A stretch of 45,390 nt of DNA, taken from the NCBI GenBank assembly GCA_964554155.1, contig CAZKNL010000002.1:11629-57018 (forward strand), in the 5' to 3' direction. The position numbers and the translations under genes are program-made. The notes beneath the pieces were generated by a model. That model had not been told where the DNA came from and searched no databases. It saw nothing but the letters and a program-made list of their open reading frames with translations. Positions within the stretch are counted from its first letter, which is position 1. Each line of letters opens with the position of its first letter. The stretch comes from an uncultured Pseudomonadales bacterium. Lineage in GTDB: Bacteria > Patescibacteriota > Microgenomatia > UBA1400 > PJMF01. This document shows, in pieces, positions 1 to 45,390 of this stretch.

Positions 1-28
1 GAAACAATAATGACTGTCAGCAACATAA

Positions 29-979
29 TCAGATTACTCGCAAAGTATTTTTAATGAATTTTTGGGAGTGCATTCTCATTTTTTGCCAAACATTTCCTTT
101 TTCTCCACTCACACTGACGCTGACACCCAGACTCACCAACACCATACTCATGATTAAAAGTGGAGAAATTTTTTCGTTAAACAATTGAGCACCAGCAAGT
201 GCGGCAAACTCAGGAGCAAGTAAAGATGTAATTGCCACAGTGGTCGATGAAACTTTATTCAATCCATACTGTAAAGTGTAGGTAAAGCCAAAGGAGACGA
301 GGGTGATTCCTAGTAAGATAAACAGAAATGTTGGTGACCAATTGACTGTGCCGTTTCCTAGTATTCCTTGAAAAATCGCGAATGGTAAGAAAAAAAGTGA
401 TAAACCAAGATATGTAATGGTAGAAATCAAAACCGGAGAAAAACTTTTTGTATACTGTTTTGAGATCACCAAGTAGAACGTGTAGAAAATCATTGCGCTA
501 AAAATCAAGCCATTTCCATACAACGTACCAAGTGCGAGTCGTTCTGCTTCTGAACGTGAGAAAAAAATCAGCAGCAATACTCCGACTAAACCAATGACAG
601 CCCCAACTGTCTTAGGAAGACTCATTTTTTCCCGAATCAAAAGAAAACCGACAATCGGGACGGTAATAGGCAGTAATGCATATACAAGTTGTGAGGCAAC
701 CACAGTGGTGTGAGTGATACCTAAAGAAAACAATGTCAAGTTTGCGCCAGCGCCAATACCCGCTAAGACTGTCAGTTTTTGAAAGTCCTTTTCCCCAACG
801 GAATGTTTATTTCGCAGTAAAACAGGTAAGAAAAGCAGAAGTGTGCCGAAACTTCTCAAGAGGCTAAAAATAAATGGGTCAGCGTAGTGTAAGCCTGTTC
901 GCACTAGTACTGGGATGACTGCTCCACCCAAGAATGCAGAAAAAATAAGTGCGAAGAGACCTTTCAGTTTAGGGTTCAT
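29..979 (-). CDS. EamA/DMT-superfamily permease
   Basis: About 316 aa and almost entirely hydrophobic, with roughly 10 TM helices in two similar halves, which is the tandem EamA architecture. I prefer the ATG at 979 to the TTG at 997, because the TTG would overlap the upstream stop at 985. Confidence 0.75.
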   Translation of the reverse strand: MNPKLKGLFALIFSAFLGGAVIPVLVRTGLHYADPFIFSLLRSFGTLLLFLPVLLRNKHSVGEKDFQKLTVLAGIGAGANLTLFSLGITHTTVVASQLVYALLPITVPIVGFLLIREKMSLPKTVGAVIGLVGVLLLIFFSRSEAERLALGTLYGNGLIFSAMIFYTFYLVISKQYTKSFSPVLISTITYLGLSLFFLPFAIFQGILGNGTVNWSPTFLFILLGITLVSFGFTYTLQYGLNKVSSTTVAITSLLAPEFAALAGAQLFNEKISPLLIMSMVLVSLGVSVSVSGEKGNVWQKMRMHSQKFIKNTLRVI

Positions 980-984
980 ATGCT

Positions 985-1584
985 TTACTGGAACCAACGT
1001 GCTCGGCCAAGTTGATAATGATATTCAGATATTTGTCGCTGACCAATCTGTTTGGCTGGGACTCCGCCAACGACAGTCCCCGCTTCTACGTTTTTAGTGA
1101 CCACTGCTCCGGCTCCAATGACTGCGCCTTTGCCAACTTTTATACCAGGTAAAATAATCACATTTGGACCAATAAAAACATAGTCTTCAATCGTGACTGA
1201 TTTTTCAATTGGCGCAAAATCTGGGTGATGAACATCATGTTGTGAATTAAAAATCATGGCTCCAGTTGCAATATCTACGTGATTGCCAATTCTGAGTGAT
1301 GCCCGACCATCTAGAACAACCCGTTCACCAATAATGGTGTCTTCACCAATCTGGATATTGCGGGGATCATAAACTCTGACTCGCATGTGAATGCTTGAAC
1401 CTTGACCAATCTTCATTCCAGACAGGCGATAGAAAAAACGACGGAAGTGATGAGAAGGAAACTCTCCCACTCCCCACCAAAGTGCGCCAGTAACAAACTC
1501 TAGCCAAATGGCAGATAACCGACTCATTCCTTTGACAAGAACTTGCCCAGCAGTCAGAGAACGACCATGTTTATCTTTGAACAT
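985..1584 (-). CDS. Left-handed beta-helix (hexapeptide-repeat) O-acetyltransferase, WcaF/LacA-like, with hydrophobic N-terminal segment
   Basis: Hexapeptide repeats are visible: IGEDTIIGERVVLDGRASLRIGNHVDIATGAMIF and VFIGPNVIILPGIKVGKGAVIGAGAVVTKNVEAGTVVGGVPAK. The N-terminal stretch LSAIWLEFVTGALWWGVG is typical of polysaccharide acetyltransferases. Confidence 0.75.
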   Translation of the reverse strand: MFKDKHGRSLTAGQVLVKGMSRLSAIWLEFVTGALWWGVGEFPSHHFRRFFYRLSGMKIGQGSSIHMRVRVYDPRNIQIGEDTIIGERVVLDGRASLRIGNHVDIATGAMIFNSQHDVHHPDFAPIEKSVTIEDYVFIGPNVIILPGIKVGKGAVIGAGAVVTKNVEAGTVVGGVPAKQIGQRQISEYHYQLGRARWFQ

Positions 1585-1601
1585 ATGTATAAGTATAAGG
1601 T

Positions 1602-2636
1602 CTATGGTTGAGGAGCAGGAGGTGGAGTTTTGCCAAGATGAGTATACCCGGCTGGAGAGATAATTCTCCCTTTGGGTGTTCGCTTGATAAAACCAACTTG
1701 AATTAGATACGGCTCTACAACTTCTTCGATGGTCCCTGGATCTTCACTCAAAGTAGCGGCAATTGTAGTCAAGCCGACTGGGCCACCGCCATGTTTCTCA
1801 ATAATTATCTTCAAAAAGCGGCGGTCATTTTCGTCTAGTCCTAGCGTGTCAACGCCAAGTGTGTCGAGGGCTGTTTTCACAATTGTTGGTGAAATCTGGT
1901 TATTCGCTTTAATTTGACTGAAGTCGCGGACCCGTTTCAACAGTTTTAAAGCAACCCTTGGTGTTCCTCGGGCTCGTCGACTGATTTCCAGGGCACTCTC
2001 TTTGTCAATCTGAATCTGCAATTTTTGAGCTGCTTTCAGCAAAATCGTGAAGAGTTCTTCAGGGTGATAGTACTCCATCCGGTGAGTCACGCCAAACCGA
2101 TCCCGAAATGGCCCAGTCAATGCACCAAAGCGAGTCGTGGCACCAACTAAAGTAAACTGAGGCAAATCCAAGCGAATAGTGCGGGCGGATGGTCCTTTAC
2201 CTAAAATAATATCAAGGGCAAAGTCTTCCATAACTGGATAGAGGGTTTCTTCTACAACTTTGGGTAGGCGGTGAACTTCATCAATAAATAAAATATCACC
2301 AGGTTGGAGACTAGTTAAAATAGCTGCCAGGTCACCAGTTTTGGTCAGAGCAGTTCCAGAAGTCATCCGGATATTGGTGCCCATTTCTTTGGCGATTAAG
2401 TGAGAGAGAGTCGTCTTACCGAGGCCAGGCGGCCCGTATAACAAGATGTGATCAATTACTTCTTTTCTAGCTTTGGCAGCTTCGATGGCAATTTGCAGGG
2501 ATTCTTTGACTGCTGTCTGGCCGTAAAACTCACCCCACTGACTAGCTCGGAGACTGGTGAAAAGTACCTCCTCCTCAGCAGAAGCTTCCGTGGCTGATTC
2601 CAAAGCAGAGTGGACGTCAAAGGGTTGATCAATCAT
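1602..2636 (-). CDS. ruvB: Holliday junction branch-migration ATPase RuvB
   Basis: Walker A motif [18 protein letters not shown] and Walker B motif [10 protein letters not shown]. The AAA+ lid and winged-helix C-terminus ([16 protein letters not shown] ... [17 protein letters not shown]) are present, and it sits next to ruvA and ruvC. Confidence 0.95.
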
Positions 2637-2664
2637 GTTTATAAAGTTATTCTGACACCGTGTC

Positions 2665-3234
2665 TTACATTTGTGTTAGATGAGCAAGTGCTTCTTTCAG
2701 TCCGGCTGAAGTTGTTTTGGACTCGAGTTCTAACTGAGGGATTACTCGATCAATCTGTAGTTCAGCAAAACCAAGTTGGAGCAGTGCTTCTTTGACTTCT
2801 TGATGTTGAGGTGAAAGAGGTTGTAAGTCGAGTTCCCGCAACGCTCCCAGTTTGCTCCGCAACTCGATGATAATTTTTTGGGCGAGTTTTTTGCCTACTC
2901 TGGGAACTTTACTGAAAAAACTAGTATCCGCTTGTTGAACAGCGTTGACAATTTCTGCTGAAGAAAAGTTGAGGATCTGTACAGCTGTTTTGGGACCAAC
3001 TCCTGAAACATCAAGCAGCAACTCAAATAGTGACTGCTCTTCTCTACTCGCAAACCCGTACAACTCCAGTGCATCTTCACGAACATGAGTGTGGATAAAA
3101 AGCTCGATTTGACCATCTTCACCAACCAATTGGTGCACCCGATCGGGAACTTTGACACCATATCCTACGCCTTGGCAGACGACGATGAGACTATCAAGTT
3201 GGTGAATGGCTTGTCCCTTGAGATAGGCAATCAT
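2665..3234 (-). CDS. ruvA: Holliday junction DNA-binding protein RuvA
   Basis: N-terminus is MIAYLKGQ. HhH motifs are present ([34 protein letters not shown]), with a C-terminal domain III. I chose the ATG at 3234 over the upstream TTG at 3240. Confidence 0.9.
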
Positions 3235-3241
3235 ACGCAAG

Positions 3242-3247
3242 ACTATA
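3242..3247 (-). promoter_or_regulatory. -10-like element TATAGT, 7 nt upstream of ruvA ATG 3234
   Basis: The minus strand reads GTGTATAGTCTTGCGTATG, which has the same GTGTATAnT + 7 nt + ATG layout as at 7664. Confidence 0.3.
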
Positions 3248-3260
3248 CACTAGTTGAGAG

Positions 3261-3773
3261 CTAGTTTGAAAATTCGACACTCAATGCTGTCAATGCAACA
3301 CCAATGGCATCAATCGTATCGTCGAGTTCGACCTGGACTCGTTGTTTGAGTTCTGCTGAAACTGGGCCAATCTGGAGCATGACCATTTTACGCATTGCAG
3401 TTTTGTCGGCGTGTCCATTACTAGTCACAGCAAGCTTGATCGTGCTGGGGTTAAACTCTTTGATCGAGACTTCGTGTCGGAGTAAACAACTCAGCATAAT
3501 ACCGCGCGCTTCAGCAACAGGAATGGCAGTAGAAATATTACGAGAGACATAGAGCTGTTCAATCCCACTGATTTGGACTGGATACATGGTGAGCAGACCT
3601 TCCAAAAACTCTTCGATCTGTTTGTAACGCGTCAGGCGATCAAGTTTGTGATCTGAGGTGAAACAGCCGCAGTTGATCAAGAGTGGTTTTCTTTGCCGTT
3701 CTGTCATAACTGCCCAACCAACTCGATCAAAACCAGGATCTATTCCTAAAACAATTGATTCATTTTTTAACAT
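3261..3773 (-). CDS. ruvC: Crossover junction endodeoxyribonuclease RuvC
   Basis: VLGIDPGFDRVGWAV carries the catalytic Asp, and the RNase H-like fold ends in DDTIDAIGVAL. A GAGGTG Shine-Dalgarno lies 7 nt upstream of the ATG. Confidence 0.9.
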   Translation of the reverse strand: MLKNESIVLGIDPGFDRVGWAVMTERQRKPLLINCGCFTSDHKLDRLTRYKQIEEFLEGLLTMYPVQISGIEQLYVSRNISTAIPVAEARGIMLSCLLRHEVSIKEFNPSTIKLAVTSNGHADKTAMRKMVMLQIGPVSAELKQRVQVELDDTIDAIGVALTALSVEFSN

Positions 3774-4929
3774 GACAAGACACCTCTTGGAGTTGATCCA
3801 AAATGATTTGGGCTGTTTTTTGCCAGCTAAATTTTTTCAGCTGCGCACGTCCTTTTTTCAGCATGACTGCTCGCTGTTTGGCATTCATTTTCAAAATGTC
3901 AGCGAACACATCAGCAATTTCTTGCGGATGAGTTGGGGAAACCTGAAAGCCAGCTTCACCCACCACTTCTGGTAAGCTGGAAGTATTTGCTACTACTGGG
4001 ATGGTATTGGCAGCCATTGCTTCTAAAGGTGGAATGCCAAAACCCTCATACGTTCCGATCAGGACTGCGCAAGCACTTTTTTTGTAGAGTGCATGTTTTT
4101 GTTCTTCAGTGACATATCCTAAGAGATGAATCCGATCTTTGTACTCTGATGTATCTATTGCTTTGAGTGTTTGATCAGCCAGCCAGCCAACTTTACCAAC
4201 AATAACTAGGTGGGATTGTTCTTTTTTATCTTTATGTTTGTCGGATAAAATTTCAAAGGCTTTAACTAAACGCACTAAATTTTTTCTGGGTTGGAGGGTG
4301 CCGACATATAAAATATAAGGATCAGAAGTATTGATTATTTCTTTGACCCAGCTTGCTGGAACTTTATTCTCTGTATCAGTTTCTAACTGAGGTAAAGCAG
4401 GATAGGCCACAAAGACGTCTTCTGGTGAGCGTTTGTATTCTTGAAGTATGGCGTCACAAGTAAACTGGCTGATGGTGAGTACTTTTTGGGCATGTTTAAC
4501 GCTATAGCGGGTCCACTCTTTGAGTTGGAGGGAGTCTTTTTTGCGAAATTGATCAGGAAACTTTAGAAATCCCAAATCCATGACTGAAGAAATGTATGGG
4601 ATAACGCTATACCGGGGTGCGTAGTGGCCTGGTGTGAAAAAAGCATTATATTTTTCTTGATGCATGAACAGGTGAAGTGGCAAACCAAGTTGGGTCCAAA
4701 ATGGTTGTGGAGCGATCACTTGATACTGCCAGCCTTTGCGTGCTTTTGGTAAATCATTGACTGGTGGATTGGCTAATAAAACTGTCCATTCATACTCGTT
4801 ACTATGTTCGGAGTCATCGCTTTTGCGGGTCAGTTTTTCTAAAGCATGAAGAACTTCATAGGCGTAGACATTACTGCCAACCCGTTGCTGAGTGTTTGCT
4901 TCATTGCCGTCAACTGCAAAGTGATACAT
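3760..4929 (-). CDS. GT4-family (GT-B) glycosyltransferase
   Basis: C-terminal signature YVGTLQPRKN ... SACAVLIGTYEGFGIPPLEAMAANTIPVVANTSSLPEVVGEAG, which is an E-x7-E type motif. Its 3' end overlaps the ruvC start by 14 nt. Confidence 0.85.
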   Translation of the reverse strand: MYHFAVDGNEANTQQRVGSNVYAYEVLHALEKLTRKSDDSEHSNEYEWTVLLANPPVNDLPKARKGWQYQVIAPQPFWTQLGLPLHLFMHQEKYNAFFTPGHYAPRYSVIPYISSVMDLGFLKFPDQFRKKDSLQLKEWTRYSVKHAQKVLTISQFTCDAILQEYKRSPEDVFVAYPALPQLETDTENKVPASWVKEIINTSDPYILYVGTLQPRKNLVRLVKAFEILSDKHKDKKEQSHLVIVGKVGWLADQTLKAIDTSEYKDRIHLLGYVTEEQKHALYKKSACAVLIGTYEGFGIPPLEAMAANTIPVVANTSSLPEVVGEAGFQVSPTHPQEIADVFADILKMNAKQRAVMLKKGRAQLKKFSWQKTAQIILDQLQEVSCHVKK

Positions 4930-4934
4930 CTTTT

Positions 4935-6080
4935 TTATTGTAGAGAGTTTTGGATTGCTTTTCGATAGACTTTAGTCGTTTCCTCAGCCACTCTCTCCCA
5001 GCTAAAAAGTTGTAAACGAAGAATCATTTTTTGGAGGCGAAGACGTTGGACATCCAGATTTTCGTTTAAGACGGTAGTAATGCCAGTACGAATACTCTCC
5101 ACGGAACTGGGATCAACTAATTCCGCTGCATTGCCAGCCACTTCTGGCATAGAGGAAGTATTTGAAGTCACTACTGGTGTCCCAGCATGAAACGCTTCTA
5201 AAATTGGTAAACCAAATCCTTCGTAGAGACTTGGGTACAACAATAATTCTGCTTCACCATACAGCACGGCTAGTTCTTTGTCGTTCACTTTGCCTAAAAA
5301 GCGCAACTCTGGACTTTGCAGGGCTTCTTTGAGTTGTGCAGTATCATCCCAGCCAGCCGGACCGGCGATCAGCAGTTGAACATCTGAACGCAATGGCCAC
5401 CATGCCTCAATTGCTCGGCGGAGATTTTTTCGCGGTTCACGGGTTCCGACACAGAGAATATATGGCTTATCCAACTGCAGTTTTTGCTTGATCATCTCTG
5501 ATTCATCTTCAGTCATATTTTGGCTGATACGAAGAGACTCCATTGGCAGACTCTCGTAGACAACGTGGACATCAGCTGGGTCGAACTGCAACAGTTCGAC
5601 GACATCTTTTTTAGTTGCTTGGCTGACGGCGATAATTTGGGCACGGTGTTTGTGTAGTTCTGACCAAGAACGTTGGTGCATGGCTAAGATTTTAGGATGA
5701 GCTGTTTCAGGGAACTTCAAAATTGCTAAGTCGTGAATGGTCGAAACTAACGGTAAATTTTTATCAGGTGGCTGTAGCCAGTCCCAAGAATGGAAAACTT
5801 CGAGGTCAGGAAAAATTTTGGAAATGGGATTAATGTGCAGAGTATTCCAGAAAATTTCTTGCATTGTGGGGGGTAAACTTTGAATCGTAAAGGTGTGACG
5901 GAGGGAAAGTTGGGTTACCTGGTAGGCAAAACGTTCAAGACGTACTTTTTGTCGCCAACTGGCTCCATACAGACGAAGGTGAATATCTGGATGAGCCGTT
6001 AAAGCACGGACTAAATTAGCAGTATACCGAGAAACGCCACGGTCATAAATCACTGGTGTAATATCGATCCCAACGCGCAT
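4935..6080 (-). CDS. GT4-family (GT-B) glycosyltransferase
   Basis: CVGTREPRKN ... LYPSLYEGFGLPILEAFHAGTPVVTSNTSSMPEVAG. I chose the start at ATG 6080 (MRVGIDITPV), because the longer ORF to 6140 would overlap the upstream gene. Confidence 0.85.
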   Translation of the reverse strand: MRVGIDITPVIYDRGVSRYTANLVRALTAHPDIHLRLYGASWRQKVRLERFAYQVTQLSLRHTFTIQSLPPTMQEIFWNTLHINPISKIFPDLEVFHSWDWLQPPDKNLPLVSTIHDLAILKFPETAHPKILAMHQRSWSELHKHRAQIIAVSQATKKDVVELLQFDPADVHVVYESLPMESLRISQNMTEDESEMIKQKLQLDKPYILCVGTREPRKNLRRAIEAWWPLRSDVQLLIAGPAGWDDTAQLKEALQSPELRFLGKVNDKELAVLYGEAELLLYPSLYEGFGLPILEAFHAGTPVVTSNTSSMPEVAGNAAELVDPSSVESIRTGITTVLNENLDVQRLRLQKMILRLQLFSWERVAEETTKVYRKAIQNSLQ

Positions 6081-6087
6081 AGAGTTC

Positions 6088-7614
6088 CTAGTATTCTGAA
6101 AAACCAATGATTTGTCCAGTCCGAGCATACACGCGCACAATACCTAAAGGTGTTTCTGGCGTAATTCGGTCTACTTCTTGATATCCAAATCGCTCTAAAT
6201 CTTTTTCTATCAAATGATTTGGATCAGTTAAGTCTCTGAGGTAGTCAAACACTAAGATGTACTGTGCATCAGCTAAGTTTTTGAGTCTGAGTCGATCGAT
6301 TGCAGCAGGATCTGCACTTAAGACAAAGACACCTGTTGATGCGGTAGGAAAGTGAGTCTCTCGGTTGTACCACTTCCAACTAGCAAACTGATCAGGAAAA
6401 GCAAACACAACAATACTATTTTGAGATTGGTACTTTTGGGTGATGAGTTGATGAATTCCGCGCCAGTCCTCGCGATGGTACTTTGGTTGAGTGTAGTAGG
6501 ACAGTGCCGAAAAAAGATTAATACCCAACAGGAGTAACCAACAAGTGCCTGCCGCAATTACTAAGGCAATATGTCGTTGATTTTTTTGACTAAGAAAGTG
6601 TTCTGCCAAGCTGGTCAGAAAAAGATAAAAAGCTGGTAGAGCAAACAGTACTCTTTTAGGTTGCAAAATTGGGATCCAAAAAGAAATCACCCACGCGAAC
6701 ACAATTGGCAACACTCCCCAACAGAAAAGCATAATTTGTTGTGGCTGGAACAGCTTTTTGTGTTGAAGCCATCCCAATATTCCAAAACCACTAACCAATA
6801 GTCCACCAGTTACGAGAAAAAAAGAATCAGCGGACAAATCAAGCACCCCATAAACAAACTTGCCAATGACTAAAGCGAACGACTTTAGTTGGCTAAAACT
6901 GACAATTGCTTGCCATCCGGGGAAAGTCGTGCGGAGTTGTTGACCAGCATGAAGTTGATTAAAAAATGAAGGAATCCAGGGAGCGAAACTCAGACAGACA
7001 AGGATCAAAGCAAGGCCGATCTTATTCAGAGCGCGTCTGTTTCGGTGGTATGTCCACCCTAACCAAATCACTTGGCCGAGCAAAACAAAAAAGTAGAGAT
7101 ACGAACTATACAAACCTAAACCGCTCACTACTCCCCATAAAGTGAGGAAGTTGAGTTTTTTAAGTTGTTGTTGCTGAAATTTAAGCAAAAATAACCAGCT
7201 TAATCCAGCAAACATCGTTGGCAAACTATAGGGACGCAGTTCCTGGGAATAAAAAATGTGAAAAGAAGAAGTAGCAAGTAGCAGACCAGCTAACCAGCCG
7301 GTTCGACGAGAAAAAAGTTGTTGACCAAGTTGAATGGTTAGCCAAACAGTAATAATTCCTGGGATCAAGGCTACTCCAAATCTTAACCAAGCTTCTGAAC
7401 TGGAGACTTTTAACAATCCAAAAACCAGGAAGTGAATCAACGGTGGTTGGAAATCATCTCTGATTTGCAGCTGTTGGTTAAAAGGACGACTGCTTTCTAA
7501 AGCTTGAGCTGCTTCGTCAAGCCAAAATGAGCTGCCTAACAAAGGCAATCGTAAAACTGTGGCAAAAAGCAAGATCACGAAAGTCACACCAGATGTAAAA
7601 GAAAGTTTCTTCAT
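6088..7614 (-). CDS. GT-C-fold membrane glycosyltransferase, ArnT/PMT_2 (GT39/GT83)-like
   Basis: About 12 TM helices. The first-loop motif is FWLDEAAQALES followed by DDFQPPLIHFLV, which matches the classic DE...PPL pattern of PMT_2 proteins. There is a soluble C-terminal domain of about 110 aa. Confidence 0.72.
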   Translation of the reverse strand: MKKLSFTSGVTFVILLFATVLRLPLLGSSFWLDEAAQALESSRPFNQQLQIRDDFQPPLIHFLVFGLLKVSSSEAWLRFGVALIPGIITVWLTIQLGQQLFSRRTGWLAGLLLATSSFHIFYSQELRPYSLPTMFAGLSWLFLLKFQQQQLKKLNFLTLWGVVSGLGLYSSYLYFFVLLGQVIWLGWTYHRNRRALNKIGLALILVCLSFAPWIPSFFNQLHAGQQLRTTFPGWQAIVSFSQLKSFALVIGKFVYGVLDLSADSFFLVTGGLLVSGFGILGWLQHKKLFQPQQIMLFCWGVLPIVFAWVISFWIPILQPKRVLFALPAFYLFLTSLAEHFLSQKNQRHIALVIAAGTCWLLLLGINLFSALSYYTQPKYHREDWRGIHQLITQKYQSQNSIVVFAFPDQFASWKWYNRETHFPTASTGVFVLSADPAAIDRLRLKNLADAQYILVFDYLRDLTDPNHLIEKDLERFGYQEVDRITPETPLGIVRVYARTGQIIGFSEY

Positions 7615-7622
7615 TTCTATTC

Positions 7623-7631
7623 ATCATAGCA
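7623..7631 (-). promoter_or_regulatory. Extended -10-like element TGCTATGAT, 8 nt upstream of ATG 7614
   Basis: The reverse complement of ATCATAGCA is TGCTATGAT. There is no Shine-Dalgarno between it and the ATG. Confidence 0.4.
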
Positions 7632-7650
7632 GCATCTTGTCGCATTCGTG

Positions 7651-7656
7651 TATACT
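7651..7656 (+). promoter_or_regulatory. -10-like element TATACT, 7 nt upstream of ATG 7664 (uxs)
   Basis: The sequence reads gtgTATACTtttccagATG with no Shine-Dalgarno. Confidence 0.4.
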
Positions 7657-7663
7657 TTTCCAG

Positions 7664-8662
7664 ATGCAAAGCTACTTCCAAAATAAAAAAGTACTACTGA
7701 CTGGTGGAGCAGGATTCATTGGTTCTCATCTGGCTGAACAACTCGTTCAGCTCGGTGCCCAAATCACTGTTGTTGACAACTACCTTACAGGTTCTCCCGA
7801 AAATTTAGTTGGCTTAGCAGTCCAACAGATTGAAGCAGATGTCAGTCAACCTGTAGTCAACTATCTTCCAGCAAATTATATTCCTGATTTCATTCTCCAC
7901 TTTGCTTCGCCAGCCAGCCCAGTTCACTACCAAGTGCACCCAATTGAAACATATTCTGTGAATAGTTTTGGCACCCATTATCTTCTGCAGTTCTTGTTAA
8001 AGGTGAATCCGCAAGGTCGTTTCCTGTTTGCCAGTACCTCGGAAGTGTATGGTGATCCGCTGATCCATCCTCAATCAGAATCCTACTGGGGAAATGTGAA
8101 TCCAAATGGTCCCCGCTCACACTACGATGAAGCCAAACGCTTAGGCGAGACAATCTGTGGCGTTCACCAAAAACTAGGAATAGATGTGCGGATTGTGCGC
8201 ATCTTTAATACCTATGGTCCGCGGATGGATATCAACGATGGACGAGTAATTCCCAACTTAATTTCTCAAGCGTTGAAACATCAACCATTCACTATTTATG
8301 GTCAAGGCAAGCAAACTCGTTCGTACTGCTACATTAGTGACTTGGTTGATGGACTGCTTCGTTTTGCCAGTCAAGAAGGCCTCAGTGGGCAAACAATCAA
8401 TCTCGGTAATCCTGAGGAAAGAACTGTGCTGGAAACTGCTCAAGTGATTCAACAGGTTGTTAATCAAGCTACAGCTGTCGAAGAACAACTTCCCCTAGAA
8501 TACAAACCACTTCCTCAAGATGATCCAACTCGTCGGCAGCCTGACATTACTAAAGCCAGACAGTTGTTAGACTGGCAACCAAAAGTCAATTTTCAAGAAG
8601 GTTTACTCAAAACAATTGAGTACTTTCGCCGCAAAAACACTAGTACTGAAACCAGCGCGTAA
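7664..8662 (+). CDS. uxs: UDP-glucuronate decarboxylase (UDP-xylose synthase), extended SDR
   Basis: GGAGFIGSHL Rossmann motif, then ASTSEVYGDPLIHPQSESYWGNVNPNGPRSHYDEAKRLGE, which is a near-consensus UXS block with catalytic T/S-E and YxxxK. I chose the start at ATG 7664 (MQSYFQNKKVLLTGG). The ORF from 7559 would overlap the divergent gene. Confidence 0.85.
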   Translation: MQSYFQNKKVLLTGGAGFIGSHLAEQLVQLGAQITVVDNYLTGSPENLVGLAVQQIEADVSQPVVNYLPANYIPDFILHFASPASPVHYQVHPIETYSVNSFGTHYLLQFLLKVNPQGRFLFASTSEVYGDPLIHPQSESYWGNVNPNGPRSHYDEAKRLGETICGVHQKLGIDVRIVRIFNTYGPRMDINDGRVIPNLISQALKHQPFTIYGQGKQTRSYCYISDLVDGLLRFASQEGLSGQTINLGNPEERTVLETAQVIQQVVNQATAVEEQLPLEYKPLPQDDPTRRQPDITKARQLLDWQPKVNFQEGLLKTIEYFRRKNTSTETSA

Positions 8663-9900
8663 ATAAATACCACTGCTCGACTGACCACTCTAACTACCAC
8701 GGCTGCCAGTAATCCACCCGTGGGAATAAAGAGTGCGCCTCCACCAATTTGAATAACAAGCAGCAGCAGTGTACTGATTGAAAAGTAATCAGCGCTTTCC
8801 TGCAGATACATGACTGCTCCTAAAGGAATAGTTGCACAGAAAAAAAGAGCGGCCAACACAAGACCAATTAAAGCTGGCGTAGCAGATTGATAATTTTCAC
8901 CTAAAGTAAAAAAAACTAGCTGTCCGGCAAACGGTACAAATATCAGAAAACTGGCAATTGTCGCCACTAACAATACGGGTACTTTTCGTAAGTATGCTGA
9001 TAAATCTGGCCATGCATGATAACGACTGACGCGAGCGTTTAAGACACCAGCGACTGATTGGCCAATCAATGTAATTGCCAGAGCAAATTGAGAAACACCA
9101 CTGTATAAGCCAGTTTCAGTTGCGGTGGTATATCGTTGTAGCAAAAAGATATCAACGTACTCCATCATACCCAGGCCAACGGCCATGACTACGGCGTGAG
9201 TGGCAATTCGCCAGAATCGGCGCACGACTACAGCATCTAGAGTAAAAATGGCACTGATGCTAAACGACTTCTTTAGCTCAGAAAATCTAGCAGTCAGGAG
9301 ACCAAATATGACACTCACGATAGGTGTTAAGTAAAACCAGAGGAATAAAGTTGGTAAAGTGATTGTTGGTAAAGACAGAAAAATACCAGCGACTCCGAGT
9401 TTTAGAACAGCTTGCAGAACCATCATCGTTACTGCTCGATCAAATCGATGAATGGCTTGATGATAGGTAATAACCTGTTCGAATACGGCAGTCACTGAAG
9501 CACCGAGAATCGAGAAGTATAAAAGTTGTGGGTAATGTAACAGTAAAAAGTTGTTCAAAATGCCGGTAACTACAAATCCTGCTACTGCACCAAGTAAAAT
9601 ACTTAAGCTCAATAATCCAAGGCTGTGTTGAAAAAGACGTTGGACTTGAGATGTTTTTTGATGAACAGGGCCAATTAATTTCTGGAGAGCAATCGGCAGA
9701 CCAAATGTTTGTAGTTTTGACAAAATTGTTAAAAAGCCAACACTCAACCAGAACTCGCCGAACAGAACAGGTCCAACTTTCCGCGAAATAAGAAGCAAAG
9801 CTACTGCCGAAATACCGTAGGCAATAAAGTTGCCCAAGCTAAAAAAAGCCGATTGTCTGAGTCCTTGAGAACCAGTAATTGCTTTAAGGCGAGAAAACAT
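8593..9900 (-). CDS. Wzx-like oligosaccharide flippase (MOP/PST superfamily)
   Basis: 435 aa with about 12 TM helices. The N-terminal pattern LGNFIAYGISAVALLLISRKVGPVLFGEF is typical of polysaccharide-biosynthesis flippases. It is co-operonic with the ABC exporter. Confidence 0.62.
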   Translation of the reverse strand: MFSRLKAITGSQGLRQSAFFSLGNFIAYGISAVALLLISRKVGPVLFGEFWLSVGFLTILSKLQTFGLPIALQKLIGPVHQKTSQVQRLFQHSLGLLSLSILLGAVAGFVVTGILNNFLLLHYPQLLYFSILGASVTAVFEQVITYHQAIHRFDRAVTMMVLQAVLKLGVAGIFLSLPTITLPTLFLWFYLTPIVSVIFGLLTARFSELKKSFSISAIFTLDAVVVRRFWRIATHAVVMAVGLGMMEYVDIFLLQRYTTATETGLYSGVSQFALAITLIGQSVAGVLNARVSRYHAWPDLSAYLRKVPVLLVATIASFLIFVPFAGQLVFFTLGENYQSATPALIGLVLAALFFCATIPLGAVMYLQESADYFSISTLLLLVIQIGGGALFIPTGGLLAAVVVRVVSRAVVFIYALVSVLVFLRRKYSIVLSKPS

Positions 9901-9914
9901 ATCTAAAAAGTGTT

Positions 9915-10742
9915 CTATACCACGTCAGCGAATCGACCTTCTAGTCGCTTGAAAATCAAATAGCCAACACCGTACAAACTGACTGACATGACTATCCCGA
10001 TTCCAAGCGAACCCCAATTTGGCCAGTTCTGCCCAAGTAGCACTTGACGATAGGCGTTAATAAATACTGAAAGTGGGTTGATGCGGAAAATCCAGCGATA
10101 CCTCTCTGGGAAGGTTTCGACACTATAGACAATTGGTGTTAAGTAAAACCACAATTGCAGAACTAAGGTGATTAAGTACTGAGTGTCCCGGAAAAAAAGA
10201 TTAAATGAGGCGAGTAACAAACCAAGACCGATCATAAAAATCAGTTGAATGACAAAAATGGGTAAGAACAACAGAGCATGAACAGAAGGAATTACCCCAC
10301 TCACAATCATCATCCCTATTAAAATCAAACTCGAAAGACTCAGATCAAATACTTTTGCCAGTATAGTTGCAATTACTAATACTTCTCTTGGGAAATAAAT
10401 TTTTTTCAATAAACCAGCACCATCAACCAGTGAGCTCATAGATGAACTCATTGAGTTGGCAAAACAGACCCACGGCAGTAAGCCAACATAGATAAAAACA
10501 GTATAGGGAACACCAGTCGTTGGCATTTTGATAATGTGTGAGAAAACAAAAGCAATAATCAACATTTGAAAAAAGGGATTCAAAACCACCCAAAAGAGTC
10601 CGAGAAAAGACTGTTTATAACGGGCTCTGATCTCTCTTAGCGTCAGATGTTTAATTAACTCATGATATTGAAACAGTCGAAGTGTTTGCAGAAAAATATT
10701 CGACCGATGTTTGGTACTAATTGTCGCTGTTTTTTTGATCAT
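9915..10742 (-). CDS. wzm: ABC-2 type polysaccharide/teichoic-acid export permease (Wzm/TagG-like)
   Basis: 275 aa with 6 TM helices. N-terminal LIKHLTLREIRARYKQSFLGLFWVVLNP is the ABC-2 signature. It overlaps the ATPase gene by 26 nt. Confidence 0.82.
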   Translation of the reverse strand: MIKKTATISTKHRSNIFLQTLRLFQYHELIKHLTLREIRARYKQSFLGLFWVVLNPFFQMLIIAFVFSHIIKMPTTGVPYTVFIYVGLLPWVCFANSMSSSMSSLVDGAGLLKKIYFPREVLVIATILAKVFDLSLSSLILIGMMIVSGVIPSVHALLFLPIFVIQLIFMIGLGLLLASFNLFFRDTQYLITLVLQLWFYLTPIVYSVETFPERYRWIFRINPLSVFINAYRQVLLGQNWPNWGSLGIGIVMSVSLYGVGYLIFKRLEGRFADVV

Positions 10743-11454
10743 AAACTGCTAGCCCTTTTTCCACAGGTCCATCAAATAGGATTTCGCCTTTTTCTAAATA
10801 AATTAATCGCTGACAAAACTGGCTTGCTTGCGCAGAGTGATGAGTAACCAGAATAGTAGTTACCCCCTGTTGTTGGAACTCACGCATTTTTTTTAAACAT
10901 TTCCGTTGAAATCCCTCATCACCAACAGCTAAAATTTCATCAACTAATAAAATATCTGGTTCAACCGAGACAGCCACACTAAATGCTAAACGCATATACA
11001 TTCCAGAGGAATAATACTTGACTGGCATATCAATAAAATCTGCCAGTTCAGAAAACCCAACAATATCATCGAACTTTTGTTCAACCTGTTTTTCTTTCAA
11101 ACCCAATATTACCCCATTCAAGAAGATATTTTCTCTGCCAGTTAATTCTGGGTGGAAACCAGCTCCTAACTCAATCATTGGTGCGATTTTGCCGTAAATT
11201 TCCATATTCCCAGTGGTGGGTGCAGAAACACCAGCAATTAACTTCAACAACGTTGATTTGCCTGCTCCATTTTTACCCATGACCGCTACTGATTCACCTT
11301 GGTGGATGGTAAAAGTCAGGTTTTTTAAGGCTTGGACGACTTCTATCGTTTTATTTTTCTTGACTGCAGCATGAAAGAACTCTTTAATCGTTCTTTGGTG
11401 TTGCAACATAAAAGATTTGGAAACGTTTCCGAATTGAATCACAGTTTCGAACAT
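10717..11454 (-). CDS. wzt: ABC exporter ATP-binding protein (Wzt/TagH-like), NBD only, no C-terminal carbohydrate-binding domain
   Basis: Walker A GKNGAGKSTLLKLIAG, signature YSSGMYMRLAF and Walker B ILLVDEILAVGD. The start is ambiguous between ATG 11481 and ATG 11454. I prefer 11454 (MFETVIQFGNVSKSF) because a perfect TATAAT lies 6 nt upstream of it. Confidence 0.85.
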   Translation of the reverse strand: MFETVIQFGNVSKSFMLQHQRTIKEFFHAAVKKNKTIEVVQALKNLTFTIHQGESVAVMGKNGAGKSTLLKLIAGVSAPTTGNMEIYGKIAPMIELGAGFHPELTGRENIFLNGVILGLKEKQVEQKFDDIVGFSELADFIDMPVKYYSSGMYMRLAFSVAVSVEPDILLVDEILAVGDEGFQRKCLKKMREFQQQGVTTILVTHHSAQASQFCQRLIYLEKGEILFDGPVEKGLAVYDQKNSDN

Positions 11455-11460
11455 TTCTGG

Positions 11461-11466
11461 ATTATA
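11461..11466 (-). promoter_or_regulatory. Consensus -10 TATAAT, 6 nt upstream of ATG 11454 (wzt short form)
   Basis: The minus strand reads GGGTATAATCCAGAAATG. Confidence 0.4.
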
Positions 11467-11480
11467 CCCACAGAGAGTCA

Positions 11481-11489
11481 TGATATGCT
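11481..11489 (+). promoter_or_regulatory. Extended -10-like element TGATATGCT upstream of the methyltransferase operon
   Basis: TGATATGCT lies 32 nt before ATG 11522. A GGTGGT Shine-Dalgarno-like stretch at 11505-11510 sits in the predicted leader. Confidence 0.3.
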
Positions 11490-11521
11490 AGACTTCCCAT
11501 CTGTGGTGGTCATGTCAATAT

Positions 11522-12439
11522 ATGTCAACAGAACCAAAACGCATGTATTCAGATCCAGACGAAGAAAGATTATTATCTCTCTTTGCTGAGCATCCGGAAT
11601 CAAGGATTTCCAACCAGGTGATGTCTATTTTGCGAGACCACCCTACTTGGCCATTGCTCATCCATCTCTCACCCCAGCGGCAATTACTTCTGAATTGGTT
11701 TGAGTTTAAAAAAAATGCTTCGTTGTTAGAAATTGGAGCAGGATGCGGATCATTGACCGGAGTGTACTTAAAGAATTGTAAACATGTGACTGCAATTGAG
11801 CTTAGTCAAAAACGTGCTGAAGTGTTACGACGTCGATTTTGTGACTTTGAAAACTTACGTGTTATTACAAATGATATTGGTCAGTTTAAAACAACTAAGC
11901 GTTTTGATTATGTGACCATGGTTGGTGTTTTGGAGTACGCTGGAGCCTTTTTTGAAGGTGGAAATGAGAACTATACAGAAGAACCATTTTTAGGTTTATT
12001 AACTCGATGTAGAAATCTACTTAAGAGAAATGGGACACTGATTTTAGCAATTGAAAATCAATGGGGACTAAAGTACTTAAGTGGGTGTTCTGAAGATCAC
12101 TATAAGTCTTTGTTTGAGTCAATTAATAATTATCCTCATTATCATGGAGTCCGGACGTTTGGCAAAAATCACCTAGCTCAACTTTTGAAAAGGGCTGGGT
12201 TTAAAGGAAATATGCAGTGGTACTTCCCCTTTCCGGACTATAAGTTTCCTTTGCAAGTGTTATCAGAGGAATGGCTTTCTCAACAAAACTTTGGACTAAG
12301 TAGTATCTTTCCTAGTTCGGGAGGTGAACAAAAGCGTCAGCACTTTTTTAATGAGGTCTTGAGCGCTGATAGTTTACGACAAAACCAACTCCTGGCAGAA
12401 TTCGCTAACTCATTTTTAGTTATTGTTGAAGCAACATAA
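11522..12439 (+). CDS. Class I SAM-dependent methyltransferase
   Basis: Motif I LLEIGAGCGSLTG, an acidic post-I residue (TAIELS) and motif II/III FDYVTMVGVLEYA ... NGTLILAIEN. Confidence 0.8.
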   Translation: MSTEPKRMYSDPDEERLLSLFAEHPESRISNQVMSILRDHPTWPLLIHLSPQRQLLLNWFEFKKNASLLEIGAGCGSLTGVYLKNCKHVTAIELSQKRAEVLRRRFCDFENLRVITNDIGQFKTTKRFDYVTMVGVLEYAGAFFEGGNENYTEEPFLGLLTRCRNLLKRNGTLILAIENQWGLKYLSGCSEDHYKSLFESINNYPHYHGVRTFGKNHLAQLLKRAGFKGNMQWYFPFPDYKFPLQVLSEEWLSQQNFGLSSIFPSSGGEQKRQHFFNEVLSADSLRQNQLLAEFANSFLVIVEAT

Positions 12440-12442
12440 GTT

Positions 12443-15079
12443 ATGAATACTTTATATGTTCGTTCTCATCTTTCACGAAAATCAAACTTCCGTCTGTTGA
12501 CTCGATTTTTTACCGTTGGCAAGATAGTAAAAGTGAGTAAATCTCCGTTTAGCTCAGATGCCTACACACACATTCGAGCAATAGCAGAAAATGAAAAACA
12601 AGTAGCCAAAAATTTTAATTATTTCTTTAAAGTTCTTTTTTCAACAACAAAAAATGATTCACTCATTTATCCGTATCTTCCTGAGCTTACCTTAGAAGCT
12701 TTGATGGAAAAAGCTTTGATCCAAAAAGATTTTCAACTTTTGGGTCAACTTTTTAAAAGTGGTTTACAACTGATTCTTCAACTTCCTAGTCAGAACTTTA
12801 CGGCTCATCCCAACCCGACTTTGTATAAAGAATGGTTCAGTCAAGAACCAGATCTTTCCCAAACAATGCTAATGCCTGGTTTAATAGATATTACTGCAGG
12901 TAATCTAATTGCTACACAGCCACTTTTTACATTACTAGATTGCGAGTGGGTGTTGCCTTTCCCTGTTGAAAAAGAACTCGTTGCATTTCGTTATTTCTGG
13001 AACTTAGTGACTCATTTTTCTTCTTTACTAGAAATGTATCCCCAGCAACTTGATTTACTTGCTGTTGCTCAAACCAACTTAGTTATTCCCAAAGGATGGT
13101 TGACGTCAGTGCTAGGAACAGCAGATGTCGAAAAGCTGAATAAATACTTAGAAAAGGAAGCAGCTTTACAAAGCTATATTTTAGATTTTCAGAAAGATGT
13201 TGTTCCTACAGCTGTTGAACTATTACCATATGAACAAGCAACTACCAAAGAGGAAGCACTGCCAATTTCGAGTGTCACCTCAGCACGCATCAAAGAACTC
13301 AGCAATAAACTAAGTAAACAGGACGAAAAAATTGCTAGTCTTCAAGATCAATTGTTTATCATTCATCATTCAAGGTGGTGGCAGATTTTATATCTGTGCA
13401 AACACCCTCGATTTCTTTGGCACCGAGTTCAAAATGAAATTAAACTGCTAAGAATTAGAGTGGTTAGCAAGTTAAGGCGTCTGAATGTGTCATCTTCAGA
13501 GAGTGTTATTACTGCTCCTATCACAGATTTAAGTTCACTAGAACTAAAAGCAGCTCCTCGAATGCTTTTTAAAACAGTCGAACCTATTGATATTATCATT
13601 CCAGTTTTTAATGCTGCAAACGAAGTTCAAAAATGTATTGCTAGTGTCTTAAAACATGCAACTAAAAATATACATGTTTACATAGTTGATGATCTGAGCA
13701 CAGATCATCAACTTATTGAAGTATATGCCAACTTGGCAGATCACCCACAGGTAACAATTTATAGAAATAAACAACGGCAAGGTTTTGTTAAAAACATTAA
13801 TATGGGATTCAGATTATCAAATCATGATGTGATTATTTTGAACACTGATACAGAAGTTACTGAAAATTGGGTTTCTAAACTTCACGCTGCGGCATATTCT
13901 TTACCAAATGTGGCGACTGTAACGCCAATGACAAATAATGGCGAAATCGTTTCGATTCCAGATTTTGTGAAGTCAAACTCTCTATCAACGAAATATTCTT
14001 TAGAAGAACAAAACAAATTGGTTGAAAGATTTGCTGCTCACCAGCATATTATTGTCCCAACTGGTGTTGGATTCTGTATGTATATTCGACGAGAAGTCAT
14101 TGACGAGATTGGCAACTTTGATGAAGAAACTTTCGGAATGGGATACGGTGAAGAAAATGATTTTTGCCAACGAGCTATTCAGGCCGGGTATATCAATATT
14201 GTTGACGATTCAACATTTATTTACCATCGTGGCGCAACTTCATTTACCCCACAAAAAAAACAAGAATATATTCAACACAACTTGCGTCTTTTATTTGATC
14301 GCTTTCCGAGATATGAATCTCAAGTCTATGCATTTATCAAACGGAATCCACTTTTATATATCCAGGAAATGTTTCGGCTTGCACTTAATAAGCCGGAAAT
14401 TTTTTCTGAGCCAGCCGTGTTATTTGTGATTCATAAAAACCCATTCAGAGTAGTGGGCGGCGTAGAAGTGGATGTCAAAAAAATGCTTCAACAGATTGGT
14501 CCTCAGCCTTTGTTCTTTGTGATGCACAGAGATGACAATTTTAAAGAAAACTGTTTATACCTCAAGGTAATTAAGGATAATGAAGTCATTCATGAATTTA
14601 TGTATCGGTTTGATCAACCAATGAATATACTAGATATTGAGCATCCAGAAATTACGTGGTTCTGGCAATGGATAGTAAAGGCGTTCCCGAATATTCATAC
14701 AGTTCATTTGGAGCATACCTATGGATTACCACTAGCTGGTCTGAAGATATTCCGATCGACAGGCAAAAAAGTATTACTTAACTTTCATGATTTTTACTAT
14801 GCGTGTCCATATGAAAAGTTAATTAATCAAGATGTTCCAAACTATATAAAGTTAGAACAAAATATTGAGGCATGCTATGAATCGCTTAAAAATGTTTTCG
14901 GATCTTCCTCAGCAGCTCAGGGATATCAGCAGTACCGTCAAGCAATTGTCACTGATCTATTTAAAAATAGTGTAACTACTTTTATTTTCAACTCTAAATA
15001 CACGCTTGATGAACACAAAAAAATATGGCCAAATGTGTTTACTAAAGAAAACTCCGTTATCATTGAACCCTATGTTTAA
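12443..15079 (+). CDS. Multidomain protein: kinase-like N-domain, short coiled coil, GT2 domain, and N-terminal Rossmann half of a GT4/GT-B domain
   Basis: The N-domain carries D-x4-N ... D-x-E (GLIDITAGNLIATQPLFTLLDCEW, nt 12878-12949). A heptad-like segment ARIKELSNKLSKQDEKIASLQDQL follows (about nt 13276-13355). The GT2 domain shows IDIIIPVFNAANEV ... VYIVDDLSTD ... ILNTDTEV (about nt 13580-14250). The GT-B N-half shows AVLFVIHKNPFRVVGGVEVDV ... LNFHDFYYACP ... FIFNSKYT. Confidence 0.7.
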   Translation: MNTLYVRSHLSRKSNFRLLTRFFTVGKIVKVSKSPFSSDAYTHIRAIAENEKQVAKNFNYFFKVLFSTTKNDSLIYPYLPELTLEALMEKALIQKDFQLLGQLFKSGLQLILQLPSQNFTAHPNPTLYKEWFSQEPDLSQTMLMPGLIDITAGNLIATQPLFTLLDCEWVLPFPVEKELVAFRYFWNLVTHFSSLLEMYPQQLDLLAVAQTNLVIPKGWLTSVLGTADVEKLNKYLEKEAALQSYILDFQKDVVPTAVELLPYEQATTKEEALPISSVTSARIKELSNKLSKQDEKIASLQDQLFIIHHSRWWQILYLCKHPRFLWHRVQNEIKLLRIRVVSKLRRLNVSSSESVITAPITDLSSLELKAAPRMLFKTVEPIDIIIPVFNAANEVQKCIASVLKHATKNIHVYIVDDLSTDHQLIEVYANLADHPQVTIYRNKQRQGFVKNINMGFRLSNHDVIILNTDTEVTENWVSKLHAAAYSLPNVATVTPMTNNGEIVSIPDFVKSNSLSTKYSLEEQNKLVERFAAHQHIIVPTGVGFCMYIRREVIDEIGNFDEETFGMGYGEENDFCQRAIQAGYINIVDDSTFIYHRGATSFTPQKKQEYIQHNLRLLFDRFPRYESQVYAFIKRNPLLYIQEMFRLALNKPEIFSEPAVLFVIHKNPFRVVGGVEVDVKKMLQQIGPQPLFFVMHRDDNFKENCLYLKVIKDNEVIHEFMYRFDQPMNILDIEHPEITWFWQWIVKAFPNIHTVHLEHTYGLPLAGLKIFRSTGKKVLLNFHDFYYACPYEKLINQDVPNYIKLEQNIEACYESLKNVFGSSSAAQGYQQYRQAIVTDLFKNSVTTFIFNSKYTLDEHKKIWPNVFTKENSVIIEPYV

Positions 15080-15632
15080 ACCATCTCAACTTCATAAACT
15101 GACGGTAGCCTTCATGGGTAATTTTTGCTTTGAGAAAGGTAGTCATGTTTTTGCCCAGCTGGTTGAACTATGTAGTAAACAAAGTCTACCAATTAACTGG
15201 TGGATTCTTGGTGGAATCGGAGACGAAAAATCATTTCAAAAAGCACAAATGTTGGCACAAGTTAAAACAACCGGTTTTTATGCTACAGATGAACTCCCAG
15301 AACTTCTAAACTCTCGGCATGTTGATCTTGGATTAATTTTGTCAATTTTTCCTGAGAGTTATTCAAAACTCAGTCGTGAATGTTGGCAACAAGAACTACC
15401 ATTAATTTTTAATAGAATTGGAGTTCTAGATCATTTGGCTTTTTCTGACTTCGGTATAAAAAACTTACCAGAACATCTTCCTTTGGTGATACAGAAACTA
15501 GAAAAAATTTGTGAAGATCCTAACCTGTTAACAAAAGAAAAAAAGAAAATTCAAACAGCGTTACGAACCCAAAATATTATTTCTGCAAACCAAAAGCACC
15601 TCAGCTACTTAAAGCTATATACTCAAAAATAA
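15072..15632 (+). CDS. C-terminal Rossmann half of a GT4/GT-B glycosyltransferase (separate polypeptide or frameshifted continuation of 12443..15079)
   Basis: VAFMGNFCFEKGSHVF ... WWILGGIG ... GLILSIFPESYSKLSRECWQQELPLIFNRIGVL is the donor-binding half of a GT4. An in-frame ATG at 15072 overlaps the upstream TAA within ATGTTTAA. The ORF is open from 15006. Confidence 0.55.
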   Translation: MFKPSQLHKLTVAFMGNFCFEKGSHVFAQLVELCSKQSLPINWWILGGIGDEKSFQKAQMLAQVKTTGFYATDELPELLNSRHVDLGLILSIFPESYSKLSRECWQQELPLIFNRIGVLDHLAFSDFGIKNLPEHLPLVIQKLEKICEDPNLLTKEKKKIQTALRTQNIISANQKHLSYLKLYTQK

Positions 15633-15634
15633 TT

Positions 15635-16567
15635 TTACTTTGAAAAAACCTCTTCCACGACAAATGGTGGTCTTTTTCTCGATTCGTCAAAGTTCCTCCA
15701 CAGGTATTCACCTATTATCCCTAAAGAAATGAGTTGGAAACCTGAAGTAAAAAGAACAATTACAGCTAATGATGCCCACCCTTCAACCCGGATACCATTA
15801 ACAAATCGTAAATAGGTAATAAAAATTCCATATAAGAAACTCAATCCAGCAATGACTACTCCCAACACAGAGATTGCTCGAATTGGAAAAAAGGAAAAAG
15901 CAGTAAATGTATCAATGAACAACTTCATTTTTTTAGAAAAACTCCACTGAGATGCCCCGATTTCTCGCTCTGCTCTTGTATAGTAAATTTCACCTCGTTC
16001 AAATCCCAACCAAGCAATTAAAGCCATGATAGAGGTATTCTTTTCACTAATTTGTTGAAGAACATTGACCACTTTTTGATCCAATAGAACAAAATCAAAT
16101 CCGCCTTCAGGCATTTGCGGCAGAGCCATATTTTTGAGAATTTTGTAAAAAGTTTTGGCGAAGAGTTTTGTTAAAAATGAATCTTGACGATCTTTGCGAA
16201 TCGCCATCACCGTTTTTTTGCCTGCTCTCCATACTTCAACCATTTTTTGAAAAAGCTCAGGCGGATCTTGCAGATCAGCAGAAATGATTCCGACGCAGTC
16301 CCCAGTAGCATAGTTCAAGCCAGCTAAAATGGCATTGAAGGAGCCAAAGTTACGTGTTAGTTTAATCACTTTGACGCGTTTATCCTTTTTTTGAATTTTT
16401 TGCAACTCTTTGAGCGAGTTATCACCAGAACCATCATCCACAAAAATCAGTTCAAGCTGAATGTCAGGAATTCTCTTTTCTAAGTCAGCCAATCGAGGAT
16501 ATGTGACTGGAATATTCTTCTCATTGAAGTAAATCGGAACGACAATAGATAACTTGGTTGTTTTCAT
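15635..16567 (-). CDS. Polyprenyl-phosphate glycosyltransferase, GT2 (ArnC/GtrB/DPM1-like)
   Basis: LSIVVPIYFNE ... FVDDGSGDNS ... ISADLQDPPE (the ArnC-type DxD/QDPPE block). Two C-terminal TM helices end in LISLGIIGEYLWRNFDESRKRPPFVV. There is an ATGA overlap with the upstream aminotransferase. Confidence 0.88.
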   Translation of the reverse strand: MKTTKLSIVVPIYFNEKNIPVTYPRLADLEKRIPDIQLELIFVDDGSGDNSLKELQKIQKKDKRVKVIKLTRNFGSFNAILAGLNYATGDCVGIISADLQDPPELFQKMVEVWRAGKKTVMAIRKDRQDSFLTKLFAKTFYKILKNMALPQMPEGGFDFVLLDQKVVNVLQQISEKNTSIMALIAWLGFERGEIYYTRAEREIGASQWSFSKKMKLFIDTFTAFSFFPIRAISVLGVVIAGLSFLYGIFITYLRFVNGIRVEGWASLAVIVLFTSGFQLISLGIIGEYLWRNFDESRKRPPFVVEEVFSK

Positions 16568-17664
16568 AGTGATGCTGTGGCAGAAAAAGAATTTATAGTC
16601 TGAACAATATATTCTACCTCAGATTGGGTCAGCTCTGGATACAATGGAATACTAACAACTTGATCAGTAAATTTTTTGGTTCGGGGAAAGGATTCTTCCT
16701 TTTGGTTTTGGAAAGCTTTTTGCTCATTAATTGGAACTGGATAGTGAATAATGGAAGTAATACCCTTTTTTTGCAAATATTCCATAAAACGTTGACGTTC
16801 GGCTGTTTTTAGAACAAATAAGTGATAAGTGTGAAAGTTACCAGCTACCTCTGGAATAGTCGTCATTTTTTGAATATTCCGGTAGTAATAGTGAGCAATT
16901 TCTCGCCGTCGATGGATAGACTGATCAATCAATTTTAACTTCACTCGTAAAATAGCAGCTTGAAGCTCATCTAAACGACTATTGATACCTTGTTGATCGT
17001 GATAATACCGTATCCGTTGACCATAGTTACGGAGTTGGAGCAGTTTTTGGTAAATCTGTGAGTCATTTGTACTCACCGCTCCTCCATCACCATATGCCCC
17101 TAAGTTTTTGGTTGGGTAGAAAGAAAGAGCATTTACTTGGCCGAAACTACCAACTTTTCGACCTTTGTACTCAGCTCCAAAGGCTTGCGCGCAGTCTTCG
17201 ATCAATAAAAGGTTGTGTTTTTTGGCAATTTCTAGAATTTTGTTTAGATTAGCTGCTTGACCGTAAAGATGAACGGGGAGAATGGCTTTTGTTTTTGGAC
17301 TGATGTGCTTACTAATTTCAGCCGGATCAATCAAACCAGTTTCTTCATCAATATCAACCACAACTGCTTTTGCCCCGGATTGTTCGATGCCAGTGATAGT
17401 AGGAAAGGCAGTCATGTTAGTTGTAATGACTTCATCACCCTTACCAACTTTTACAGCCATTAAAGCTAAAGCAATTGCTTCAGTTCCATTTGCCACGGTC
17501 ACGCAGTACTTGGTACCAAGATAAGCAGCCAGCTCGGTTTCCAGTGCATCCACTTCTTTACCCAAGATGAACCAACCACTTTCTAAAACTCGATGAACTG
17601 CTTGGTCTATTTCTTGACGAAGCGTCGTGTACTCTCTTGTAAAGTCATTAAAAGGAATGTTCAT
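16564..17664 (-). CDS. DegT/DnrJ/EryC1/StrS-family PLP-dependent sugar aminotransferase (ArnB/WecE-like)
   Basis: GKEVDALETELAAYLG ... VANGTEAIALAL ... DCAQAFGA ... SFYPTKNLGAYGDGGA (PLP-lysine motif) ... RLDELQAAIL. Confidence 0.9.
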   Translation of the reverse strand: MNIPFNDFTREYTTLRQEIDQAVHRVLESGWFILGKEVDALETELAAYLGTKYCVTVANGTEAIALALMAVKVGKGDEVITTNMTAFPTITGIEQSGAKAVVVDIDEETGLIDPAEISKHISPKTKAILPVHLYGQAANLNKILEIAKKHNLLLIEDCAQAFGAEYKGRKVGSFGQVNALSFYPTKNLGAYGDGGAVSTNDSQIYQKLLQLRNYGQRIRYYHDQQGINSRLDELQAAILRVKLKLIDQSIHRRREIAHYYYRNIQKMTTIPEVAGNFHTYHLFVLKTAERQRFMEYLQKKGITSIIHYPVPINEQKAFQNQKEESFPRTKKFTDQVVSIPLYPELTQSEVEYIVQTINSFSATASL

Positions 17665-17666
17665 AT

Positions 17667-18218
17667 TTATTCTGTTTCAGTGTACTTTGCAGTAAATGCT
17701 TGCTGAAGTATGCCCATCTGAACTTCATCATAAAACTGACCATGTTGATAAATTTGCTCTTTTCGCAAACCCTCATGCTCAAAGCCGAACTTTTGATAGG
17801 AACTCACGGCAGCTTGATTATGAGAGAGAGAAGTCAAGTAAACTTTATGAAGTCTGAGGGTTTGAAATGCATATTCGCAAATTAAAAAAAGAGCTTCTTG
17901 GCCATATCCTTTTCCTCGGTAGGTACTCTCACTAATGACAATTGCCAACTCTGCATTTTGGTCTTGTGAGTCGATCTTTTTTAAACCAACTGATCCAATA
18001 TATTTTTGTTGTGTGTCACTAAGATCATAAAGTACAAAGTGTTTGTCTTTGCTGTCGTGATTCTCCATCTGTAATTGGACAAACTTCTTGATATCTGTGG
18101 AGCTGAGTTCTTTTTGAGTAAAACGAAAGTTATCTTTAATTTGGGGATCATGTACCCAAGCAAAGATTGCTTCCCAGTCATCTTTTCGAAAAGATCGCAA
18201 TCCAATACGTAGTTCCAT
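17667..18218 (-). CDS. GNAT-family N-acetyltransferase
   Basis: 183 aa. The acetyl-CoA motif A is AIVISESTYRGKGYGQEALFLICEYAF, and the C-terminal NQAAVSSYQKFGFEHEG is present. A GGAG Shine-Dalgarno lies 7 nt upstream. Confidence 0.8.
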   Translation of the reverse strand: MELRIGLRSFRKDDWEAIFAWVHDPQIKDNFRFTQKELSSTDIKKFVQLQMENHDSKDKHFVLYDLSDTQQKYIGSVGLKKIDSQDQNAELAIVISESTYRGKGYGQEALFLICEYAFQTLRLHKVYLTSLSHNQAAVSSYQKFGFEHEGLRKEQIYQHGQFYDEVQMGILQQAFTAKYTETE

Positions 18219-18239
18219 TTTTAGGCTCCACTACTCTAG

Positions 18240-19232
18240 TTACCAATAGTAATTTTTATACTTGGTATAGTACTCAATAGTCTTTTTTAATCCGCTCTGA
18301 AATGAAGTTTGGGGTTGCCAACCAATAGCTGTTTTAATTTTAGTGACATCTGAGTAAAAATCACCTGGTTCCTGTTTTTTTCTCTCCTCGGAGAACGGAG
18401 TAAGTTTATACTGGCCCTTGCCATAGGTAGAGATAATTTCTTCAATGATCTGCTTGAATGTCCAGGGGTGGTCATCACCAATGTTATAGATTTGTCCAGA
18501 ACATTCTGAATGAAGAGGAAGTTCCATCAGTGCACGAACACAGTCATCAATATACACTAAGTCTCTTTTGATTGATCCATCACCAAAAAGTGAGATGGTT
18601 TCATCGTCGATAGCTTGGCGAATGAACCAATTGATTACCCCGTATTTATTGCTTTTCATTTGGGCTCTAGGGCCATAGATGTTTGTTAAACGGGTCAAGA
18701 CTGATTGGATGCCATGTTGTCGAAAGTAAATTGTGAACATTTTTTCAGCAGTTAGGTTTGTCAGTTCGTAGATACCTTTTGGATCTAAGTGTTCATCCTC
18801 ATTGACTGGTAATTTGGTAGTAGAGCCATATTGACCTCGAGTGCCAGTGAAAACAATCTTAGCTGCAGGGTTGTGCATTCGGCAGGACTCTAAAAGAATA
18901 GTAGTTCCCGTAATGTTGTAATCAATGTCATGATAGGGATTGGTCAAACTTAAAACATGACTGACTTGCCCAGCAAGATGGAAGATATAGTCCTTGCCCC
19001 GAACAAGATACTCCATCGCGTTTTTGTCAGTGATGTCACTAAAGTTGATATGAACCTTTTTCTTAATTGGTTCAATGTTAAAGAGATTTCCTCCATAATC
19101 TGGAATCATTGAGTCTGCAATGGTAACCTCAGCCCCGTGTTTAACTAACGCGATTGCTAGATTACTACCGATGAAGCCCAACCCACCAGTAATTAAGACT
19201 TTCTTATTGTTATAATCAACTAAATGAGTCAT
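18240..19232 (-). CDS. NAD-dependent sugar epimerase/dehydratase (extended SDR), atypical active-site motif
   Basis: KVLITGGLGFIGSNL Rossmann motif, then FTGTRGQYG, then IYELTNLTAEK where YxxxK is expected. It heads the aminosugar operon. Confidence 0.8.
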   Translation of the reverse strand: MTHLVDYNNKKVLITGGLGFIGSNLAIALVKHGAEVTIADSMIPDYGGNLFNIEPIKKKVHINFSDITDKNAMEYLVRGKDYIFHLAGQVSHVLSLTNPYHDIDYNITGTTILLESCRMHNPAAKIVFTGTRGQYGSTTKLPVNEDEHLDPKGIYELTNLTAEKMFTIYFRQHGIQSVLTRLTNIYGPRAQMKSNKYGVINWFIRQAIDDETISLFGDGSIKRDLVYIDDCVRALMELPLHSECSGQIYNIGDDHPWTFKQIIEEIISTYGKGQYKLTPFSEERKKQEPGDFYSDVTKIKTAIGWQPQTSFQSGLKKTIEYYTKYKNYYW

Positions 19233-19243
19233 GAATGTGCTTC

Positions 19244-19252
19244 ATTTTAGCA
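19244..19252 (-). promoter_or_regulatory. Extended -10-like element TGCTAAAAT, 11 nt upstream of ATG 19232
   Basis: The reverse complement of ATTTTAGCA. It heads the aminosugar operon. Confidence 0.4.
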
Positions 19253-19287
19253 TTGAAGTCCAGAAATGACATAAGTCGAGAATACTA

Positions 19288-21237
19288 GTGAAATTGACCA
19301 GACAACTTTCCCATCGTTTTTACTTATGGACTTTAGGAGTTATTTTTTTGGCCAGTTTTTTGTTTTTCAACTTTGATTATCGATATATTGATGACTATCG
19401 GCTCTTCTTGCATAATGACACGTTCCAAGGCTTTTTGGAAAGTTATAAATGGGGATTCTCTCGAATTGTGGGGAATTATTTTTTTGGGTTGTTGTACTTA
19501 CCTCAAAATAACATATTTCTGAACGTTTCAGTTCTAGTCTGTCATTTTTTGAATGGTTGGTTAATTTCCAAGATTCTTCTATCAAAGGGATCAAAAACAA
19601 TTGCCTACTTGTGTGGACTGCTTTTCATCTCTTTACCAATGACATCTGAGGCCTTTTTTTGGGGAATTGCGGGGCAAGTCGTTTTTGCGATGTTTTTCTT
19701 TTTGTTAGGGGTTAACTATTACTTAAGTCACCAAGAAAAAATTAACTTAAGGAATGGAATTTTATTAACAGCTTTGTTTGCTCTCAGTATTAGTTTCTAT
19801 GAAGTCTTTCTGCTCTTTTCTTTTTTGTTTCTTTTACTTTGTCTGTGGAGAAGAAAAAATGTCTTATTTGGTTTCATTTTAAGTCTTGTCAGTGCGTGTT
19901 ACCTGGCTGGGATGAAGCTGTATGTATTATTAGCAGGTGGTACCTTTACTACTCAACTCAAAACTACTCCAATTACAATATCAGCTATCCCGCACAGAGT
20001 CTTGCAAATTTTTAAAGATGTGATTAATGTATTTGTAGGCAAAGTTTCTCTAGAAATCTATAAAGGTTCTTTCCATGATTTCTTTCATGGCAGTATCCCT
20101 TGGCAATTGTGGATAGTTTTGGGACTATTTTTAGTGGTAGCTTTTGTCGATATTTGGTTTTTTTATATTCCCCAAAAAACAACAAAAAAGTCTGATCGTG
20201 TTATTTTTTCAATTGCTGTTTTAGTGGGGCTTTCGTTGTCAGCCTTACTAACAATTCCCGCAAACTACTTTCATGATTTAAGAACATTTTATCCATTCAC
20301 GCTGTGTCTAGTTTTAGGCATTGCTGAGCACCTTCGTCTAACTTCTAGAAATCCACAGATACTAAAGCTCCACTTGAGTGCAATTGTTGTTCTTATTGCT
20401 TTAAATATTCTGGTTTTACGGGTAGAAAACTCACATTACTCTAGTCTCTATCAAATAGATTGGCCGTTTATTCAAACCCTAGAAAAAAATTACACACAAG
20501 GAAAAACAACAATCGTTTTTCTTCCAGGCTATAACAGCACCCAACCTTTAGAAACTCAAATGAATCTTGCCTACTATCCTGAATCGAACTTTATTTATGG
20601 AACTCACTTACTGTCAGTCATTTCGATTCGGTTTACACGCACTCCATATATTATTTTGGGTTCACACAATCAGATTCAATCATATGTGAGTAAGAACAAA
20701 GGAGATTATCTTGTTTATGATTTTGCTAAAAGGCAAATGATGCCTGTCACTGAGTTCTTATCGCCGATAGATACTTCGCAGATTGATTTGACTTCTCTGA
20801 GTGAAGACCGCTATCTATTTCGTGATATGGACGAAAATATTCGTAAAATAGAGGGTGCTGTTATCTTTGATAGAAAGCTCTACAAAACTTTCGTTACTCA
20901 CCCGAATTGCAGTGATAAGCCCGCTACATTAACTGTAACTGTTCCTTTAACAAACTCTCGTTGTCAGCTTACATTTAGACTCTTGAATATTCAAGATACA
21001 GAAGGCCGAACAACTTCAGATGGAACTCAAGTGCAAGTTATTATAAATGGAAATGAAGTTGATTCAATGACACTCAAGCCAGTCGATCCCGAACAATCAA
21101 AAAAACTTTATCATTATGCTGTGCCAGGATTAGCGAACCAAACTGCAGAAATTAAGTTTGTAGTCACAGATGGTGGACGAAAAAACTGTAACGACGACAA
21201 GATTTTTATTGCTGAACCATTGCTGAATTGTCGTTAG
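19288..21237 (+). CDS. Polytopic membrane protein (possible GT-C-like) with about 150-aa C-terminal beta-rich, Cys-containing extracytoplasmic domain
   Basis: There are about 11 TM helices in the first 390 aa or so. An acidic first-loop motif YRYIDDYRLF is present. The C-terminus is rich in T/V/N beta-strand patterns and has four Cys. The first codon is GTG (19288), and the start is uncertain. Confidence 0.5.
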   Translation: MKLTRQLSHRFYLWTLGVIFLASFLFFNFDYRYIDDYRLFLHNDTFQGFLESYKWGFSRIVGNYFFGLLYLPQNNIFLNVSVLVCHFLNGWLISKILLSKGSKTIAYLCGLLFISLPMTSEAFFWGIAGQVVFAMFFFLLGVNYYLSHQEKINLRNGILLTALFALSISFYEVFLLFSFLFLLLCLWRRKNVLFGFILSLVSACYLAGMKLYVLLAGGTFTTQLKTTPITISAIPHRVLQIFKDVINVFVGKVSLEIYKGSFHDFFHGSIPWQLWIVLGLFLVVAFVDIWFFYIPQKTTKKSDRVIFSIAVLVGLSLSALLTIPANYFHDLRTFYPFTLCLVLGIAEHLRLTSRNPQILKLHLSAIVVLIALNILVLRVENSHYSSLYQIDWPFIQTLEKNYTQGKTTIVFLPGYNSTQPLETQMNLAYYPESNFIYGTHLLSVISIRFTRTPYIILGSHNQIQSYVSKNKGDYLVYDFAKRQMMPVTEFLSPIDTSQIDLTSLSEDRYLFRDMDENIRKIEGAVIFDRKLYKTFVTHPNCSDKPATLTVTVPLTNSRCQLTFRLLNIQDTEGRTTSDGTQVQVIINGNEVDSMTLKPVDPEQSKKLYHYAVPGLANQTAEIKFVVTDGGRKNCNDDKIFIAEPLLNCR

Positions 21238-21258
21238 TTCATGGAAGTAAAGTGAGTA

Positions 21259-22155
21259 TCAAAAATAGGCTTTGACAAACCCATTGAAGTTACGAGCCCG
21301 TTCAAGCAAAATAGCTAACCAATACTTCTGCCAGACTCCTTTTGGATAAGAACCCATACAAATTCTCCACCAGTTTAACAGATCTCTTTGTGTTTTAAAG
21401 TTTTTCCATTTTCCAGAGGTAGTGTGCTTGTGGTGGTAGACAACTGCGTTATTTGCTAAGACGCAGTACATCCCTAGTTTTCTGGCTCTCAAAGCGAGGT
21501 CAACATCTTCTAAGTAAGCAAAAAAACTGGTTCTAAATGCATTCGTTTTATTTAATAAATTTCGAGTATAAAGACAAGCAGCGGCATCAGGTCCAAAAGG
21601 CTCAGCGAAGAAGTATTTATCAGAGGAGTCAAAAAAGTGAGTGTTATTTAACCAGTGATCTTTGACTGATTCATTTGGAAATACTTCATTCTTTGGATTA
21701 GTCTCTAAAGCTGTTGCCTTCCCCCGCCACCAAAAAGTGAATCCCTTTGAATCAATTTTTTTGCTATTCGATAACAGAATTGTACTTGCCACCATATCAG
21801 CACCAGTTTGCTGTTGTGTCAACACAAGTTGCTCTAAGCAAGATCTATCAAGTGTGGTGTCATCATTTAAACAAAACACGAGTTCACCTGTACTTACTTC
21901 AAAGCCTTTATTCATCGCTTCAGCAAAACCTTTATTCGTCCCCAACCAAATCCAGTCAAGAACAAAAGGTAACTGAGCTTTTTGATACGATTGAAAAAAA
22001 CTGGTGTGTGCTGGAGTTTGCTTGGTATTACAAACTATGTAGACATGAACACGCAAATTTTCATGATCAGCTTTGCTGATGCTGTTGAGACATTCTTTGA
22101 GAACTTGGTACTGAGTCAGCAATGTCGGAATAATAATATCAACGGTAGTCTTCAT
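21259..22155 (-). CDS. GT2 glycosyltransferase (WbbL/rhamnosyltransferase-like subgroup)
   Basis: VDIIIPTLL ... CLNDDTTL ... AYLEDVDLALRARKLGM. The start at ATG 22155 forms an ATGA overlap with the stop of the upstream epimerase. Confidence 0.8.
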   Translation of the reverse strand: MKTTVDIIIPTLLTQYQVLKECLNSISKADHENLRVHVYIVCNTKQTPAHTSFFQSYQKAQLPFVLDWIWLGTNKGFAEAMNKGFEVSTGELVFCLNDDTTLDRSCLEQLVLTQQQTGADMVASTILLSNSKKIDSKGFTFWWRGKATALETNPKNEVFPNESVKDHWLNNTHFFDSSDKYFFAEPFGPDAAACLYTRNLLNKTNAFRTSFFAYLEDVDLALRARKLGMYCVLANNAVVYHHKHTTSGKWKNFKTQRDLLNWWRICMGSYPKGVWQKYWLAILLERARNFNGFVKAYF

Positions 22156-23069
22156 GGTGAGTTTTTTTGCAGGAAGTATTGAACTGTGTACTGTAGACCT
22201 GTTGATAGATTTACTTGTGCTTGCCAATCGATGACTTCTTTCGCTTTAGACGGGTCAGCTGTTAACACTAAAGGGTCACCAGGACGCTCTGGATAATTTT
22301 TAATATGTGCTGGTTTACCAATTAATTTTTCTAGCATCAGGATCACGTCTCGAACTGATACTGGTTGGTTAGTTGCAAGGTTCAAGTAGTGATAGCGATG
22401 TGGTTGCTTTAGAGCGAGCTCAAGTGCTTTTAGGTGTGCATTTACCACATCCGAAATATAAATATAGTCACGCAAATGTTGGCCGTTTCCCCAGACAGTG
22501 ACTTCTTGGTCATGAAGAACTTGCTCAATGAAACGAGGAATGGCGTGGCTTTCAGGCTGATGATGTTCTTCTGGTCCGTATAGATTAAAGTAGCGGAGTC
22601 CAATCCCAGTCATGTTGTACGAAGCCACATACGAACTGACTAAGCCTTCCATTGCCAGTTTTGTCATCCCATAGGGATTAATTGGCAGCGTCCGATCATC
22701 TTCTTTGATAGGAGTATGAAGAGGATTTCCATAAACTGCTGCACTTGAAGAAAAAATAAAAGTAGGGACATGATTCAACCTCATTGCTTCTAAAATTGAG
22801 ACAGTTCCTGAAATATTTACATCAACAAATTTTTGTGGGAACTTGACTGACTCGCCAGCTTCAATTAAGGCAGCTAAATGAAAAACAACTTCAGCATCGC
22901 GAATCTCAGCGTTCATTTTTTCAGTGTCACAAATATCAGCAATGACTGTCTCAAACTCTGGGTTGGGTTGAAGATCAATATTTTTTAGTTGGTGACCAGC
23001 AGCTTTCAACGCTCTGCACAGATGACGTCCTAAAAATCCAGAGCCACCTGTCACAATAATATTTGCCAT
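22152..23069 (-). CDS. NAD-dependent nucleotide-sugar epimerase (GalE-like extended SDR)
   Basis: IIVTGGSGFLGRHL, SSSAAVYG and the canonical NPYGMTKLAME (YxxxK). Confidence 0.8.
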   Translation of the reverse strand: MANIIVTGGSGFLGRHLCRALKAAGHQLKNIDLQPNPEFETVIADICDTEKMNAEIRDAEVVFHLAALIEAGESVKFPQKFVDVNISGTVSILEAMRLNHVPTFIFSSSAAVYGNPLHTPIKEDDRTLPINPYGMTKLAMEGLVSSYVASYNMTGIGLRYFNLYGPEEHHQPESHAIPRFIEQVLHDQEVTVWGNGQHLRDYIYISDVVNAHLKALELALKQPHRYHYLNLATNQPVSVRDVILMLEKLIGKPAHIKNYPERPGDPLVLTADPSKAKEVIDWQAQVNLSTGLQYTVQYFLQKNSP

Positions 23070-23076
23070 CTCACTC

Positions 23077-24312
23077 CTAACTTAACCAGTATCCTTGTAC
23101 AAATAAAACTGTATTTATTACCAGACTGATACTAAAGACTGTAATGATACCCCATTTTAGCTTGGGGTGTTTGGTTGTCTCATCTATGAATAATAAGTAT
23201 AAAGGGAAACAAACCAGTAGATATCTTGGCATGCTGGAGAAGGTACCAGTCAGTGTTGGTAAAAAGAACGCTCCTAAACCAAATAAAACATAAGATAAGC
23301 GAACGGATCGAGCTGACCAGAGAAGTCCTAGTAAACCCAACCCTCCAGCTAGAAACTCAAGGATTGATGTGTAGTATCTCCAACTGAAGGGATTCGTGGT
23401 GAACAGAATCTTCAAGGCTCTCCACAGAACCTGTGGATATACCACTAAACTTTCTTGTCTTCCGGCCCCGAACTGAGTTTGTACATGAAGAAAATACAGT
23501 GGATCATGAAAATCTTTCGTCAAGTAAAGCATATAGGCTATTAACCCCGACATCCCAATGAGAATCAGAAGTAACGCCTTCCACTCAGATTTTATCCATT
23601 CTGATAGTTGCTGAGAAAAAGGTGCTTTGAGCGTTTTGGCTAATTGTTCAGCTCGCCACTGCAACCATGATTCAATCACCAATGCAGGAAAAAGAAACGC
23701 TCCAACTATTCGAGTGGCTGTGGCAACCATCATCCAGAGTGAAGTTACCCACCAGGACTTATTTTTGGCAGCCCAAAAAGCGGCAATGACTGCCAGAAAA
23801 AACAGCGACTCAGTATATAAAGCGCCAAAAAATAATGCCGTTGGAAAGCTCAACAGCAAAAGTGTGCCGTACCATGCTTGCGTAGATTTCAAAAAACTTT
23901 TCAAAAAACCATACCAAGTAATTAAGCTGGCTAGCGCAAATGTATTTGTTACGAATAAACCTTCTAAAAGAAGATTGAGATGATGGTCAGTCAATAAGAA
24001 GAGAGTTCTCAAAACAACAAATGGCAGCATCGGGAAAAAAGCCTGAATCAAACCTGTTCCAAGATACCCTTTTTCAGCAATAGTTAAGTAATGAACACCA
24101 TCAAAGTTTGCCCAACTATACAGCCATCGAGGTAGATGATATTGCTCCGAGAGAGTATCTGCATATGGAAAGCTTGGAGCATATTTCAAAAAGTGATCTG
24201 CTACTCCACCAACGGTAAATAAAGCGATTCGCCAAACAAGAAAGAGTAAAACTAATTGAATAACCTCACTTTTAGTAATTCTCAGAGCAATTTGTTTTGA
24301 GTAGAAAGTCAT
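23077..24312 (-). CDS. GT-C-like membrane mannosyltransferase, PIG-V (Mannosyl_trans2)-like
   Basis: 411 aa and polytopic. The loop motif WANFDGVHYLTIAEKGYLGTGLIQAFFPMLP matches the W..WD..hY..IA..GY...aFfP signature of PIG-V-type proteins. Confidence 0.55.
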   Translation of the reverse strand: MTFYSKQIALRITKSEVIQLVLLFLVWRIALFTVGGVADHFLKYAPSFPYADTLSEQYHLPRWLYSWANFDGVHYLTIAEKGYLGTGLIQAFFPMLPFVVLRTLFLLTDHHLNLLLEGLFVTNTFALASLITWYGFLKSFLKSTQAWYGTLLLLSFPTALFFGALYTESLFFLAVIAAFWAAKNKSWWVTSLWMMVATATRIVGAFLFPALVIESWLQWRAEQLAKTLKAPFSQQLSEWIKSEWKALLLILIGMSGLIAYMLYLTKDFHDPLYFLHVQTQFGAGRQESLVVYPQVLWRALKILFTTNPFSWRYYTSILEFLAGGLGLLGLLWSARSVRLSYVLFGLGAFFLPTLTGTFSSMPRYLLVCFPLYLLFIDETTKHPKLKWGIITVFSISLVINTVLFVQGYWLS

Positions 24313-24317
24313 AAGAT

Positions 24318-26024
24318 TTATTTTTTATGATTATGAGCTAAAAACCACTGGCCTACGACTAAAATTATATACAGTCCAGTTAAGAGACTGACTGTGTTGC
24401 CAATTACCCTTGACCAAGTCCATTGGGTGAAACGAGTTACGATGTTGTACATTCCAGGAGAGAGTTGATAGGCGATCCTACCAGAAATTTCTTTATTCTG
24501 AAGATAGTTGACCATTGTAGATCTTGCAGAATTTTTATTGGTAATGAGTGTTTCCCAGCCAGGAAAAAACATGGTTGGTTCAACAACTGTGACTGGAGTT
24601 ACTGCAACCACTGTGTATTGACGGACCGAACCATTCCATTGTTGGACTGAAGTGCTGCCTTCCCCTTCTAAAATACGTGCCGTTGGTTGCCAGTTGGCAA
24701 ATTCTTGATAGGTGAAATTTTTTGGTAGGTCCTCGTTGCTAGTAGTTGTACTCTGCTCAAAAAGTTCATACTCAACTCTTTCTTTATGCAGATACCCAAC
24801 TGGAGTTAAACGCCAAACAATTATCAGTTGAATGCCTAAAGCAAGAGTAATGGCAATTCTTTGCCAACGAATGTTTTGTTGAACTACCCATGCCACCAAA
24901 GCAGAGCTGGTTAATGTTGCGAACAGTCCTAACCGCCATGGAAATTGAATGAATCTGGCTAGGGGAATAAGTTGCCAAATTGACGATGTCCCGCTGAGTT
25001 GAAAGATCAACAAACCAATGGTCACCACTAACATCACCCAAAAAAATTGATTGAATGTTTTGCTCATTTGTTTTTGTTGAAGTCCAACTCCTGCAAAAGC
25101 CCACCCAATTGCACAGAACAAAGCTACCCACTCAGCAAAACCAAAGGCAAAAGATAATGAATCAACTGCTCCAAGATAGGAAAAACCGAACTGGAGTGGA
25201 CTAGCCAGTAGTTGCTGAAGTGTTGGAAAATGTTGCAGATATTGTTGAGCGAGTGAACTTCCGCTAATAATAATTGCAGATTGTTCGGCCAGTGCAGGCA
25301 GCCAGAACCATAAACTTAACCCTATACCAAGGGCGGTAGCTCCTCCGACAGAGAGTAGCTGTTCTTTTTTCTGCCACAGTCGCCAAATGCTATATATCAG
25401 TATTAATGGTGTCCCAAATAAAACAGTCACGTTGTGCGAGAGAAAAAAACAGCCAACTAGAACTCCACCAATTACAGTCATGGGTGAAAGCAGACCTGTT
25501 TTTTGATTCCGTAACTTTTCTACCCAGAGCAACCACCAACTCAAACACGCTAATCCTAAAACTTCACCAATGCTGCCACGATAGATGACTGTTTGGACAA
25601 GGTAAGGTGAAACAATAATGCTCGTTACTGCAGCAATTTTTGCCCAGGTACCCATTCCTAATTGGGTCAACCACATCCAAAAACCGACTACAAGTGCAAC
25701 TACCGCTGCTGACATAATGAACTTAAACGTGAACTCATACGAAATTTTGATCAGTGAGAAAGGAACTGATAAAATATTTGGCAGTGGATAGTTATAGTTA
25801 AACACAGGATAGCCATAGCGATGAAAAAGATTTGGAGCAAAACGAGGTGGCCACTGCCCTTCTTTTAAAGCAATTTTATAGTTAGCGAAGCGAGCGAGGT
25901 GATTTTCTCCATCATGAGTAATCGGCACACCTTGATGAATATAAACGCGCAAAACACTCAGTGAGAGTACAGTACAGAACAAAATTAAGCAAAATAATGA
26001 AAAAGCTGAACGGAGTTTAATCAT
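24318..26024 (-). CDS. Polytopic membrane protein, PTPS-related/COG5617-like (putative GT-C-type enzyme)
   Basis: THDGENHLARFANYKIALKEGQWPPRF ... GYPVFNYNYPLP near the N-terminus, then IQFPWRL mid-protein, then a C-terminal beta-domain with FFPGWETL. It is a paralog of 44060..45390. Confidence 0.5.
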   Translation of the reverse strand: MIKLRSAFSLFCLILFCTVLSLSVLRVYIHQGVPITHDGENHLARFANYKIALKEGQWPPRFAPNLFHRYGYPVFNYNYPLPNILSVPFSLIKISYEFTFKFIMSAAVVALVVGFWMWLTQLGMGTWAKIAAVTSIIVSPYLVQTVIYRGSIGEVLGLACLSWWLLWVEKLRNQKTGLLSPMTVIGGVLVGCFFLSHNVTVLFGTPLILIYSIWRLWQKKEQLLSVGGATALGIGLSLWFWLPALAEQSAIIISGSSLAQQYLQHFPTLQQLLASPLQFGFSYLGAVDSLSFAFGFAEWVALFCAIGWAFAGVGLQQKQMSKTFNQFFWVMLVVTIGLLIFQLSGTSSIWQLIPLARFIQFPWRLGLFATLTSSALVAWVVQQNIRWQRIAITLALGIQLIIVWRLTPVGYLHKERVEYELFEQSTTTSNEDLPKNFTYQEFANWQPTARILEGEGSTSVQQWNGSVRQYTVVAVTPVTVVEPTMFFPGWETLITNKNSARSTMVNYLQNKEISGRIAYQLSPGMYNIVTRFTQWTWSRVIGNTVSLLTGLYIILVVGQWFLAHNHKK

Positions 26025-27130
26025 GTTTGGTGAAGAACTTGTTTATAGACTGCTGCAGTTTGGGCAGCGACTTTGGTCCAACTAAATGTTTGACTCCAAA
26101 TATAGGCAGCTTTGAGTACTCCTTGTCGATGGGGTTTTGACCAATTCAAGATTTTCTGAACTGCTTCGCCAAACGACTCTGCCTGTGGTTCTACCAAAAC
26201 TGCATGATCTCCACTGACCTCGATGATTGATGAGTTATGTGCAGCAATCACGGGAGTTCTTGCTTGCATCGCCTCCAAAATAGGCAAACCGAATCCTTCA
26301 TATAAAGATGGTTGAACGTAGGCAATCGCTCCTGAATACAGTGCTGATAATGCTTGAGTATCGTTGACATCAATATCAATTACAAAGTGAACACGCTTCG
26401 CAACATCACTTAGTGCTACTTGGGTTTCAATCCACTTCCATTCCGGAATATCTTGGGGATAAAAGTTTTTACCGACACAAATAAGATGGATATTGTCTGG
26501 AATAAACTTCAACGTTTTAATCAGTTGGGAAATGTTCTTATTATAGTTAATGTCACCGACATACAATATGTACTGTCTCGGTAGTTTTTTAGTTCGGAGA
26601 ACTTCTTTTTGAGTATCCTCTGTTTGTGTAGAAATTAAAGTTGATGCTGCTAAATGAATAACATGAACTTTATCTGTGTTTAGTTTAAGTAATTGAAGAA
26701 TATCTTCTTTAGCAGAGTTTGAGTCAGTAATGACTGCCTCGACACTTTTTAAAGCTAATGCTTGTTTGTAAAAACGGAGCAAACCCTTCTTACCAGGTTT
26801 GTAATAGTGAGGGAACTTTAAAGGAATAAGATCATGGATTGTGACTACCGTTTTAAATTTTCGAAAAAGTGGTAAAGTGTCAAAAAAAAGATCAAAAAAG
26901 GGATAGTGAACAACTGTTGAGTTCTGGTCTAGAGGTGGTGATGATCTTAAGATATTTTGCAGATCTTTTTTACTCTCAATAGGAAGAACTCTTAACTCAT
27001 CTTGCTGCTCCAACGCTTCTTTGAGCAGCCGTGTATAGGTGCCAATACCACGAATTTGACTACCAGTTTGGAGTGGTGAAGTATCAAGTAAAACAGTAAT
27101 CTTGCCTTGTTTAGTATTAAGATTTTGCAT
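26021..27130 (-). CDS. GT4-family (GT-B) glycosyltransferase
   Basis: YVGDINYNKN ... VQPSLYEGFGLPILEAMQARTPVIAAHNSSIIEVSGD. I prefer the ATG at 27130 to the GTG at 27139. Confidence 0.85.
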   Translation of the reverse strand: MQNLNTKQGKITVLLDTSPLQTGSQIRGIGTYTRLLKEALEQQDELRVLPIESKKDLQNILRSSPPLDQNSTVVHYPFFDLFFDTLPLFRKFKTVVTIHDLIPLKFPHYYKPGKKGLLRFYKQALALKSVEAVITDSNSAKEDILQLLKLNTDKVHVIHLAASTLISTQTEDTQKEVLRTKKLPRQYILYVGDINYNKNISQLIKTLKFIPDNIHLICVGKNFYPQDIPEWKWIETQVALSDVAKRVHFVIDIDVNDTQALSALYSGAIAYVQPSLYEGFGLPILEAMQARTPVIAAHNSSIIEVSGDHAVLVEPQAESFGEAVQKILNWSKPHRQGVLKAAYIWSQTFSWTKVAAQTAAVYKQVLHQT

Positions 27131-27890
27131 AACGTTCACAAAACTTCAGATATATGACAGGATAATGAAGTCCACTACAGACTGCAAATAAAAAACCGGC
27201 TGTTCCGTCAACTAATCCTTTGTGTCGAATGTATAACGAAAAAAAGAGAGTCAATGGTTCCCATATAAAGTATTGAAGAGCCATTCCTAAACTAGGTTGC
27301 CTGTGTTGCTGGTATAAATGTTCAGCTGAGAAACTGGTGTAGGTATTAAACTTTCGCAGATAATCAGCAAAGGTCGGATTACTGTAGTGCAGTAAATGAC
27401 CATCAGCCCAATCGAGCTCACCATCAACAACCATTTGCTCATGCACATCTTTTTGAGGTAAATGTGATTTACCCTTTTGATACAGGCGAATTACCGGGTC
27501 AGGATACTGACCTCCTTTTGTCAGAAATCGGCCAAAAAATAAATTTTTTCTTTTAATCCACCATCCTGCTGGAAGCACTTCTTTCCGTAAAATGCGTTGA
27601 TGTGTTTCGATAATAAATTGACGGAGCTTGTCATCAACTACTTCATCAGCATCCAGTTGCAGGACTAAGTCGCCCTGTGCTTTATCCATAGCTATTTGCT
27701 TATTAATATGAAAGTTGGCTTTATTGGTTGTGGAGACAACTGCAGTTGTAAACTGTTTTGCTAGTTTGACTGTGTCATCAGTTGATTCACCATCAACCAC
27801 AATAATCTGATCAGCCCAATCTTTTACGGCAGCTAAACAGCGTCTGATATTTTTGGCTTCATTGTGGGTAGCAAGAACAACAGAAATCAT
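27117..27890 (-). CDS. GT2 glycosyltransferase, WaaE/KdtX-like small subgroup (paralog A)
   Basis: ISVVLATHNEAKNIRRCLAAVKDWADQIIVVDGESTDDTVKLA ... LQLDADE ... KGGQYPDPVIRLY ... HKGLVDGTAGF. I prefer the ATG at 27890 to the TTG at 27908. Confidence 0.8.
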   Translation of the reverse strand: MISVVLATHNEAKNIRRCLAAVKDWADQIIVVDGESTDDTVKLAKQFTTAVVSTTNKANFHINKQIAMDKAQGDLVLQLDADEVVDDKLRQFIIETHQRILRKEVLPAGWWIKRKNLFFGRFLTKGGQYPDPVIRLYQKGKSHLPQKDVHEQMVVDGELDWADGHLLHYSNPTFADYLRKFNTYTSFSAEHLYQQHRQPSLGMALQYFIWEPLTLFFSLYIRHKGLVDGTAGFLFAVCSGLHYPVIYLKFCERYAKS

Positions 27891-27894
27891 AAAG

Positions 27895-29547
27895 TTAGGG
27901 TTGATCAATCAACCAGTTATTAAAAGTTGGGTTCCACTCAATTAAATGTTTATCTTCAGAGACTCGATCTTCACGGTGGGCGATAAAACGATATTGACCT
28001 ACTCGATACCCATACTTTAGTCCTATTCTATCAGGCAAATGATGGTTGATTGTTTGGAAGAATGTTGTTGGTGGCATTTTCAGGTACCAAGCAACTGAAA
28101 CATATAAAAAGCCGTTTGGGTCGACAATTGCAGCTTGGTCTTGATTGTTATTCGTCGTTTTTTCCACACTTTGCAGAGCTGGAAGTAGACCAGCTTGCAA
28201 AATCTCTGCGCTTTGTTTTGGGTAACGAGTAAAGTAACTAAAGTAGTAGCGATGAATCTCTAGATACAAGCCAATACTTAATAACAAAATAAAGAAAATT
28301 TGGGCAGTAGTTCTCTGAGTAGTTCTGAGTGAAACTTCCTGCCAAATATACTGAATGCCTAAACCACTAAACAGACAAATCAAAAAGAAGAAGAAAAGAC
28401 TCCGAGTGGCATGAGGAGCATCAACGGTAATCACTGCCGGGATGAGTGAAGTAACGAACAAGAATAAAATTGCTTGATATTGCTTGCGCGTTTGTTCTAA
28501 GGATCGTTTGGAGAATGCTTTCCAAATAGATCTCAAAATGCCAACGATGAATAATAGGTAGGTGGCTAAAAATAAGTGACCATAACCTGGAAGGGTATGC
28601 CATGGGTGTTGCCCTCCGCGCCAGACTAAAAATTGTGGTGAGAGTGACTGAACATATCGAGTAGCAACTTCTCTGCCAAAAAAAACAAACCTGTTCCCAA
28701 TCAGTTTTTGAGTTACTCCTGTGAATGAATTGTGGTAGTTCACAGATTGCTGCCAAAGTGTTTCATCAGTAAAGATGGTGATACCACTTTTCTGATGGTT
28801 GATTGAAGAAAATAAAACAATACCCGACAGGAAAAGCAACGATAAACTCACAACTGGAAAACTATATCTTCGCCAGTTTTTAATACCGCGTTGGAGGATC
28901 ATTGCCATAACTAAAAATGGTAGAAGTAACAATGGAGTGTTATAGCTAAAAATAGCGAGAACTAACAACAAAAGACTACCAATATCAAGCAACAGATATT
29001 GACGAAAAGAAAGTCTGGCTTTCTTCCCTGCATAGAAGAGAAGGAGCAGAGCACCGACAAAAAACCCCAGACCCACATTTGCCTCCCAAGCCATCCGCGA
29101 ATAAAAAAAGAAGATGGGTTGAAAAGCTATGGTTGCGGCGACCCATAAAGAAGCTCCTTTTCCTAATCCCAAAACCTTCCGTGCGCATAAAAATCCTAGA
29201 AGCACGAGGACTATTCCGGCAATTGCAGAAGGGAGCCGGACGACAAAGTCGTTGTAGCCAAATAGCTTAAAAAATCCAACCAGCAAAAAAGGATATCCAG
29301 GCAATTTATAGTCTCCAAATGACTCGAGTGTAATTGGCCAGGTCCTTCCCCACTCATCTTTGCCTGTCTGATTCAATAGAAAAGCGTTGTATGCCAATGC
29401 AGCTTCATCACGGTTTAAAGTTGTTGGCAATGTTGCCAAGTGATGAAGTCGCAGTATGGTAGCTATAAATATAACTAGAATTAGAACTATTCCAGTAAAG
29501 ATTGAGCGAGAAAACGGAGTGCGTTGAGTTAAGTGAATTTTTTTCAT
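27895..29547 (-). CDS. GT-C-fold membrane glycosyltransferase, ArnT/PMT-like (array member 1)
   Basis: LNRDEAALAYNAF ... FGDYKLPGYPF ... VVRLPSAIAG ... DAPHATRSL, with a soluble C-terminal domain. There is an ATGA overlap with the upstream paralog. Confidence 0.75.
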   Translation of the reverse strand: MKKIHLTQRTPFSRSIFTGIVLILVIFIATILRLHHLATLPTTLNRDEAALAYNAFLLNQTGKDEWGRTWPITLESFGDYKLPGYPFLLVGFFKLFGYNDFVVRLPSAIAGIVLVLLGFLCARKVLGLGKGASLWVAATIAFQPIFFFYSRMAWEANVGLGFFVGALLLLFYAGKKARLSFRQYLLLDIGSLLLLVLAIFSYNTPLLLLPFLVMAMILQRGIKNWRRYSFPVVSLSLLFLSGIVLFSSINHQKSGITIFTDETLWQQSVNYHNSFTGVTQKLIGNRFVFFGREVATRYVQSLSPQFLVWRGGQHPWHTLPGYGHLFLATYLLFIVGILRSIWKAFSKRSLEQTRKQYQAILFLFVTSLIPAVITVDAPHATRSLFFFFLICLFSGLGIQYIWQEVSLRTTQRTTAQIFFILLLSIGLYLEIHRYYFSYFTRYPKQSAEILQAGLLPALQSVEKTTNNNQDQAAIVDPNGFLYVSVAWYLKMPPTTFFQTINHHLPDRIGLKYGYRVGQYRFIAHREDRVSEDKHLIEWNPTFNNWLIDQP

Positions 29548-31331
29548 CGAGTAAAAGTAGCTATAGCAAGTTTATTACTCCAAACCTCATCATGAATATA
29601 CTGAATGTTACATCTATAACTATTGGGTAAGGGGCAGCTTTTCGCAAAGAGTGTGTTTTCGCCAACTACTAGAGTACAAGAAGATCCTTCTGGTGGAGAG
29701 CAATACTGCTCAATTGATTTTGTTTCCCCAGCTACGATAAATGACTGCCCTTCTGTGAATTTTTTTGCCAACTTGGACTGATCAACTCCACCGAACTCAA
29801 TCCTTGCAAAGTTCTTGTCGATCCGATCAGTCTGAAATTTGTAGTTTTCAGACGGCCAGCCCTGAAATTCTTTGGCAGAGTATGGTCCATACGCCATTAA
29901 CCACAGATAAAAGCGGTCATCAAAAGGCTGAATTACGATTGTTTGGCCATCTTTTGCCAGTTGAGTGATTTTTTGTGCCAGGGGTTTATAGCCACTTTGC
30001 CAGTCATTGGCGGAAAGTTTTGGGTAAACCTGAGTGTAGAACCACCAAAAGTGTAGAAAAGAGCCAGCGTAGAGCAGGACAATGATCAGTTGGAGCTTAT
30101 ATCTCGATAGCCATATCCACCACCAGGTTGTTCCAAAACCAATAATCATGCTTAAGGGAATCAGTGCATTTAATGAACGGAGTGCATGTGGAGTATTTTC
30201 AGGTACAGAAGCTGGTAGTAACGCAATGAACCACCAACCAATCAAAAAAAGTCCGAGTGATGGATGTCTTTTTAGCAAAACAATCAGACCAACTATAAAT
30301 GCTGGAACAAAAGCCAGTAAAAATAATCCAAACTGGCCAGTTCCGTGACGGAGGTTTGGATCTCCATTCACAAATAAAAATGAGCCGGATAAGTTATCAC
30401 TATAGTTCTTTGCTAACTCTCTAAACATCAACCAATACCGATGATAAAAGACTCGGTCGATGAATGTATTCCCAGCTAACTGACGATAGACATTACTTTG
30501 TATGGCTAGTTTTTCATTATTTAAGACTGAGTCAGTCCCTAGCCGGAAACGGTCAGCGTCTTTGGCCAGAGGTGAGCGTAAGAGCGGAATCAACACAATC
30601 ACAAATACTAAGGAACCTGCTAACGAATGGATTAAAGCTTGCCAGGGAAACTGGAGTTTTTTCCATGAAAATAGTAGCTGTTGTCTGCAAATAGCCAACC
30701 CAGATACACCTAAATAAACAAATGGCCACACAAATCTGACCGAAAAATAGGTGTAGGTTGCCAGCGAGCCAATCAAACCAGCCAATAAAAAGAATCTGAG
30801 CTCCTTTTTGTACAGGCCCCAAGCAGTTGCGAGCATCGAAGCTCCAAATAAGGCTTGAGCAAGATGCCCTTCAAAAGCTGTTCGTGAGAACATAACTGAC
30901 CAAGGAGTGATTGCTACCACAACCATTGTCAGGAGTTGTGCTAACTCCAAAAATTTTTGGCGGTAGGGTGTTTTTGTTCCAATCTGGAGTAACACTCTTA
31001 TTAATGCGCCAGCAATTATCACCGTGAACACTCCAGCCAAGGCAGATGGCAGTCTTAATCCAAATTCGCTCAAGCCGAAGACTTTACAACTGACTGCAGC
31101 TGCCCAGATATAAACTGGCAACTTGTAGTCTCCGTATGAAGGATAGATCAGTTGATACCAGGGTAGATTGTGCATATCTCTACCTGTTGCCAAAACAGAC
31201 TTGATATCTACCAACATGGCTGCTTCATCCCAATAGACTGAAACAGGAAATCTACCTAATTGCCAGATACGGAGTACTCCAGCCAAAAAAACAACCAAAA
31301 TAAAAAAGATCCAAAACCAACGACGTGGCAT
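29544..31331 (-). CDS. GT-C-fold membrane glycosyltransferase, ArnT/PMT-like (array member 2)
   Basis: VYWDEAAMLVD ... YGDYKLPVYIW ... GLRLPSALAG ... VNGDPNLRHGTGQFG ... NTPHALRSL ... NDWQSGYK, with a C-terminal domain of about 150 aa containing five Cys. Confidence 0.75.
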   Translation of the reverse strand: MPRRWFWIFFILVVFLAGVLRIWQLGRFPVSVYWDEAAMLVDIKSVLATGRDMHNLPWYQLIYPSYGDYKLPVYIWAAAVSCKVFGLSEFGLRLPSALAGVFTVIIAGALIRVLLQIGTKTPYRQKFLELAQLLTMVVVAITPWSVMFSRTAFEGHLAQALFGASMLATAWGLYKKELRFFLLAGLIGSLATYTYFSVRFVWPFVYLGVSGLAICRQQLLFSWKKLQFPWQALIHSLAGSLVFVIVLIPLLRSPLAKDADRFRLGTDSVLNNEKLAIQSNVYRQLAGNTFIDRVFYHRYWLMFRELAKNYSDNLSGSFLFVNGDPNLRHGTGQFGLFLLAFVPAFIVGLIVLLKRHPSLGLFLIGWWFIALLPASVPENTPHALRSLNALIPLSMIIGFGTTWWWIWLSRYKLQLIIVLLYAGSFLHFWWFYTQVYPKLSANDWQSGYKPLAQKITQLAKDGQTIVIQPFDDRFYLWLMAYGPYSAKEFQGWPSENYKFQTDRIDKNFARIEFGGVDQSKLAKKFTEGQSFIVAGETKSIEQYCSPPEGSSCTLVVGENTLFAKSCPLPNSYRCNIQYIHDEVWSNKLAIATFTR

Positions 31332-31357
31332 ACAGATGATGATATCATCATCTGTAT
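31330..31357. promoter_or_regulatory. Perfect 28-nt palindrome filling the divergent intergenic gap; contains two overlapping, oppositely oriented extended -10-like elements (TGATATCAT)
   Basis: ATACAGATGATGAT|ATCATCATCTGTAT is its own reverse complement, which I checked base by base. It abuts ATG 31331 on the minus strand and ATG 31358 on the plus strand. TGATATCAT lies 7 nt from the minus ATG and 9 nt from the plus ATG. Confidence 0.5.
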
Positions 31358-32713
31358 ATGAAAAAGTTGACGACTTCAGTTACTCCTTTGAAGTGGAAAT
31401 TGCTTATTGTTTTGTTCATTTTTTCGCGGATCTTAATTTGGTTCACTCCTCCACCAGAATTTACTGAGATTATTTATAGTTACATGCCCTATGCTCATTT
31501 GTGGGCCAGTGGCACACGTCCTTATCTTGATCAATGGTTCGAGTATCCGCCAGCCACTATTCCATTGTTTTATGTCCCTCATATGATTGACATGACTACT
31601 CGCTATTGGCCGATTCATTTGAATTATTCAAACGCATATCGAGGAATACTTTTAATTATTGATGCACTTTTATTTACGGGGATTATTTTGACATTGAAGA
31701 AAAGGAAAGTTACTGGTCGTTTGTTTTGGGTGGCAGTTGGTATGTATCTGTTTTTAACAACTAAAGCTCATCACTTTATTTATGACACTATGGACCTAAG
31801 CTTTGCAGCAGCAATGGTATTCGGTGTAATTGGGCCATTACTACTGACTGGGTTCAAAGGAAAGTTTAGTCAGTGGTTTGGTTTTTTCTTAGCCACCGCA
31901 TTGAAGTATGTAAATGCACCACTAGCTGTTATCTATGCTGTGATTGATCGACGGCAAATCATCCGATCGGCAATAGCAGGAGCCTTAGCACTTGCAGTTG
32001 TTTGGTTGGTCCCAGTGGTTCTCTATCGTTCTTCTCTGCAAGTCAGCCTGGTCTATCAACAGTTACGAGGTATTCAAATCGATACAGCGACCTCGATCAT
32101 TTTGCGAACTATAAACGTTTTTACCAAGAGTGAAAAAGTCATTGAAGTCTACAAAAACTATGAAATTGCAGGACCTCTGACAAACCAGGCCAAAAGAATT
32201 CTTTCTTTTGCTTTCCCAGCTGCAATTGGAGTGTTTCTTTTGGGTTCAACTATTTTTATTCTACGTTCTCCAGTGGAAACAACAGACAACCGTTTTGTAT
32301 TGGCAAGTCACTTCACTCTCGGATACATATTAGTTTTCATGATCTTCGCTAAAGTGTTATCGACACCATTTCTGTTATGGCACTTACCATTTTTAGCAAT
32401 TTATCCATTTACTAGTGTAAAGCGTCAAGCACAGTATGCAGTCTTATCATTTTTAGTTATTTTTAGTTCAATGACCAAAGTTTCAAATATGGAAATTCTT
32501 ATTTTTCCTTTGCCATTAATTATCGGTTGGGTGCGAACACTCAGTTTCATGGCAATGTTAGTGATTTGGTTACGGGATACTAGTAATTTACAGGGAAAAT
32601 TAATTGCCGAAGTTAATTACGAACCTCAGCCAGAACCCACACTACCTGCCCACGGAGGTCCTTCACCTCGCCGATCTTCTCGACAAAAGAAAATTGTTTC
32701 TGCAGCTGTTTAA
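31358..32713 (+). CDS. Polytopic membrane protein, GT87/DUF2029-like (putative polyprenyl-P-sugar dependent glycosyltransferase)
   Basis: 451 aa with about 11 TM helices. The loop motif RPYLDQWFEYPPATIPLFYVP resembles the Y/F-x-YPP motif of GT87 proteins. The last 33 codons or so overlap the convergent gene and encode a low-complexity P/S/R tail. Confidence 0.45.
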   Translation: MKKLTTSVTPLKWKLLIVLFIFSRILIWFTPPPEFTEIIYSYMPYAHLWASGTRPYLDQWFEYPPATIPLFYVPHMIDMTTRYWPIHLNYSNAYRGILLIIDALLFTGIILTLKKRKVTGRLFWVAVGMYLFLTTKAHHFIYDTMDLSFAAAMVFGVIGPLLLTGFKGKFSQWFGFFLATALKYVNAPLAVIYAVIDRRQIIRSAIAGALALAVVWLVPVVLYRSSLQVSLVYQQLRGIQIDTATSIILRTINVFTKSEKVIEVYKNYEIAGPLTNQAKRILSFAFPAAIGVFLLGSTIFILRSPVETTDNRFVLASHFTLGYILVFMIFAKVLSTPFLLWHLPFLAIYPFTSVKRQAQYAVLSFLVIFSSMTKVSNMEILIFPLPLIIGWVRTLSFMAMLVIWLRDTSNLQGKLIAEVNYEPQPEPTLPAHGGPSPRRSSRQKKIVSAAV

Positions 32714-34358
32714 ATTGATCAGCTGAACAGACAACTAACCCAGGAGCAGCTTCATTGACTGAGTTAATAAAATGCAGGTTTTGGAAAGTCAGAAACTCCC
32801 CTTGATCTTTTTTTGCAATGTTCTCTTCAGCCTGAACTTGTCGTGGATCTGTTTGACTAAAGAACCAGTAATACATTGCTGGTCGACCATATTCACGCGT
32901 AATCAAAATAGGCTGATCGGGGTGAGTAACTTTGTATTGATTCACCCGAGTGACCATCTGTTTATACCCGTACTGCCATTCTGAAGCTGCAAGGATTGGA
33001 TAAATTTTGGTGTAGTAGCGCCAGTACATCCACCACTGCACACTGCTCACAAAGAGTAAGGTGATAACTCCCACCCAAAGAACATATTTTGGTTTTTGTT
33101 TCTTCAACCACAAAAGTGAAACAGTTAAGCCTATTGTTATGGTAAAGAGAAAGATTGGTGCTGTCGGTAATATTCTAAGTGCATGAGGTGCAGCTTTGGT
33201 AACTGCTGCCGGAAAAATCCCAATCATCAACCACCACAGCAAGAACAGTATATACATTCGAAGTTTTTTATTTTTAAATGTCTGAGCAGCAAGAAAAATA
33301 ATTCCAATACTTAACCAAGTTGCATCGGTAAAGTAAAGAATACCAGTAAATCCAGTTGAGTGACGAAGATTTTGATCACCATGAATAAATAAAAAATCGA
33401 CTGAAAAATGGGTCAAAAAATTACTGAGGGTTTGTGAGGCAAGATAGATATAGCGATGACCAAAAATTTTAGCACCAATACTGTTCCCAGCCAGTTCACG
33501 AAATTGATTACTCTGAACAACGTATTGGCCGTCAGCATATAAGCTTGTTTCCGCAAAGCGTTGCTGAGTAGTTGGATTACCGACACTCAGAAGGAGTGGA
33601 AAAACCAAAACGGCAAACAGAAAGATTACCACCACTGCTTGTTGTATGGCCAGTTTTCTTTTTAAATGCTCAAAAAGAGCTGGTGAAAACCAAATCATAT
33701 TCAAACTGATAAACACTGCAGGAGCTATGATTCGTGTGGCATGATAGGTATACATTGATAGGACAGCCAGAACAGCAGTTGCGAACATTTTAATTAACCG
33801 AGAAAACCCTTGAGTCGGTGACTGTTCCACCCACAGACCACAGACCACTGACCACAATAATAAACAACTTGCTAAATTAACTTCCCAACCTCCCCGTGAG
33901 AACTGGATCAACCATGGAGAAGTAGCAGCTATAATCATTCCAAGTAAAAACACCCAACCAAAAAAAGTTTTTTTCTGATTAAGCCAAATAGCTTGAGCCA
34001 AAAATTGCGCGAGTAATCCAACGCCAATGACAATCAAAACTCCGGCGAGTGCGCTTGGTAATCTGACTGCTGTTTCGTTGAGACCGAAAAGGGCAATAAA
34101 AGGAACAACTGCATAAAAGTATCCACTTGGTTTGTAGTCTCCAAAAGAGCTAAAAGCGACCACTGGCAATGGCTGACCATGATGATCTTTGCCAGTTTTG
34201 ACAATAGAGTATGCATCATATCCAAGAGCTGCTTCTTCCCAGTATAGAGAAGGCGGTAAATTGTCTAGTTGCCAAATTCGGACGAAGCAAGCGAATAAGA
34301 CGACTCCGATGCATAAAAATAAAAAATAACGATCAAGTAAATTTACAAAAAACTTCAT
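32613..34358 (-). CDS. GT-C-fold membrane glycosyltransferase, ArnT/PMT-like (array member 3)
   Basis: LYWEEAALGYD ... FGDYKPSGYFY ... AVRLPSALAG ... IHGDQNLRHSTGFTG ... AAPHALRIL ... SEWQYGYK. There is an ATGA overlap with the upstream fusion gene. Confidence 0.75.
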   Translation of the reverse strand: MKFFVNLLDRYFLFLCIGVVLFACFVRIWQLDNLPPSLYWEEAALGYDAYSIVKTGKDHHGQPLPVVAFSSFGDYKPSGYFYAVVPFIALFGLNETAVRLPSALAGVLIVIGVGLLAQFLAQAIWLNQKKTFFGWVFLLGMIIAATSPWLIQFSRGGWEVNLASCLLLWSVVCGLWVEQSPTQGFSRLIKMFATAVLAVLSMYTYHATRIIAPAVFISLNMIWFSPALFEHLKRKLAIQQAVVVIFLFAVLVFPLLLSVGNPTTQQRFAETSLYADGQYVVQSNQFRELAGNSIGAKIFGHRYIYLASQTLSNFLTHFSVDFLFIHGDQNLRHSTGFTGILYFTDATWLSIGIIFLAAQTFKNKKLRMYILFLLWWLMIGIFPAAVTKAAPHALRILPTAPIFLFTITIGLTVSLLWLKKQKPKYVLWVGVITLLFVSSVQWWMYWRYYTKIYPILAASEWQYGYKQMVTRVNQYKVTHPDQPILITREYGRPAMYYWFFSQTDPRQVQAEENIAKKDQGEFLTFQNLHFINSVNEAAPGLVVCSADQFKQLQKQFSFVEKIGEVKDLRGQVVWVLAEVRN

Positions 34359-36880
34359 GGTACCTTCACGACTACAAATCGAATACTGCCATTACTTCCA
34401 TATATCAGATGCTCAGCCAGTTTTGGTTCAAGCTGAGCAGGTGTAGCAATAATTAAAGTATTATGACGGGTAATTAAGTCTCCTACCGTAATTTTATTTG
34501 TGAATTCATACTTAATTAAAGAACCCCCGTGATACTCGTACGGCGATGTGCCTCTACCGAATAATGCGTAAATATATGGCTGTTCATAAGAAGAAGTAAA
34601 AAGTATCTTTTCGACTGTTGGTTCATAGTGTTTGGAGTACTCAACAGCTTCTAAGTATCCATCTTTAAACTCATCTGCGGAAGTTTTGGCAAAAGTACCG
34701 TAGTAATGATTGAGGTAAGATACCAAGAAAAATAAATGAAGCAGCAAAGTGGTACCCAGTACAGCCGATCCAATCAAGCGGCCCTTTAATTTTTCGGCAA
34801 GAAACTGCCAGCCTAATACCGCTAAAAATAAAAACCCCGGCAAAGCCAACAACATTCGATTACTATGAGGGACATCAACACCAATAGCAGCCGGAATTGT
34901 GCCGATAATCACCCACAAAATTCCACAGCCTACTGCAGTCAGAAAACCACTCCTTCTTTTTCTGATCAAGTTTTGAACACCAGCAATTCCGGCAACCACA
35001 ACCAAAAACAACTCAGTCGGATACAAAATACCCCATTGACCATCTCCGTGACGTAAGGTCGGTGTCTGACCTTGAATTAAGTAACTGAGTCGAAAATGAA
35101 CAGTAAAGTGTTGAGTGAACTTTTGGAGTAACTGTGGGAGAGCTAAACCTTCTCGGAAAATAGAAGCTTGTTGAAATCGGTCAGCTCCTGCTCCCCAAAT
35201 AGAGTCGATTGCCAACGGTAGTAAATAGATAATAAAAACCAAACACCATAGTAAAGTAGCTCTCCATTTGGTTTTTAGTTTTGATCTGAATAACCACCCC
35301 AAAGTTAGAAGCAAAAGCGGTGTCACAATCTTACTGCTGTGATAGGTATACAGTGATGCTGCTAAAAGCATTGAACTCATCAACCAAATCAATTTTGTTA
35401 CAAAGTGAGGTAGCTCTGTACGAAGTTTCTGTGTTTTCTGACTCAACACAAAAACTAATCCAGCCACACCCCAAATCAGAAAATTCAATGCCATTCCACT
35501 CTCAAACCCAACACGTGAGAAATGAAGATGCCAGGCAGAAGCAGTTATCAATACACCACTTAATAATGCTGCATTTGTGCTGGTCAAAACCGGAAATGTC
35601 GATTCTTTTTTGATCAGCATCCATTCTTCCCACAGCAACTTCACCACTACCATCCATCCAATCACTGCCAATACACCACTCAGCGCAAAAGGCAAACGAA
35701 CTGCCCACAGATTCAAACCAAATAAACGGACGGAAACACCAGTTACATAAATAGCTAAGGGTGCCTTGTAATCCCCAAACGATTGAAAAGAAATTGGCAG
35801 TTTTTTTAACCATTCATCTCTGCCTGTAGTAGCAACGGCAAAACCATTGTAGCCAATAGCTGCTTCATCCCAAGTCATTCCATGTGGGACTTGTCCAAGC
35901 TGATAAAAACGAAGCACTATTGCCACTAAAAGAATCAGTCCAGCAAAAAGAATCTGTAGTTGCAATGGCGCCAAGATTGGTGCTTTTGTCCACCAGTATG
36001 GTTGCCAGAATAGATAGTCTAGTTTTTGTTTCCAAGTTGCGTTTTTTTTGATGAATGTATTGGCATGTTGCCAACTCATATTGGTCATCTTTTTTCGACC
36101 AAACTCAGACGTATTTGTTGACTCATGGTCATGATCAACTTCTGCTTTTTGATCAAAAAGAACTTTCCATCCATTTTTTTTAGCACGAAAAGAGAGATCA
36201 ACATCTTCCCAGTAGGCTGGATAATAGTCAGCACTGAAACCTTCAAGAGCCAACCACTTCTCTCGATCAAACATACTGCTGCCACCACTTGCCCAGCCAG
36301 TTTCACCGGTTTCAAAGTGATCAGCTCGACGATGCACAAACATCCCACGTTTAAACTCCAGAACATTCTTGCCACCGAAGACTTCCTTTTTAGTCAGGGG
36401 ATCGTGTTCATGTTCGAGACAACTAACGGCAAAAATAGATGGGTTTGCGAAGTGAGTAGTTAATTGATGAATGGTATCGGGATGTGGGGACACATCAGAG
36501 TTAATTAAAAAAACTAATGAATGGGTTGCTTGTTGAACAGCTTGATTACAGCTTTCCGCAAAACGTTTATTTTGTTGATTCCTGAGTAAAATCACCGAAC
36601 CATTTTTTTGGCCGTATTTCCAGCTTCCATAAAGAATCTCTCCATCAAAAGAGAACTTTAACGAGTCCTTTTTTTTGTGTGTAAAACTAGTTTGTATAGA
36701 CGGGAATTTTTTCTGTAACCATTCCCATGAGTTGTCACTACTCTGATCATCAATCACGATTAACTCATCTTCGTTCCGCATCGCATTGAGTACCGCAGGC
36801 AAATGTTCTTGGAGAAGTGCCCGACCGTTATACGAAGGAACAATCACTGAGACAGTTGGATGATAACTTTCTGTTGACAT
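34355..36880 (-). CDS. Fusion protein: N-terminal GT2 (GT-A) domain and C-terminal ArnT/PMT-like GT-C domain (array member 4)
   Basis: GT2 part: VSVIVPSYNGRALL ... VIDDQSSDNS ... INSDVSP ... AYWEDVDLSFRAKKNGW. GT-C part: MTWDEAAIGYNGF ... FGDYKAPLAIY ... AVRLPFALSG ... TLRHGDGQWG ... DVPHSNRML. It is a single uninterrupted 841-codon ORF. Confidence 0.8.
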   Translation of the reverse strand: MSTESYHPTVSVIVPSYNGRALLQEHLPAVLNAMRNEDELIVIDDQSSDNSWEWLQKKFPSIQTSFTHKKKDSLKFSFDGEILYGSWKYGQKNGSVILLRNQQNKRFAESCNQAVQQATHSLVFLINSDVSPHPDTIHQLTTHFANPSIFAVSCLEHEHDPLTKKEVFGGKNVLEFKRGMFVHRRADHFETGETGWASGGSSMFDREKWLALEGFSADYYPAYWEDVDLSFRAKKNGWKVLFDQKAEVDHDHESTNTSEFGRKKMTNMSWQHANTFIKKNATWKQKLDYLFWQPYWWTKAPILAPLQLQILFAGLILLVAIVLRFYQLGQVPHGMTWDEAAIGYNGFAVATTGRDEWLKKLPISFQSFGDYKAPLAIYVTGVSVRLFGLNLWAVRLPFALSGVLAVIGWMVVVKLLWEEWMLIKKESTFPVLTSTNAALLSGVLITASAWHLHFSRVGFESGMALNFLIWGVAGLVFVLSQKTQKLRTELPHFVTKLIWLMSSMLLAASLYTYHSSKIVTPLLLLTLGWLFRSKLKTKWRATLLWCLVFIIYLLPLAIDSIWGAGADRFQQASIFREGLALPQLLQKFTQHFTVHFRLSYLIQGQTPTLRHGDGQWGILYPTELFLVVVAGIAGVQNLIRKRRSGFLTAVGCGILWVIIGTIPAAIGVDVPHSNRMLLALPGFLFLAVLGWQFLAEKLKGRLIGSAVLGTTLLLHLFFLVSYLNHYYGTFAKTSADEFKDGYLEAVEYSKHYEPTVEKILFTSSYEQPYIYALFGRGTSPYEYHGGSLIKYEFTNKITVGDLITRHNTLIIATPAQLEPKLAEHLIYGSNGSIRFVVVKVP

Positions 36881-36882
36881 AA

Positions 36883-37974
36883 CTACCTGCCTATCATCTC
36901 ATATAAAGTTTGGCAGAACCGAGCTTCAGAGAAGTCTTGGACTTGTTGACGAGCCATCCGTTGCCAATCTGGCCAAAAGTTTGGGTACTGCAGAACATGA
37001 GTGGTGATATGACAACACTCTTCGATGCTCTGCCACTGAAAATCCTTAAAGTCTTCGCCAACTACCTCAAGCTGACCACCCTTGCCGACCACAATCGGAA
37101 TACAGCCACTGGCCATTGCTTCAGCTGTACTAATGCCAAAGTGTTCAACTTGTTCTGGATGTTTTTCTTGATCAACTTGATATCCAGCAGCGTGCCAGTA
37201 AATTATTGCCTTGCTATATAACTGCAAAAGTTCTTTTCGGGATAACTGGTGATAAAACTGGACAGGTAAACCTTTAGCAAACTGTTTGACTTCCTTTAGG
37301 TATGACTCATCTTCTACTCCACCGACTAAAACTAACTTCCAACCTTTCAATAACTCTGGCTGCTGATCCTTCAGTTGTGCAAAAGCTTGAACCAGAATAT
37401 CTTGTCGTTTGGTATGAAGTTGGCGAAAGAAACGACCGACACTTAAAATGATTTTTTCTTTATGATCTGTTGGTTGAAAACAGGCTTGATCAATAGCTGG
37501 ATAATGAACGTACTGAATTTTAGTTCTCCATGATTTTTCAACAATTTGTTTGGTGAAAAGAGAGTTAGTGTTTCGAATAGACCAATTGTTTAGTTTTAAA
37601 CGCTCAGAGAGAGTGGCCAGTTTGTTGGTAAAAGGAATTTGGATGTGGAGAATATTTTTTTTCGCCCCACTGAAGAACATACTGCCATCAGTGACTGCAA
37701 TACACAGATCAAACTTTCGTGTCCACAAGAACTTTTTGAGTGCAGAGCTCCCAGGATAAAGTGGACCTGGGATAAAGGTAATGTCTTTCAATGAGCGCTG
37801 CAAAAAATGCTCATAGTCTTTAACATATCCAACAATTTCAATTGTTTTACAGCTAGCTGGCAGAACTACCTGAACACGATGTTCTTTGGCTAAAGTTCGC
37901 GCCACATCAAAAAAATACTTTTCACCACCGCCAAAATGTTTAGGCACATACGGTGAATATAAACAAATTTTCAT
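36883..37974 (-). CDS. GT4-family (GT-B) glycosyltransferase
   Basis: MKICLYSPY ... SVGRFFRQLHTKRQD ... EHFGISTAEAMASGCIPIVVGKGGQLEVVGE. The ATG at 37974 forms an ATGA overlap with the upstream stop. The longer ORF starts at GTG 38007. Confidence 0.8.
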   Translation of the reverse strand: MKICLYSPYVPKHFGGGEKYFFDVARTLAKEHRVQVVLPASCKTIEIVGYVKDYEHFLQRSLKDITFIPGPLYPGSSALKKFLWTRKFDLCIAVTDGSMFFSGAKKNILHIQIPFTNKLATLSERLKLNNWSIRNTNSLFTKQIVEKSWRTKIQYVHYPAIDQACFQPTDHKEKIILSVGRFFRQLHTKRQDILVQAFAQLKDQQPELLKGWKLVLVGGVEDESYLKEVKQFAKGLPVQFYHQLSRKELLQLYSKAIIYWHAAGYQVDQEKHPEQVEHFGISTAEAMASGCIPIVVGKGGQLEVVGEDFKDFQWQSIEECCHITTHVLQYPNFWPDWQRMARQQVQDFSEARFCQTLYEMIGR

Positions 37975-38807
37975 CGATCCTTTGATAGTTGAGCGTCTTT
38001 TTTCCACATCTTCATAAACTCAAGTTCTTTGGTGTAGTATTTCTCTTCTAAACTTGGGTGCTGTTGCAGTTCCCAAAGTTGAACATACACAAGATAACGA
38101 TTCATTGCTTGGATGCCTGCTTCAATGATCCCTTCTATCCCATCTTTTCGACCAGACCAGAGAAATGCGCGACGAATAAACTCCATGACTGTTTTACGAA
38201 ATAATACCCAAACAGTTACTGGTGGTGTATTTGCTTCAAACAGTAATCGCGCTTCAACTGGAGTCCAAGCTGCTGTTTTATACAAACCATCGATCGTATT
38301 CCGGTGAGTCAGATGAAATAAGCTACTATGTAAGCGCGTCACTGCACCATTGAAAACTGGACTTTCATGAATATCGCCCTTCCAACCAGCTAATGCTTTT
38401 CTGCGGAAGATCCGGATTACGTATTCTTTTTCCCACCCTCCATGAGTGAAGAACTTGCCATACATCATATTTTCGCGGTGAATTTCTAGCGCGTTTGTTG
38501 ATGTTGTCTCAATCTGCACCAAAATTTCTTTGGCGAGGCGAGGCGTAGCGCGTTCGTCGGCATCAATGTAAAACAGCCAATCTGTGTTGCAATGACGCAG
38601 TGCCTCTGTTCGCCTTTCAGCGAAAGAAGACTGCCGACTCTGAATCACTTTTGCTCCCAATCGCTCTGCCAGTCCAACAGTTTGATCCCGTGAGTTAGTA
38701 TCAACAACTATAATTTCTTGACACCACCGTAATGTTTCAATGCAGTTGGCCAGCATTGCTTCTTCGTTTTTGGTCAAGATAATAGCGGTAATGTTTGGTA
38801 CAGACAT
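37971..38807 (-). CDS. GT2 glycosyltransferase, WaaE/KdtX-like small subgroup (paralog B)
   Basis: ITAIILTKNEEAMLANCIETLRWCQEIIVVDTNSRDQTVGLAERLGAKV ... YIDADE ... HGGWEKEYVIRIF ... GRKDGIEGI. I prefer the ATG at 38807 to the TTG at 38816. Confidence 0.8.
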   Translation of the reverse strand: MSVPNITAIILTKNEEAMLANCIETLRWCQEIIVVDTNSRDQTVGLAERLGAKVIQSRQSSFAERRTEALRHCNTDWLFYIDADERATPRLAKEILVQIETTSTNALEIHRENMMYGKFFTHGGWEKEYVIRIFRRKALAGWKGDIHESPVFNGAVTRLHSSLFHLTHRNTIDGLYKTAAWTPVEARLLFEANTPPVTVWVLFRKTVMEFIRRAFLWSGRKDGIEGIIEAGIQAMNRYLVYVQLWELQQHPSLEEKYYTKELEFMKMWKKDAQLSKDR

Positions 38808-38818
38808 AATAAGCAAAG

Positions 38819-39787
38819 TTAATACACAGCTTGTTTTCCCATACGCCCAACTGCCCAGTCAAGAGCTGCTCGACGTAAAACAGCTTGAGACTGAAAAACT
38901 TGCAGTGTTGCCAACTTGAGAATTCTTAAGTAAAACCAGAAAAGTCTGAGAACTTGTGTCAGACTGCTTTTTTTCTGTCCACCTAAAAAGTGCATATGGG
39001 CATACTTCCAAAAGAAAAACAGCCGATTACGAGTTTGATAGTATTGATGCAGCACAGAACCAGCTCCTCCAGATGAGCCGGCATTTTTATGCCAAACGAC
39101 AGCTTCTGGAACAAAGTAGAGTTGATATCCAGCTTGGATGATTCTCAGACTCCAATCGGCATCTTCGAGGTATAAAAAGTAACGTGGATCAAGTGTGCCA
39201 ACTCTCTCTATGACTGTGCGAGGAAGTAATATACAACACCCCGTTGCAAACTCAGTTTGGTCAGTTTGGTCAAACTGTCCTCGGTCAACTTCATCCACCC
39301 CGCGATGGAAAGCATCTAAGTTTGCCCAGTCGATACTGCCACCAGCGAACCATAAGACCTTGCCTCGCTGTTCAGGTTTGTAACTTTTTTTGTGAAACTC
39401 ATACCCCGGAGAAAAGTAAATCTTAGGAACTGCTATACCTAACTTTGGTTGTGCTTGGGCAACTGCGATCAACTTCTCTAAAAAATCTGGTTTAACTATT
39501 GTGTCACTATTCAATAAGACAACGTAATCGGGATCTGTTTCACGAACTGCGATGGAAATTCCTAAGTTATTTCCACTTGTAAATCCTAAGTTCGCATCAC
39601 TGCGAATAATTTGGGTGTTTCGAGGTAAGTCTTTTTCTGGAATCTGTAGTATTTCTTTTGAACCATTATCAACGACATACGTATAAGTATGCATTCCAGT
39701 ATGTTCAATTTTTGCTAGAGAGGATAAACACTCTTTTGTTTCGGCTTCGGTGTTGAAATGAACAACCACAATCGCAACAGTGATCAT
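38819..39787 (-). CDS. GT2 glycosyltransferase (WbbL/rhamnosyltransferase-like subgroup)
   Basis: VAIVVVHFNTEAETKECLSSL ... VVDNGS ... LLNSDTIV ... LYLEDADWSLRIIQAGY. Confidence 0.8.
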   Translation of the reverse strand: MITVAIVVVHFNTEAETKECLSSLAKIEHTGMHTYTYVVDNGSKEILQIPEKDLPRNTQIIRSDANLGFTSGNNLGISIAVRETDPDYVVLLNSDTIVKPDFLEKLIAVAQAQPKLGIAVPKIYFSPGYEFHKKSYKPEQRGKVLWFAGGSIDWANLDAFHRGVDEVDRGQFDQTDQTEFATGCCILLPRTVIERVGTLDPRYFLYLEDADWSLRIIQAGYQLYFVPEAVVWHKNAGSSGGAGSVLHQYYQTRNRLFFFWKYAHMHFLGGQKKSSLTQVLRLFWFYLRILKLATLQVFQSQAVLRRAALDWAVGRMGKQAVY

Positions 39788-39831
39788 AGTAGGAGTATTT
39801 TACCTCTTTTTGACTATCTCGGGGAAGCTAA

Positions 39832-40749
39832 CTACCACTGAAATTTGCGACGAAACTGCCACATCAGTTTTGTGAATCCACCAGAATTTTGAATATAGTA
39901 ATCAGCTATCCAATAGCGGAGTTGGCGGAGAGATTGATCTAACATCTTGAGGATCTCATAAGTAGTGTGTTGTTCGGCAAAATGTCCAACTTGCCAACGT
40001 TTCAACTCTACTGAAACTTGATACATTGACTGTAAATATGACAACGCTAGACCATGCTCACCATCCAAATATCCTTTTTCTGCAAAAAAACGGCGGCTAA
40101 ACTCATTAGTAAATGTCTGTGAAATATTTAGATCTTCTAGTTTTGGTTGTGTACTATCTGAAGATTTCTGCTGATCTTGTTCAACTTTAATGGTCGTGTA
40201 GCGATTCAATCGTTCTAAGAACTGTTCGACGGTTTGATAGTTGTAGTGAGTAATCGCTGATTCTGGCCGTGCTGGGAGATGAGTTGCCGTTCCGCTAATC
40301 ACTGGTTGAGCATGAATTTTTTCTGGCCAGTTCACTTTGCCTGTTTGGAAAAAACGGAGTTGGTAATCTGGCCACCAGCCTGAGTGTTCAATCCATTTGC
40401 CAAAAATGACGTTTTGACGAGGAAGATAGTAAACATCAGTCGTTGTACTCGCAACCATTAATTGGCGGAGTTCTTGTTGCAAAGTAGCTGGTACTTCTTC
40501 GTCAGCATCAACAATCAGTGTCCAATCTGTTTTGACTTGTTGGAGGGCAAAGTTTCGGGCTGGCTCGACATAACCAACATCAGCGTGTTTAATGACTGTC
40601 GCACCATGATGTTTAGCGATCTGACGAGTGTCATCAGTACTCTCCATGTCAATCACGATCACTTGGTCAGCAAACTTGAGAGACTTCAAGCATCTTCCCA
40701 AAGTTTCAGCAGCATTTTTGGTGTGGACAAGAGCAGTTAGTTTTGCCAT
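39832..40749 (-). CDS. GT2 glycosyltransferase, WaaE/KdtX-like small subgroup (paralog C)
   Basis: LTALVHTKNAAETLGRCLKSLKFADQVIVIDMESTDDTRQIAKHHGATV ... IVDADE ... HSGWWPDYQLRFF ... EKGYLDGEHGL. Confidence 0.8.
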   Translation of the reverse strand: MAKLTALVHTKNAAETLGRCLKSLKFADQVIVIDMESTDDTRQIAKHHGATVIKHADVGYVEPARNFALQQVKTDWTLIVDADEEVPATLQQELRQLMVASTTTDVYYLPRQNVIFGKWIEHSGWWPDYQLRFFQTGKVNWPEKIHAQPVISGTATHLPARPESAITHYNYQTVEQFLERLNRYTTIKVEQDQQKSSDSTQPKLEDLNISQTFTNEFSRRFFAEKGYLDGEHGLALSYLQSMYQVSVELKRWQVGHFAEQHTTYEILKMLDQSLRQLRYWIADYYIQNSGGFTKLMWQFRRKFQW

Positions 40750-40758
40750 CTTCTTTCC

Positions 40759-40767
40759 ATTCTAACA
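40759..40767 (-). promoter_or_regulatory. Extended -10-like element TGTTAGAAT, 9 nt upstream of ATG 40749
   Basis: The reverse complement of ATTCTAACA. Confidence 0.4.
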
Positions 40768-40773
40768 CTGCTC

Positions 40774-40782
40774 TGTTATCCT
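40774..40782 (+). promoter_or_regulatory. Extended -10-like element TGTTATCCT, 7 nt upstream of ATG 40790
   Basis: The sequence reads ctcTGTTATCCTtgcgcagATG with no Shine-Dalgarno. Confidence 0.4.
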
Positions 40783-40789
40783 TGCGCAG

Positions 40790-42574
40790 ATGTCACAACG
40801 TACTCATGGTCTTCTGGTTTTAGTTGTTCTTTTAGCTACCTCTGTGTTTTTAAGAGTGATTTTTTTACGAACTACTCCTGCTATTTTTAGCCATGATGAA
40901 GTCCACTATATTGATGAAGCTCAATCAATTGCTCTCAGTGGTAGCGATCTGACTGGGAGTTGGCGACCATGGTATCTTCGTCCCACGAGCGTGCTCTATG
41001 CAGAGCTTCCCAGTACGATTATGTCTCCAGGGAGTTTGCTTTTTAGTGATCCATTCTGGAAAGCACGAGCAGTTTCAGTTTTTCTTGGTGTGTTACTTCC
41101 AGTGGTGATTGCCGGAATCGCTTGGAGTTTAACGAGAAAGAAAGAGGTTTTTTGGACCACTTTGATTGTCAGTCTTTTTAATCCGTGGATTTTTCAATTT
41201 TCACGATTGAGCTTTGATCCATTGTTTAGTTTGTTTTTTTATTCATTGGGCATATTCTGTCTGATCGCTTTGCGTCCACGTTGGCGAATGATCAGTCTGT
41301 TGCCATTTTTTCTGGGTTTTTTCCAGTATCAAGGACTCAAAATTATTTTCTTACCGTTGGTAGTGATAACAACTGGCTACGTCATTTGGCGTGATTGTTC
41401 AGGAACTTCACTTACTCTTAAGAGTGTAGTTAAAACAATTCGCTCCCAACTGTGGGATGTCTTGCTTGTAGCCATTTTTGGACTTGCTTTATTTGGTTTT
41501 TATATTGTGCGCTTACCATCACAGAATGCGGGTCAACGACTTCACGACATCCTCTTTTTCAATGAAACGTATCTTTCTCAACATGTAAATGATCAACGAC
41601 GGATTGCCTTAGCTGATCCAGTAGTTCAAGTTTCGACGAATAAAGTGACCGTGATCATTCAAGAATTTCTGATCAAATACTTTCAAACGTTTGATTTGAG
41701 TCAACTCTTTGTTCGAGGAGAATCTGTTCGCAATCCTTTCTCAGTGTGGACAAGAGGGATCTTTTTCCCGATTGATGTATTGTTAATTGGAGCGGCTATC
41801 TTTGCTTTGGCTACGCAAAAAAAATGGCGGAAAGAAGGGTTGTTGTTAATTGGATTTGTCCTAATTTCTCCTTTACCCGTTGCTCTCAACAGTATTGACA
41901 CTTGGGTGATGTTCCGGGGATCGTGGCTCGTTGTTAGCCTTTTGTTGATGATTGGCATTGGTGCTTGGCAACTCATTCAAGCATGGCCTAAGATTTTGCT
42001 TGTTGGGGTGGGTGTTGTGTACCTTATTACAGTCGTCAGTTTTACTCATGAATACTTTATTCACTATCCAATCTACAGCACCAAGGGCAGTGGTTTTGCT
42101 GAACGAGTTCTATCCAACTATATTCAGCGTCTACCAAAAGATAAAAAAGTAGTTGTCTTAGTTGATGAATCACGTTTTGTCTTTGAGAGTTATCTGGCGT
42201 ACAACAACTTAGTCACCCAAGAAAACTTACCAGCCATTCACAAAGCGATGACAGAAAGTGTCTATAAGCTGGGGAATGTGGAGTTTACTACAGATTGCCT
42301 CGACCAGAAACTGGTGGCAGATGGCACGATTGTCATTAATAGCAGCGTCAATGTGACCTGTGATCAGAAACCTTTTCAACTCTCCAACACGCATTACGCC
42401 AAAATTGCTTCGTTGATCGATAATGGCGCCCAGTTCACCATCTACATTGATTCAATTTGTGTGAAATATGCCCTCAGACCCTATACTCATGTAACTAACC
42501 GTAAATTTCTCGATGCAGAAAAACTGTCAGAGCACGATTTTTGTGATGGTTTACTCAGCAAGCCTATTGAGTAA
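40790..42574 (+). CDS. GT-C-fold membrane glycosyltransferase, divergent ArnT/PMT-like
   Basis: 594 aa with about 12 TM helices. The first loop has FSHDEVHYIDEAQSIAL, which carries two DE motifs. There is a soluble C-terminal domain of about 170 aa with Cys residues. Confidence 0.62.
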   Translation: MSQRTHGLLVLVVLLATSVFLRVIFLRTTPAIFSHDEVHYIDEAQSIALSGSDLTGSWRPWYLRPTSVLYAELPSTIMSPGSLLFSDPFWKARAVSVFLGVLLPVVIAGIAWSLTRKKEVFWTTLIVSLFNPWIFQFSRLSFDPLFSLFFYSLGIFCLIALRPRWRMISLLPFFLGFFQYQGLKIIFLPLVVITTGYVIWRDCSGTSLTLKSVVKTIRSQLWDVLLVAIFGLALFGFYIVRLPSQNAGQRLHDILFFNETYLSQHVNDQRRIALADPVVQVSTNKVTVIIQEFLIKYFQTFDLSQLFVRGESVRNPFSVWTRGIFFPIDVLLIGAAIFALATQKKWRKEGLLLIGFVLISPLPVALNSIDTWVMFRGSWLVVSLLLMIGIGAWQLIQAWPKILLVGVGVVYLITVVSFTHEYFIHYPIYSTKGSGFAERVLSNYIQRLPKDKKVVVLVDESRFVFESYLAYNNLVTQENLPAIHKAMTESVYKLGNVEFTTDCLDQKLVADGTIVINSSVNVTCDQKPFQLSNTHYAKIASLIDNGAQFTIYIDSICVKYALRPYTHVTNRKFLDAEKLSEHDFCDGLLSKPIE

Positions 42575-42609
42575 ACAAAATCTCCCATCAAAACTTCTGA
42601 TGAAAAGTT

Positions 42610-44100
42610 CTAGACTTCTGGTGGCATCACACTTGGTTGTTTCACTCTCAAGCTGTGAATCTCAGCAAATAACTTCTGCTGCCCAACTCCAATTAAAACT
42701 ACTCCATAAGTAACTGCCATCGCTGCTGCTCCAACACCAGCGTACAGCAGATGTGTATTCATTAATGGTAAAAATCCAACTCCCACTGCAGCCATGGCGC
42801 CGCTTGCCACAAGTTGACGCCATACCTGGTCCCACACTTGAATGTTGACAATCTTTTTAACATAAAAAATCGGTAAAACAGAGCTGAAAGAAATCACAAA
42901 AGCGGCAATTGCGACACCATTAAACCCAAACAAAAAGACACCAATTGGGGTCAATACCCAGGTCAAAGCTGTCCACATAATCATTAACTTGAGGGTTTGA
43001 TTAATTTTGCCAATAGCACTGAGTGTATTTGTAAGTGGGGTCGAGATTGCACTCCAGCCAATACTGAGGGTAAATAGAGCAAAGGTCAGTAAAGCTGGCT
43101 GCCATTTGTGATACTTTAGAATTAAGTGTGTAATCGGCACAATCAAGACAGACATTCCGACTAACATCGGAAAAATCAGTAAGGAAATAAAGAAGAGAGT
43201 CTTCTCAATCGCCTTTTTTAGTAAATTTTTGTCATGTTGCAGCCGTGAGTAGGTTGGAAAAGTAATGGCAATCACATTTTGAACAGTTAACTGGTAGGGC
43301 ATCATTGACCACTGTTTAGCAAAGCTAATATAGCCAAACTCACCTAGTGGTAAGAAAATTGCTAAAACTAGGTAAAATAATTGATCTTTAATTCTGGCCA
43401 GAAAATCATTAAGTTGGAACTTGAAACCAGTTCCGACCATCTCTTTGAGTGCTGTTCGATCTAAAGAAAAACCCAGTTGCCAACGTTGCAATCCATACAT
43501 GACCATCACACCAATAATTGAGCGACTCAGAATAGCAATAGTGTAGGAATGGACTCCATATCCTTTGATCGCAAAGAAAACTAACAACCCACTGTATACA
43601 AGTTGTTCAACGATTTGCGGTAGCACTAACTTGGAGAAGTCGAGTCGGCGTTCCAACATCACCGAAGGAATGGTCTTCAAACTGGCTAAGGGAAACGAAA
43701 AACCGAGTGATAAAAGTACCAGTGCCCCAGCGTATCCAATTTTCGGCTCTAAAATCTTGCTGGTAAAAAGAACTACTGTTATTAGAAAAATACACCACGA
43801 TAAAATTTGCTGGACAGTGAAAACAGTTCGATACTCAATCTCAGAAGGATTTTCTTTTTTTTGAATTAAGGCTGATGCTAAACCAATGTCAGAAAAGAAC
43901 GTTAATAAACCAATAATTTGGGTGACAAATCCATAGATTCCAAACTCTTGAATTGTTAAGTACGCTCCTAAAATAGCTGAAGCAGCCAAGCCAATTCCGT
44001 ACAGTACCATTGTTCGCGCCATGTACGAAAAAGCTCCAGAGACTGTTTTCTTCTTCAGCTCATGAACTGCGTTTGGCTGTTCTGTTTGAGAGGCTGTCAT
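42610..44100 (-). CDS. Wzx/PST-family polysaccharide flippase (MOP superfamily)
   Basis: 496 aa with about 14 TM helices. The N-terminal pattern KKKTVSGAFSYMARTMVLYGIGLAASAILGAYLTIQEFGIYGF ... FSDIGLASALIQ is typical of PST transporters. Confidence 0.78.
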   Translation of the reverse strand: MTASQTEQPNAVHELKKKTVSGAFSYMARTMVLYGIGLAASAILGAYLTIQEFGIYGFVTQIIGLLTFFSDIGLASALIQKKENPSEIEYRTVFTVQQILSWCIFLITVVLFTSKILEPKIGYAGALVLLSLGFSFPLASLKTIPSVMLERRLDFSKLVLPQIVEQLVYSGLLVFFAIKGYGVHSYTIAILSRSIIGVMVMYGLQRWQLGFSLDRTALKEMVGTGFKFQLNDFLARIKDQLFYLVLAIFLPLGEFGYISFAKQWSMMPYQLTVQNVIAITFPTYSRLQHDKNLLKKAIEKTLFFISLLIFPMLVGMSVLIVPITHLILKYHKWQPALLTFALFTLSIGWSAISTPLTNTLSAIGKINQTLKLMIMWTALTWVLTPIGVFLFGFNGVAIAAFVISFSSVLPIFYVKKIVNIQVWDQVWRQLVASGAMAAVGVGFLPLMNTHLLYAGVGAAAMAVTYGVVLIGVGQQKLFAEIHSLRVKQPSVMPPEV

Positions 44101-45390
44101 AGGTTGCTATTCCAAATACCATCAAAACACTCAAGAGAGAAATGGTATCACTGATTGCGCGGACTGGGGTACTGCCAAACCGAACGCTAATTAAGCGCTC
44201 ACCTACCGGAGCTTTAAAAGCGATCGTTCCTAACTCCCCGTCACTTTTCCACTCAATCGGTTTGCCATCGACAGCCACTTCCCAACCAGGAAAGCTGGCA
44301 ATCATCACATTAAACGTAATCGGACTAGTAAATGTAGTTTTGAACAGTTTCTCGTGCATCCGATCAACCAGTACTTCCACTTGTTTTTCTACACCTGCTG
44401 GGACTAAAAAAAGTTCCTTGCGTGGTGGCAGTTGGTCAGACATCGTTTTAGGAATGTAATCAGGTAAAATTTGACTCATTTGTTGACGAATTTTATCTTC
44501 GTCTGAGTAGTACAAACCAGTTGGATCTTCGAGGTATTTTTCCGGTCGGAAGTACTTCCAGTTGCCAGCTAAGATGACGCCGATCAATACCACAGCAAGA
44601 GCAATTCGGTATCTTTTAACTGTCACCAACGTCACTGCCATTCCCCCTAAAAGTGCCACCAATAGACTCATCACTGATAACCACCTCCACGGAAACTGAA
44701 TTGTTGCTAAAAGTGGAATGGCATCCCAGATTGGTTTTGATCGGAGCAATGTCATAAAAGCACTTCCTACCAAAAGTGCTGTCACAACTGCTGAGAAAAA
44801 TAAACGAGAAATTTTACGATCTCGCCCAGATTTTTGGCTTCTCCATTTCCAGACCTGCCACGCCGTGATCAGCCATCCCAACCCAAATATCACTAATCCA
44901 ATGATTTGCCCATACCCCAAGAAAAAAGAAATTGTGTCATCTGGCCCCCATGCAGAACCGCCATATCCCCAATTGGCAAGAAAAAATTGACGGATGTAGA
45001 GAAAGTGATTTGCGTAGTGGAAGTAGACGGAAAAAATCGCCTCGATTTTGGTGAAGTCTTTTTCGGCTAGGGCGGGAAATAGATAAAAGGCAGATAGACC
45101 AATTGCCACTATATACGCCATCGCGGTTTTGCAGAGAGACAGAATGGGTTGAGAAATTTCTTTGCGGTAGATCAAAAAGTAAGCCACCCCAAACAGTACA
45201 CTAACTGGCACAAACATCATGGTTGTTAAGTTATGACTTAACATTAAAGTCACTAAACCGCCCAATAACACCCAAAAACCAACTTTTTTGCGCTGGGTCA
45301 ATAACACAATTCCCAGGAGCACCCATGGTAAAGCCATCATTGCCCAGGCCTCACTGAGTGCGCCGCGAACAAATAAATTGAGTGCACGAT
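44060..45390 (-). CDS. Polytopic membrane protein, PTPS-related/COG5617-like, 5'-truncated by window edge
   Basis: It shares IQFPWRW and the C-terminal FPGWEVAVDGKPIEW with 24318..26024. The reading frame stays open upstream of the annotated ATG (45340) through to the window end, so the true N-terminus lies outside the window. Confidence 0.5.
   Translation of the reverse strand, partial: RALNLFVRGALSEAWAMMALPWVLLGIVLLTQRKKVGFWVLLGGLVTLMLSHNLTTMMFVPVSVLFGVAYFLIYRKEISQPILSLCKTAMAYIVAIGLSAFYLFPALAEKDFTKIEAIFSVYFHYANHFLYIRQFFLANWGYGGSAWGPDDTISFFLGYGQIIGLVIFGLGWLITAWQVWKWRSQKSGRDRKISRLFFSAVVTALLVGSAFMTLLRSKPIWDAIPLLATIQFPWRWLSVMSLLVALLGGMAVTLVTVKRYRIALAVVLIGVILAGNWKYFRPEKYLEDPTGLYYSDEDKIRQQMSQILPDYIPKTMSDQLPPRKELFLVPAGVEKQVEVLVDRMHEKLFKTTFTSPITFNVMIASFPGWEVAVDGKPIEWKSDGELGTIAFKAPVGERLISVRFGSTPVRAISDTISLLSVLMVFGIATYDSLSNRTAKRSS

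Follow-up and report, generated by a model that had tools for sequence, protein, structure and literature searches.

A mosaic surface-glycan island encoding eleven predicted GT-C membrane glycosyltransferases in an uncultivated Patescibacterium

The stretch of DNA analysed here (the window; 45,390 nt) raises the question of whether its many glycosylation genes serve one pathway, and on which acceptor such a pathway would act. From position 3760 to the window end (>42 kb), 33 closely packed genes form a surface-sugar island. The window is tiled by 38 ORFs with intergenic gaps of at most 55 nt and often overlapping start and stop codons. The contiguous, almost gap-free 42-kb glycosylation block reported in a preliminary description was recovered nearly item by item; its gene content is genuine, and the density of the genes is unusual. 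The gene listed at 44060-45340 is cut at the window end, so the right border of the island lies beyond the window. By sequence comparison the host is an uncultivated Paceibacteria-type Patescibacterium: its RuvB is 83% identical to that of a Patescibacteria MAG. Genomes of its Patescibacteria relatives measure approximately 1.2-1.4 Mb, which bears out the earlier surmise of a small-genome uncultivated bacterium. Genes below are on the minus strand unless marked (+).

Three separately inherited modules, M1, M2 and M3, lie side by side and make the island a mosaic. M1 (3760-8662) comprises two GT4s, a PMT_2 GT-C and a UDP-glucuronate decarboxylase (UXS), and adjoins ruvCAB. Its synteny with ruvCAB extends to 14 Patescibacteria loci, and it has other neighbours in L002-L019. 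M2 (about 9915-21237) combines Wzm/Wzt, a methyltransferase and a large GT2 with an Arn/Pse-like arm (a 4,6-dehydratase-like SDR, an aminotransferase, a GNAT, a PgfS/ArnC-like GT2 and a rare GT-C that carries a CBM-like domain). This ten-gene set was found again in locus L082 at 47-77% identity, adjoining GH44, P-type ATPase and transposase genes. M3 (22152 to past 45390) comprises a GalE-like SDR, nine GT-Cs of four lineages, two GT4s, five GT2 domains and a Wzx. Its block of approximately 22 kb (14-16 genes) keeps the same gene order in L083/L084, L085 and L086, with identities of 50-76%. The last two of these loci are from contigs of approximately 1.2 Mb, and the M3 flanks differ among L085, L086 and L088. 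Sequence comparison thus identifies each module as a conserved unit in other genomes. GC content (M1 42.7%, M2 36.9%, M3 40.8%) also counts for a mosaic origin. Of the single island and pathway first described, the dense co-location stands, whereas synteny in other genomes resolves it into three modules conserved separately with different neighbours.

Where about 11 GT-C membrane enzymes had been described, eleven non-transporter polytopic proteins were found, each with 6-10 hydropathy peaks. None resembled a transporter, and profiles, paralogy and structural models place 11/11 in GT-C lineages, each with GT-C evidence. An acidic motif directly behind TM1 is present in nine of the eleven, eight directly (DE, EE, DD or HDGE) and 44060-45340 via its full-length L083 ortholog. 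No post-TM1 acidic motif was identified in the PIG-V-like protein (23077-24312), and in a 451-aa protein the candidate is an invariant E62, farther from the first helix.

All six proteins previously called ArnT/PMT-like belong to the PMT_2 superfamily. With the polytopic protein then left unclassified (19288-21237), a remote member, the count rises to seven. The M1 enzyme (6088-7614; 508 aa) scores 39.7 bits against Pfam PMT_2 (gathering threshold 26.1), carries 'WLDEAA' after TM1 and has syntenic orthologs at 31-59% identity; its kinship with the M3 PMT_2 paralogs is confined to the N-terminal 132 columns. In M3, the product of 27895-29547 (550 aa; 'NRDEAA') scores 35.1 bits against the same threshold. 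Its paralogs (phmmer E 1e-22 to 1e-67) are 29544-31331, 32613-34358 and the C-terminal part of 34355-36880. The first (595 aa; 'YWDEAA') matches 32613-34358 (581 aa; 'YWEEAA') at 1.5e-67 and 27895-29547 at 3e-30. The third is an 841-aa fusion, with a GT2 at residues 1 to ~300, a PMT_2-family C-terminal part (E 1e-45), eight TM helices from residue 305 and 'TWDEAA' behind the first of them. The fusion is kept in L083-L087 (821-832 aa) and split in L089 into a 291-aa GT2 and a 562-aa GT-C. A divergent, full-length relative (40790-42574 (+); 594 aa) aligned with the four paralogs over 471 columns (hhalign 98.8%, E 1.3e-16); it carries 'SHDEVHYIDEA' and has orthologs at 56-63% identity in L083, L085 and L086.

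The seventh, M2 enzyme (19288-21237 (+); 649 aa) is rare, with only 8 homologs in 5.8e9 clusters; among 1.84e9 clusters, no more than 2 representatives fall below 1e-30. Its aligned remote matches carry Pfam PMT_2 in 40/84 cases. The protein aligned to them with hhalign 99.7% (E 1e-26), its invariant D35-D36 falling on their DD motif. These profile matches point to a remote PMT_2-superfamily GT-C. Its C-terminal beta-sandwich resembles CBM6/16/51 in a low-confidence model (pLDDT 64).

The single PIG-V-like and the two PTPS-related proteins of the preliminary description were likewise recovered in M3. The PIG-V/Gpi18-like protein (23077-24312; 411 aa) scores 26.4 bits against Pfam Mannosyl_trans2 (cut-off 22.4) and shares 45% identity (E 4e-97) with the C-terminal half of P0152, a 924-aa fusion protein. 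Its neighbour, the PTPS-related/AftD-like protein (24318-26024; 568 aa), carries an invariant 'THDGENH' after TM1 and is likewise 45% identical to P0152, in which the PIG-V-like domain forms the C-terminal half. These neighbours are also fused in ~14 more proteins (917-951 aa), so the island offers two gene-fusion links, GT2 with GT-C and PTPS-related with PIG-V-like. Among 45 aligned members of the 24318-26024 family, which has more than 613 homologs, PF10131 was found in 11/45 (best 3.8e-16) and PF11847 in 7/45. The second PTPS-related protein (44060-45390), a paralog of the first (E 6e-21; mutual E ~1e-20), is encoded in a frame open to base 45390; its L083 ortholog has 571 aa and an N-terminal 'HVHDYTH'.

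The 451-aa M3 protein (31358-32713 (+)) had no Pfam or NCBIfam match even at E<=10, and a Pfam domain was found in none of its 102 homologs. Those homologs with a source name are all from Patescibacteria/Pacebacteria, bar one probably mis-binned 'Vitreimonas' record. Its AlphaFold2 model (pLDDT 93, pTM 0.90) matched GPI-MT-I (4.8e-5), ALG6 (1.4e-4), PimE (2.3e-4) and ALG3 (TM 0.61/0.70) in Foldseek, and E62, Y63, P65 and D146 are invariant in the family. This confident model suggests a GT-C_B enzyme with an ALG3/ALG6/PimE/PIG-M-like fold, founding a family without a Pfam match. The label of a GT87-like protein holds as fold resemblance and fails as a sequence-level assignment.

Four of the five GT4 units described earlier are solid by Pfam Glycos_transf_1. 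In M1 these are 3760-4929 (6e-32), whose ortholog adjoins ruvC in the 14 Patescibacteria loci (41-67% identity), and its paralog (E 2e-37) 4935-6140 (4e-30; orthologs 42-73%); in M3 they are 26021-27139 (1.6e-23) and 36883-38007 (1.2e-21). The fifth, a 208-aa M2 protein (15006-15632 (+)), resembles the C-terminal half of GT-B enzymes at just 18.3 bits (Glyco_trans_1_4; under cut-off), and its L082 ortholog (55% identity) has no Pfam match. All eight GT2 domains were confirmed by profile search. An 878-aa M2 protein (12443-15079 (+)) has its GT2 domain at residues 384-615, N- and C-terminal regions without assignment, and an 898-aa L082 ortholog at 58% identity; its best PDB matches, chondroitin and heparosan synthases, cover the GT2 domain only. 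Two are Glyco_tranf_2_3-type paralogs, 21259-22227 (3.7e-16) and, in M3, 38819-39787 (1.3e-20). Three further paralogs are small soluble M3 enzymes: 27117-27908 (Pfam 9e-18; weak AglJ and SunS matches), 37971-38816 (1e-15) and 39832-40749 (5e-15; top PDB relative GmaR, 2.5e-10). The M3 GT2s have just weak N-terminal matches (AglJ, SunS, GmaR, DPMS).

Only one GT2 is a recognisable polyprenyl-phosphate synthase, the ArnC/GtrB-like enzyme noted earlier, which proved to be PgfS/ArnC-like (15635-16567, M2). It matches NCBIfam PgfS (2.7e-67) and ArnC (1e-50) over its full length, both under equivalog cut-offs, and has two C-terminal TM helices. Its gene is separated by 2.7 kb from that of the GT-C at 19288-21237 and adjoins the aminotransferase, GNAT and SDR genes. 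The nucleotide-sugar genes were found as described. The UXS of M1 (7559-8662 (+); orthologs 54-63% identity) matched human UXS1 (2b69) by phmmer at E 4.5e-94 and 319 bits, the next PDB protein outside UXS reaching 125 bits; its true start is probably ~40 codons past the listed GTG, given that residue 45 is the first in the Pfam match. M2 encodes a DegT/PseC/ArnB-like sugar 4-aminotransferase (16564-17664; Pfam DegT 4e-117, NCBIfam PseC 8e-74, ArnB 1e-65), a PseH-like GNAT N-acetyltransferase (17667-18218; Acetyltransf_3 9e-24, PseH 5.5e-17) and an NDP-sugar 4,6-dehydratase-like SDR (18240-19232; Pfam Epimerase 9e-46; NCBIfam dTDP-glucose 4,6-dehydratase 1e-48, under cut-off). The first M3 gene encodes a GalE-like SDR epimerase (22152-23069; NCBIfam GalE 5.7e-60, under cut-off) with orthologs at 74% identity in L085 and L086. 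An M2 SAM-dependent methyltransferase (11522-12439 (+); Methyltransf_12/23/25; L082 ortholog 66% identity), missing from the preliminary list, is possibly a chain-end cap enzyme.

Pfam and NCBIfam confirmed two Wzx flippases and a Wzm/Wzt exporter. The MOP/Wzx-like protein at 8593-9900 (435 aa) scores 33 bits against Polysacc_synt (cut-off 28.2), its twelve hydropathy peaks corresponding to 12 TM; that at 42610-44100 (496 aa) matches Polysacc_synt_3 (3.6e-45) and the NCBIfam MOP flippase model (3.7e-32). The Wzm-type ABC-2 permease (9915-10742; ABC2_membrane 1.8e-21) is accompanied by a short-form Wzt-type ATPase (10717-11481; 254 aa; ABC_tran 4e-21) without the C-terminal carbohydrate-binding domain; the L082 counterpart has 416 aa with Wzt_C. 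In agreement with the earlier reading that initiating phosphoglycosyl transferase (PGT), Wzy and ligase are missing from the window, profiles for these and for Wzz, GtrA and STT3/OST matched no window ORF, and no GtrA- or ArnE/F-type small flippase was found within the window. These absences cover the window; the source contig (57,018 nt) has a further ~11.6 kb outside it, which could hold a PGT or polymerase. As far as the orthologous M3 blocks of four other genomes are sequenced, PGT, Wzy and ligase were not found there either, nor was an OST.

We favour, with moderate confidence, a mosaic surface-glycan cluster that probably acts on a wall polysaccharide or lipoglycan by multicomponent transmembrane glycosylation. 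Beside the observed gene content, protein folds or families, module conservation and fusion links, we infer the donors, the step order, the acceptor and a product common to the three modules. Nucleotide sugars (UDP-xylose, a 4-acetamido-4,6-dideoxyhexose and a 4-epimer) would be made in the cytoplasm. GT2s would load single sugars, or begin short oligosaccharides, on polyprenyl monophosphate, and GT2 and GT4 enzymes would lengthen these lipid-linked oligosaccharides. The MOP flippases would carry the lipid-linked donors to the outer face and the ABC transporter would export a methyl-capped backbone polymer. On the outer face, each GT-C would then be responsible for adding one sugar, linkage or block to the acceptor, a wall polysaccharide or a glycolipid-anchored lipoglycan. 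Such a scheme would account for the absent PGT, Wzy and ligase. All tests run agree with the earlier proposal of multi-step extracytoplasmic glycosylation unlike a standard O-antigen or capsule locus. There are precedents in Gram-positive and mycobacterial wall-glycan systems: lactococcal and streptococcal Rha-CWPS work in the same way without Wzy or ligase, as does mycobacterial LAM/AG assembly. Donor use is proposed as in lactococcal Rha-CWPS, streptococcal GAC or mycobacterial LM/LAM. The lactococcal PSP branch starts without a PGT, and a published system pairs an ABC-exported backbone with a glycan that a GT2 initiates, a Wzx flips and a GT-C attaches (PMC10821137). The confinement of the sole recognisable polyprenyl-phosphate synthase to M2, and the weak M3 GT2 matches, were counted against this reading, as were the separate occurrence of the modules elsewhere, the ~11.6 kb of contig beyond the window, the remote profile matches and low-confidence model behind the GT-C assignment of 19288-21237, and the lack of a GtrA- or ArnE/F-type small flippase.

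Because the modules occur apart in other genomes, separate products are possible. The locus might be a glycan-gene hotspot in which M1, M2 and M3 are independent and the '42-kb pathway' an artefact of co-location, a reading that we regard as possible though rather unlikely. Every module occurs elsewhere without the others (M1 in L002-L019, M2 in L082, M3 in L085, L086 and L088), and the lower GC content of M2 fits. Independent inheritance is nevertheless compatible with a shared target polymer: the lactococcal rhamnan, PSP and Csd systems are encoded separately, yet decorate one CWPS (PMC10821137). Furthermore, a lipid-donor synthase can be recognised in M2 but not in M3, and the modules are closely packed, with no mobile-element borders, tRNAs or repeats found between them.

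Protein O-glycosylation is unlikely. Here, PMT-, Pgf- or YfhO-style GT-Cs would transfer polyprenyl-phosphate sugars to Ser/Thr-rich pilin, S-layer or membrane-anchored proteins, other GT-Cs extending the O-glycan extracellularly. The seven PMT_2-superfamily GT-Cs suit it, that superfamily including protein O-mannosyltransferases, as do the top score of the lipid-donor GT2, which is to PgfS of the S. mutans protein-glycosylation cluster, and the highest scores of the small M3 GT2s, which are to protein- or peptide-glycosylating GmaR and SunS. PgfS and PgfM1 glycosylate Ser/Thr-rich regions extracellularly (PMC11092751), and pilin glycosylation has been proposed in Saccharibacteria (PMC11623550). 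However, neither the window nor the orthologous blocks encode a pilin, S-layer or Ser/Thr-rich protein as a candidate acceptor, all NCBIfam matches fall far under equivalog cut-offs, and the Wzm/Wzt, the methyltransferase and the CBM-like domain of 19288-21237 point to polysaccharide. The known bacterial protein O-glycosylation systems of this kind have 1-2 GT-Cs, not eleven.

Conventional O-antigen- or capsule-type loci, with PGT, polymerase and ligase or attachment enzyme outside the window and the GT-Cs as Gtr-type side-chain decorators, are very improbable: two Wzx plus Wzm/Wzt are hallmarks of both classical pathways, the remaining ~11.6 kb of contig leaves room, and a WecA/MraY-family gene lies near a member of the 451-aa family in the distant relative L090, but PGT, Wzy and Wzz are absent from the ~22 kb M3 block and flanks of L083, L085, L086 and L088, a set of nine GT-Cs inherited together in a constant order goes far beyond Gtr-type decoration, and Patescibacteria are thought to have no outer membrane (PMC6744442), making O-antigen on lipid A unlikely.

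Left of ruvCAB, a WcaF-like hexapeptide O-acetyltransferase gene (985-1584; NCBIfam WcaF family 8e-32) is kept next to ruvB in relatives and is possibly an accessory gene.

The 38 ORFs tiled the window with intergenic gaps of at most 55 nt, and start and stop codons often overlapped. The left 3.7 kb contained an EamA transporter (29-997), a WcaF-like acetyltransferase, ruvB, ruvA and ruvC. From 3760, where the left border of the island adjoined ruvC, to the end of the window, all genes were glycan-related. Glycan genes were also present past ruvB, namely the acetyltransferase in the window and a GT2 and a GT4 in relatives. The position of ruvC-ruvA-ruvB and the WcaF-like hexapeptide acetyltransferase (985-3773), with glycan genes flanking both sides, recurred in many Patescibacteria (homologous loci L002-L019), the GT2 and GT4 lying 6-9 kb past ruvB. 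RuvB was 83% and 80% identical to the proteins of two Patescibacteria MAGs, and the next relatives by identity were labelled Paceibacterota or Pacebacteria. No tRNA genes or Rfam families were found in the window, and repeats, promoters and terminators, searched as mobile-element borders, occurred at chance level.

At the right end, the ORF list gave a 426-aa protein from 45340 for the gene at 44060-45390. No stop codon closed the frame before the window end, and the ortholog in the relative L083 was 571 aa long. A short, N-terminally degenerate GT-C at 44060-45340 was ruled out on these grounds, and the island therefore continues past the window.

Eleven polytopic proteins besides the MOP flippases and ABC permeases were detected by hydropathy scanning, at the positions implied by the preliminary description. 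The scan gave 6-10 peaks per protein, against an expectation of 7-13 TM helices for GT-Cs, and as a crude Kyte-Doolittle procedure it probably undercounts helices. Direct Pfam support was obtained for three of the 11 (two PMT_2, one PIG-V); for the eight unclassified proteins, Pfam and NCBIfam gave nothing usable at E≤10. An acidic motif (DE, EE, DD or HDGE) directly followed TM1 in eight proteins (WLDEAA, NRDEAA, YWDEAA, YWEEAA, TWDEAA, SHDE..IDEA, YIDDY and THDGENH). The corresponding region of 44060-45340 lay outside the window and was present in the L083 ortholog; no acidic motif was identified after TM1 of the PIG-V-like protein (23077-24312). Judged from their position, these acidic residues are candidate catalytic residues of GT-C enzymes. 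A transporter fold was the alternative considered, and none of the eleven proteins resembled a transporter. The window GT-C proteins formed singleton clusters at 90% identity. As putative GT-Cs, all 11 would use polyprenyl-phosphate-linked sugars on the outer face as donors.

The preliminary division into six ArnT/PMT-like, one PIG-V-like, one GT87-like, two PTPS-related and one unclassified protein was essentially right and needed two corrections. By remote profile matches, the unclassified protein joined the PMT_2 superfamily as a highly divergent seventh representative, and the GT87-like label expressed fold resemblance only, with no sequence-profile match. Pfam PMT_2 (PF13231; gathering cut-off 26.1 bits) matched 6088-7614 at 39.7 bits and 27895-29547 at 35.1 bits. 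PDB sequence and profile searches with 6088-7614 found nothing. Paralogs of 27895-29547 were 29544-31331, 32613-34358 and the C-terminal 550 residues of 34355-36880 (E 1e-22 to 1e-67); 29544-31331 scored 13.6 bits against PMT_2 and the other module M3 paralogs had no direct match. The more distant 40790-42574 was aligned to the profile of these paralogs by hhalign (98.8%, E 1.3e-16, 471 columns). The best PDB match of the paralog profile was ArnT (5ezm), at a marginal E of 0.061.

The 649-aa protein (19288-21237) was very rare: a word-indexed search gave eight homologs, and of 1.84 billion representative clusters two scored below 1e-30. Its remote profile matches, 84 of which were aligned, contained Pfam PMT_2 in 40 cases and TPR repeats in approximately 49. 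In the hhalign alignment with these matches (99.7%), D35-D36, invariant in the eight-sequence family, fell on a near-invariant DD. The link of this family to PMT_2 runs through other PMT_2 proteins with TPR repeats; compared directly with the M3 PMT_2 paralogs, it showed no relation (hhalign 2%). PDB sequence and profile searches with the family found nothing. Structures were modelled for two of the 11 polytopic proteins, this one and the 451-aa protein. The AlphaFold2 model of the 649-aa protein, built on an eight-sequence alignment, was poor (pLDDT 64), and only its predicted C-terminal beta-sandwich gave fold matches, to CBM6, CBM16 and CBM51. Six separate stretches of a 2852-aa protein found by the profile search (P0233) matched the last ~60 residues of this beta-sandwich, which is thus present in repeated form in a giant protein as well.

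The 451-aa protein (31358-32713) had no Pfam or NCBIfam match at E≤10, GT87 (PF09594) included, and none of its 102 homologs carried a Pfam domain. All source-named homologs were from Patescibacteria except one record that was probably mis-binned. A profile of 66 homologs found no sequence in the PDB. The AlphaFold2 model was of high quality (pLDDT 93, pTM 0.90), and its top PDB fold matches were all GT-Cs of the ALG/PimE type: GPI mannosyltransferase I, ALG6, PimE and ALG3 (TM-scores to ALG3 0.61/0.70), with PIG-U also among the matches. The fold resembled PimE no better than it did GPI mannosyltransferase I, ALG6 or ALG3. Residue E62 was invariant across the 66 aligned sequences. On the evidence of the model, these proteins are predicted to constitute a new GT-C_B family of approximately 100 sequence clusters without a Pfam model. 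The gene (+) converges on 32613-34358 (-) and their 3' ends overlap by 101 nt. The overlap was kept in orthologous blocks, at ~77 nt in L083 (tblastn match coordinates), 98 nt in L085 and 137 nt in L086 (called-gene coordinates for both).

The genes at 24318-26024 and 44060-45340 were paralogs. For 24318-26024 more than 613 homologs were retrieved, whose precomputed annotations included PF10131 (PTPS_related) and PF11847 (GT-C_AftD). The two window proteins themselves did not match PF10131; when 45 family members, 41-58% identical, were scanned, PF10131 was found in 11 (best 3.8e-16) and PF11847 in seven. Sequence and profile searches of the PDB with this family found nothing. The PIG-V-like protein reached 26.4 bits against PF04188 (cut-off 22.4 bits), over profile positions 13-202 of 443.

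Among the soluble enzymes, eight GT2 domains and four GT4 proteins exceeded Pfam thresholds, in line with the earlier counts except that a fifth proposed GT4 unit (15006-15632) stayed sub-threshold. A SAM methyltransferase (11522-12439) had been missing from the earlier list. The product of 7559-8662 was confirmed as a UXS, scoring 319 bits against human UXS1, 125 bits against the next, non-UXS SDR in the PDB and 88 bits against ArnA. Its listed GTG start overlaps the neighbouring genes by 56 and 70 nt, and the true start is probably ~120 nt downstream, because neither the Pfam nor the PDB alignment extends upstream of about residue 42-45. Full-length matches to PgfS (2.7e-67) and ArnC (1e-50), together with two C-terminal TM helices, agree with the proposed ArnC/GtrB-like function of 15635-16567 and mark it as a putative polyprenyl-phosphate monosaccharide synthase. 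Its neighbours were a PseC/ArnB-like aminotransferase, a PseH-like GNAT and a 4,6-dehydratase-like SDR; with the GalE-like SDR at 22152-23069, these account for the sugar aminotransferase, GNAT and two further SDRs reported previously. The GT2s of M3, considered as candidate polyprenyl-phosphate synthases, gave only weak N-terminal matches, to AglJ, DPMS, SunS and GmaR, and the GT2 domain of the 841-aa GT2::GT-C fusion (34355-36880) was of the Glyco_tranf_2_3 type with a weak DPMS match.

Both Wzx flippases and the Wzm/Wzt exporter of the preliminary description were recovered. The flippase at 42610-44100 was a strong MOP/Wzx match; the match was weaker for 8593-9900, which has 12 TM helices. 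Small flippases, searched with GtrA and SMR profiles, were not found among the ORFs; the MOP/Wzx type is present instead, along with the EamA protein (29-997), and in this the window resembles the four-component GacK and WpsG variants. The parts of an ABC pathway present were Wzm, Wzt and the methyltransferase as a possible chain cap; a WecA-type initiator was not in the window. Wzt (10717-11481; 254 aa) was of the short form without the C-terminal carbohydrate-binding domain. Profiles of PGT, Wzy, O-antigen ligase, Wzz, GtrA and STT3 matched no window ORF, which bears out the earlier statement that an initiating PGT, Wzy and ligase are absent from the window. For a Wzx/Wzy pathway there were thus two Wzx-type proteins, but Wzy, Wzz, WbaP and WecA profiles were absent both from the window ORFs and from the orthologous M3 blocks. 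PGT, Wzy and ligase profiles were likewise absent from the relatives' blocks of all three modules and from their visible flanks.

Three modules, each of them conserved, form the mosaic of the island: M1 (3760-8662), M2 (~9915-21237) and M3 (22152 to past 45390). Synteny was conserved in relatives, but for each module separately rather than for the island as a unit. M1 comprises UXS, a PMT_2 GT-C and two GT4s. Of the 18 closest loci, 14 had it immediately next to ruvC-ruvA-ruvB, with amino-acid identities of 31-73%, and beyond UXS these loci diverged in content. M2 was found in L082, a JGI contig, with the ABC pair, the methyltransferase, an 898-aa GT2, a small ORF, the PgfS-like GT2, the aminotransferase, the GNAT, the SDR and a 651-aa homolog of the rare GT-C. 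The window gene order was kept at 47-77% identity except for the ABC pair, whose order and strand differed; the L082 Wzt counterpart (895-2145) was 416 aa long and carried Wzt_C. The surroundings of M2 in L082 differed from those in the window. After M2, L082 (11963-20642) contained a GH44 with dockerin, a PMT/PMT_2 protein, a NUDIX protein, a P-type ATPase and a Y1 transposase. The GC content of M2 was 36.9%, against 42.7% in M1 and 40.8% in M3, with GC3 down to 26-28% in 12443-15632; the low GC is consistent with separate acquisition of M2 as a cassette. Its borders were not marked by repeats, tRNA or an integrase. An insertion of M2 between a conserved Wzx and the SDR was considered but not supported, the Wzx adjoining the SDR in L085 and L086 being only 26-29% identical to 8593-9900.

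M3 was colinear in at least three further Patescibacteria over 14-16 genes, including nine GT-Cs, at 50-76% identity. In L085 and L086, contigs of 1.23 and 1.17 Mb, colinearity and strand pattern were kept from the GalE-like SDR at 22152 to 40790-42574; in L083 and L084, gene order was kept from 24318 to the second PTPS-related gene (44060). A counterpart of the Wzx at 42610-44100 came next in L085 and L083. A reduced version was present in L089 (1.41-Mb contig).

Two fusion relationships were identified. The 841-aa GT2::GT-C protein was kept as a fusion in L083-L087 (821-832 aa) and was split in L089 into a 291-aa GT2 (50.5% identical to residues 1-289) and a 562-aa GT-C (45.8% to the C-terminal 554), with an unrelated gene between them. 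In other Patescibacteria, 24318-26024 and 23077-24312 corresponded to the two halves of 917-951-aa proteins; one of these, P0152, was 45% identical to 24318-26024, and its C-terminal half was 45% identical to 23077-24312. In each case the link suggests that the paired enzymes are coupled, physically or in function. By analogy with GtrB/GtrX, ArnC/ArnT and GacI/GacL, the relation of GT2 with GT-C would be that of donor synthesis to donor use. No description of a GT2::GT-C fusion, and no paper on GT-C clusters in Patescibacteria, was found in the open-access literature covered.

Multicomponent transmembrane glycosylation is the model best supported by these results. Nucleotide sugars would be tailored in the cytoplasm, a GT2 would load a sugar on polyprenyl phosphate, and GT2 and GT4 enzymes would extend the glycan. 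MOP proteins would flip the lipid-linked products and Wzm/Wzt would export a methyl-capped backbone, after which the GT-Cs would act stepwise on the outer face, transferring sugars to a wall polysaccharide or lipoglycan. One rival is protein O-glycosylation, which the affinities of the window GT2s to PgfS, GmaR and SunS keep alive; a polysaccharide acceptor is favoured by the ABC exporter and by the CBM-like domain of the GT-C in M2. A lipid A-linked O-antigen is unlikely because the envelope of Patescibacteria is thought to be Gram-positive-like (PMC6744442).

Transmembrane glycosylation of this kind has known counterparts. The GT-C_A/GT-C_B classification and the three-component systems have been summarised (PMC11127046). 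The Rha-CWPS systems of Lactococcus and Streptococcus (cwps, with Rgp-exported rhamnan and WpsA/B-WpsG-WpsH/J; GacI/J/K/L) share with the window's organism a monoderm-type envelope and, as proposed for the window, an ABC-exported backbone, and are likened to it in that a GT2 starts a glycan on polyprenyl monophosphate in place of a PGT. They include extra side-chain systems of GT2 plus GT-C; in the lactococcal case the proposed initiator is a GT2 (WpsA/B) and the proposed flippase a Wzx (WpsG), with polymerisation and attachment ascribed to the GT-Cs WpsH and WpsJ (PMC10821137). Unlike these systems, in which a few GT-Cs are dispersed, the window has eleven of four lineages in one place, among them PTPS-related, PIG-V-like and ALG/PimE-like enzymes that those systems do not have, as well as the GT2::GT-C fusion. 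It carries no rml rhamnose-synthesis genes and no recognisable GacJ/WpsB-type activator, and the likeness stands without demonstrated sequence orthology.

Mycobacterial and corynebacterial LM/LAM/AG assembly (PimA/B, Ppm1, PimE, MptA/B/C, EmbA-C, AftA-D) similarly combines cytoplasmic GT4 steps with many sequential outer GT-C steps that use polyprenyl-phosphate sugars, and mycobacterial LM/LAM is reportedly built in a manner comparable to the GT2/GT-C scheme. Its glycolipid acceptor needs no PGT, and its GT-Cs carry carbohydrate-binding domains, as the 649-aa protein would with its CBM-like domain. In structure, PimE ranked with the closest matches to the 451-aa model, and the AftD domain PF11847 was found in seven of 45 PTPS-related members. 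The similarity is at superfamily or fold level only. In Actinobacteria the genes are spread over several loci, whereas in this bacterium, with close relatives known from contigs of only ~1.2-1.4 Mb, they are grouped in a single block; genes for inositol, arabinose (DPA) and mannose donors were not recognisable in the window.

The M2 arm follows the logic of the Arn (ArnB, ArnA, ArnC, ArnE/F, ArnT) and three-component Gtr (GtrA/B/X) systems, in the order SDR, aminotransferase, N-acyltransferase, polyprenyl-phosphate GT2 with two TM helices, and PMT_2-superfamily GT-C. It differs in having a GNAT rather than a formyltransferase, a 4,6-dehydratase-like SDR rather than a decarboxylase, and a GT-C of a rare lineage with a CBM-like domain; ArnD, ArnE/F and GtrA are absent from the window and a lipid A acceptor is not expected. 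Eukaryotic ALG/GPI assembly (ALG1/2/11, DPM1/ALG5, RFT1, ALG3/9/12/6/8/10, PIG-M, PIG-V) shows the same division of labour: cytoplasmic GT-B and GT2 enzymes, a candidate flippase of the MOP family, then serial GT-C steps in the lumen. The 451-aa model matched ALG3, ALG6 and GPI mannosyltransferase I, and 23077-24312 the PIG-V profile. This likeness is at fold or profile level (10-15% identity) and in a bacterial setting, and the window lacks an STT3/PglB/AglB oligosaccharyltransferase and an ALG7/WecA-type initiator. The Pgf system of S. mutans (PgfS, PgfM1, PgfE, PgfM2) has the best-scoring counterpart of the window lipid-donor GT2 (PgfS), a GalE-like epimerase and at least two GT-Cs in one cluster that act outside the membrane (PMC11092751). 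In contrast, PgfM1 and PgfM2 are YfhO-type, while the window GT-Cs are PMT_2, PTPS-related, PIG-V-like and ALG-like; the window also has far more enzymes and an added ABC exporter, and no adhesin or acceptor genes.

A narrower reading of M3, which taken as a whole we consider possible but rather unlikely, would make it a lineage-specific, ALG/LAM-like assembly line with nine GT-Cs. Such a line would draw on the 451-aa family and the PTPS-related/PIG-V pair, lineages without a characterised member, and the GT2::GT-C fusion would couple the making and the using of a polyprenyl-phosphate sugar across the membrane. Its product would be a major envelope glycoconjugate of ultra-small, possibly episymbiotic cells and, with the same reserve, a candidate for host attachment or phage defence. 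If M3 does assemble a glycan without PGT, Wzy or ligase, the mycobacterial and lactococcal paradigm would extend to a third, deeply branching lineage.

Cultivated Patescibacteria live attached to other microbes, and to our knowledge the envelope and surface glycans of these bacteria (CPR) are essentially uncharacterised. The presence here of >42 kb of glycan genes, with a ~22 kb block of nine GT-Cs kept in a ~1.2 Mb relative, points to a surface structure of importance to the cell. Systems of this type are already known; the novelty lies in the occurrence in Patescibacteria, in the density (42 kb with 11 GT-Cs, of which nine belong to a block kept among relatives with ~1.2 Mb contigs), in a GT-C_B family that no profile covers, in the very rare GT-C bearing a CBM-like domain and in the two fusion relationships. 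The modular map indicates which glycan genes travel together, and the fusion links pair specific enzymes; with the new GT-C_B family and the rare CBM-like GT-C, these make heterologous reconstitution, comparative genomics and targeted glycomics of enrichment cultures feasible.

GT-C-rich regions may be larger in relatives, because L088 (1.23-Mb contig) holds more glycan genes past M3. There (15138-21341) M3 was followed by a GT2, a double GT2 (511 aa) and a PMT_2 protein (525 aa); a 748-aa protein without Pfam match and a methyltransferase were also present. In a distant relative, L090 (11259-19904), a homolog of the 451-aa protein lay beside a phosphoribosyltransferase, a GT2 and a methyltransferase; also in the group were a YfhO-like protein of 784 aa, a gene of the WecA/MraY family and a prenyltransferase of the UbiA family. 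The combination is reminiscent of donor pathways for decaprenyl-phospho-arabinose or ribofuranose.

Follow-up and report, generated by a model that had tools for sequence, protein, structure and literature searches.

A near-tandem array of four paralogous genes, termed m1 to m4, encodes membrane proteins that are assigned by structural modeling to the GT-C fold, within the structural class of ArnT, PMT and OST. The genes lie in a 45,390-nucleotide stretch of DNA (the window) and belong to a very large, uncharacterised family of Patescibacteria. The four stay side by side and do not change order within an operon of ~20 kb that is conserved across Patescibacteria, and sequence comparisons indicate that this operon is ancient and is not a local expansion. 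We consider it probable that m1-m4 are four non-redundant enzymes that use polyprenyl-phosphate sugar donors and extend, outside the membrane, a lipid-linked glycan flipped by Wzx. The analysis establishes the paralogy, fold, topology and motif conservation of the proteins, as well as their orthology, their synteny and a recurrent GT2 fusion; the roles of catalytic residues, the type of donor, the acceptor and the order of action are what we infer. The array is thus real but fairly ordinary, given the size of its family and its place in a conserved surface-glycan operon.

Paralogy and predicted fold

The four ORFs, all on the minus strand, encode proteins of 550, 595, 581 and 841 amino acids (Table 1). 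A reading of the sequence alone had held that the proteins align across the membrane domain. All-against-all blastp confirms this with E values from 1e-23 to 1e-67: m2-m3 (33% identity, 1e-67), m3-m4 (27%, 1e-43 to 1e-46), m2-m4 (1e-33), m1-m2 (28%, 1e-33), m1-m3 (1e-30) and m1-m4 (1e-23). Because the alignments cover ~450-540 residues, the similarity is far beyond chance. As had also been proposed, only the C-terminal ~540 residues of m4 belong to the family, and residues 1 to ~290 are a GT2 domain. Stop and start codons overlap by 4 nt between m2 and m1 and between m4 and m3, and m2 carries a Cys-rich C-terminal extension. The opposite-strand ORF that splits the array overlaps the 3' end of m3 with its own 3' end by 101 nt; its orthologs (49-70% identity) adjoin the m3 ortholog in L004, L008 and L006.

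Table 1. Coordinates of genes, domains and motifs in the window
Feature	Coordinates	Strand	Remarks
m1	27895..29547	-	GT-C paralog, 550 aa, OG_m1; PMT_2 E 1.9e-8; OG bootstrap 100%
m2	29544..31331	-	GT-C paralog, 595 aa, OG_m2
m3	32613..34358	-	GT-C paralog, 581 aa, OG_m3
m4, GT-C part	34355..35968	-	aa 305-841, OG_m4 (full ORF 34355..36880)
m4, cytoplasmic GT-A/GT2 domain	36011..36880	-	N-terminal, aa 1-290; PF00535 E 6.5e-18
Multi-TM ORF splitting array	31358..32713	+	451 aa, no Pfam match
Upstream half of conserved block	36883..44100		
GT4	36883-38007		
GT2	37971-38816		
GT2	38819-39787		
GT2	39832-40749		
Distant GT-C relative	40790-42574	+	
Wzx/MOP flippase	42610-44100		
Downstream half of conserved block	22152..27908	-	
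GT2	27117-27908		
GT4	26021-27139		
8-TM protein	24318-26024		No assigned role
PIG-V-like GT-C	23077-24312		
GalE-like epimerase	22152-23069		
GtrB/ArnC/PgfS-type polyprenyl-phosphate glycosyltransferase	15635..16567	-	310 aa, two C-terminal TM helices
Distant GT-C relative	6088..7614	-	PMT_2 E 7.5e-10; keeps WLDEAA
m3 WEEAA, loop-1 acidic pair	34227..34241	-	m1 29398-29412, m2 31218-31232, m4 35858-35872
m3 FGDYKPS	34125..34145	-	m1 29299-29319, m2 31116-31136, m4 35759-35779
m3 FSRGGWE, outer loop 2	33882..33902	-	m1 29083-29103, m2 30870-30890, m4 35501-35521
m3 GDQNLRHSTG, long outer loop TM7-TM8	33351..33380	-	m1 28585-28617, m2 30336-30365, m4 35039-35065
m3 PHALR, outer loop 5, two residues ahead of TM10	33174..33188	-	m1 28402-28416, m2 30177-30191, m4 34856-34870

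An AlphaFold model of m3 (pLDDT 92.5, pTM 0.92) has 11 TM helices and an alpha/beta C-terminal domain (residues 460-581), and a second model, of m4, has a pLDDT of 88.4. Each of the four enzymes is predicted to have 11 TM helices, with its N-terminus in the cytoplasm and a small C-terminal domain of 105-155 aa outside the membrane. K/R content is 23-28% in short inner loops and 6-12% in short outer loops, and the nucleotide-sugar-type GT2 domain of m4 precedes TM1, which supports the predicted topology.

ArnT (CAZy GT83; 5EZM/5F15) is the best structural match of the family, with Foldseek E values of 6.5e-9 to 2.6e-8; it heads the matches of both the m3 model (E 6.5e-9) and the GT-C part of m4 (5f15, E 1.7e-8), followed by AglB/STT3, Pmt4, ALG12/9/3 and AftA/B/D. 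A 37-sequence profile (A6) matches ArnT 5ezm with an E value of 3.3e-4, which is the sole significant sequence match in the PDB. Only m1 passes the PMT_2 cut-off of Pfam; m2, m3 and the GT-C part of m4 have no Pfam match at E 0.01 or better.

Conserved motifs

The shared motifs that had been recognised by eye all fall in the same columns of a MAFFT alignment, and hence are positionally equivalent. In m3 they are WEEAA (residues 40-44), FGDYK (72-76), VRLPSA (98-103), GDQNLRHSTG (327-336), PHALR (391-395) and WQYGY (461-465). The versions in m1 are NRDEAA, FGDYKLP, YSRxAWE, FSYNTP, GGQHPWH and PHATR. Three further motifs that are conserved at the outer face, namely TG[KR]D, [FY]SRxx[WF]E and YxY[HF]xx[RK], were absent from the sequence-only reading. 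That reading took the set to be private to the array, but it is family-wide: 27 of 27 sampled homologs (40-64% identity) keep it, and a regex census finds individual motifs in 91-99% of 383 homologs. The placement of the motif loops on the catalytic side holds, with every motif at the outer face according to the AlphaFold model and charge counts.

In a HMMER alignment of profile A6 with 5ezm, whose chain index equals the ArnT number plus 3, the invariant K of GDYK falls on ArnT K85, a residue that touches the carrier phosphate (PMC7801869). The counterpart of the invariant E of SRxx[W/F]E in this alignment is ArnT D158, whose role is taken from the same paper. The loop-1 acids, the RH block and PHxxR are mapped onto known enzymes by position only. 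The loop-1 pair, whose second acid is invariant family-wide, is proposed by position, not alignment, to be the equivalent of ArnT D55/E56 and Pmt1 D77/E78 (residue roles from PMC7801869). On the same positional basis, the R of PHxxR, which is invariant even when 40790-type relatives are included, may occupy the place where OST and TMTC enzymes carry their phosphate-binding EL5 arginine (PMC7801869). Both basic residues fit the earlier suggestion that such motif residues bind the carrier phosphate.

Within the GDQNLRHSTG block, H alone is invariant in the core family, and the variants of the block are group-specific. The sequence-only reading suggested that a single donor chemistry might serve different acceptors; because group-specific substitutions fall inside catalytic motifs, the donors could also differ among the four enzymes. 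The soluble C-terminal domains had been described as different between members. This is true of m1, whose domain is unrecognisable, but not of m2, m3 and m4, whose domains are homologous (hhalign probability 82-94%).

Operon context and proposed function

The conserved block runs in the order Wzx, three GT2 genes, GT4, GT2 fused to or preceding m4, m3, m2, m1, GT2, GT4, 8-TM protein, PIG-V-like GT-C and GalE-like epimerase. All or part of this order is found in L001, L002, L004, L007, L008 and L009. In the function that we favor, cytoplasmic GT2 and GT4 enzymes, the GT2 domain of m4 included, would assemble a lipid-linked oligosaccharide that Wzx would flip, and each GT-C enzyme, a product of ancient duplication, would then contribute one particular residue or linkage on the far side of the membrane. 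Conserved loop motifs would form an active site at the outer membrane face. There, the loop-1 acidic pair would act in catalysis or position the acceptor. Two basic residues, the lysine of GDYK and the arginine of PHxxR, would grip the phosphate of the polyprenyl-phosphate sugar donor, and the E of SRxx[W/F]E would touch the sugar or acceptor. A general scheme in which a lipid-linked donor, a flippase and a GT-C enzyme work together has been described (PMC11127046).

A candidate for the synthase of the lipid-linked donor sugar is the product of 15635..16567, which matches GtrB 5ekp (E 1.6e-66) and ArnC (E 2.6e-42). Counting against our explanation, this gene is 11 kb away from the array, and in the other genomes no GtrB-like synthase lies closer than 10 kb to the block. 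The small GT2 proteins that flank the array have no TM helices and are more like GmaR and SunS than Dpm1 or GtrB, and the window encodes neither a GtrA-type nor an ArnEF-type flippase for a monophosphate donor. OST-type enzymes rank second among the structural matches and take pyrophosphate-linked donors, so the assignment of a monophosphate donor is tentative.

It is possible, but in our view unlikely, that m1-m4 are instead PMT-type protein O-glycosyltransferases acting on Ser/Thr-rich surface or secreted proteins. The pairs m4-m3 and m2-m1, which are coupled by their 4-nt overlaps, might then form hetero-oligomers as Pmt1-Pmt2 does. Like GT39 enzymes (Pmt1/2/4, actinobacterial Pmt) and TMTC1-4, the family combines 11 TM helices with an acidic [D/E]E pair in loop 1 that is comparable to D77/E78. 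Polyprenyl-phosphate sugar donors are expected, and the PMTs offer a precedent for hetero-oligomers of co-encoded paralogs. Weak matches to PMT_2 (9/20 members) and PMT (2/20), Foldseek matches to Pmt4 and Pmt1/2, homologs named "glycosyltransferase family 39 protein" at NCBI and the PgfS-like GT2 in the window point in the same direction. However, the structures match ArnT and OST better than PMTs, the PMT matches are at ~E 1e-3, and neither MIR nor TPR domains are present. Moreover, no Ser/Thr-rich target gene is seen in the block, whose Wzx and seven cytoplasmic GT2 and GT4 enzymes are a set for assembly of a lipid-linked glycan and not for protein targets.

Somewhat less likely still, one or more of the four could be a polymerase, ligase or oligosaccharyltransferase that moves pyrophosphate-linked oligosaccharides en bloc. 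The rank of AglB/STT3 by fold, an LCP gene that adjoins the block in L009 and several invariant outer-face acidic residues that may bind metal are consistent with such activity, as is the presence of Wzx in a block that has no recognisable Wzy or ligase. The multi-TM proteins encoded at 24318-26024 and 44060-45340 could, however, be the missing polymerase. The proteins also lack a WWDxG-type motif and the large C-terminal domain of OST enzymes, and by sequence they are linked to ArnT, which uses a monophosphate donor.

For stepwise extension of a flipped glycan by distinct GT-C enzymes, we propose a pathway logic like that of eukaryotic N-glycan precursor or mycobacterial arabinan assembly. 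The arrangement is most like that of the mycobacterial arabinosyltransferases EmbC-EmbA-EmbB and AftA-D, in which GT-C paralogs encoded together act outside the membrane and, from a lipid-phosphate donor, add sugars at different positions of one polymer. Foldseek matches AftA, AftB and AftD weakly, but the sequence family is distinct. Emb proteins are also larger, at ~1,100 aa, and carry carbohydrate-binding modules; the proteins of the array have 550-600 aa with a C-terminal domain of 105-155 aa. The parallel with eukaryotic lumenal ALG3/9/12/6/8/10, drawn from gene content only, comprises cytoplasmic GT-A/GT-B steps, a MOP-type flip, far-side GT-C steps and, as proposed, polyprenyl-phosphate sugars. 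ALG12, ALG9 and ALG3 match the models with E values of 3.4e-4 to 0.027; ArnT matches better, and there is no sequence similarity to ALG proteins.

Three-component systems for extracytoplasmic glycosylation (GtrA/GtrB/Gtr*, CsbB/GtcA/YfhO, GacI-L, GT136) also combine a GtrB-type synthase and a GT-C enzyme in one cluster, and modification outside the membrane is expected in both cases. In contrast to these systems, the window has no GtrA- or SMR-type flippase, the synthase does not adjoin the array, and the GT-C enzymes are four, core and conserved instead of one accessory, serotype-specific enzyme.

The description "ArnT-like" is apt for the fold, but membership in ArnT/GT83 is rejected. ArnT, the lipid A aminoarabinose transferase, resembles the family in its inside N-terminus, its active site on outer loops, its soluble C-terminal domain outside the membrane and its RLAVALSG segment, which aligns with the family RLPxAxxG. 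True ArnT activity, with aminoarabinose as the sugar and lipid A or a related lipid as the acceptor, would agree with the top structural match, the sole PDB sequence match, the presence in the window of both an ArnC-like GT2 and an aminotransferase resembling ArnB, and homologs called "ArnT-like" by JGI. We nevertheless regard it as highly improbable. Hhalign finds no similarity to E. coli ArnT, identity is 12-13% with a TM-score of about 0.45-0.5, ArnT has 13 TM helices instead of 11, and there is no arn operon, with ArnA, ArnD and ArnE/F absent from the window. Named homologs come from Patescibacteria, as does the array, not from lipid-A-bearing Gram-negative bacteria; Patescibacteria are not known to synthesise lipid A. 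Finally, a single lipid A modification made by one enzyme would not predict four conserved, distinct paralogs.

Orthology and age of the array

With a threshold of E<=1e-30, the family numbers at least 5,487 cluster representatives; a literature search found no paper on it. The profile of the family also matches the distant relative at 6088..7614 (E 1.4e-13). Each paralog has orthologs in seven other genomes, with identical gene order. The four orthologous groups have 100% bootstrap support each, one member per genome and their own conserved motif variants, and identity is 44-46% inside groups versus 22-28% between them. The paralogs of the window are monophyletic in 0 of 200 bootstraps. Thus, contrary to what the sequence-only reading implied, they are not each other's closest relatives: each is nearer its orthologs in the seven other genomes. 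The quartet is not universal, because L006 has only m4 and m3 adjacent.

The adjacency of four genes on the same strand, together with a mid-protein block in m1 that looks aberrant by eye, might suggest a recent tandem expansion with redundant or decaying copies, but this scarcely credible explanation is refuted by the orthologous groups, the bootstraps and the conservation of the m1 block. The block had been called degenerate; however, GGxHPWH[ST] is conserved in 7/7 m1 orthologs and is a group-specific variant. In addition, m1 retains all 21 residues that are invariant in a 20-sequence core-family alignment (A3).

The GT2 domain of m4 is ppGalNAc-T-like (E 1e-9). Its fusion to a GT-C enzyme recurs in ~60 protein clusters of 790-890 aa, with identity as low as 34%. 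In L002, L007 and L009, the GT2 is encoded by a separate gene upstream of the m4 ortholog. It is also separate in L006, where an opposite-strand gene sits between the GT2 gene and the m4 ortholog.

Motifs and size of the GT-C family

The window encodes four GT-C paralogs, termed m1 to m4, and their ORFs were recovered exactly within the boundaries listed in the table. In an all-against-all blastp comparison of window ORFs, these proteins match one another over 450-540 residues, with E values from 1e-23 (m1-m4) to 1e-67 (m2-m3). The part of m4 shared with the family comprises residues ~305-841, and residues 1-290 form a GT2 domain (PF00535, E 6.5e-18).

Motifs that the sequence-only reading had aligned by eye share the same columns across m1 to m4 in a MAFFT alignment, and the similarity is far beyond chance. 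Three more conserved outer-loop motifs had been overlooked: TG[KR]D, [FY]SRxx[WF]E and YxY[HF]xx[RK]. An alignment of 20 sequences from all four paralog classes contains 21 invariant residues, including (m1 numbering) R33, E48, D64, D79, K81, R104, R151, E155, H317, H379 and R382. The loop-1 [D/E]E pair lies 12 residues past TM1, and its second glutamate is invariant in 37 of 37 sequences, distant relatives included. The mid-protein block of m1 had been called degenerate. Its sequence, GGQHPWH, is not the result of decay, because every one of the seven m1 orthologs keeps GGxHPWH[S/T]. The C-terminal domains, which are short at 104-155 aa, had been described as differing between members; those of m2, m3 and m4 proved homologous (hhalign probability 82-94%), and only that of m1 is unrecognisable.

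The motif set had also been considered private to the array. It is kept in 27 of 27 sampled homologs and recurs throughout the family: in a regular-expression census of 383 homologs, the loop-1 acids were found in 363, GD.K in 378 and PH..R in 349. A homolog search with m3 as the query returned more than 2,358 sequences at E ≤ 1e-5. Identity to m3 is 40-64% for the best 120, and the named ones among them are "ArnT-like glycosyltransferase" or "glycosyltransferase family 39 protein" entries from Patescibacteria. The family profile, searched against 1.84 billion cluster representatives, matched 20,492 at E ≤ 1e-3, 12,287 at E ≤ 1e-10 and 5,487 at E ≤ 1e-30. Thus, m1 to m4 belong to a large, uncharacterised GT-C family that is apparently centred on Patescibacteria. 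It has neither a Pfam family of its own nor a solved structure, and our literature searches found no paper on it in Patescibacteria or CPR.

Two other window proteins are related. The protein at 40790 is a distant relative (family profile E 8.6e-32) with orthologs of its own in comparison loci L004, L007 and L008. It retains HDE, SGxD, FSRxSFD and the Arg of loop 5 but has no GDYK, RH block or PH. The PMT_2 protein at 6088 retains WLDEAA and is more distant (E 1.4e-13); as a bridge query against the PDB it gave no match.

Features of the window
Feature	Coordinates	Strand	Remarks
EamA/DMT transporter	29-997		
Hexapeptide acyltransferase	985-1584		
RuvB, RuvA, RuvC	1602-3773		
PMT_2 protein	6088-7614	-	
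Second Wzx-like flippase	8593-9900		
ABC-2 permease and ATPase pair	9915-11481		Wzm/Wzt-like
Methyltransferase	11522-12439		
Soluble multi-domain protein	12443-15079		878 aa; central GT2 domain
Polyprenyl-phosphate sugar synthase	15635-16567	-	GtrB/ArnC/PgfS-type
Aminotransferase	16564-17664	-	DegT/PseC/ArnB-like
GNAT acetyltransferase	17667-18218	-	
SDR	18240-19232	-	4,6-dehydratase-like
Membrane protein	19288-21237	+	649 aa; 8 predicted TM helices
Membrane protein	24318-26024	-	7-8 TM
Small GT2	27117-27908	-	
m1	27895-29547	-	550 aa
m2	29544-31331	-	595 aa
Multi-TM ORF	31358-32713	+	451 aa
m3	32613-34358	-	581 aa
m4	34355-36880	-	841 aa; GT2 fused to GT-C
Small GT2	37971-38816	-	
Small GT2	39832-40749	-	
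Distant family relative	40790-42574	+	
Membrane protein	44060-45340	-	7-8 TM

Fold, membrane side and relation to ArnT

The AlphaFold model of m3 (30-sequence alignment; pLDDT 92.5, pTM 0.92) has 11 TM helices, a first outer loop of 66 residues, a long TM7-TM8 loop and an alpha/beta C-terminal domain. A Foldseek comparison with the PDB ranks ArnT first (5ezm E 6.5e-9; 5f15 E 2.6e-8; TM ~0.45-0.5; 12% identity), followed by AglB, STT3, Pmt4, ALG12/9, AftA, AftD and AftB. The model of full-length m4 (pLDDT 88.4) begins with a GT-A domain (1-250), which a helical linker joins to a GT-C body as in m3. The body matches ArnT (E 1.7e-8), and the GT-A domain resembles ppGalNAc-transferases, Chs1 and RmlT. 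Both models are multi-pass membrane proteins that match solved GT-C enzymes, as a GT-C fold demands, and with ArnT as the top match for each, the earlier label "ArnT-like" is correct at the level of fold.

PDB searches with the m3 sequence alone or with a profile of its orthologs gave no match, and hhalign gave no alignment between family alignment A2 and Escherichia coli ArnT. The 20-sequence profile reached ArnT at E 0.12. Only the broadest profile, built from 37 sequences including distant relatives, reached 5ezm_A at E 3.3e-4, which indicates a remote homolog of ArnT rather than a member of its family. This profile alignment pairs family positions 75-243 with 5ezm chain residues 88-252 over 165 residues (chain index is ArnT number + 3; the register is set by three known residues that then coincide with K, D and K at chain 88, 161 and 206). 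The lysine of GDYK aligns with ArnT K85, which contacts the carrier phosphate (PMC7801869), and RLPxAxxG aligns with ArnT RLAVALSG. The glutamate of SRxx[WF]E aligns with ArnT D158, an EL2 residue that contacts the sugar or the acceptor and is salt-bridged to K203 (PMC7801869). ArnT K203 falls in the YxYHxx[RK] loop on the invariant Y; the basic residue of the family comes four positions later and is absent in m1.

Further correspondences are of position, and not of alignment. The loop-1 [D/E]E pair matches D55/E56 of ArnT and D77/E78 of Pmt1, and PHxxR, two residues ahead of TM10, corresponds to the EL5 arginine, conserved in TMTCs, by which OSTs bind the carrier phosphate (PMC7801869). The RH block shares its TM7-TM8 loop with ArnT R270. 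The proposal that the PHxxR and RH blocks bind phosphate or the lipid carrier is therefore a reasonable hypothesis.

In all four proteins, K and R make up 23-28% of short loops predicted to be inner versus 6-12% of outer ones, and the conserved arginines of the motifs account for the few basic residues of the outer loops. The nucleotide-sugar-type domain at the N terminus of m4 must be cytoplasmic. Together, these observations place every motif on the outer face. The original observation, fold, outer-face motifs and plausible carrier residues thus stand, whereas the private motif set, degenerate m1 block and most of the C-terminal differences do not.

It is probable that m1 to m4 work like ArnT and PMT-class GT-C enzymes, outside GT83. 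Membership in GT83 was rejected: ArnT/GT83 enzymes have 13 TM helices, compared with 11 in the m3 model, similarity to ArnT is remote only and no arn operon is present. Such operons comprise ArnA, ArnB, ArnC, ArnD and ArnE/F, whereas the window has only an ArnB-like DegT protein and an ArnC/GtrB-like GT2, 11-12 kb off, and no formyltransferase, deformylase, ArnE/F or lipid A genes.

The family has the loop-1 DE motif and 11 TM helices of PMT/GT39 enzymes, and m1 passes PMT_2 (PF13231) with 35.1 bits versus a cut-off of 26.1. There is no Pfam match at E 0.01 or better for m2, m3 or the GT-C part of m4, and m2 reaches only 13.6 bits for PMT_2 at a relaxed threshold. Among the 20 sequences of alignment A3, nine match PMT_2 weakly and two match PMT (PF02366) at ~E 1e-3. 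Because only m1 passes the PMT_2 cut-off and matches in the wider family are weak, these profiles do not clearly place m1 to m4 in GT39. Judged by operon context, a lipid-linked glycan is the likelier acceptor than Ser/Thr residues of proteins. The enzyme class is of an expected kind and is already loosely labelled "ArnT-like / GT39" in databases; what is notable is the conserved four-paralog operon with its recurrent GT2 fusion.

Conservation and age of the array

Eight further loci were fetched from seven other genomes, two of them from one organism. Most loci have the order Wzx, GT2, GT2, GT2, GT4, GT2(-)m4, m3, m2, m1. Beyond m1, the conserved order continues with GT2, GT4, the 8-TM protein, a PIG-V-like GT-C enzyme and a GalE-like epimerase. 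Four orthologous groups are resolved in a neighbour-joining tree (37 sequences, 534 columns, 200 bootstraps); all have 100% support and a single member in each genome. Proteins of one group are 44-46% identical, versus 22-28% between groups. Nor is the array a local expansion, because the four window proteins are monophyletic in 0% of replicates. Instead, the motif flavours conserved within each group mark four old functions under separate constraint. These variants, in otherwise invariant active-site motifs, constitute a natural series for GT-C donor and acceptor specificity.

Motif variants of the orthologous groups
Group	Variants
m1	NRDEAA, YSRxAxEA, TYNTP, HPWH, APHATRSL
m2	YWDE, FSRTxFEGH, YTYFSVRFVW, NLRHGT, PHALRSLN
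m3	YWEE, FSRGGWEVN, YxYHATR, NPRHS, PHALRILP
m4	TWDEAAIGYNG, FSRxGFESG, YTYHSxK, TLRHGDG, PHSNR

About 60 protein clusters, with identities as low as 34%, contain a fusion of GT2 to GT-C of the m4 type. Other genomes encode the GT2 on its own, upstream of the m4 ortholog; in L002, L007 and L009 the two genes are immediate neighbours. This recurrence, coupled with the upstream position of the separate gene, argues for functional coupling.

The composition of the array varies somewhat. A fifth group is present in L002 and L007, and L006 has only m4 and m3 adjacent. Between m3 and m2, the window, L004 and L008 have a multi-TM gene on the opposite strand, L002 has a fifth paralog, L007 a gene of the 40790 type and L009 a peroxiredoxin gene; L001 has nothing there. 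The window's multi-TM ORF overlaps the 3' end of m3 with its own 3' end by 101 nt and has no Pfam or NCBIfam match. Its orthologs (49-70% identity) adjoin the m3 ortholog in L004, L008 and L006, in the last directly after m3. By eye, its stretch WFEYPPATIPLF recalls PimE/GT87-type GT-C enzymes.

The window (~40% GC) is packed with ORFs, with many overlaps and no gap >60 nt between ORFs of at least 150 aa across 45 kb. Stop and start codons overlap by 4 nt at m2/m1 (29544-29547) and m4/m3 (34355-34358). Both overlaps recur in L004, and that of m2/m1 is also found in L009.

The MAGs containing L001 (CAZYRN010000001.1) and L002 (CAZFRD010000001.1) were deposited as "uncultured Pseudomonadales bacterium", and one homolog as Vitreimonas sp. 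What genes they carry, and their synteny with homologs labelled as Patescibacteria, suggest that these labels are wrong.

A proposed two-compartment route of glycan assembly

The conserved block encodes a Wzx/MOP flippase and seven cytoplasmic GT2/GT4 domains, which are parts for the assembly of lipid-linked oligosaccharides. The best-supported reading is a two-compartment assembly line in which m1 to m4 act outside the membrane. Cytoplasmic glycosyltransferases would build a lipid-linked glycan, Wzx would flip it and m1 to m4 would each add one defined residue outside; we infer the donor identity, the acceptor and the order of action. The scheme resembles that of the eukaryotic lumenal ALG enzymes and the mycobacterial Emb and Aft enzymes, and three-component systems also work this way (review PMC11127046).

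Alignment of the family lysine with ArnT K85 and the presence of a GtrB-type synthase are indirect evidence for a putative polyprenyl-phosphate- or pyrophosphate-linked donor. This synthase is full-length, has two C-terminal TM helices and matches GtrB (5ekp E 1.6e-66) and ArnC (E 2.6e-42). Given its aminotransferase, acetyltransferase and SDR neighbours, the encoded enzymes can make at least one lipid-phosphate amino-sugar donor. The product of this arn-like donor module (15635-19232, minus strand) is probably a polyprenyl-phosphate N-acetyl-amino-sugar.

Several observations do not favour the two-compartment model. The synthase is apart from the array in the window and absent near the block in other genomes. 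Three-component extracytoplasmic systems share a GtrB-type synthase with the window, but their dedicated small flippase was not found: no GtrA, SMR or MATE gene is beside the GT-C genes, the window has neither an intergenic gap >60 nt nor such a Pfam match, and the only flippase or transporter candidates in the window are two Wzx/MOP proteins and one EamA protein. Moreover, the small neighbouring GT2s are soluble. These three proteins are paralogous (25-27% identity), lack TM helices and each have their own ortholog in other genomes. The one at 27117, which was compared with the PDB, best matches GmaR and SunS, which are protein or peptide glycosyltransferases, and not Dpm1/GtrB. A role of the small GT2s and the m4 GT2 domain as Dpm1/GtrB-type donor synthases is not supported: TM helices are absent and the best matches are to GmaR, SunS, ppGalNAc-T or the generic N-terminal 50 residues of DPMS. 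Some of m1 to m4 may instead transfer an oligosaccharide en bloc, since OST-type enzymes are the second-best fold match to the family.

We tentatively propose, as a possibility somewhat short of even, that the quartet, the recurrent GT2 fusion and the flanking Wzx, GT2 and GT4 genes provide the central machinery by which Patescibacteria make a major envelope glycopolymer or glycolipid, assembled largely on the outer face. The two-compartment pathway would be "ALG-like" or "arabinan-like", with fused m4 as a physical bridge from the final cytoplasmic reaction to the first one outside. The polymer could then be the main surface determinant in these host-attached organisms with ~1-Mb genomes. Patescibacteria genomes are tiny, yet the window devotes ~40 kb to glycan genes, with at least seven GT-C-type enzymes, and the four GT-C genes are an operon core kept across lineages at only ~45% identity. 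Finding the product of the family would show what the mostly uncultured Patescibacteria display on their surface.

The 7-8-TM proteins at 24318 and 44060 are paralogous (26% identity, E 2e-19), fall into no assigned family and have conserved syntenic orthologs elsewhere. The former follows the GT4 downstream of m1, and the latter directly precedes Wzx. Either could be the missing polymerase or ligase, or an additional GT-C enzyme. The protein at 19288, likewise of no assigned family, adjoins the amino-sugar donor module, and its C terminus is weakly suggestive of an Ig-like domain (CARDB, E 0.018). For the membrane proteins at 24318, 44060, 31358 and 19288, Pfam scans at relaxed thresholds gave nothing usable.

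In L009 (positions 1-180; GCA_034680565.1), a LytR-CpsA-Psr (LCP) ligase gene borders the conserved block, a hint at possible attachment of the product to the cell wall. The window also contains a second glycan export route (9915-15079). The left edge of the glycan cluster is within positions 1-3773, and glycan genes begin at 3760.

What the first reader, a model, noticed from the sequence alone, without database searches (positions are those of the whole stretch)
31330..31357. Perfect 28-nt palindrome that makes up the entire gap between two divergent start codons
ATACAGATGATGATATCATCATCTGTAT (31330-31357) equals its own reverse complement exactly. Its two outermost bases on the left belong to the minus-strand ATG (31331-31329), and the plus-strand ATG follows immediately at 31358. 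The centre is GATATC. Each arm yields TGATATCAT, an extended -10-like TGnTAnnnT. That element lies 7 nt upstream of the minus ATG and 9 nt upstream of the plus ATG. The element could therefore be a symmetric bidirectional leaderless promoter whose two -10 boxes share the same base pairs, so only one RNA polymerase could bind at a time. It could also be an operator for a dimeric regulator, or both. A perfect 14+14 repeat with no spacer is very unlikely to arise by chance in a 26-bp gap.
Basis: seen in the sequence. Interest (0 to 1): 0.62.

Follow-up and report, generated by a model that had tools for sequence, protein, structure and literature searches.

The report
Two-way promoter for two leaderless genes
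The perfect 28-base palindrome between two back-to-back sugar-transferase genes of an uncultured soil Patescibacteria bacterium is most likely a tiny two-way promoter: its ten central bases, unchanged in 16 related genomes, form two interlocked start signals that launch both messages almost at their start codons.

Summary
ATACAGATGATGATATCATCATCTGTAT (31330-31357) is a perfect 14+14 palindrome. It fills the 26-bp gap between the divergent start codons at 31331 (-) and 31358 (+), and chance would give about 0.0003 such palindromes per window.

Sixteen distinct orthologous loci from other Patescibacteria (57-79% protein identity) keep the divergent arrangement. Only ATGATATCAT (31339-31348) is invariant. 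That block is exactly two extended -10 elements (TGnTATCAT), one per strand. Their hexamers share the central TA, and each TG lies inside the other hexamer. This is the known "23-bp" configuration of symmetric bidirectional sigma-70 promoters.

The hexamers end 7 nt (-) and 9 nt (+) before the ATGs, with no Shine-Dalgarno sequence. The same layout, TANNNT 6-9 nt before ATG, occurs at 14 of 37 genes in the window (p about 2e-6) and in relatives. Leaderless expression therefore appears common in this lineage.

The outer 9 bp of each arm are not conserved, and the closest relative is symmetric over only 16 bp. The full 28-bp perfection is lineage-specific. It probably reflects template-switch "perfecting" or similar constraints on both discriminators.

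An operator or cruciform role is not excluded. No transcription start data could be obtained. I class it as a new member of a known kind, of moderate interest.

The parts
31330..31357 (.). Perfect 28-bp palindrome (14+14, no spacer). It covers the whole 26-bp divergent gap plus the 'AT' of the minus start codon.
   Evidence: Identical in contigs of runs X1 and X2. As single-stranded DNA it folds to a 12-bp stem with a 4-nt loop, -10.1 kcal/mol, z = -4.3.
31339..31348 (.). Invariant 10-bp core ATGATATCAT: the union of the two interlocked extended -10 elements.
   Evidence: These are the only invariant non-coding columns in the alignment of 16 orthologous loci. TGATATCA occurs at no place other than this orthologous site in about 330 kb of window plus relatives.
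31340..31348 (+). Extended -10 element TGaTATCAT for the plus gene (hexamer 31343-31348). It lies 9 nt before ATG 31358. Predicted start is A 31356 (inferred).
   Evidence: Sequence. The bases just before the plus ATG are CAT or TAT in 12 of the 13 loci where an ATG follows the core directly; L009 has TTT.
31339..31347 (-). Extended -10 element TGaTATCAT for the minus operon (hexamer 31344-31339). It lies 7 nt before the ATG at 31331. Predicted start is the A of the ATG, 31331 (inferred).
   Evidence: Sequence. Spacing of 7-8 nt in all 16 loci. N=7 is the modal spacing of TANNNT before ATG in the window.
29544..31331 (-). 595-aa polytopic membrane protein, a weak PMT_2/GT-C-like glycosyltransferase paralogue. 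It is the first gene of a tightly packed minus-strand row of eight genes running down to 21259.
   Evidence: gene packing, with overlaps or gaps of 7 nt or less. (PMT_2, E = 0.08). Orthologues carry a weak PF13231 hit. The start M(P/S)RRW is conserved.
31358..32713 (+). 451-aa polytopic membrane protein with no Pfam family and a GT-C glycosyltransferase fold. It is a single gene, convergent with the next minus-strand gene.
   Evidence: no Pfam hit. AlphaFold2 model: pLDDT 77.7, pTM 0.81. Foldseek top hits are GPI mannosyltransferase I 9wno, ALG6 6snh and PimE 9dm7. 98 homologues, those named being Patescibacteria or Pacebacteria apart from one record labelled Vitreimonas sp..

Best explanation
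The centre of the palindrome is a minimal, symmetric bidirectional sigma-70-type promoter. Two extended -10 elements (TGnTATCAT) sit on opposite strands. Their hexamers overlap by the central TA, and each TG motif lies inside the other's hexamer. RNA polymerase can bind in either orientation without needing a -35 element, and it cannot bind in both at once. Binding leftward, it starts at or next to the A of the minus ATG (31331) and transcribes a row of eight glycosylation genes. Binding rightward, it starts about two bases before the plus ATG (A 31356) and transcribes one GT-C glycosyltransferase gene. Neither message has a Shine-Dalgarno sequence, and both would be translated as leaderless or near-leaderless mRNAs, which appears to be a common mode in this Patescibacteria lineage. 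Shown: the sequence, its conservation, the spacing and the genome-wide pattern. Inferred: the transcription starts, mutual exclusion of the two orientations, and leaderless translation. The outer 9 bp of each arm, which make the dyad perfect over 28 bp, are a lineage-specific extension of the constrained core. They most likely arose from template-switch (quasipalindrome-correcting) mutation and/or from similar constraints on the two discriminator and start regions, and they need have no separate function.
For: (1) Conservation. In 16 distinct orthologous loci (57-79% protein identity), the only invariant intergenic columns are ATGATATCAT (sequences). Every one of these 10 positions belongs to a hexamer or TG of one promoter, and positions that are 'don't care' for one are critical for the other. 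L044 retains exactly this 10-bp core and no more.
(2) Spacing. The hexamer ends 7-8 nt before the minus ATG in all loci and 6-9 nt before the plus ATG in 13 of 16.
(3) Genome-wide context. TANNNT ends 6-9 nt before the first ATG at 14 of 37 window genes. Other offset bins average 3 of 37, and internal in-frame ATGs give 13 of 199 (Fisher p = 2.5e-6). In 151 genes of relatives, TGNTANNNT occurs 11 times at N=6-9 against 1.4 expected (p = 2.5e-7). SD-like 4-mers are rare.
(4) An outgroup with separate promoters. L017 (54% identity) keeps the divergent genes with a 75-nt gap and two separate elements, TGCTATGAT-N6-ATG and TAAGAT-N6-ATG. Other divergent pairs in the window have back-to-back extended -10 elements in 40-nt gaps.
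(5) L009. The same core drives a different first gene, a bcp-like peroxiredoxin, at N=6.
(6) Literature. The hexamer geometry (positions 1 and 2 pairing with 2 and 1) is the published 23-bp configuration of bidirectional promoters. One polymerase binding event prevents the other (abstract). Sigma-70-type -10 elements are reported as conserved across 49 bacteria, including a CPR species.
(7) Outer arms. The closest relative, L037 (79%), is symmetric over only 16 bp. It differs from the window by a 1-nt indel on the left and three adjacent substitutions on the right (CACCAT versus CTGTAT), all of which create complementarity to the left arm.
Against: There is no transcription-start evidence. No RNA run holds the window's organism. 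For relative L001, only unstranded Logan contigs of 'metatranscriptomes' are available. In four runs (X4, X5, X7, X10), contigs run across the palindrome. If those are RNA, some transcripts start elsewhere. However, X4 gives a 72-kb contig (longest record 203 kb), so DNA carry-over is likely.

The plus-side spacing of 9 nt is long for a start exactly at the ATG. In the L041/L045/L046 subclade the plus ATG lies about 20 nt further away, and in L041 the ORF opens only at an ATG inside the palindrome. Strict leaderlessness on the plus side is therefore not universal.

Symmetry beyond the core recurs in other lineages: L041 has 22 bp, and L043 has 16 bp with a compensatory TT/AA. Within-genome perfect-arm length exceeds that of shuffled arm pairings (p = 0.011). 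This hints at something favouring dyad symmetry that a plain promoter model does not require.
Confidence: 0.7

Rival explanations
1. The palindrome is chiefly an operator for a dimeric DNA-binding regulator, for example a repressor sitting on both -10 elements and switching both transcription units together. The -10-like look of the core would be secondary. This could also co-exist with the promoter.
For: The dyad is perfect over 28 bp. Symmetry beyond the 10-bp core recurs in several lineages with different outer sequences, and there is a modest excess of within-genome arm complementarity (p = 0.011). From my own knowledge, TGATGAT|ATCATCA resembles the Fur-family 7-1-7 box TGATAATnATTATCA. 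In L009 the first plus-side gene is a peroxiredoxin, a typical PerR or Fur-family target.
Against: No regulator gene is present among the 38 genes of the window. No second copy or good half-site occurs in 45 kb of the window or about 330 kb of relatives. Conservation is one contiguous central block rather than two half-sites with a free centre, and the outer arm bases differ between genomes. The spacing is 7-0-7, not the 7-1-7 of Fur-family boxes. The two genes still need a promoter, and the gap contains no other TANNNT.
Confidence: 0.12
2. The full perfect palindrome is selected as a DNA-structure switch. Under negative supercoiling it extrudes as a cruciform (or forms hairpins during opening), hiding both -10 elements, so that expression of both units depends on supercoiling.
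For: The 28-mer folds as single-stranded DNA into a 12-bp stem with a 4-nt loop at -10.1 kcal/mol, z = -4.3. The palindrome is A+T-rich at its centre. Extended symmetry recurs at this one site, whereas the rest of the window has no palindrome beyond chance length. From my own knowledge, cruciform-regulated promoters have been built and described in E. coli.
Against: Most relatives have only 10-16 bp of perfect symmetry, too short for stable extrusion. The closest relative lacks the outer arms. There is no experimental handle here.
Confidence: 0.06
3. Only one of the two -10 elements is a working promoter, most likely the one for the eight-gene minus-strand row at N=7. The other gene is transcribed from a start elsewhere, and the second element is conserved only because it is the mirror image of the first.
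For: The plus side has a longer (9 nt) and more variable distance. In L041/L045/L046 the plus ATG is 29-30 nt from the hexamer or, in L041, overlaps the core. RNA-library contigs cross the palindrome on the plus side (X5 5929-6113).
Against: A single promoter does not require all ten bases. T 31348 (T-7 of the plus element) and T 31340 / G 31341 (its TG) are non-critical for the minus element, yet they are invariant in 16 loci, and the converse holds too. The bases just before the plus ATG are CAT or TAT in 12 of the 13 loci where an ATG follows the core (L009 has TTT). No other -10-like hexamer precedes the plus gene.
Confidence: 0.1
4. The palindrome is a chance occurrence, an assembly artefact or another kind of site, such as a 28-bp dif/Xer site, the ends of a mobile element, or a terminator.
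For: The 28-bp length with an 11-6-11 reading superficially recalls dif sites (own knowledge).
Against: Expected number by chance is 2.8e-4. It is present in two independent runs and conserved in position in 16 genomes. The centre is conserved and the arms vary, the opposite of dif. There is no spacer, no T-run and no flanking repeat. No Rfam family was found in the window.
Confidence: 0.01

Closest known systems
Symmetric bidirectional sigma-70 promoters (Warman, Forrest, Wade and Grainger; bioRxiv 10.1101/2020.01.31.928960; NAR 2026, PMC12825309), 23-bp configuration
   Same: Two -10 hexamers on opposite strands whose key positions base-pair; here positions 1 and 2 (TA) pair with positions 2 and 1. 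The starts are predicted either side of them, about 23-25 bp apart. Binding of one polymerase excludes the other. The promoter is used for mRNA production in both directions.
   Different: Both elements are extended -10 (TGn), and each TG is embedded in the other's hexamer, which fixes the 8-mer TGATATCA. Both messages are (near-)leaderless, so the entire divergent control region is 26 bp. The organism is an uncultured Patescibacteria bacterium. Activity is not measured here.
Leaderless transcripts of Actinobacteria and Deinococcus-Thermus (e.g. the M. tuberculosis leaderless transcriptome, Cortes et al. 2013, as cited in PMC12641261; otherwise own knowledge)
   Same: A -10 hexamer TANNNT lies about 6-9 nt upstream of an ATG, there is no Shine-Dalgarno sequence, and the pattern is enriched genome-wide.
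   Different: Different phylum. I found no paper describing leaderless expression in Patescibacteria. The starts here are predicted, not mapped.
Quasipalindrome template-switch mutation (Ripley model; E. coli quasipalindrome hotspots studied by Lovett and colleagues; own knowledge)
   Same: A cluster of adjacent changes (three substitutions, CACCAT to CTGTAT, relative to the closest relative) all make one arm the exact complement of the other. This is the signature of copying one arm from the other.
   Different: The event is inferred from two sequences only, and its direction (gain in the window or loss in L037) is not resolved. L042, an outlying relative, shares CAG...CTG.
Fur-family operator boxes (7-1-7, TGATAATnATTATCA; own knowledge)
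   Same: An A+T-rich dyad overlapping -10-like sequence, with 12 of 14 half-site bases the same.
   Different: Even spacing (7-0-7), no regulator gene, no other sites, and variable outer arms. The membership test was not met.

Membership tests
Symmetric bidirectional sigma-70 promoter (23-bp configuration) | Two TAnnnT hexamers on opposite strands, placed so that key positions pair (hexamers overlap by TA) | tested here: met
   TATCAT at 31343-31348 (+) and 31344-31339 (-). The geometry matches.
Symmetric bidirectional sigma-70 promoter (23-bp configuration) | Both hexamers under purifying selection | tested here: met
   All 10 bases ATGATATCAT are invariant in 16 orthologous loci.
Symmetric bidirectional sigma-70 promoter (23-bp configuration) | Divergent primary transcription starts mapped about 7 nt outside each hexamer | tested here: inconclusive
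   No RNA run exists for the window. For relative L001 only unstranded contigs are available, with probable DNA carry-over.
Symmetric bidirectional sigma-70 promoter (23-bp configuration) | Transcription in both directions from the isolated fragment; loss on mutating shared bases | not testable with these tools
   Needs in vitro transcription or reporter assays.
Bacterial leaderless mRNA genes | -10 hexamer ending about 6-9 nt before the start codon | tested here: met
   N=7 (minus) and N=9 (plus) in the window. N=7-8 (minus) in all loci and N=6-9 (plus) in 13 of 16 loci.
Bacterial leaderless mRNA genes | No Shine-Dalgarno sequence; ATG start codon | tested here: met
   The gap ACAGATGATGATATCATCATCTGTAT has no GGAG/GAGG/AGGA. 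ATG is present on both sides in all loci with the compact gap.
Bacterial leaderless mRNA genes | Same architecture enriched genome-wide | tested here: met
   14 of 37 genes against a background of 3 of 37; 13 of 199 at internal ATGs; p = 2.5e-6. Relatives show the same.
Bacterial leaderless mRNA genes | 5' end of the mRNA within 0-5 nt of the start codon | not testable with these tools
   Needs 5' end mapping.
Operator of a dimeric regulator (including the Fur-family 7-1-7 box) | Dyad symmetry | tested here: met
Operator of a dimeric regulator (including the Fur-family 7-1-7 box) | Conserved half-sites at fixed spacing (7-1-7 for the Fur family) | tested here: not met
   The conserved part is a contiguous 10-bp centre. 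The outer half-site bases vary, and the spacing is 7-0-7.
Operator of a dimeric regulator (including the Fur-family 7-1-7 box) | Cognate regulator gene nearby and/or further sites (a regulon) | tested here: not met
   No DNA-binding regulator was found in the window. No other site occurs in the window or in 330 kb of relatives. The whole genome was not available.
dif / Xer recombination site | Conserved 11-bp arms around a variable 6-bp centre | tested here: not met
   The opposite pattern is seen: the centre is invariant and the arms vary.
Intrinsic terminator | G+C-rich hairpin followed by a T-run, located at gene ends | tested here: not met
   No terminator was called at the site. It lies between two start codons.

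The most novel reading that the evidence does not exclude
The whole perfect 28-bp dyad, and not only the 10-bp core, is selected. It would be a toggle read either by a dimeric protein or as a supercoiling-driven cruciform. The toggle would decide how RNA polymerase is shared between an eight-gene surface-glycan operon and a single GT-C glycosyltransferase gene, in a streamlined bacterium with few conventional regulators. The recurrence of different but symmetric outer arms in separate lineages (window 28 bp, L041 22 bp, L043 16 bp) would then be covariation that preserves the structure.
Probability: 0.15. Interest if true: 0.7.

Novelty: new member of a known kind. Interest (0 to 1): 0.45.

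Why it matters
This is about the smallest complete divergent control region one can build: 26 bp hold two promoters and, because both messages are leaderless, no ribosome-binding sites. It shows how a genome-reduced Patescibacteria bacterium packs gene control, and it gives a clean natural test case for RNA polymerase competition at symmetric promoters.

The by-product may matter more. About 40% of gene starts in this window carry a -10 element 6-9 nt before the ATG, and few have a Shine-Dalgarno sequence. If this holds for whole genomes, leaderless initiation is a major mode in at least this CPR lineage. That would affect gene calling and start-codon annotation of such MAGs, and I found no paper reporting it.

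Tried and rejected
**Searches that found nothing**
- A search for copies or half-sites of the arm in the window gave only chance-level matches.
- Rfam found no family in the window, and there are no tRNAs.
- The sigma-70 consensus scan with a -35 requirement called nothing at the site. That is as expected for an extended -10 promoter without a -35 element.
- An exact-protein look-up of the window's own gene found nothing.
- No regulator gene was found among the window's genes.
- Literature searches for leaderless mRNA in Patescibacteria or CPR gave no relevant paper, and none on leaderless bidirectional promoters.

**RNA evidence**
- No RNA run exists for the window, L015 or L014.
- RNA-labelled runs for L001 are only unstranded contigs, some of them 72-203 kb long. 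They cannot place starts.

**Ideas rejected**
- Restriction-site avoidance: GATATC is not under-represented (11 observed, 11.2 expected).
- A dif site, a terminator, a mobile-element end and an assembly artefact (see the rival explanations).

**A weak test**
- Covariation between arms: summed complementarity at positions 6-14 is no greater within genomes than between genomes (p = 0.17). Only perfect-arm length is (p = 0.011). Evidence for selected extended symmetry is therefore weak.
Full report
**1. The observation**

Window 31330-31357 reads ATACAGATGATGATATCATCATCTGTAT and is its own reverse complement.
- CAT at 31329-31331 is the ATG of the minus-strand ORF 29544-31331.
- The plus ORF 31358-32713 starts immediately after the palindrome.
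- The gap is therefore 26 bp, all of it palindrome.

It is far beyond chance. The next longest perfect palindromes in the 45-kb window have 8-nt arms. In 200 shuffles the longest arm never exceeded 11 nt. The expected number with arms of 14 nt or more is 2.8e-4. Contigs of two independent soil-metagenome runs carry it unchanged. The window holds no other copy or good half-site.

**2. Context**

The window (40% G+C) is a large cell-surface glycan cluster. It encodes GT2, GT4 and several GT-C/PMT_2-like membrane glycosyltransferases, sugar epimerases, an aminotransferase, flippases and an ABC-2 exporter. RuvABC is also present. There is no DNA-binding regulator.

- **Minus gene.** It is a 595-aa PMT_2-like paralogue and heads a tightly packed row of eight minus-strand genes running down to 21259.
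- **Plus gene.** It is 451 aa and has no Pfam family. Its AlphaFold2 model (pTM 0.81) matches GT-C enzymes: GPI mannosyltransferase I, ALG6 and PimE.
- **Source.** Where homologues are named, nearly all are labelled Patescibacteria or Pacebacteria; a few records carry other labels (Vitreimonas sp., uncultured Pseudomonadales). The source is a soil metagenome.

**3. Comparative evidence**

I collected 16 distinct orthologous loci that keep the minus GT-C gene next to the element. Their plus-gene proteins are 57-79% identical to the window's. Sources were one genome scan, one metagenome scan and exact-protein look-ups.

In the alignment, the only invariant non-coding columns are ATGATATCAT, which is window 31339-31348. 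The neighbouring G is nearly invariant. Everything further out varies.

| Locus (protein identity) | Sequence around the centre |
|---|---|
| Window | ACAGATGATGAT\|ATCATCATCTGTAT |
| L037 (79%) | ACAGTATGATGAT\|ATCATCATCACCAT |
| L038 (70%) | ACCAGAAGATGAT\|ATCATCATTCACAT |
| L044 (60%) | ACAAGATAATGAT\|ATCATCAATACCAT |

Perfect-palindrome lengths across the 14 loci scored (L014 repeats L038's gap; L009 was not scored) are 28, 22, 16, 16, 16, 14, 14, 14, 12, 12, 12, 12, 10 and 10 bp.

The octamer TGATATCA occurs nowhere else in about 330 kb of window plus relatives.

**4. What the invariant block is**

ATGATATCAT is the union of two extended -10 elements, TGaTATCAT, one on each strand.
- The hexamers (31343-31348 on + and 31344-31339 on -) share the central TA.
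- Each TG occupies positions -9/-8 of the opposite hexamer. This explains why the hexamer is TATCAT rather than TATAAT.
- Every invariant base is needed by one promoter or the other. Bases that are unimportant for one (for example T 31348 for the minus element) are critical for the other.
- A single promoter would not predict all ten.

This geometry, with hexamer positions 1 and 2 pairing with 2 and 1, is the published "23-bp" configuration of symmetric bidirectional promoters. For such promoters, one RNA polymerase binding event excludes the other. Sigma-70-type -10 elements are reported as conserved across bacteria, including the one CPR species with start-site data.

**5. Leaderless reading**

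The hexamers end 7 nt before the minus ATG and 9 nt before the plus ATG. There is no Shine-Dalgarno-like sequence.

This is not peculiar to the site.
- In the window, 14 of 37 gene starts have TANNNT ending 6-9 nt before the first ATG. The mean for other offset bins is 3 of 37, and internal in-frame ATGs give 13 of 199 (Fisher p = 2.5e-6).
- Examples are TGTTATCCT-N7-ATG (40790, +), TGTTAGAAT-N9-ATG (40749, -), TGCTATGAT-N8-ATG (7614, -) and TACAAT-N7-ATG (4929, -).
- In 151 genes of the relatives, TGNTANNNT occurs 11 times at N=6-9 against 1.4 expected.
- SD-like 4-mers are rare.

The likely starts are:
- **Minus:** the A of the ATG, giving a true leaderless message.
- **Plus:** the A two bases before the ATG, giving 5'-AUAUG. 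The bases just before the plus ATG are CAT or TAT in 12 of the 13 loci where an ATG follows the core directly; L009 has TTT.

These starts are inferred, not mapped.

**6. Evolutionary path**

- An outgroup (L017, 54%) has the same divergent genes 75 nt apart. It carries two separate leaderless-type elements, TGCTATGAT-N6-ATG and TAAGAT-N6-ATG.
- Other divergent pairs in the window have back-to-back extended -10 elements in 40-nt gaps.
- L020 has another near-symmetric pair, ATCATAGCA|TGCTATACT.
- The interlocked 26-27-bp version is thus the most compact member of a series.
- In L009 the same core drives a bcp-like peroxiredoxin gene lying in front of the 451-aa gene.
- In the L041/L045/L046 subclade the plus ATG has moved about 20 nt away, and in L041 the ORF opens only at an ATG inside the core. 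This is an unexplained exception.

**7. The outer arms**

The promoter model explains 10-12 bp, not 28 bp.

The closest relative, L037, differs from the window by one base on the left and by three adjacent substitutions on the right (CACCAT versus CTGTAT). All three make the right arm the exact complement of the left. That is the signature of a template-switch (quasipalindrome-correcting) mutation (own knowledge). The direction of change is not settled, because the outlying L042 shares CAG...CTG.

Extended symmetry with other sequences occurs in L041 (GTGAAG...CTTCAC, 22 bp). There, sister taxa show that a single C-to-T change completed it. It also occurs in L043 (TT/AA).

A permutation test gave two results:
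- Perfect arms are longer within genomes than in shuffled arm pairings (p = 0.011).
- Total complementarity shows no excess (p = 0.17).

Both discriminator and start regions also share a loose pattern, C-rich and then A-T before the ATG. I conclude that the 28-bp perfection is lineage-specific and probably has no separate function. A selected dyad, read as an operator or a cruciform, is not excluded. As single-stranded DNA the 28-mer folds at -10.1 kcal/mol.

**8. RNA evidence**

- No RNA run holds the window, L015 or L014.
- For the L001 organism, bioreactor "metatranscriptomes" exist only as unstranded contigs.
- Contigs cross the palindrome in X4, X5, X7 and X10.
- X4 assembles a 72-kb contig, and its longest record is 203 kb, so DNA carry-over is likely.
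- This test is inconclusive.

**9. Rivals**

- **Operator.** I found no regulator gene and no second site. The conservation pattern is wrong for two half-sites, and the 7-0-7 spacing does not fit Fur-family boxes. It cannot be excluded without the whole genome and binding assays.
- **Only one side active.** This is disfavoured by the invariance of bases needed only by the other side.
- **dif site, terminator, artefact or chance.** All rejected. GATATC is not avoided in the genome.

**10. Verdict**

The element is a new member of a known kind: a symmetric bidirectional promoter. Three features stand out. Both extended -10 elements interlock, both messages are (near-)leaderless, and the host is an uncultured Patescibacteria bacterium. 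Interest is moderate. The apparent prevalence of leaderless gene starts in this lineage is the more consequential side result.

Noticed in passing
window, whole (e.g. 40790 +, 40749 -, 7614 -, 4929 -, 39787 -, 1584 -): Leaderless-type gene starts are common. 14 of 37 first-ATG starts have TANNNT ending 6-9 nt before the ATG (p = 2.5e-6), several with an upstream TG, and Shine-Dalgarno-like 4-mers are rare. The same is seen in 151 genes of relatives. I found no paper on leaderless mRNA in Patescibacteria.
   Followed up: partly
window 7559-8662 (+): The mechanical ORF start (GTG 7559) overlaps the divergent gene. The epimerase domain begins at residue 45, and an ATG at 7664 is preceded by TATACT-N7. 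The real start is therefore probably 7664, giving a 49-nt divergent gap with two back-to-back -10 elements.
   Followed up: partly
window 32613-32713: The convergent genes 31358-32713 (+) and 32613-34358 (-) overlap by 101 nt at their 3' ends. An imperfect 38-nt palindrome (32583-32620) lies there. The plus protein's C-terminal tail is low-complexity and variable among homologues.
   Followed up: no
window 13684-13713: A perfect 13-nt inverted repeat with a 4-nt loop (AGTTGATGATCTG / CAGATCATCAACT) lies inside the 878-aa GT2 gene. It is the second most unusual inverted repeat in the window.
   Followed up: no
L020:1230-1265: Another Patescibacteria divergent pair has a near-symmetric back-to-back promoter, ATCATAGCA|TGCTATACT. 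It gives TGCTATGAT-N7-ATG on one strand and TGCTATACT-N6-ATG on the other.
   Followed up: no
L009:3530-3555: The same interlocked core (TGATGATATCAT) sits 6 nt before a different first gene, a bcp-like peroxiredoxin, which precedes the 451-aa GT-C gene. In more distant relatives (L007, L016, L020) the bcp-like gene also precedes it.
   Followed up: partly
L041:2477-2560; L045, L046 same region: In one subclade the plus gene's ATG lies about 20 nt further from the core. In L041 an apparent 1-nt shift puts that ATG out of frame, and the ORF opens only at the ATG inside the palindrome (product starts MISSS...). In P0017 (L042) the gene caller placed the start upstream, so the product reads through the palindrome (...MMISSE...).
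   Followed up: partly
window 6088-7614, 23077-26024, 27895-34358, 40790-42574: There is an unusually high number of polytopic GT-C/PMT_2-like membrane glycosyltransferase paralogues (at least seven) in one 45-kb cluster. Several are below Pfam thresholds.
   Followed up: partly
L001:4000-8000 (runs X4-X10): Public 'metatranscriptome' runs from bioreactors assemble 72-kb and 203-kb contigs of this Patescibacteria genome. This points to substantial DNA in the RNA libraries.
   Followed up: no
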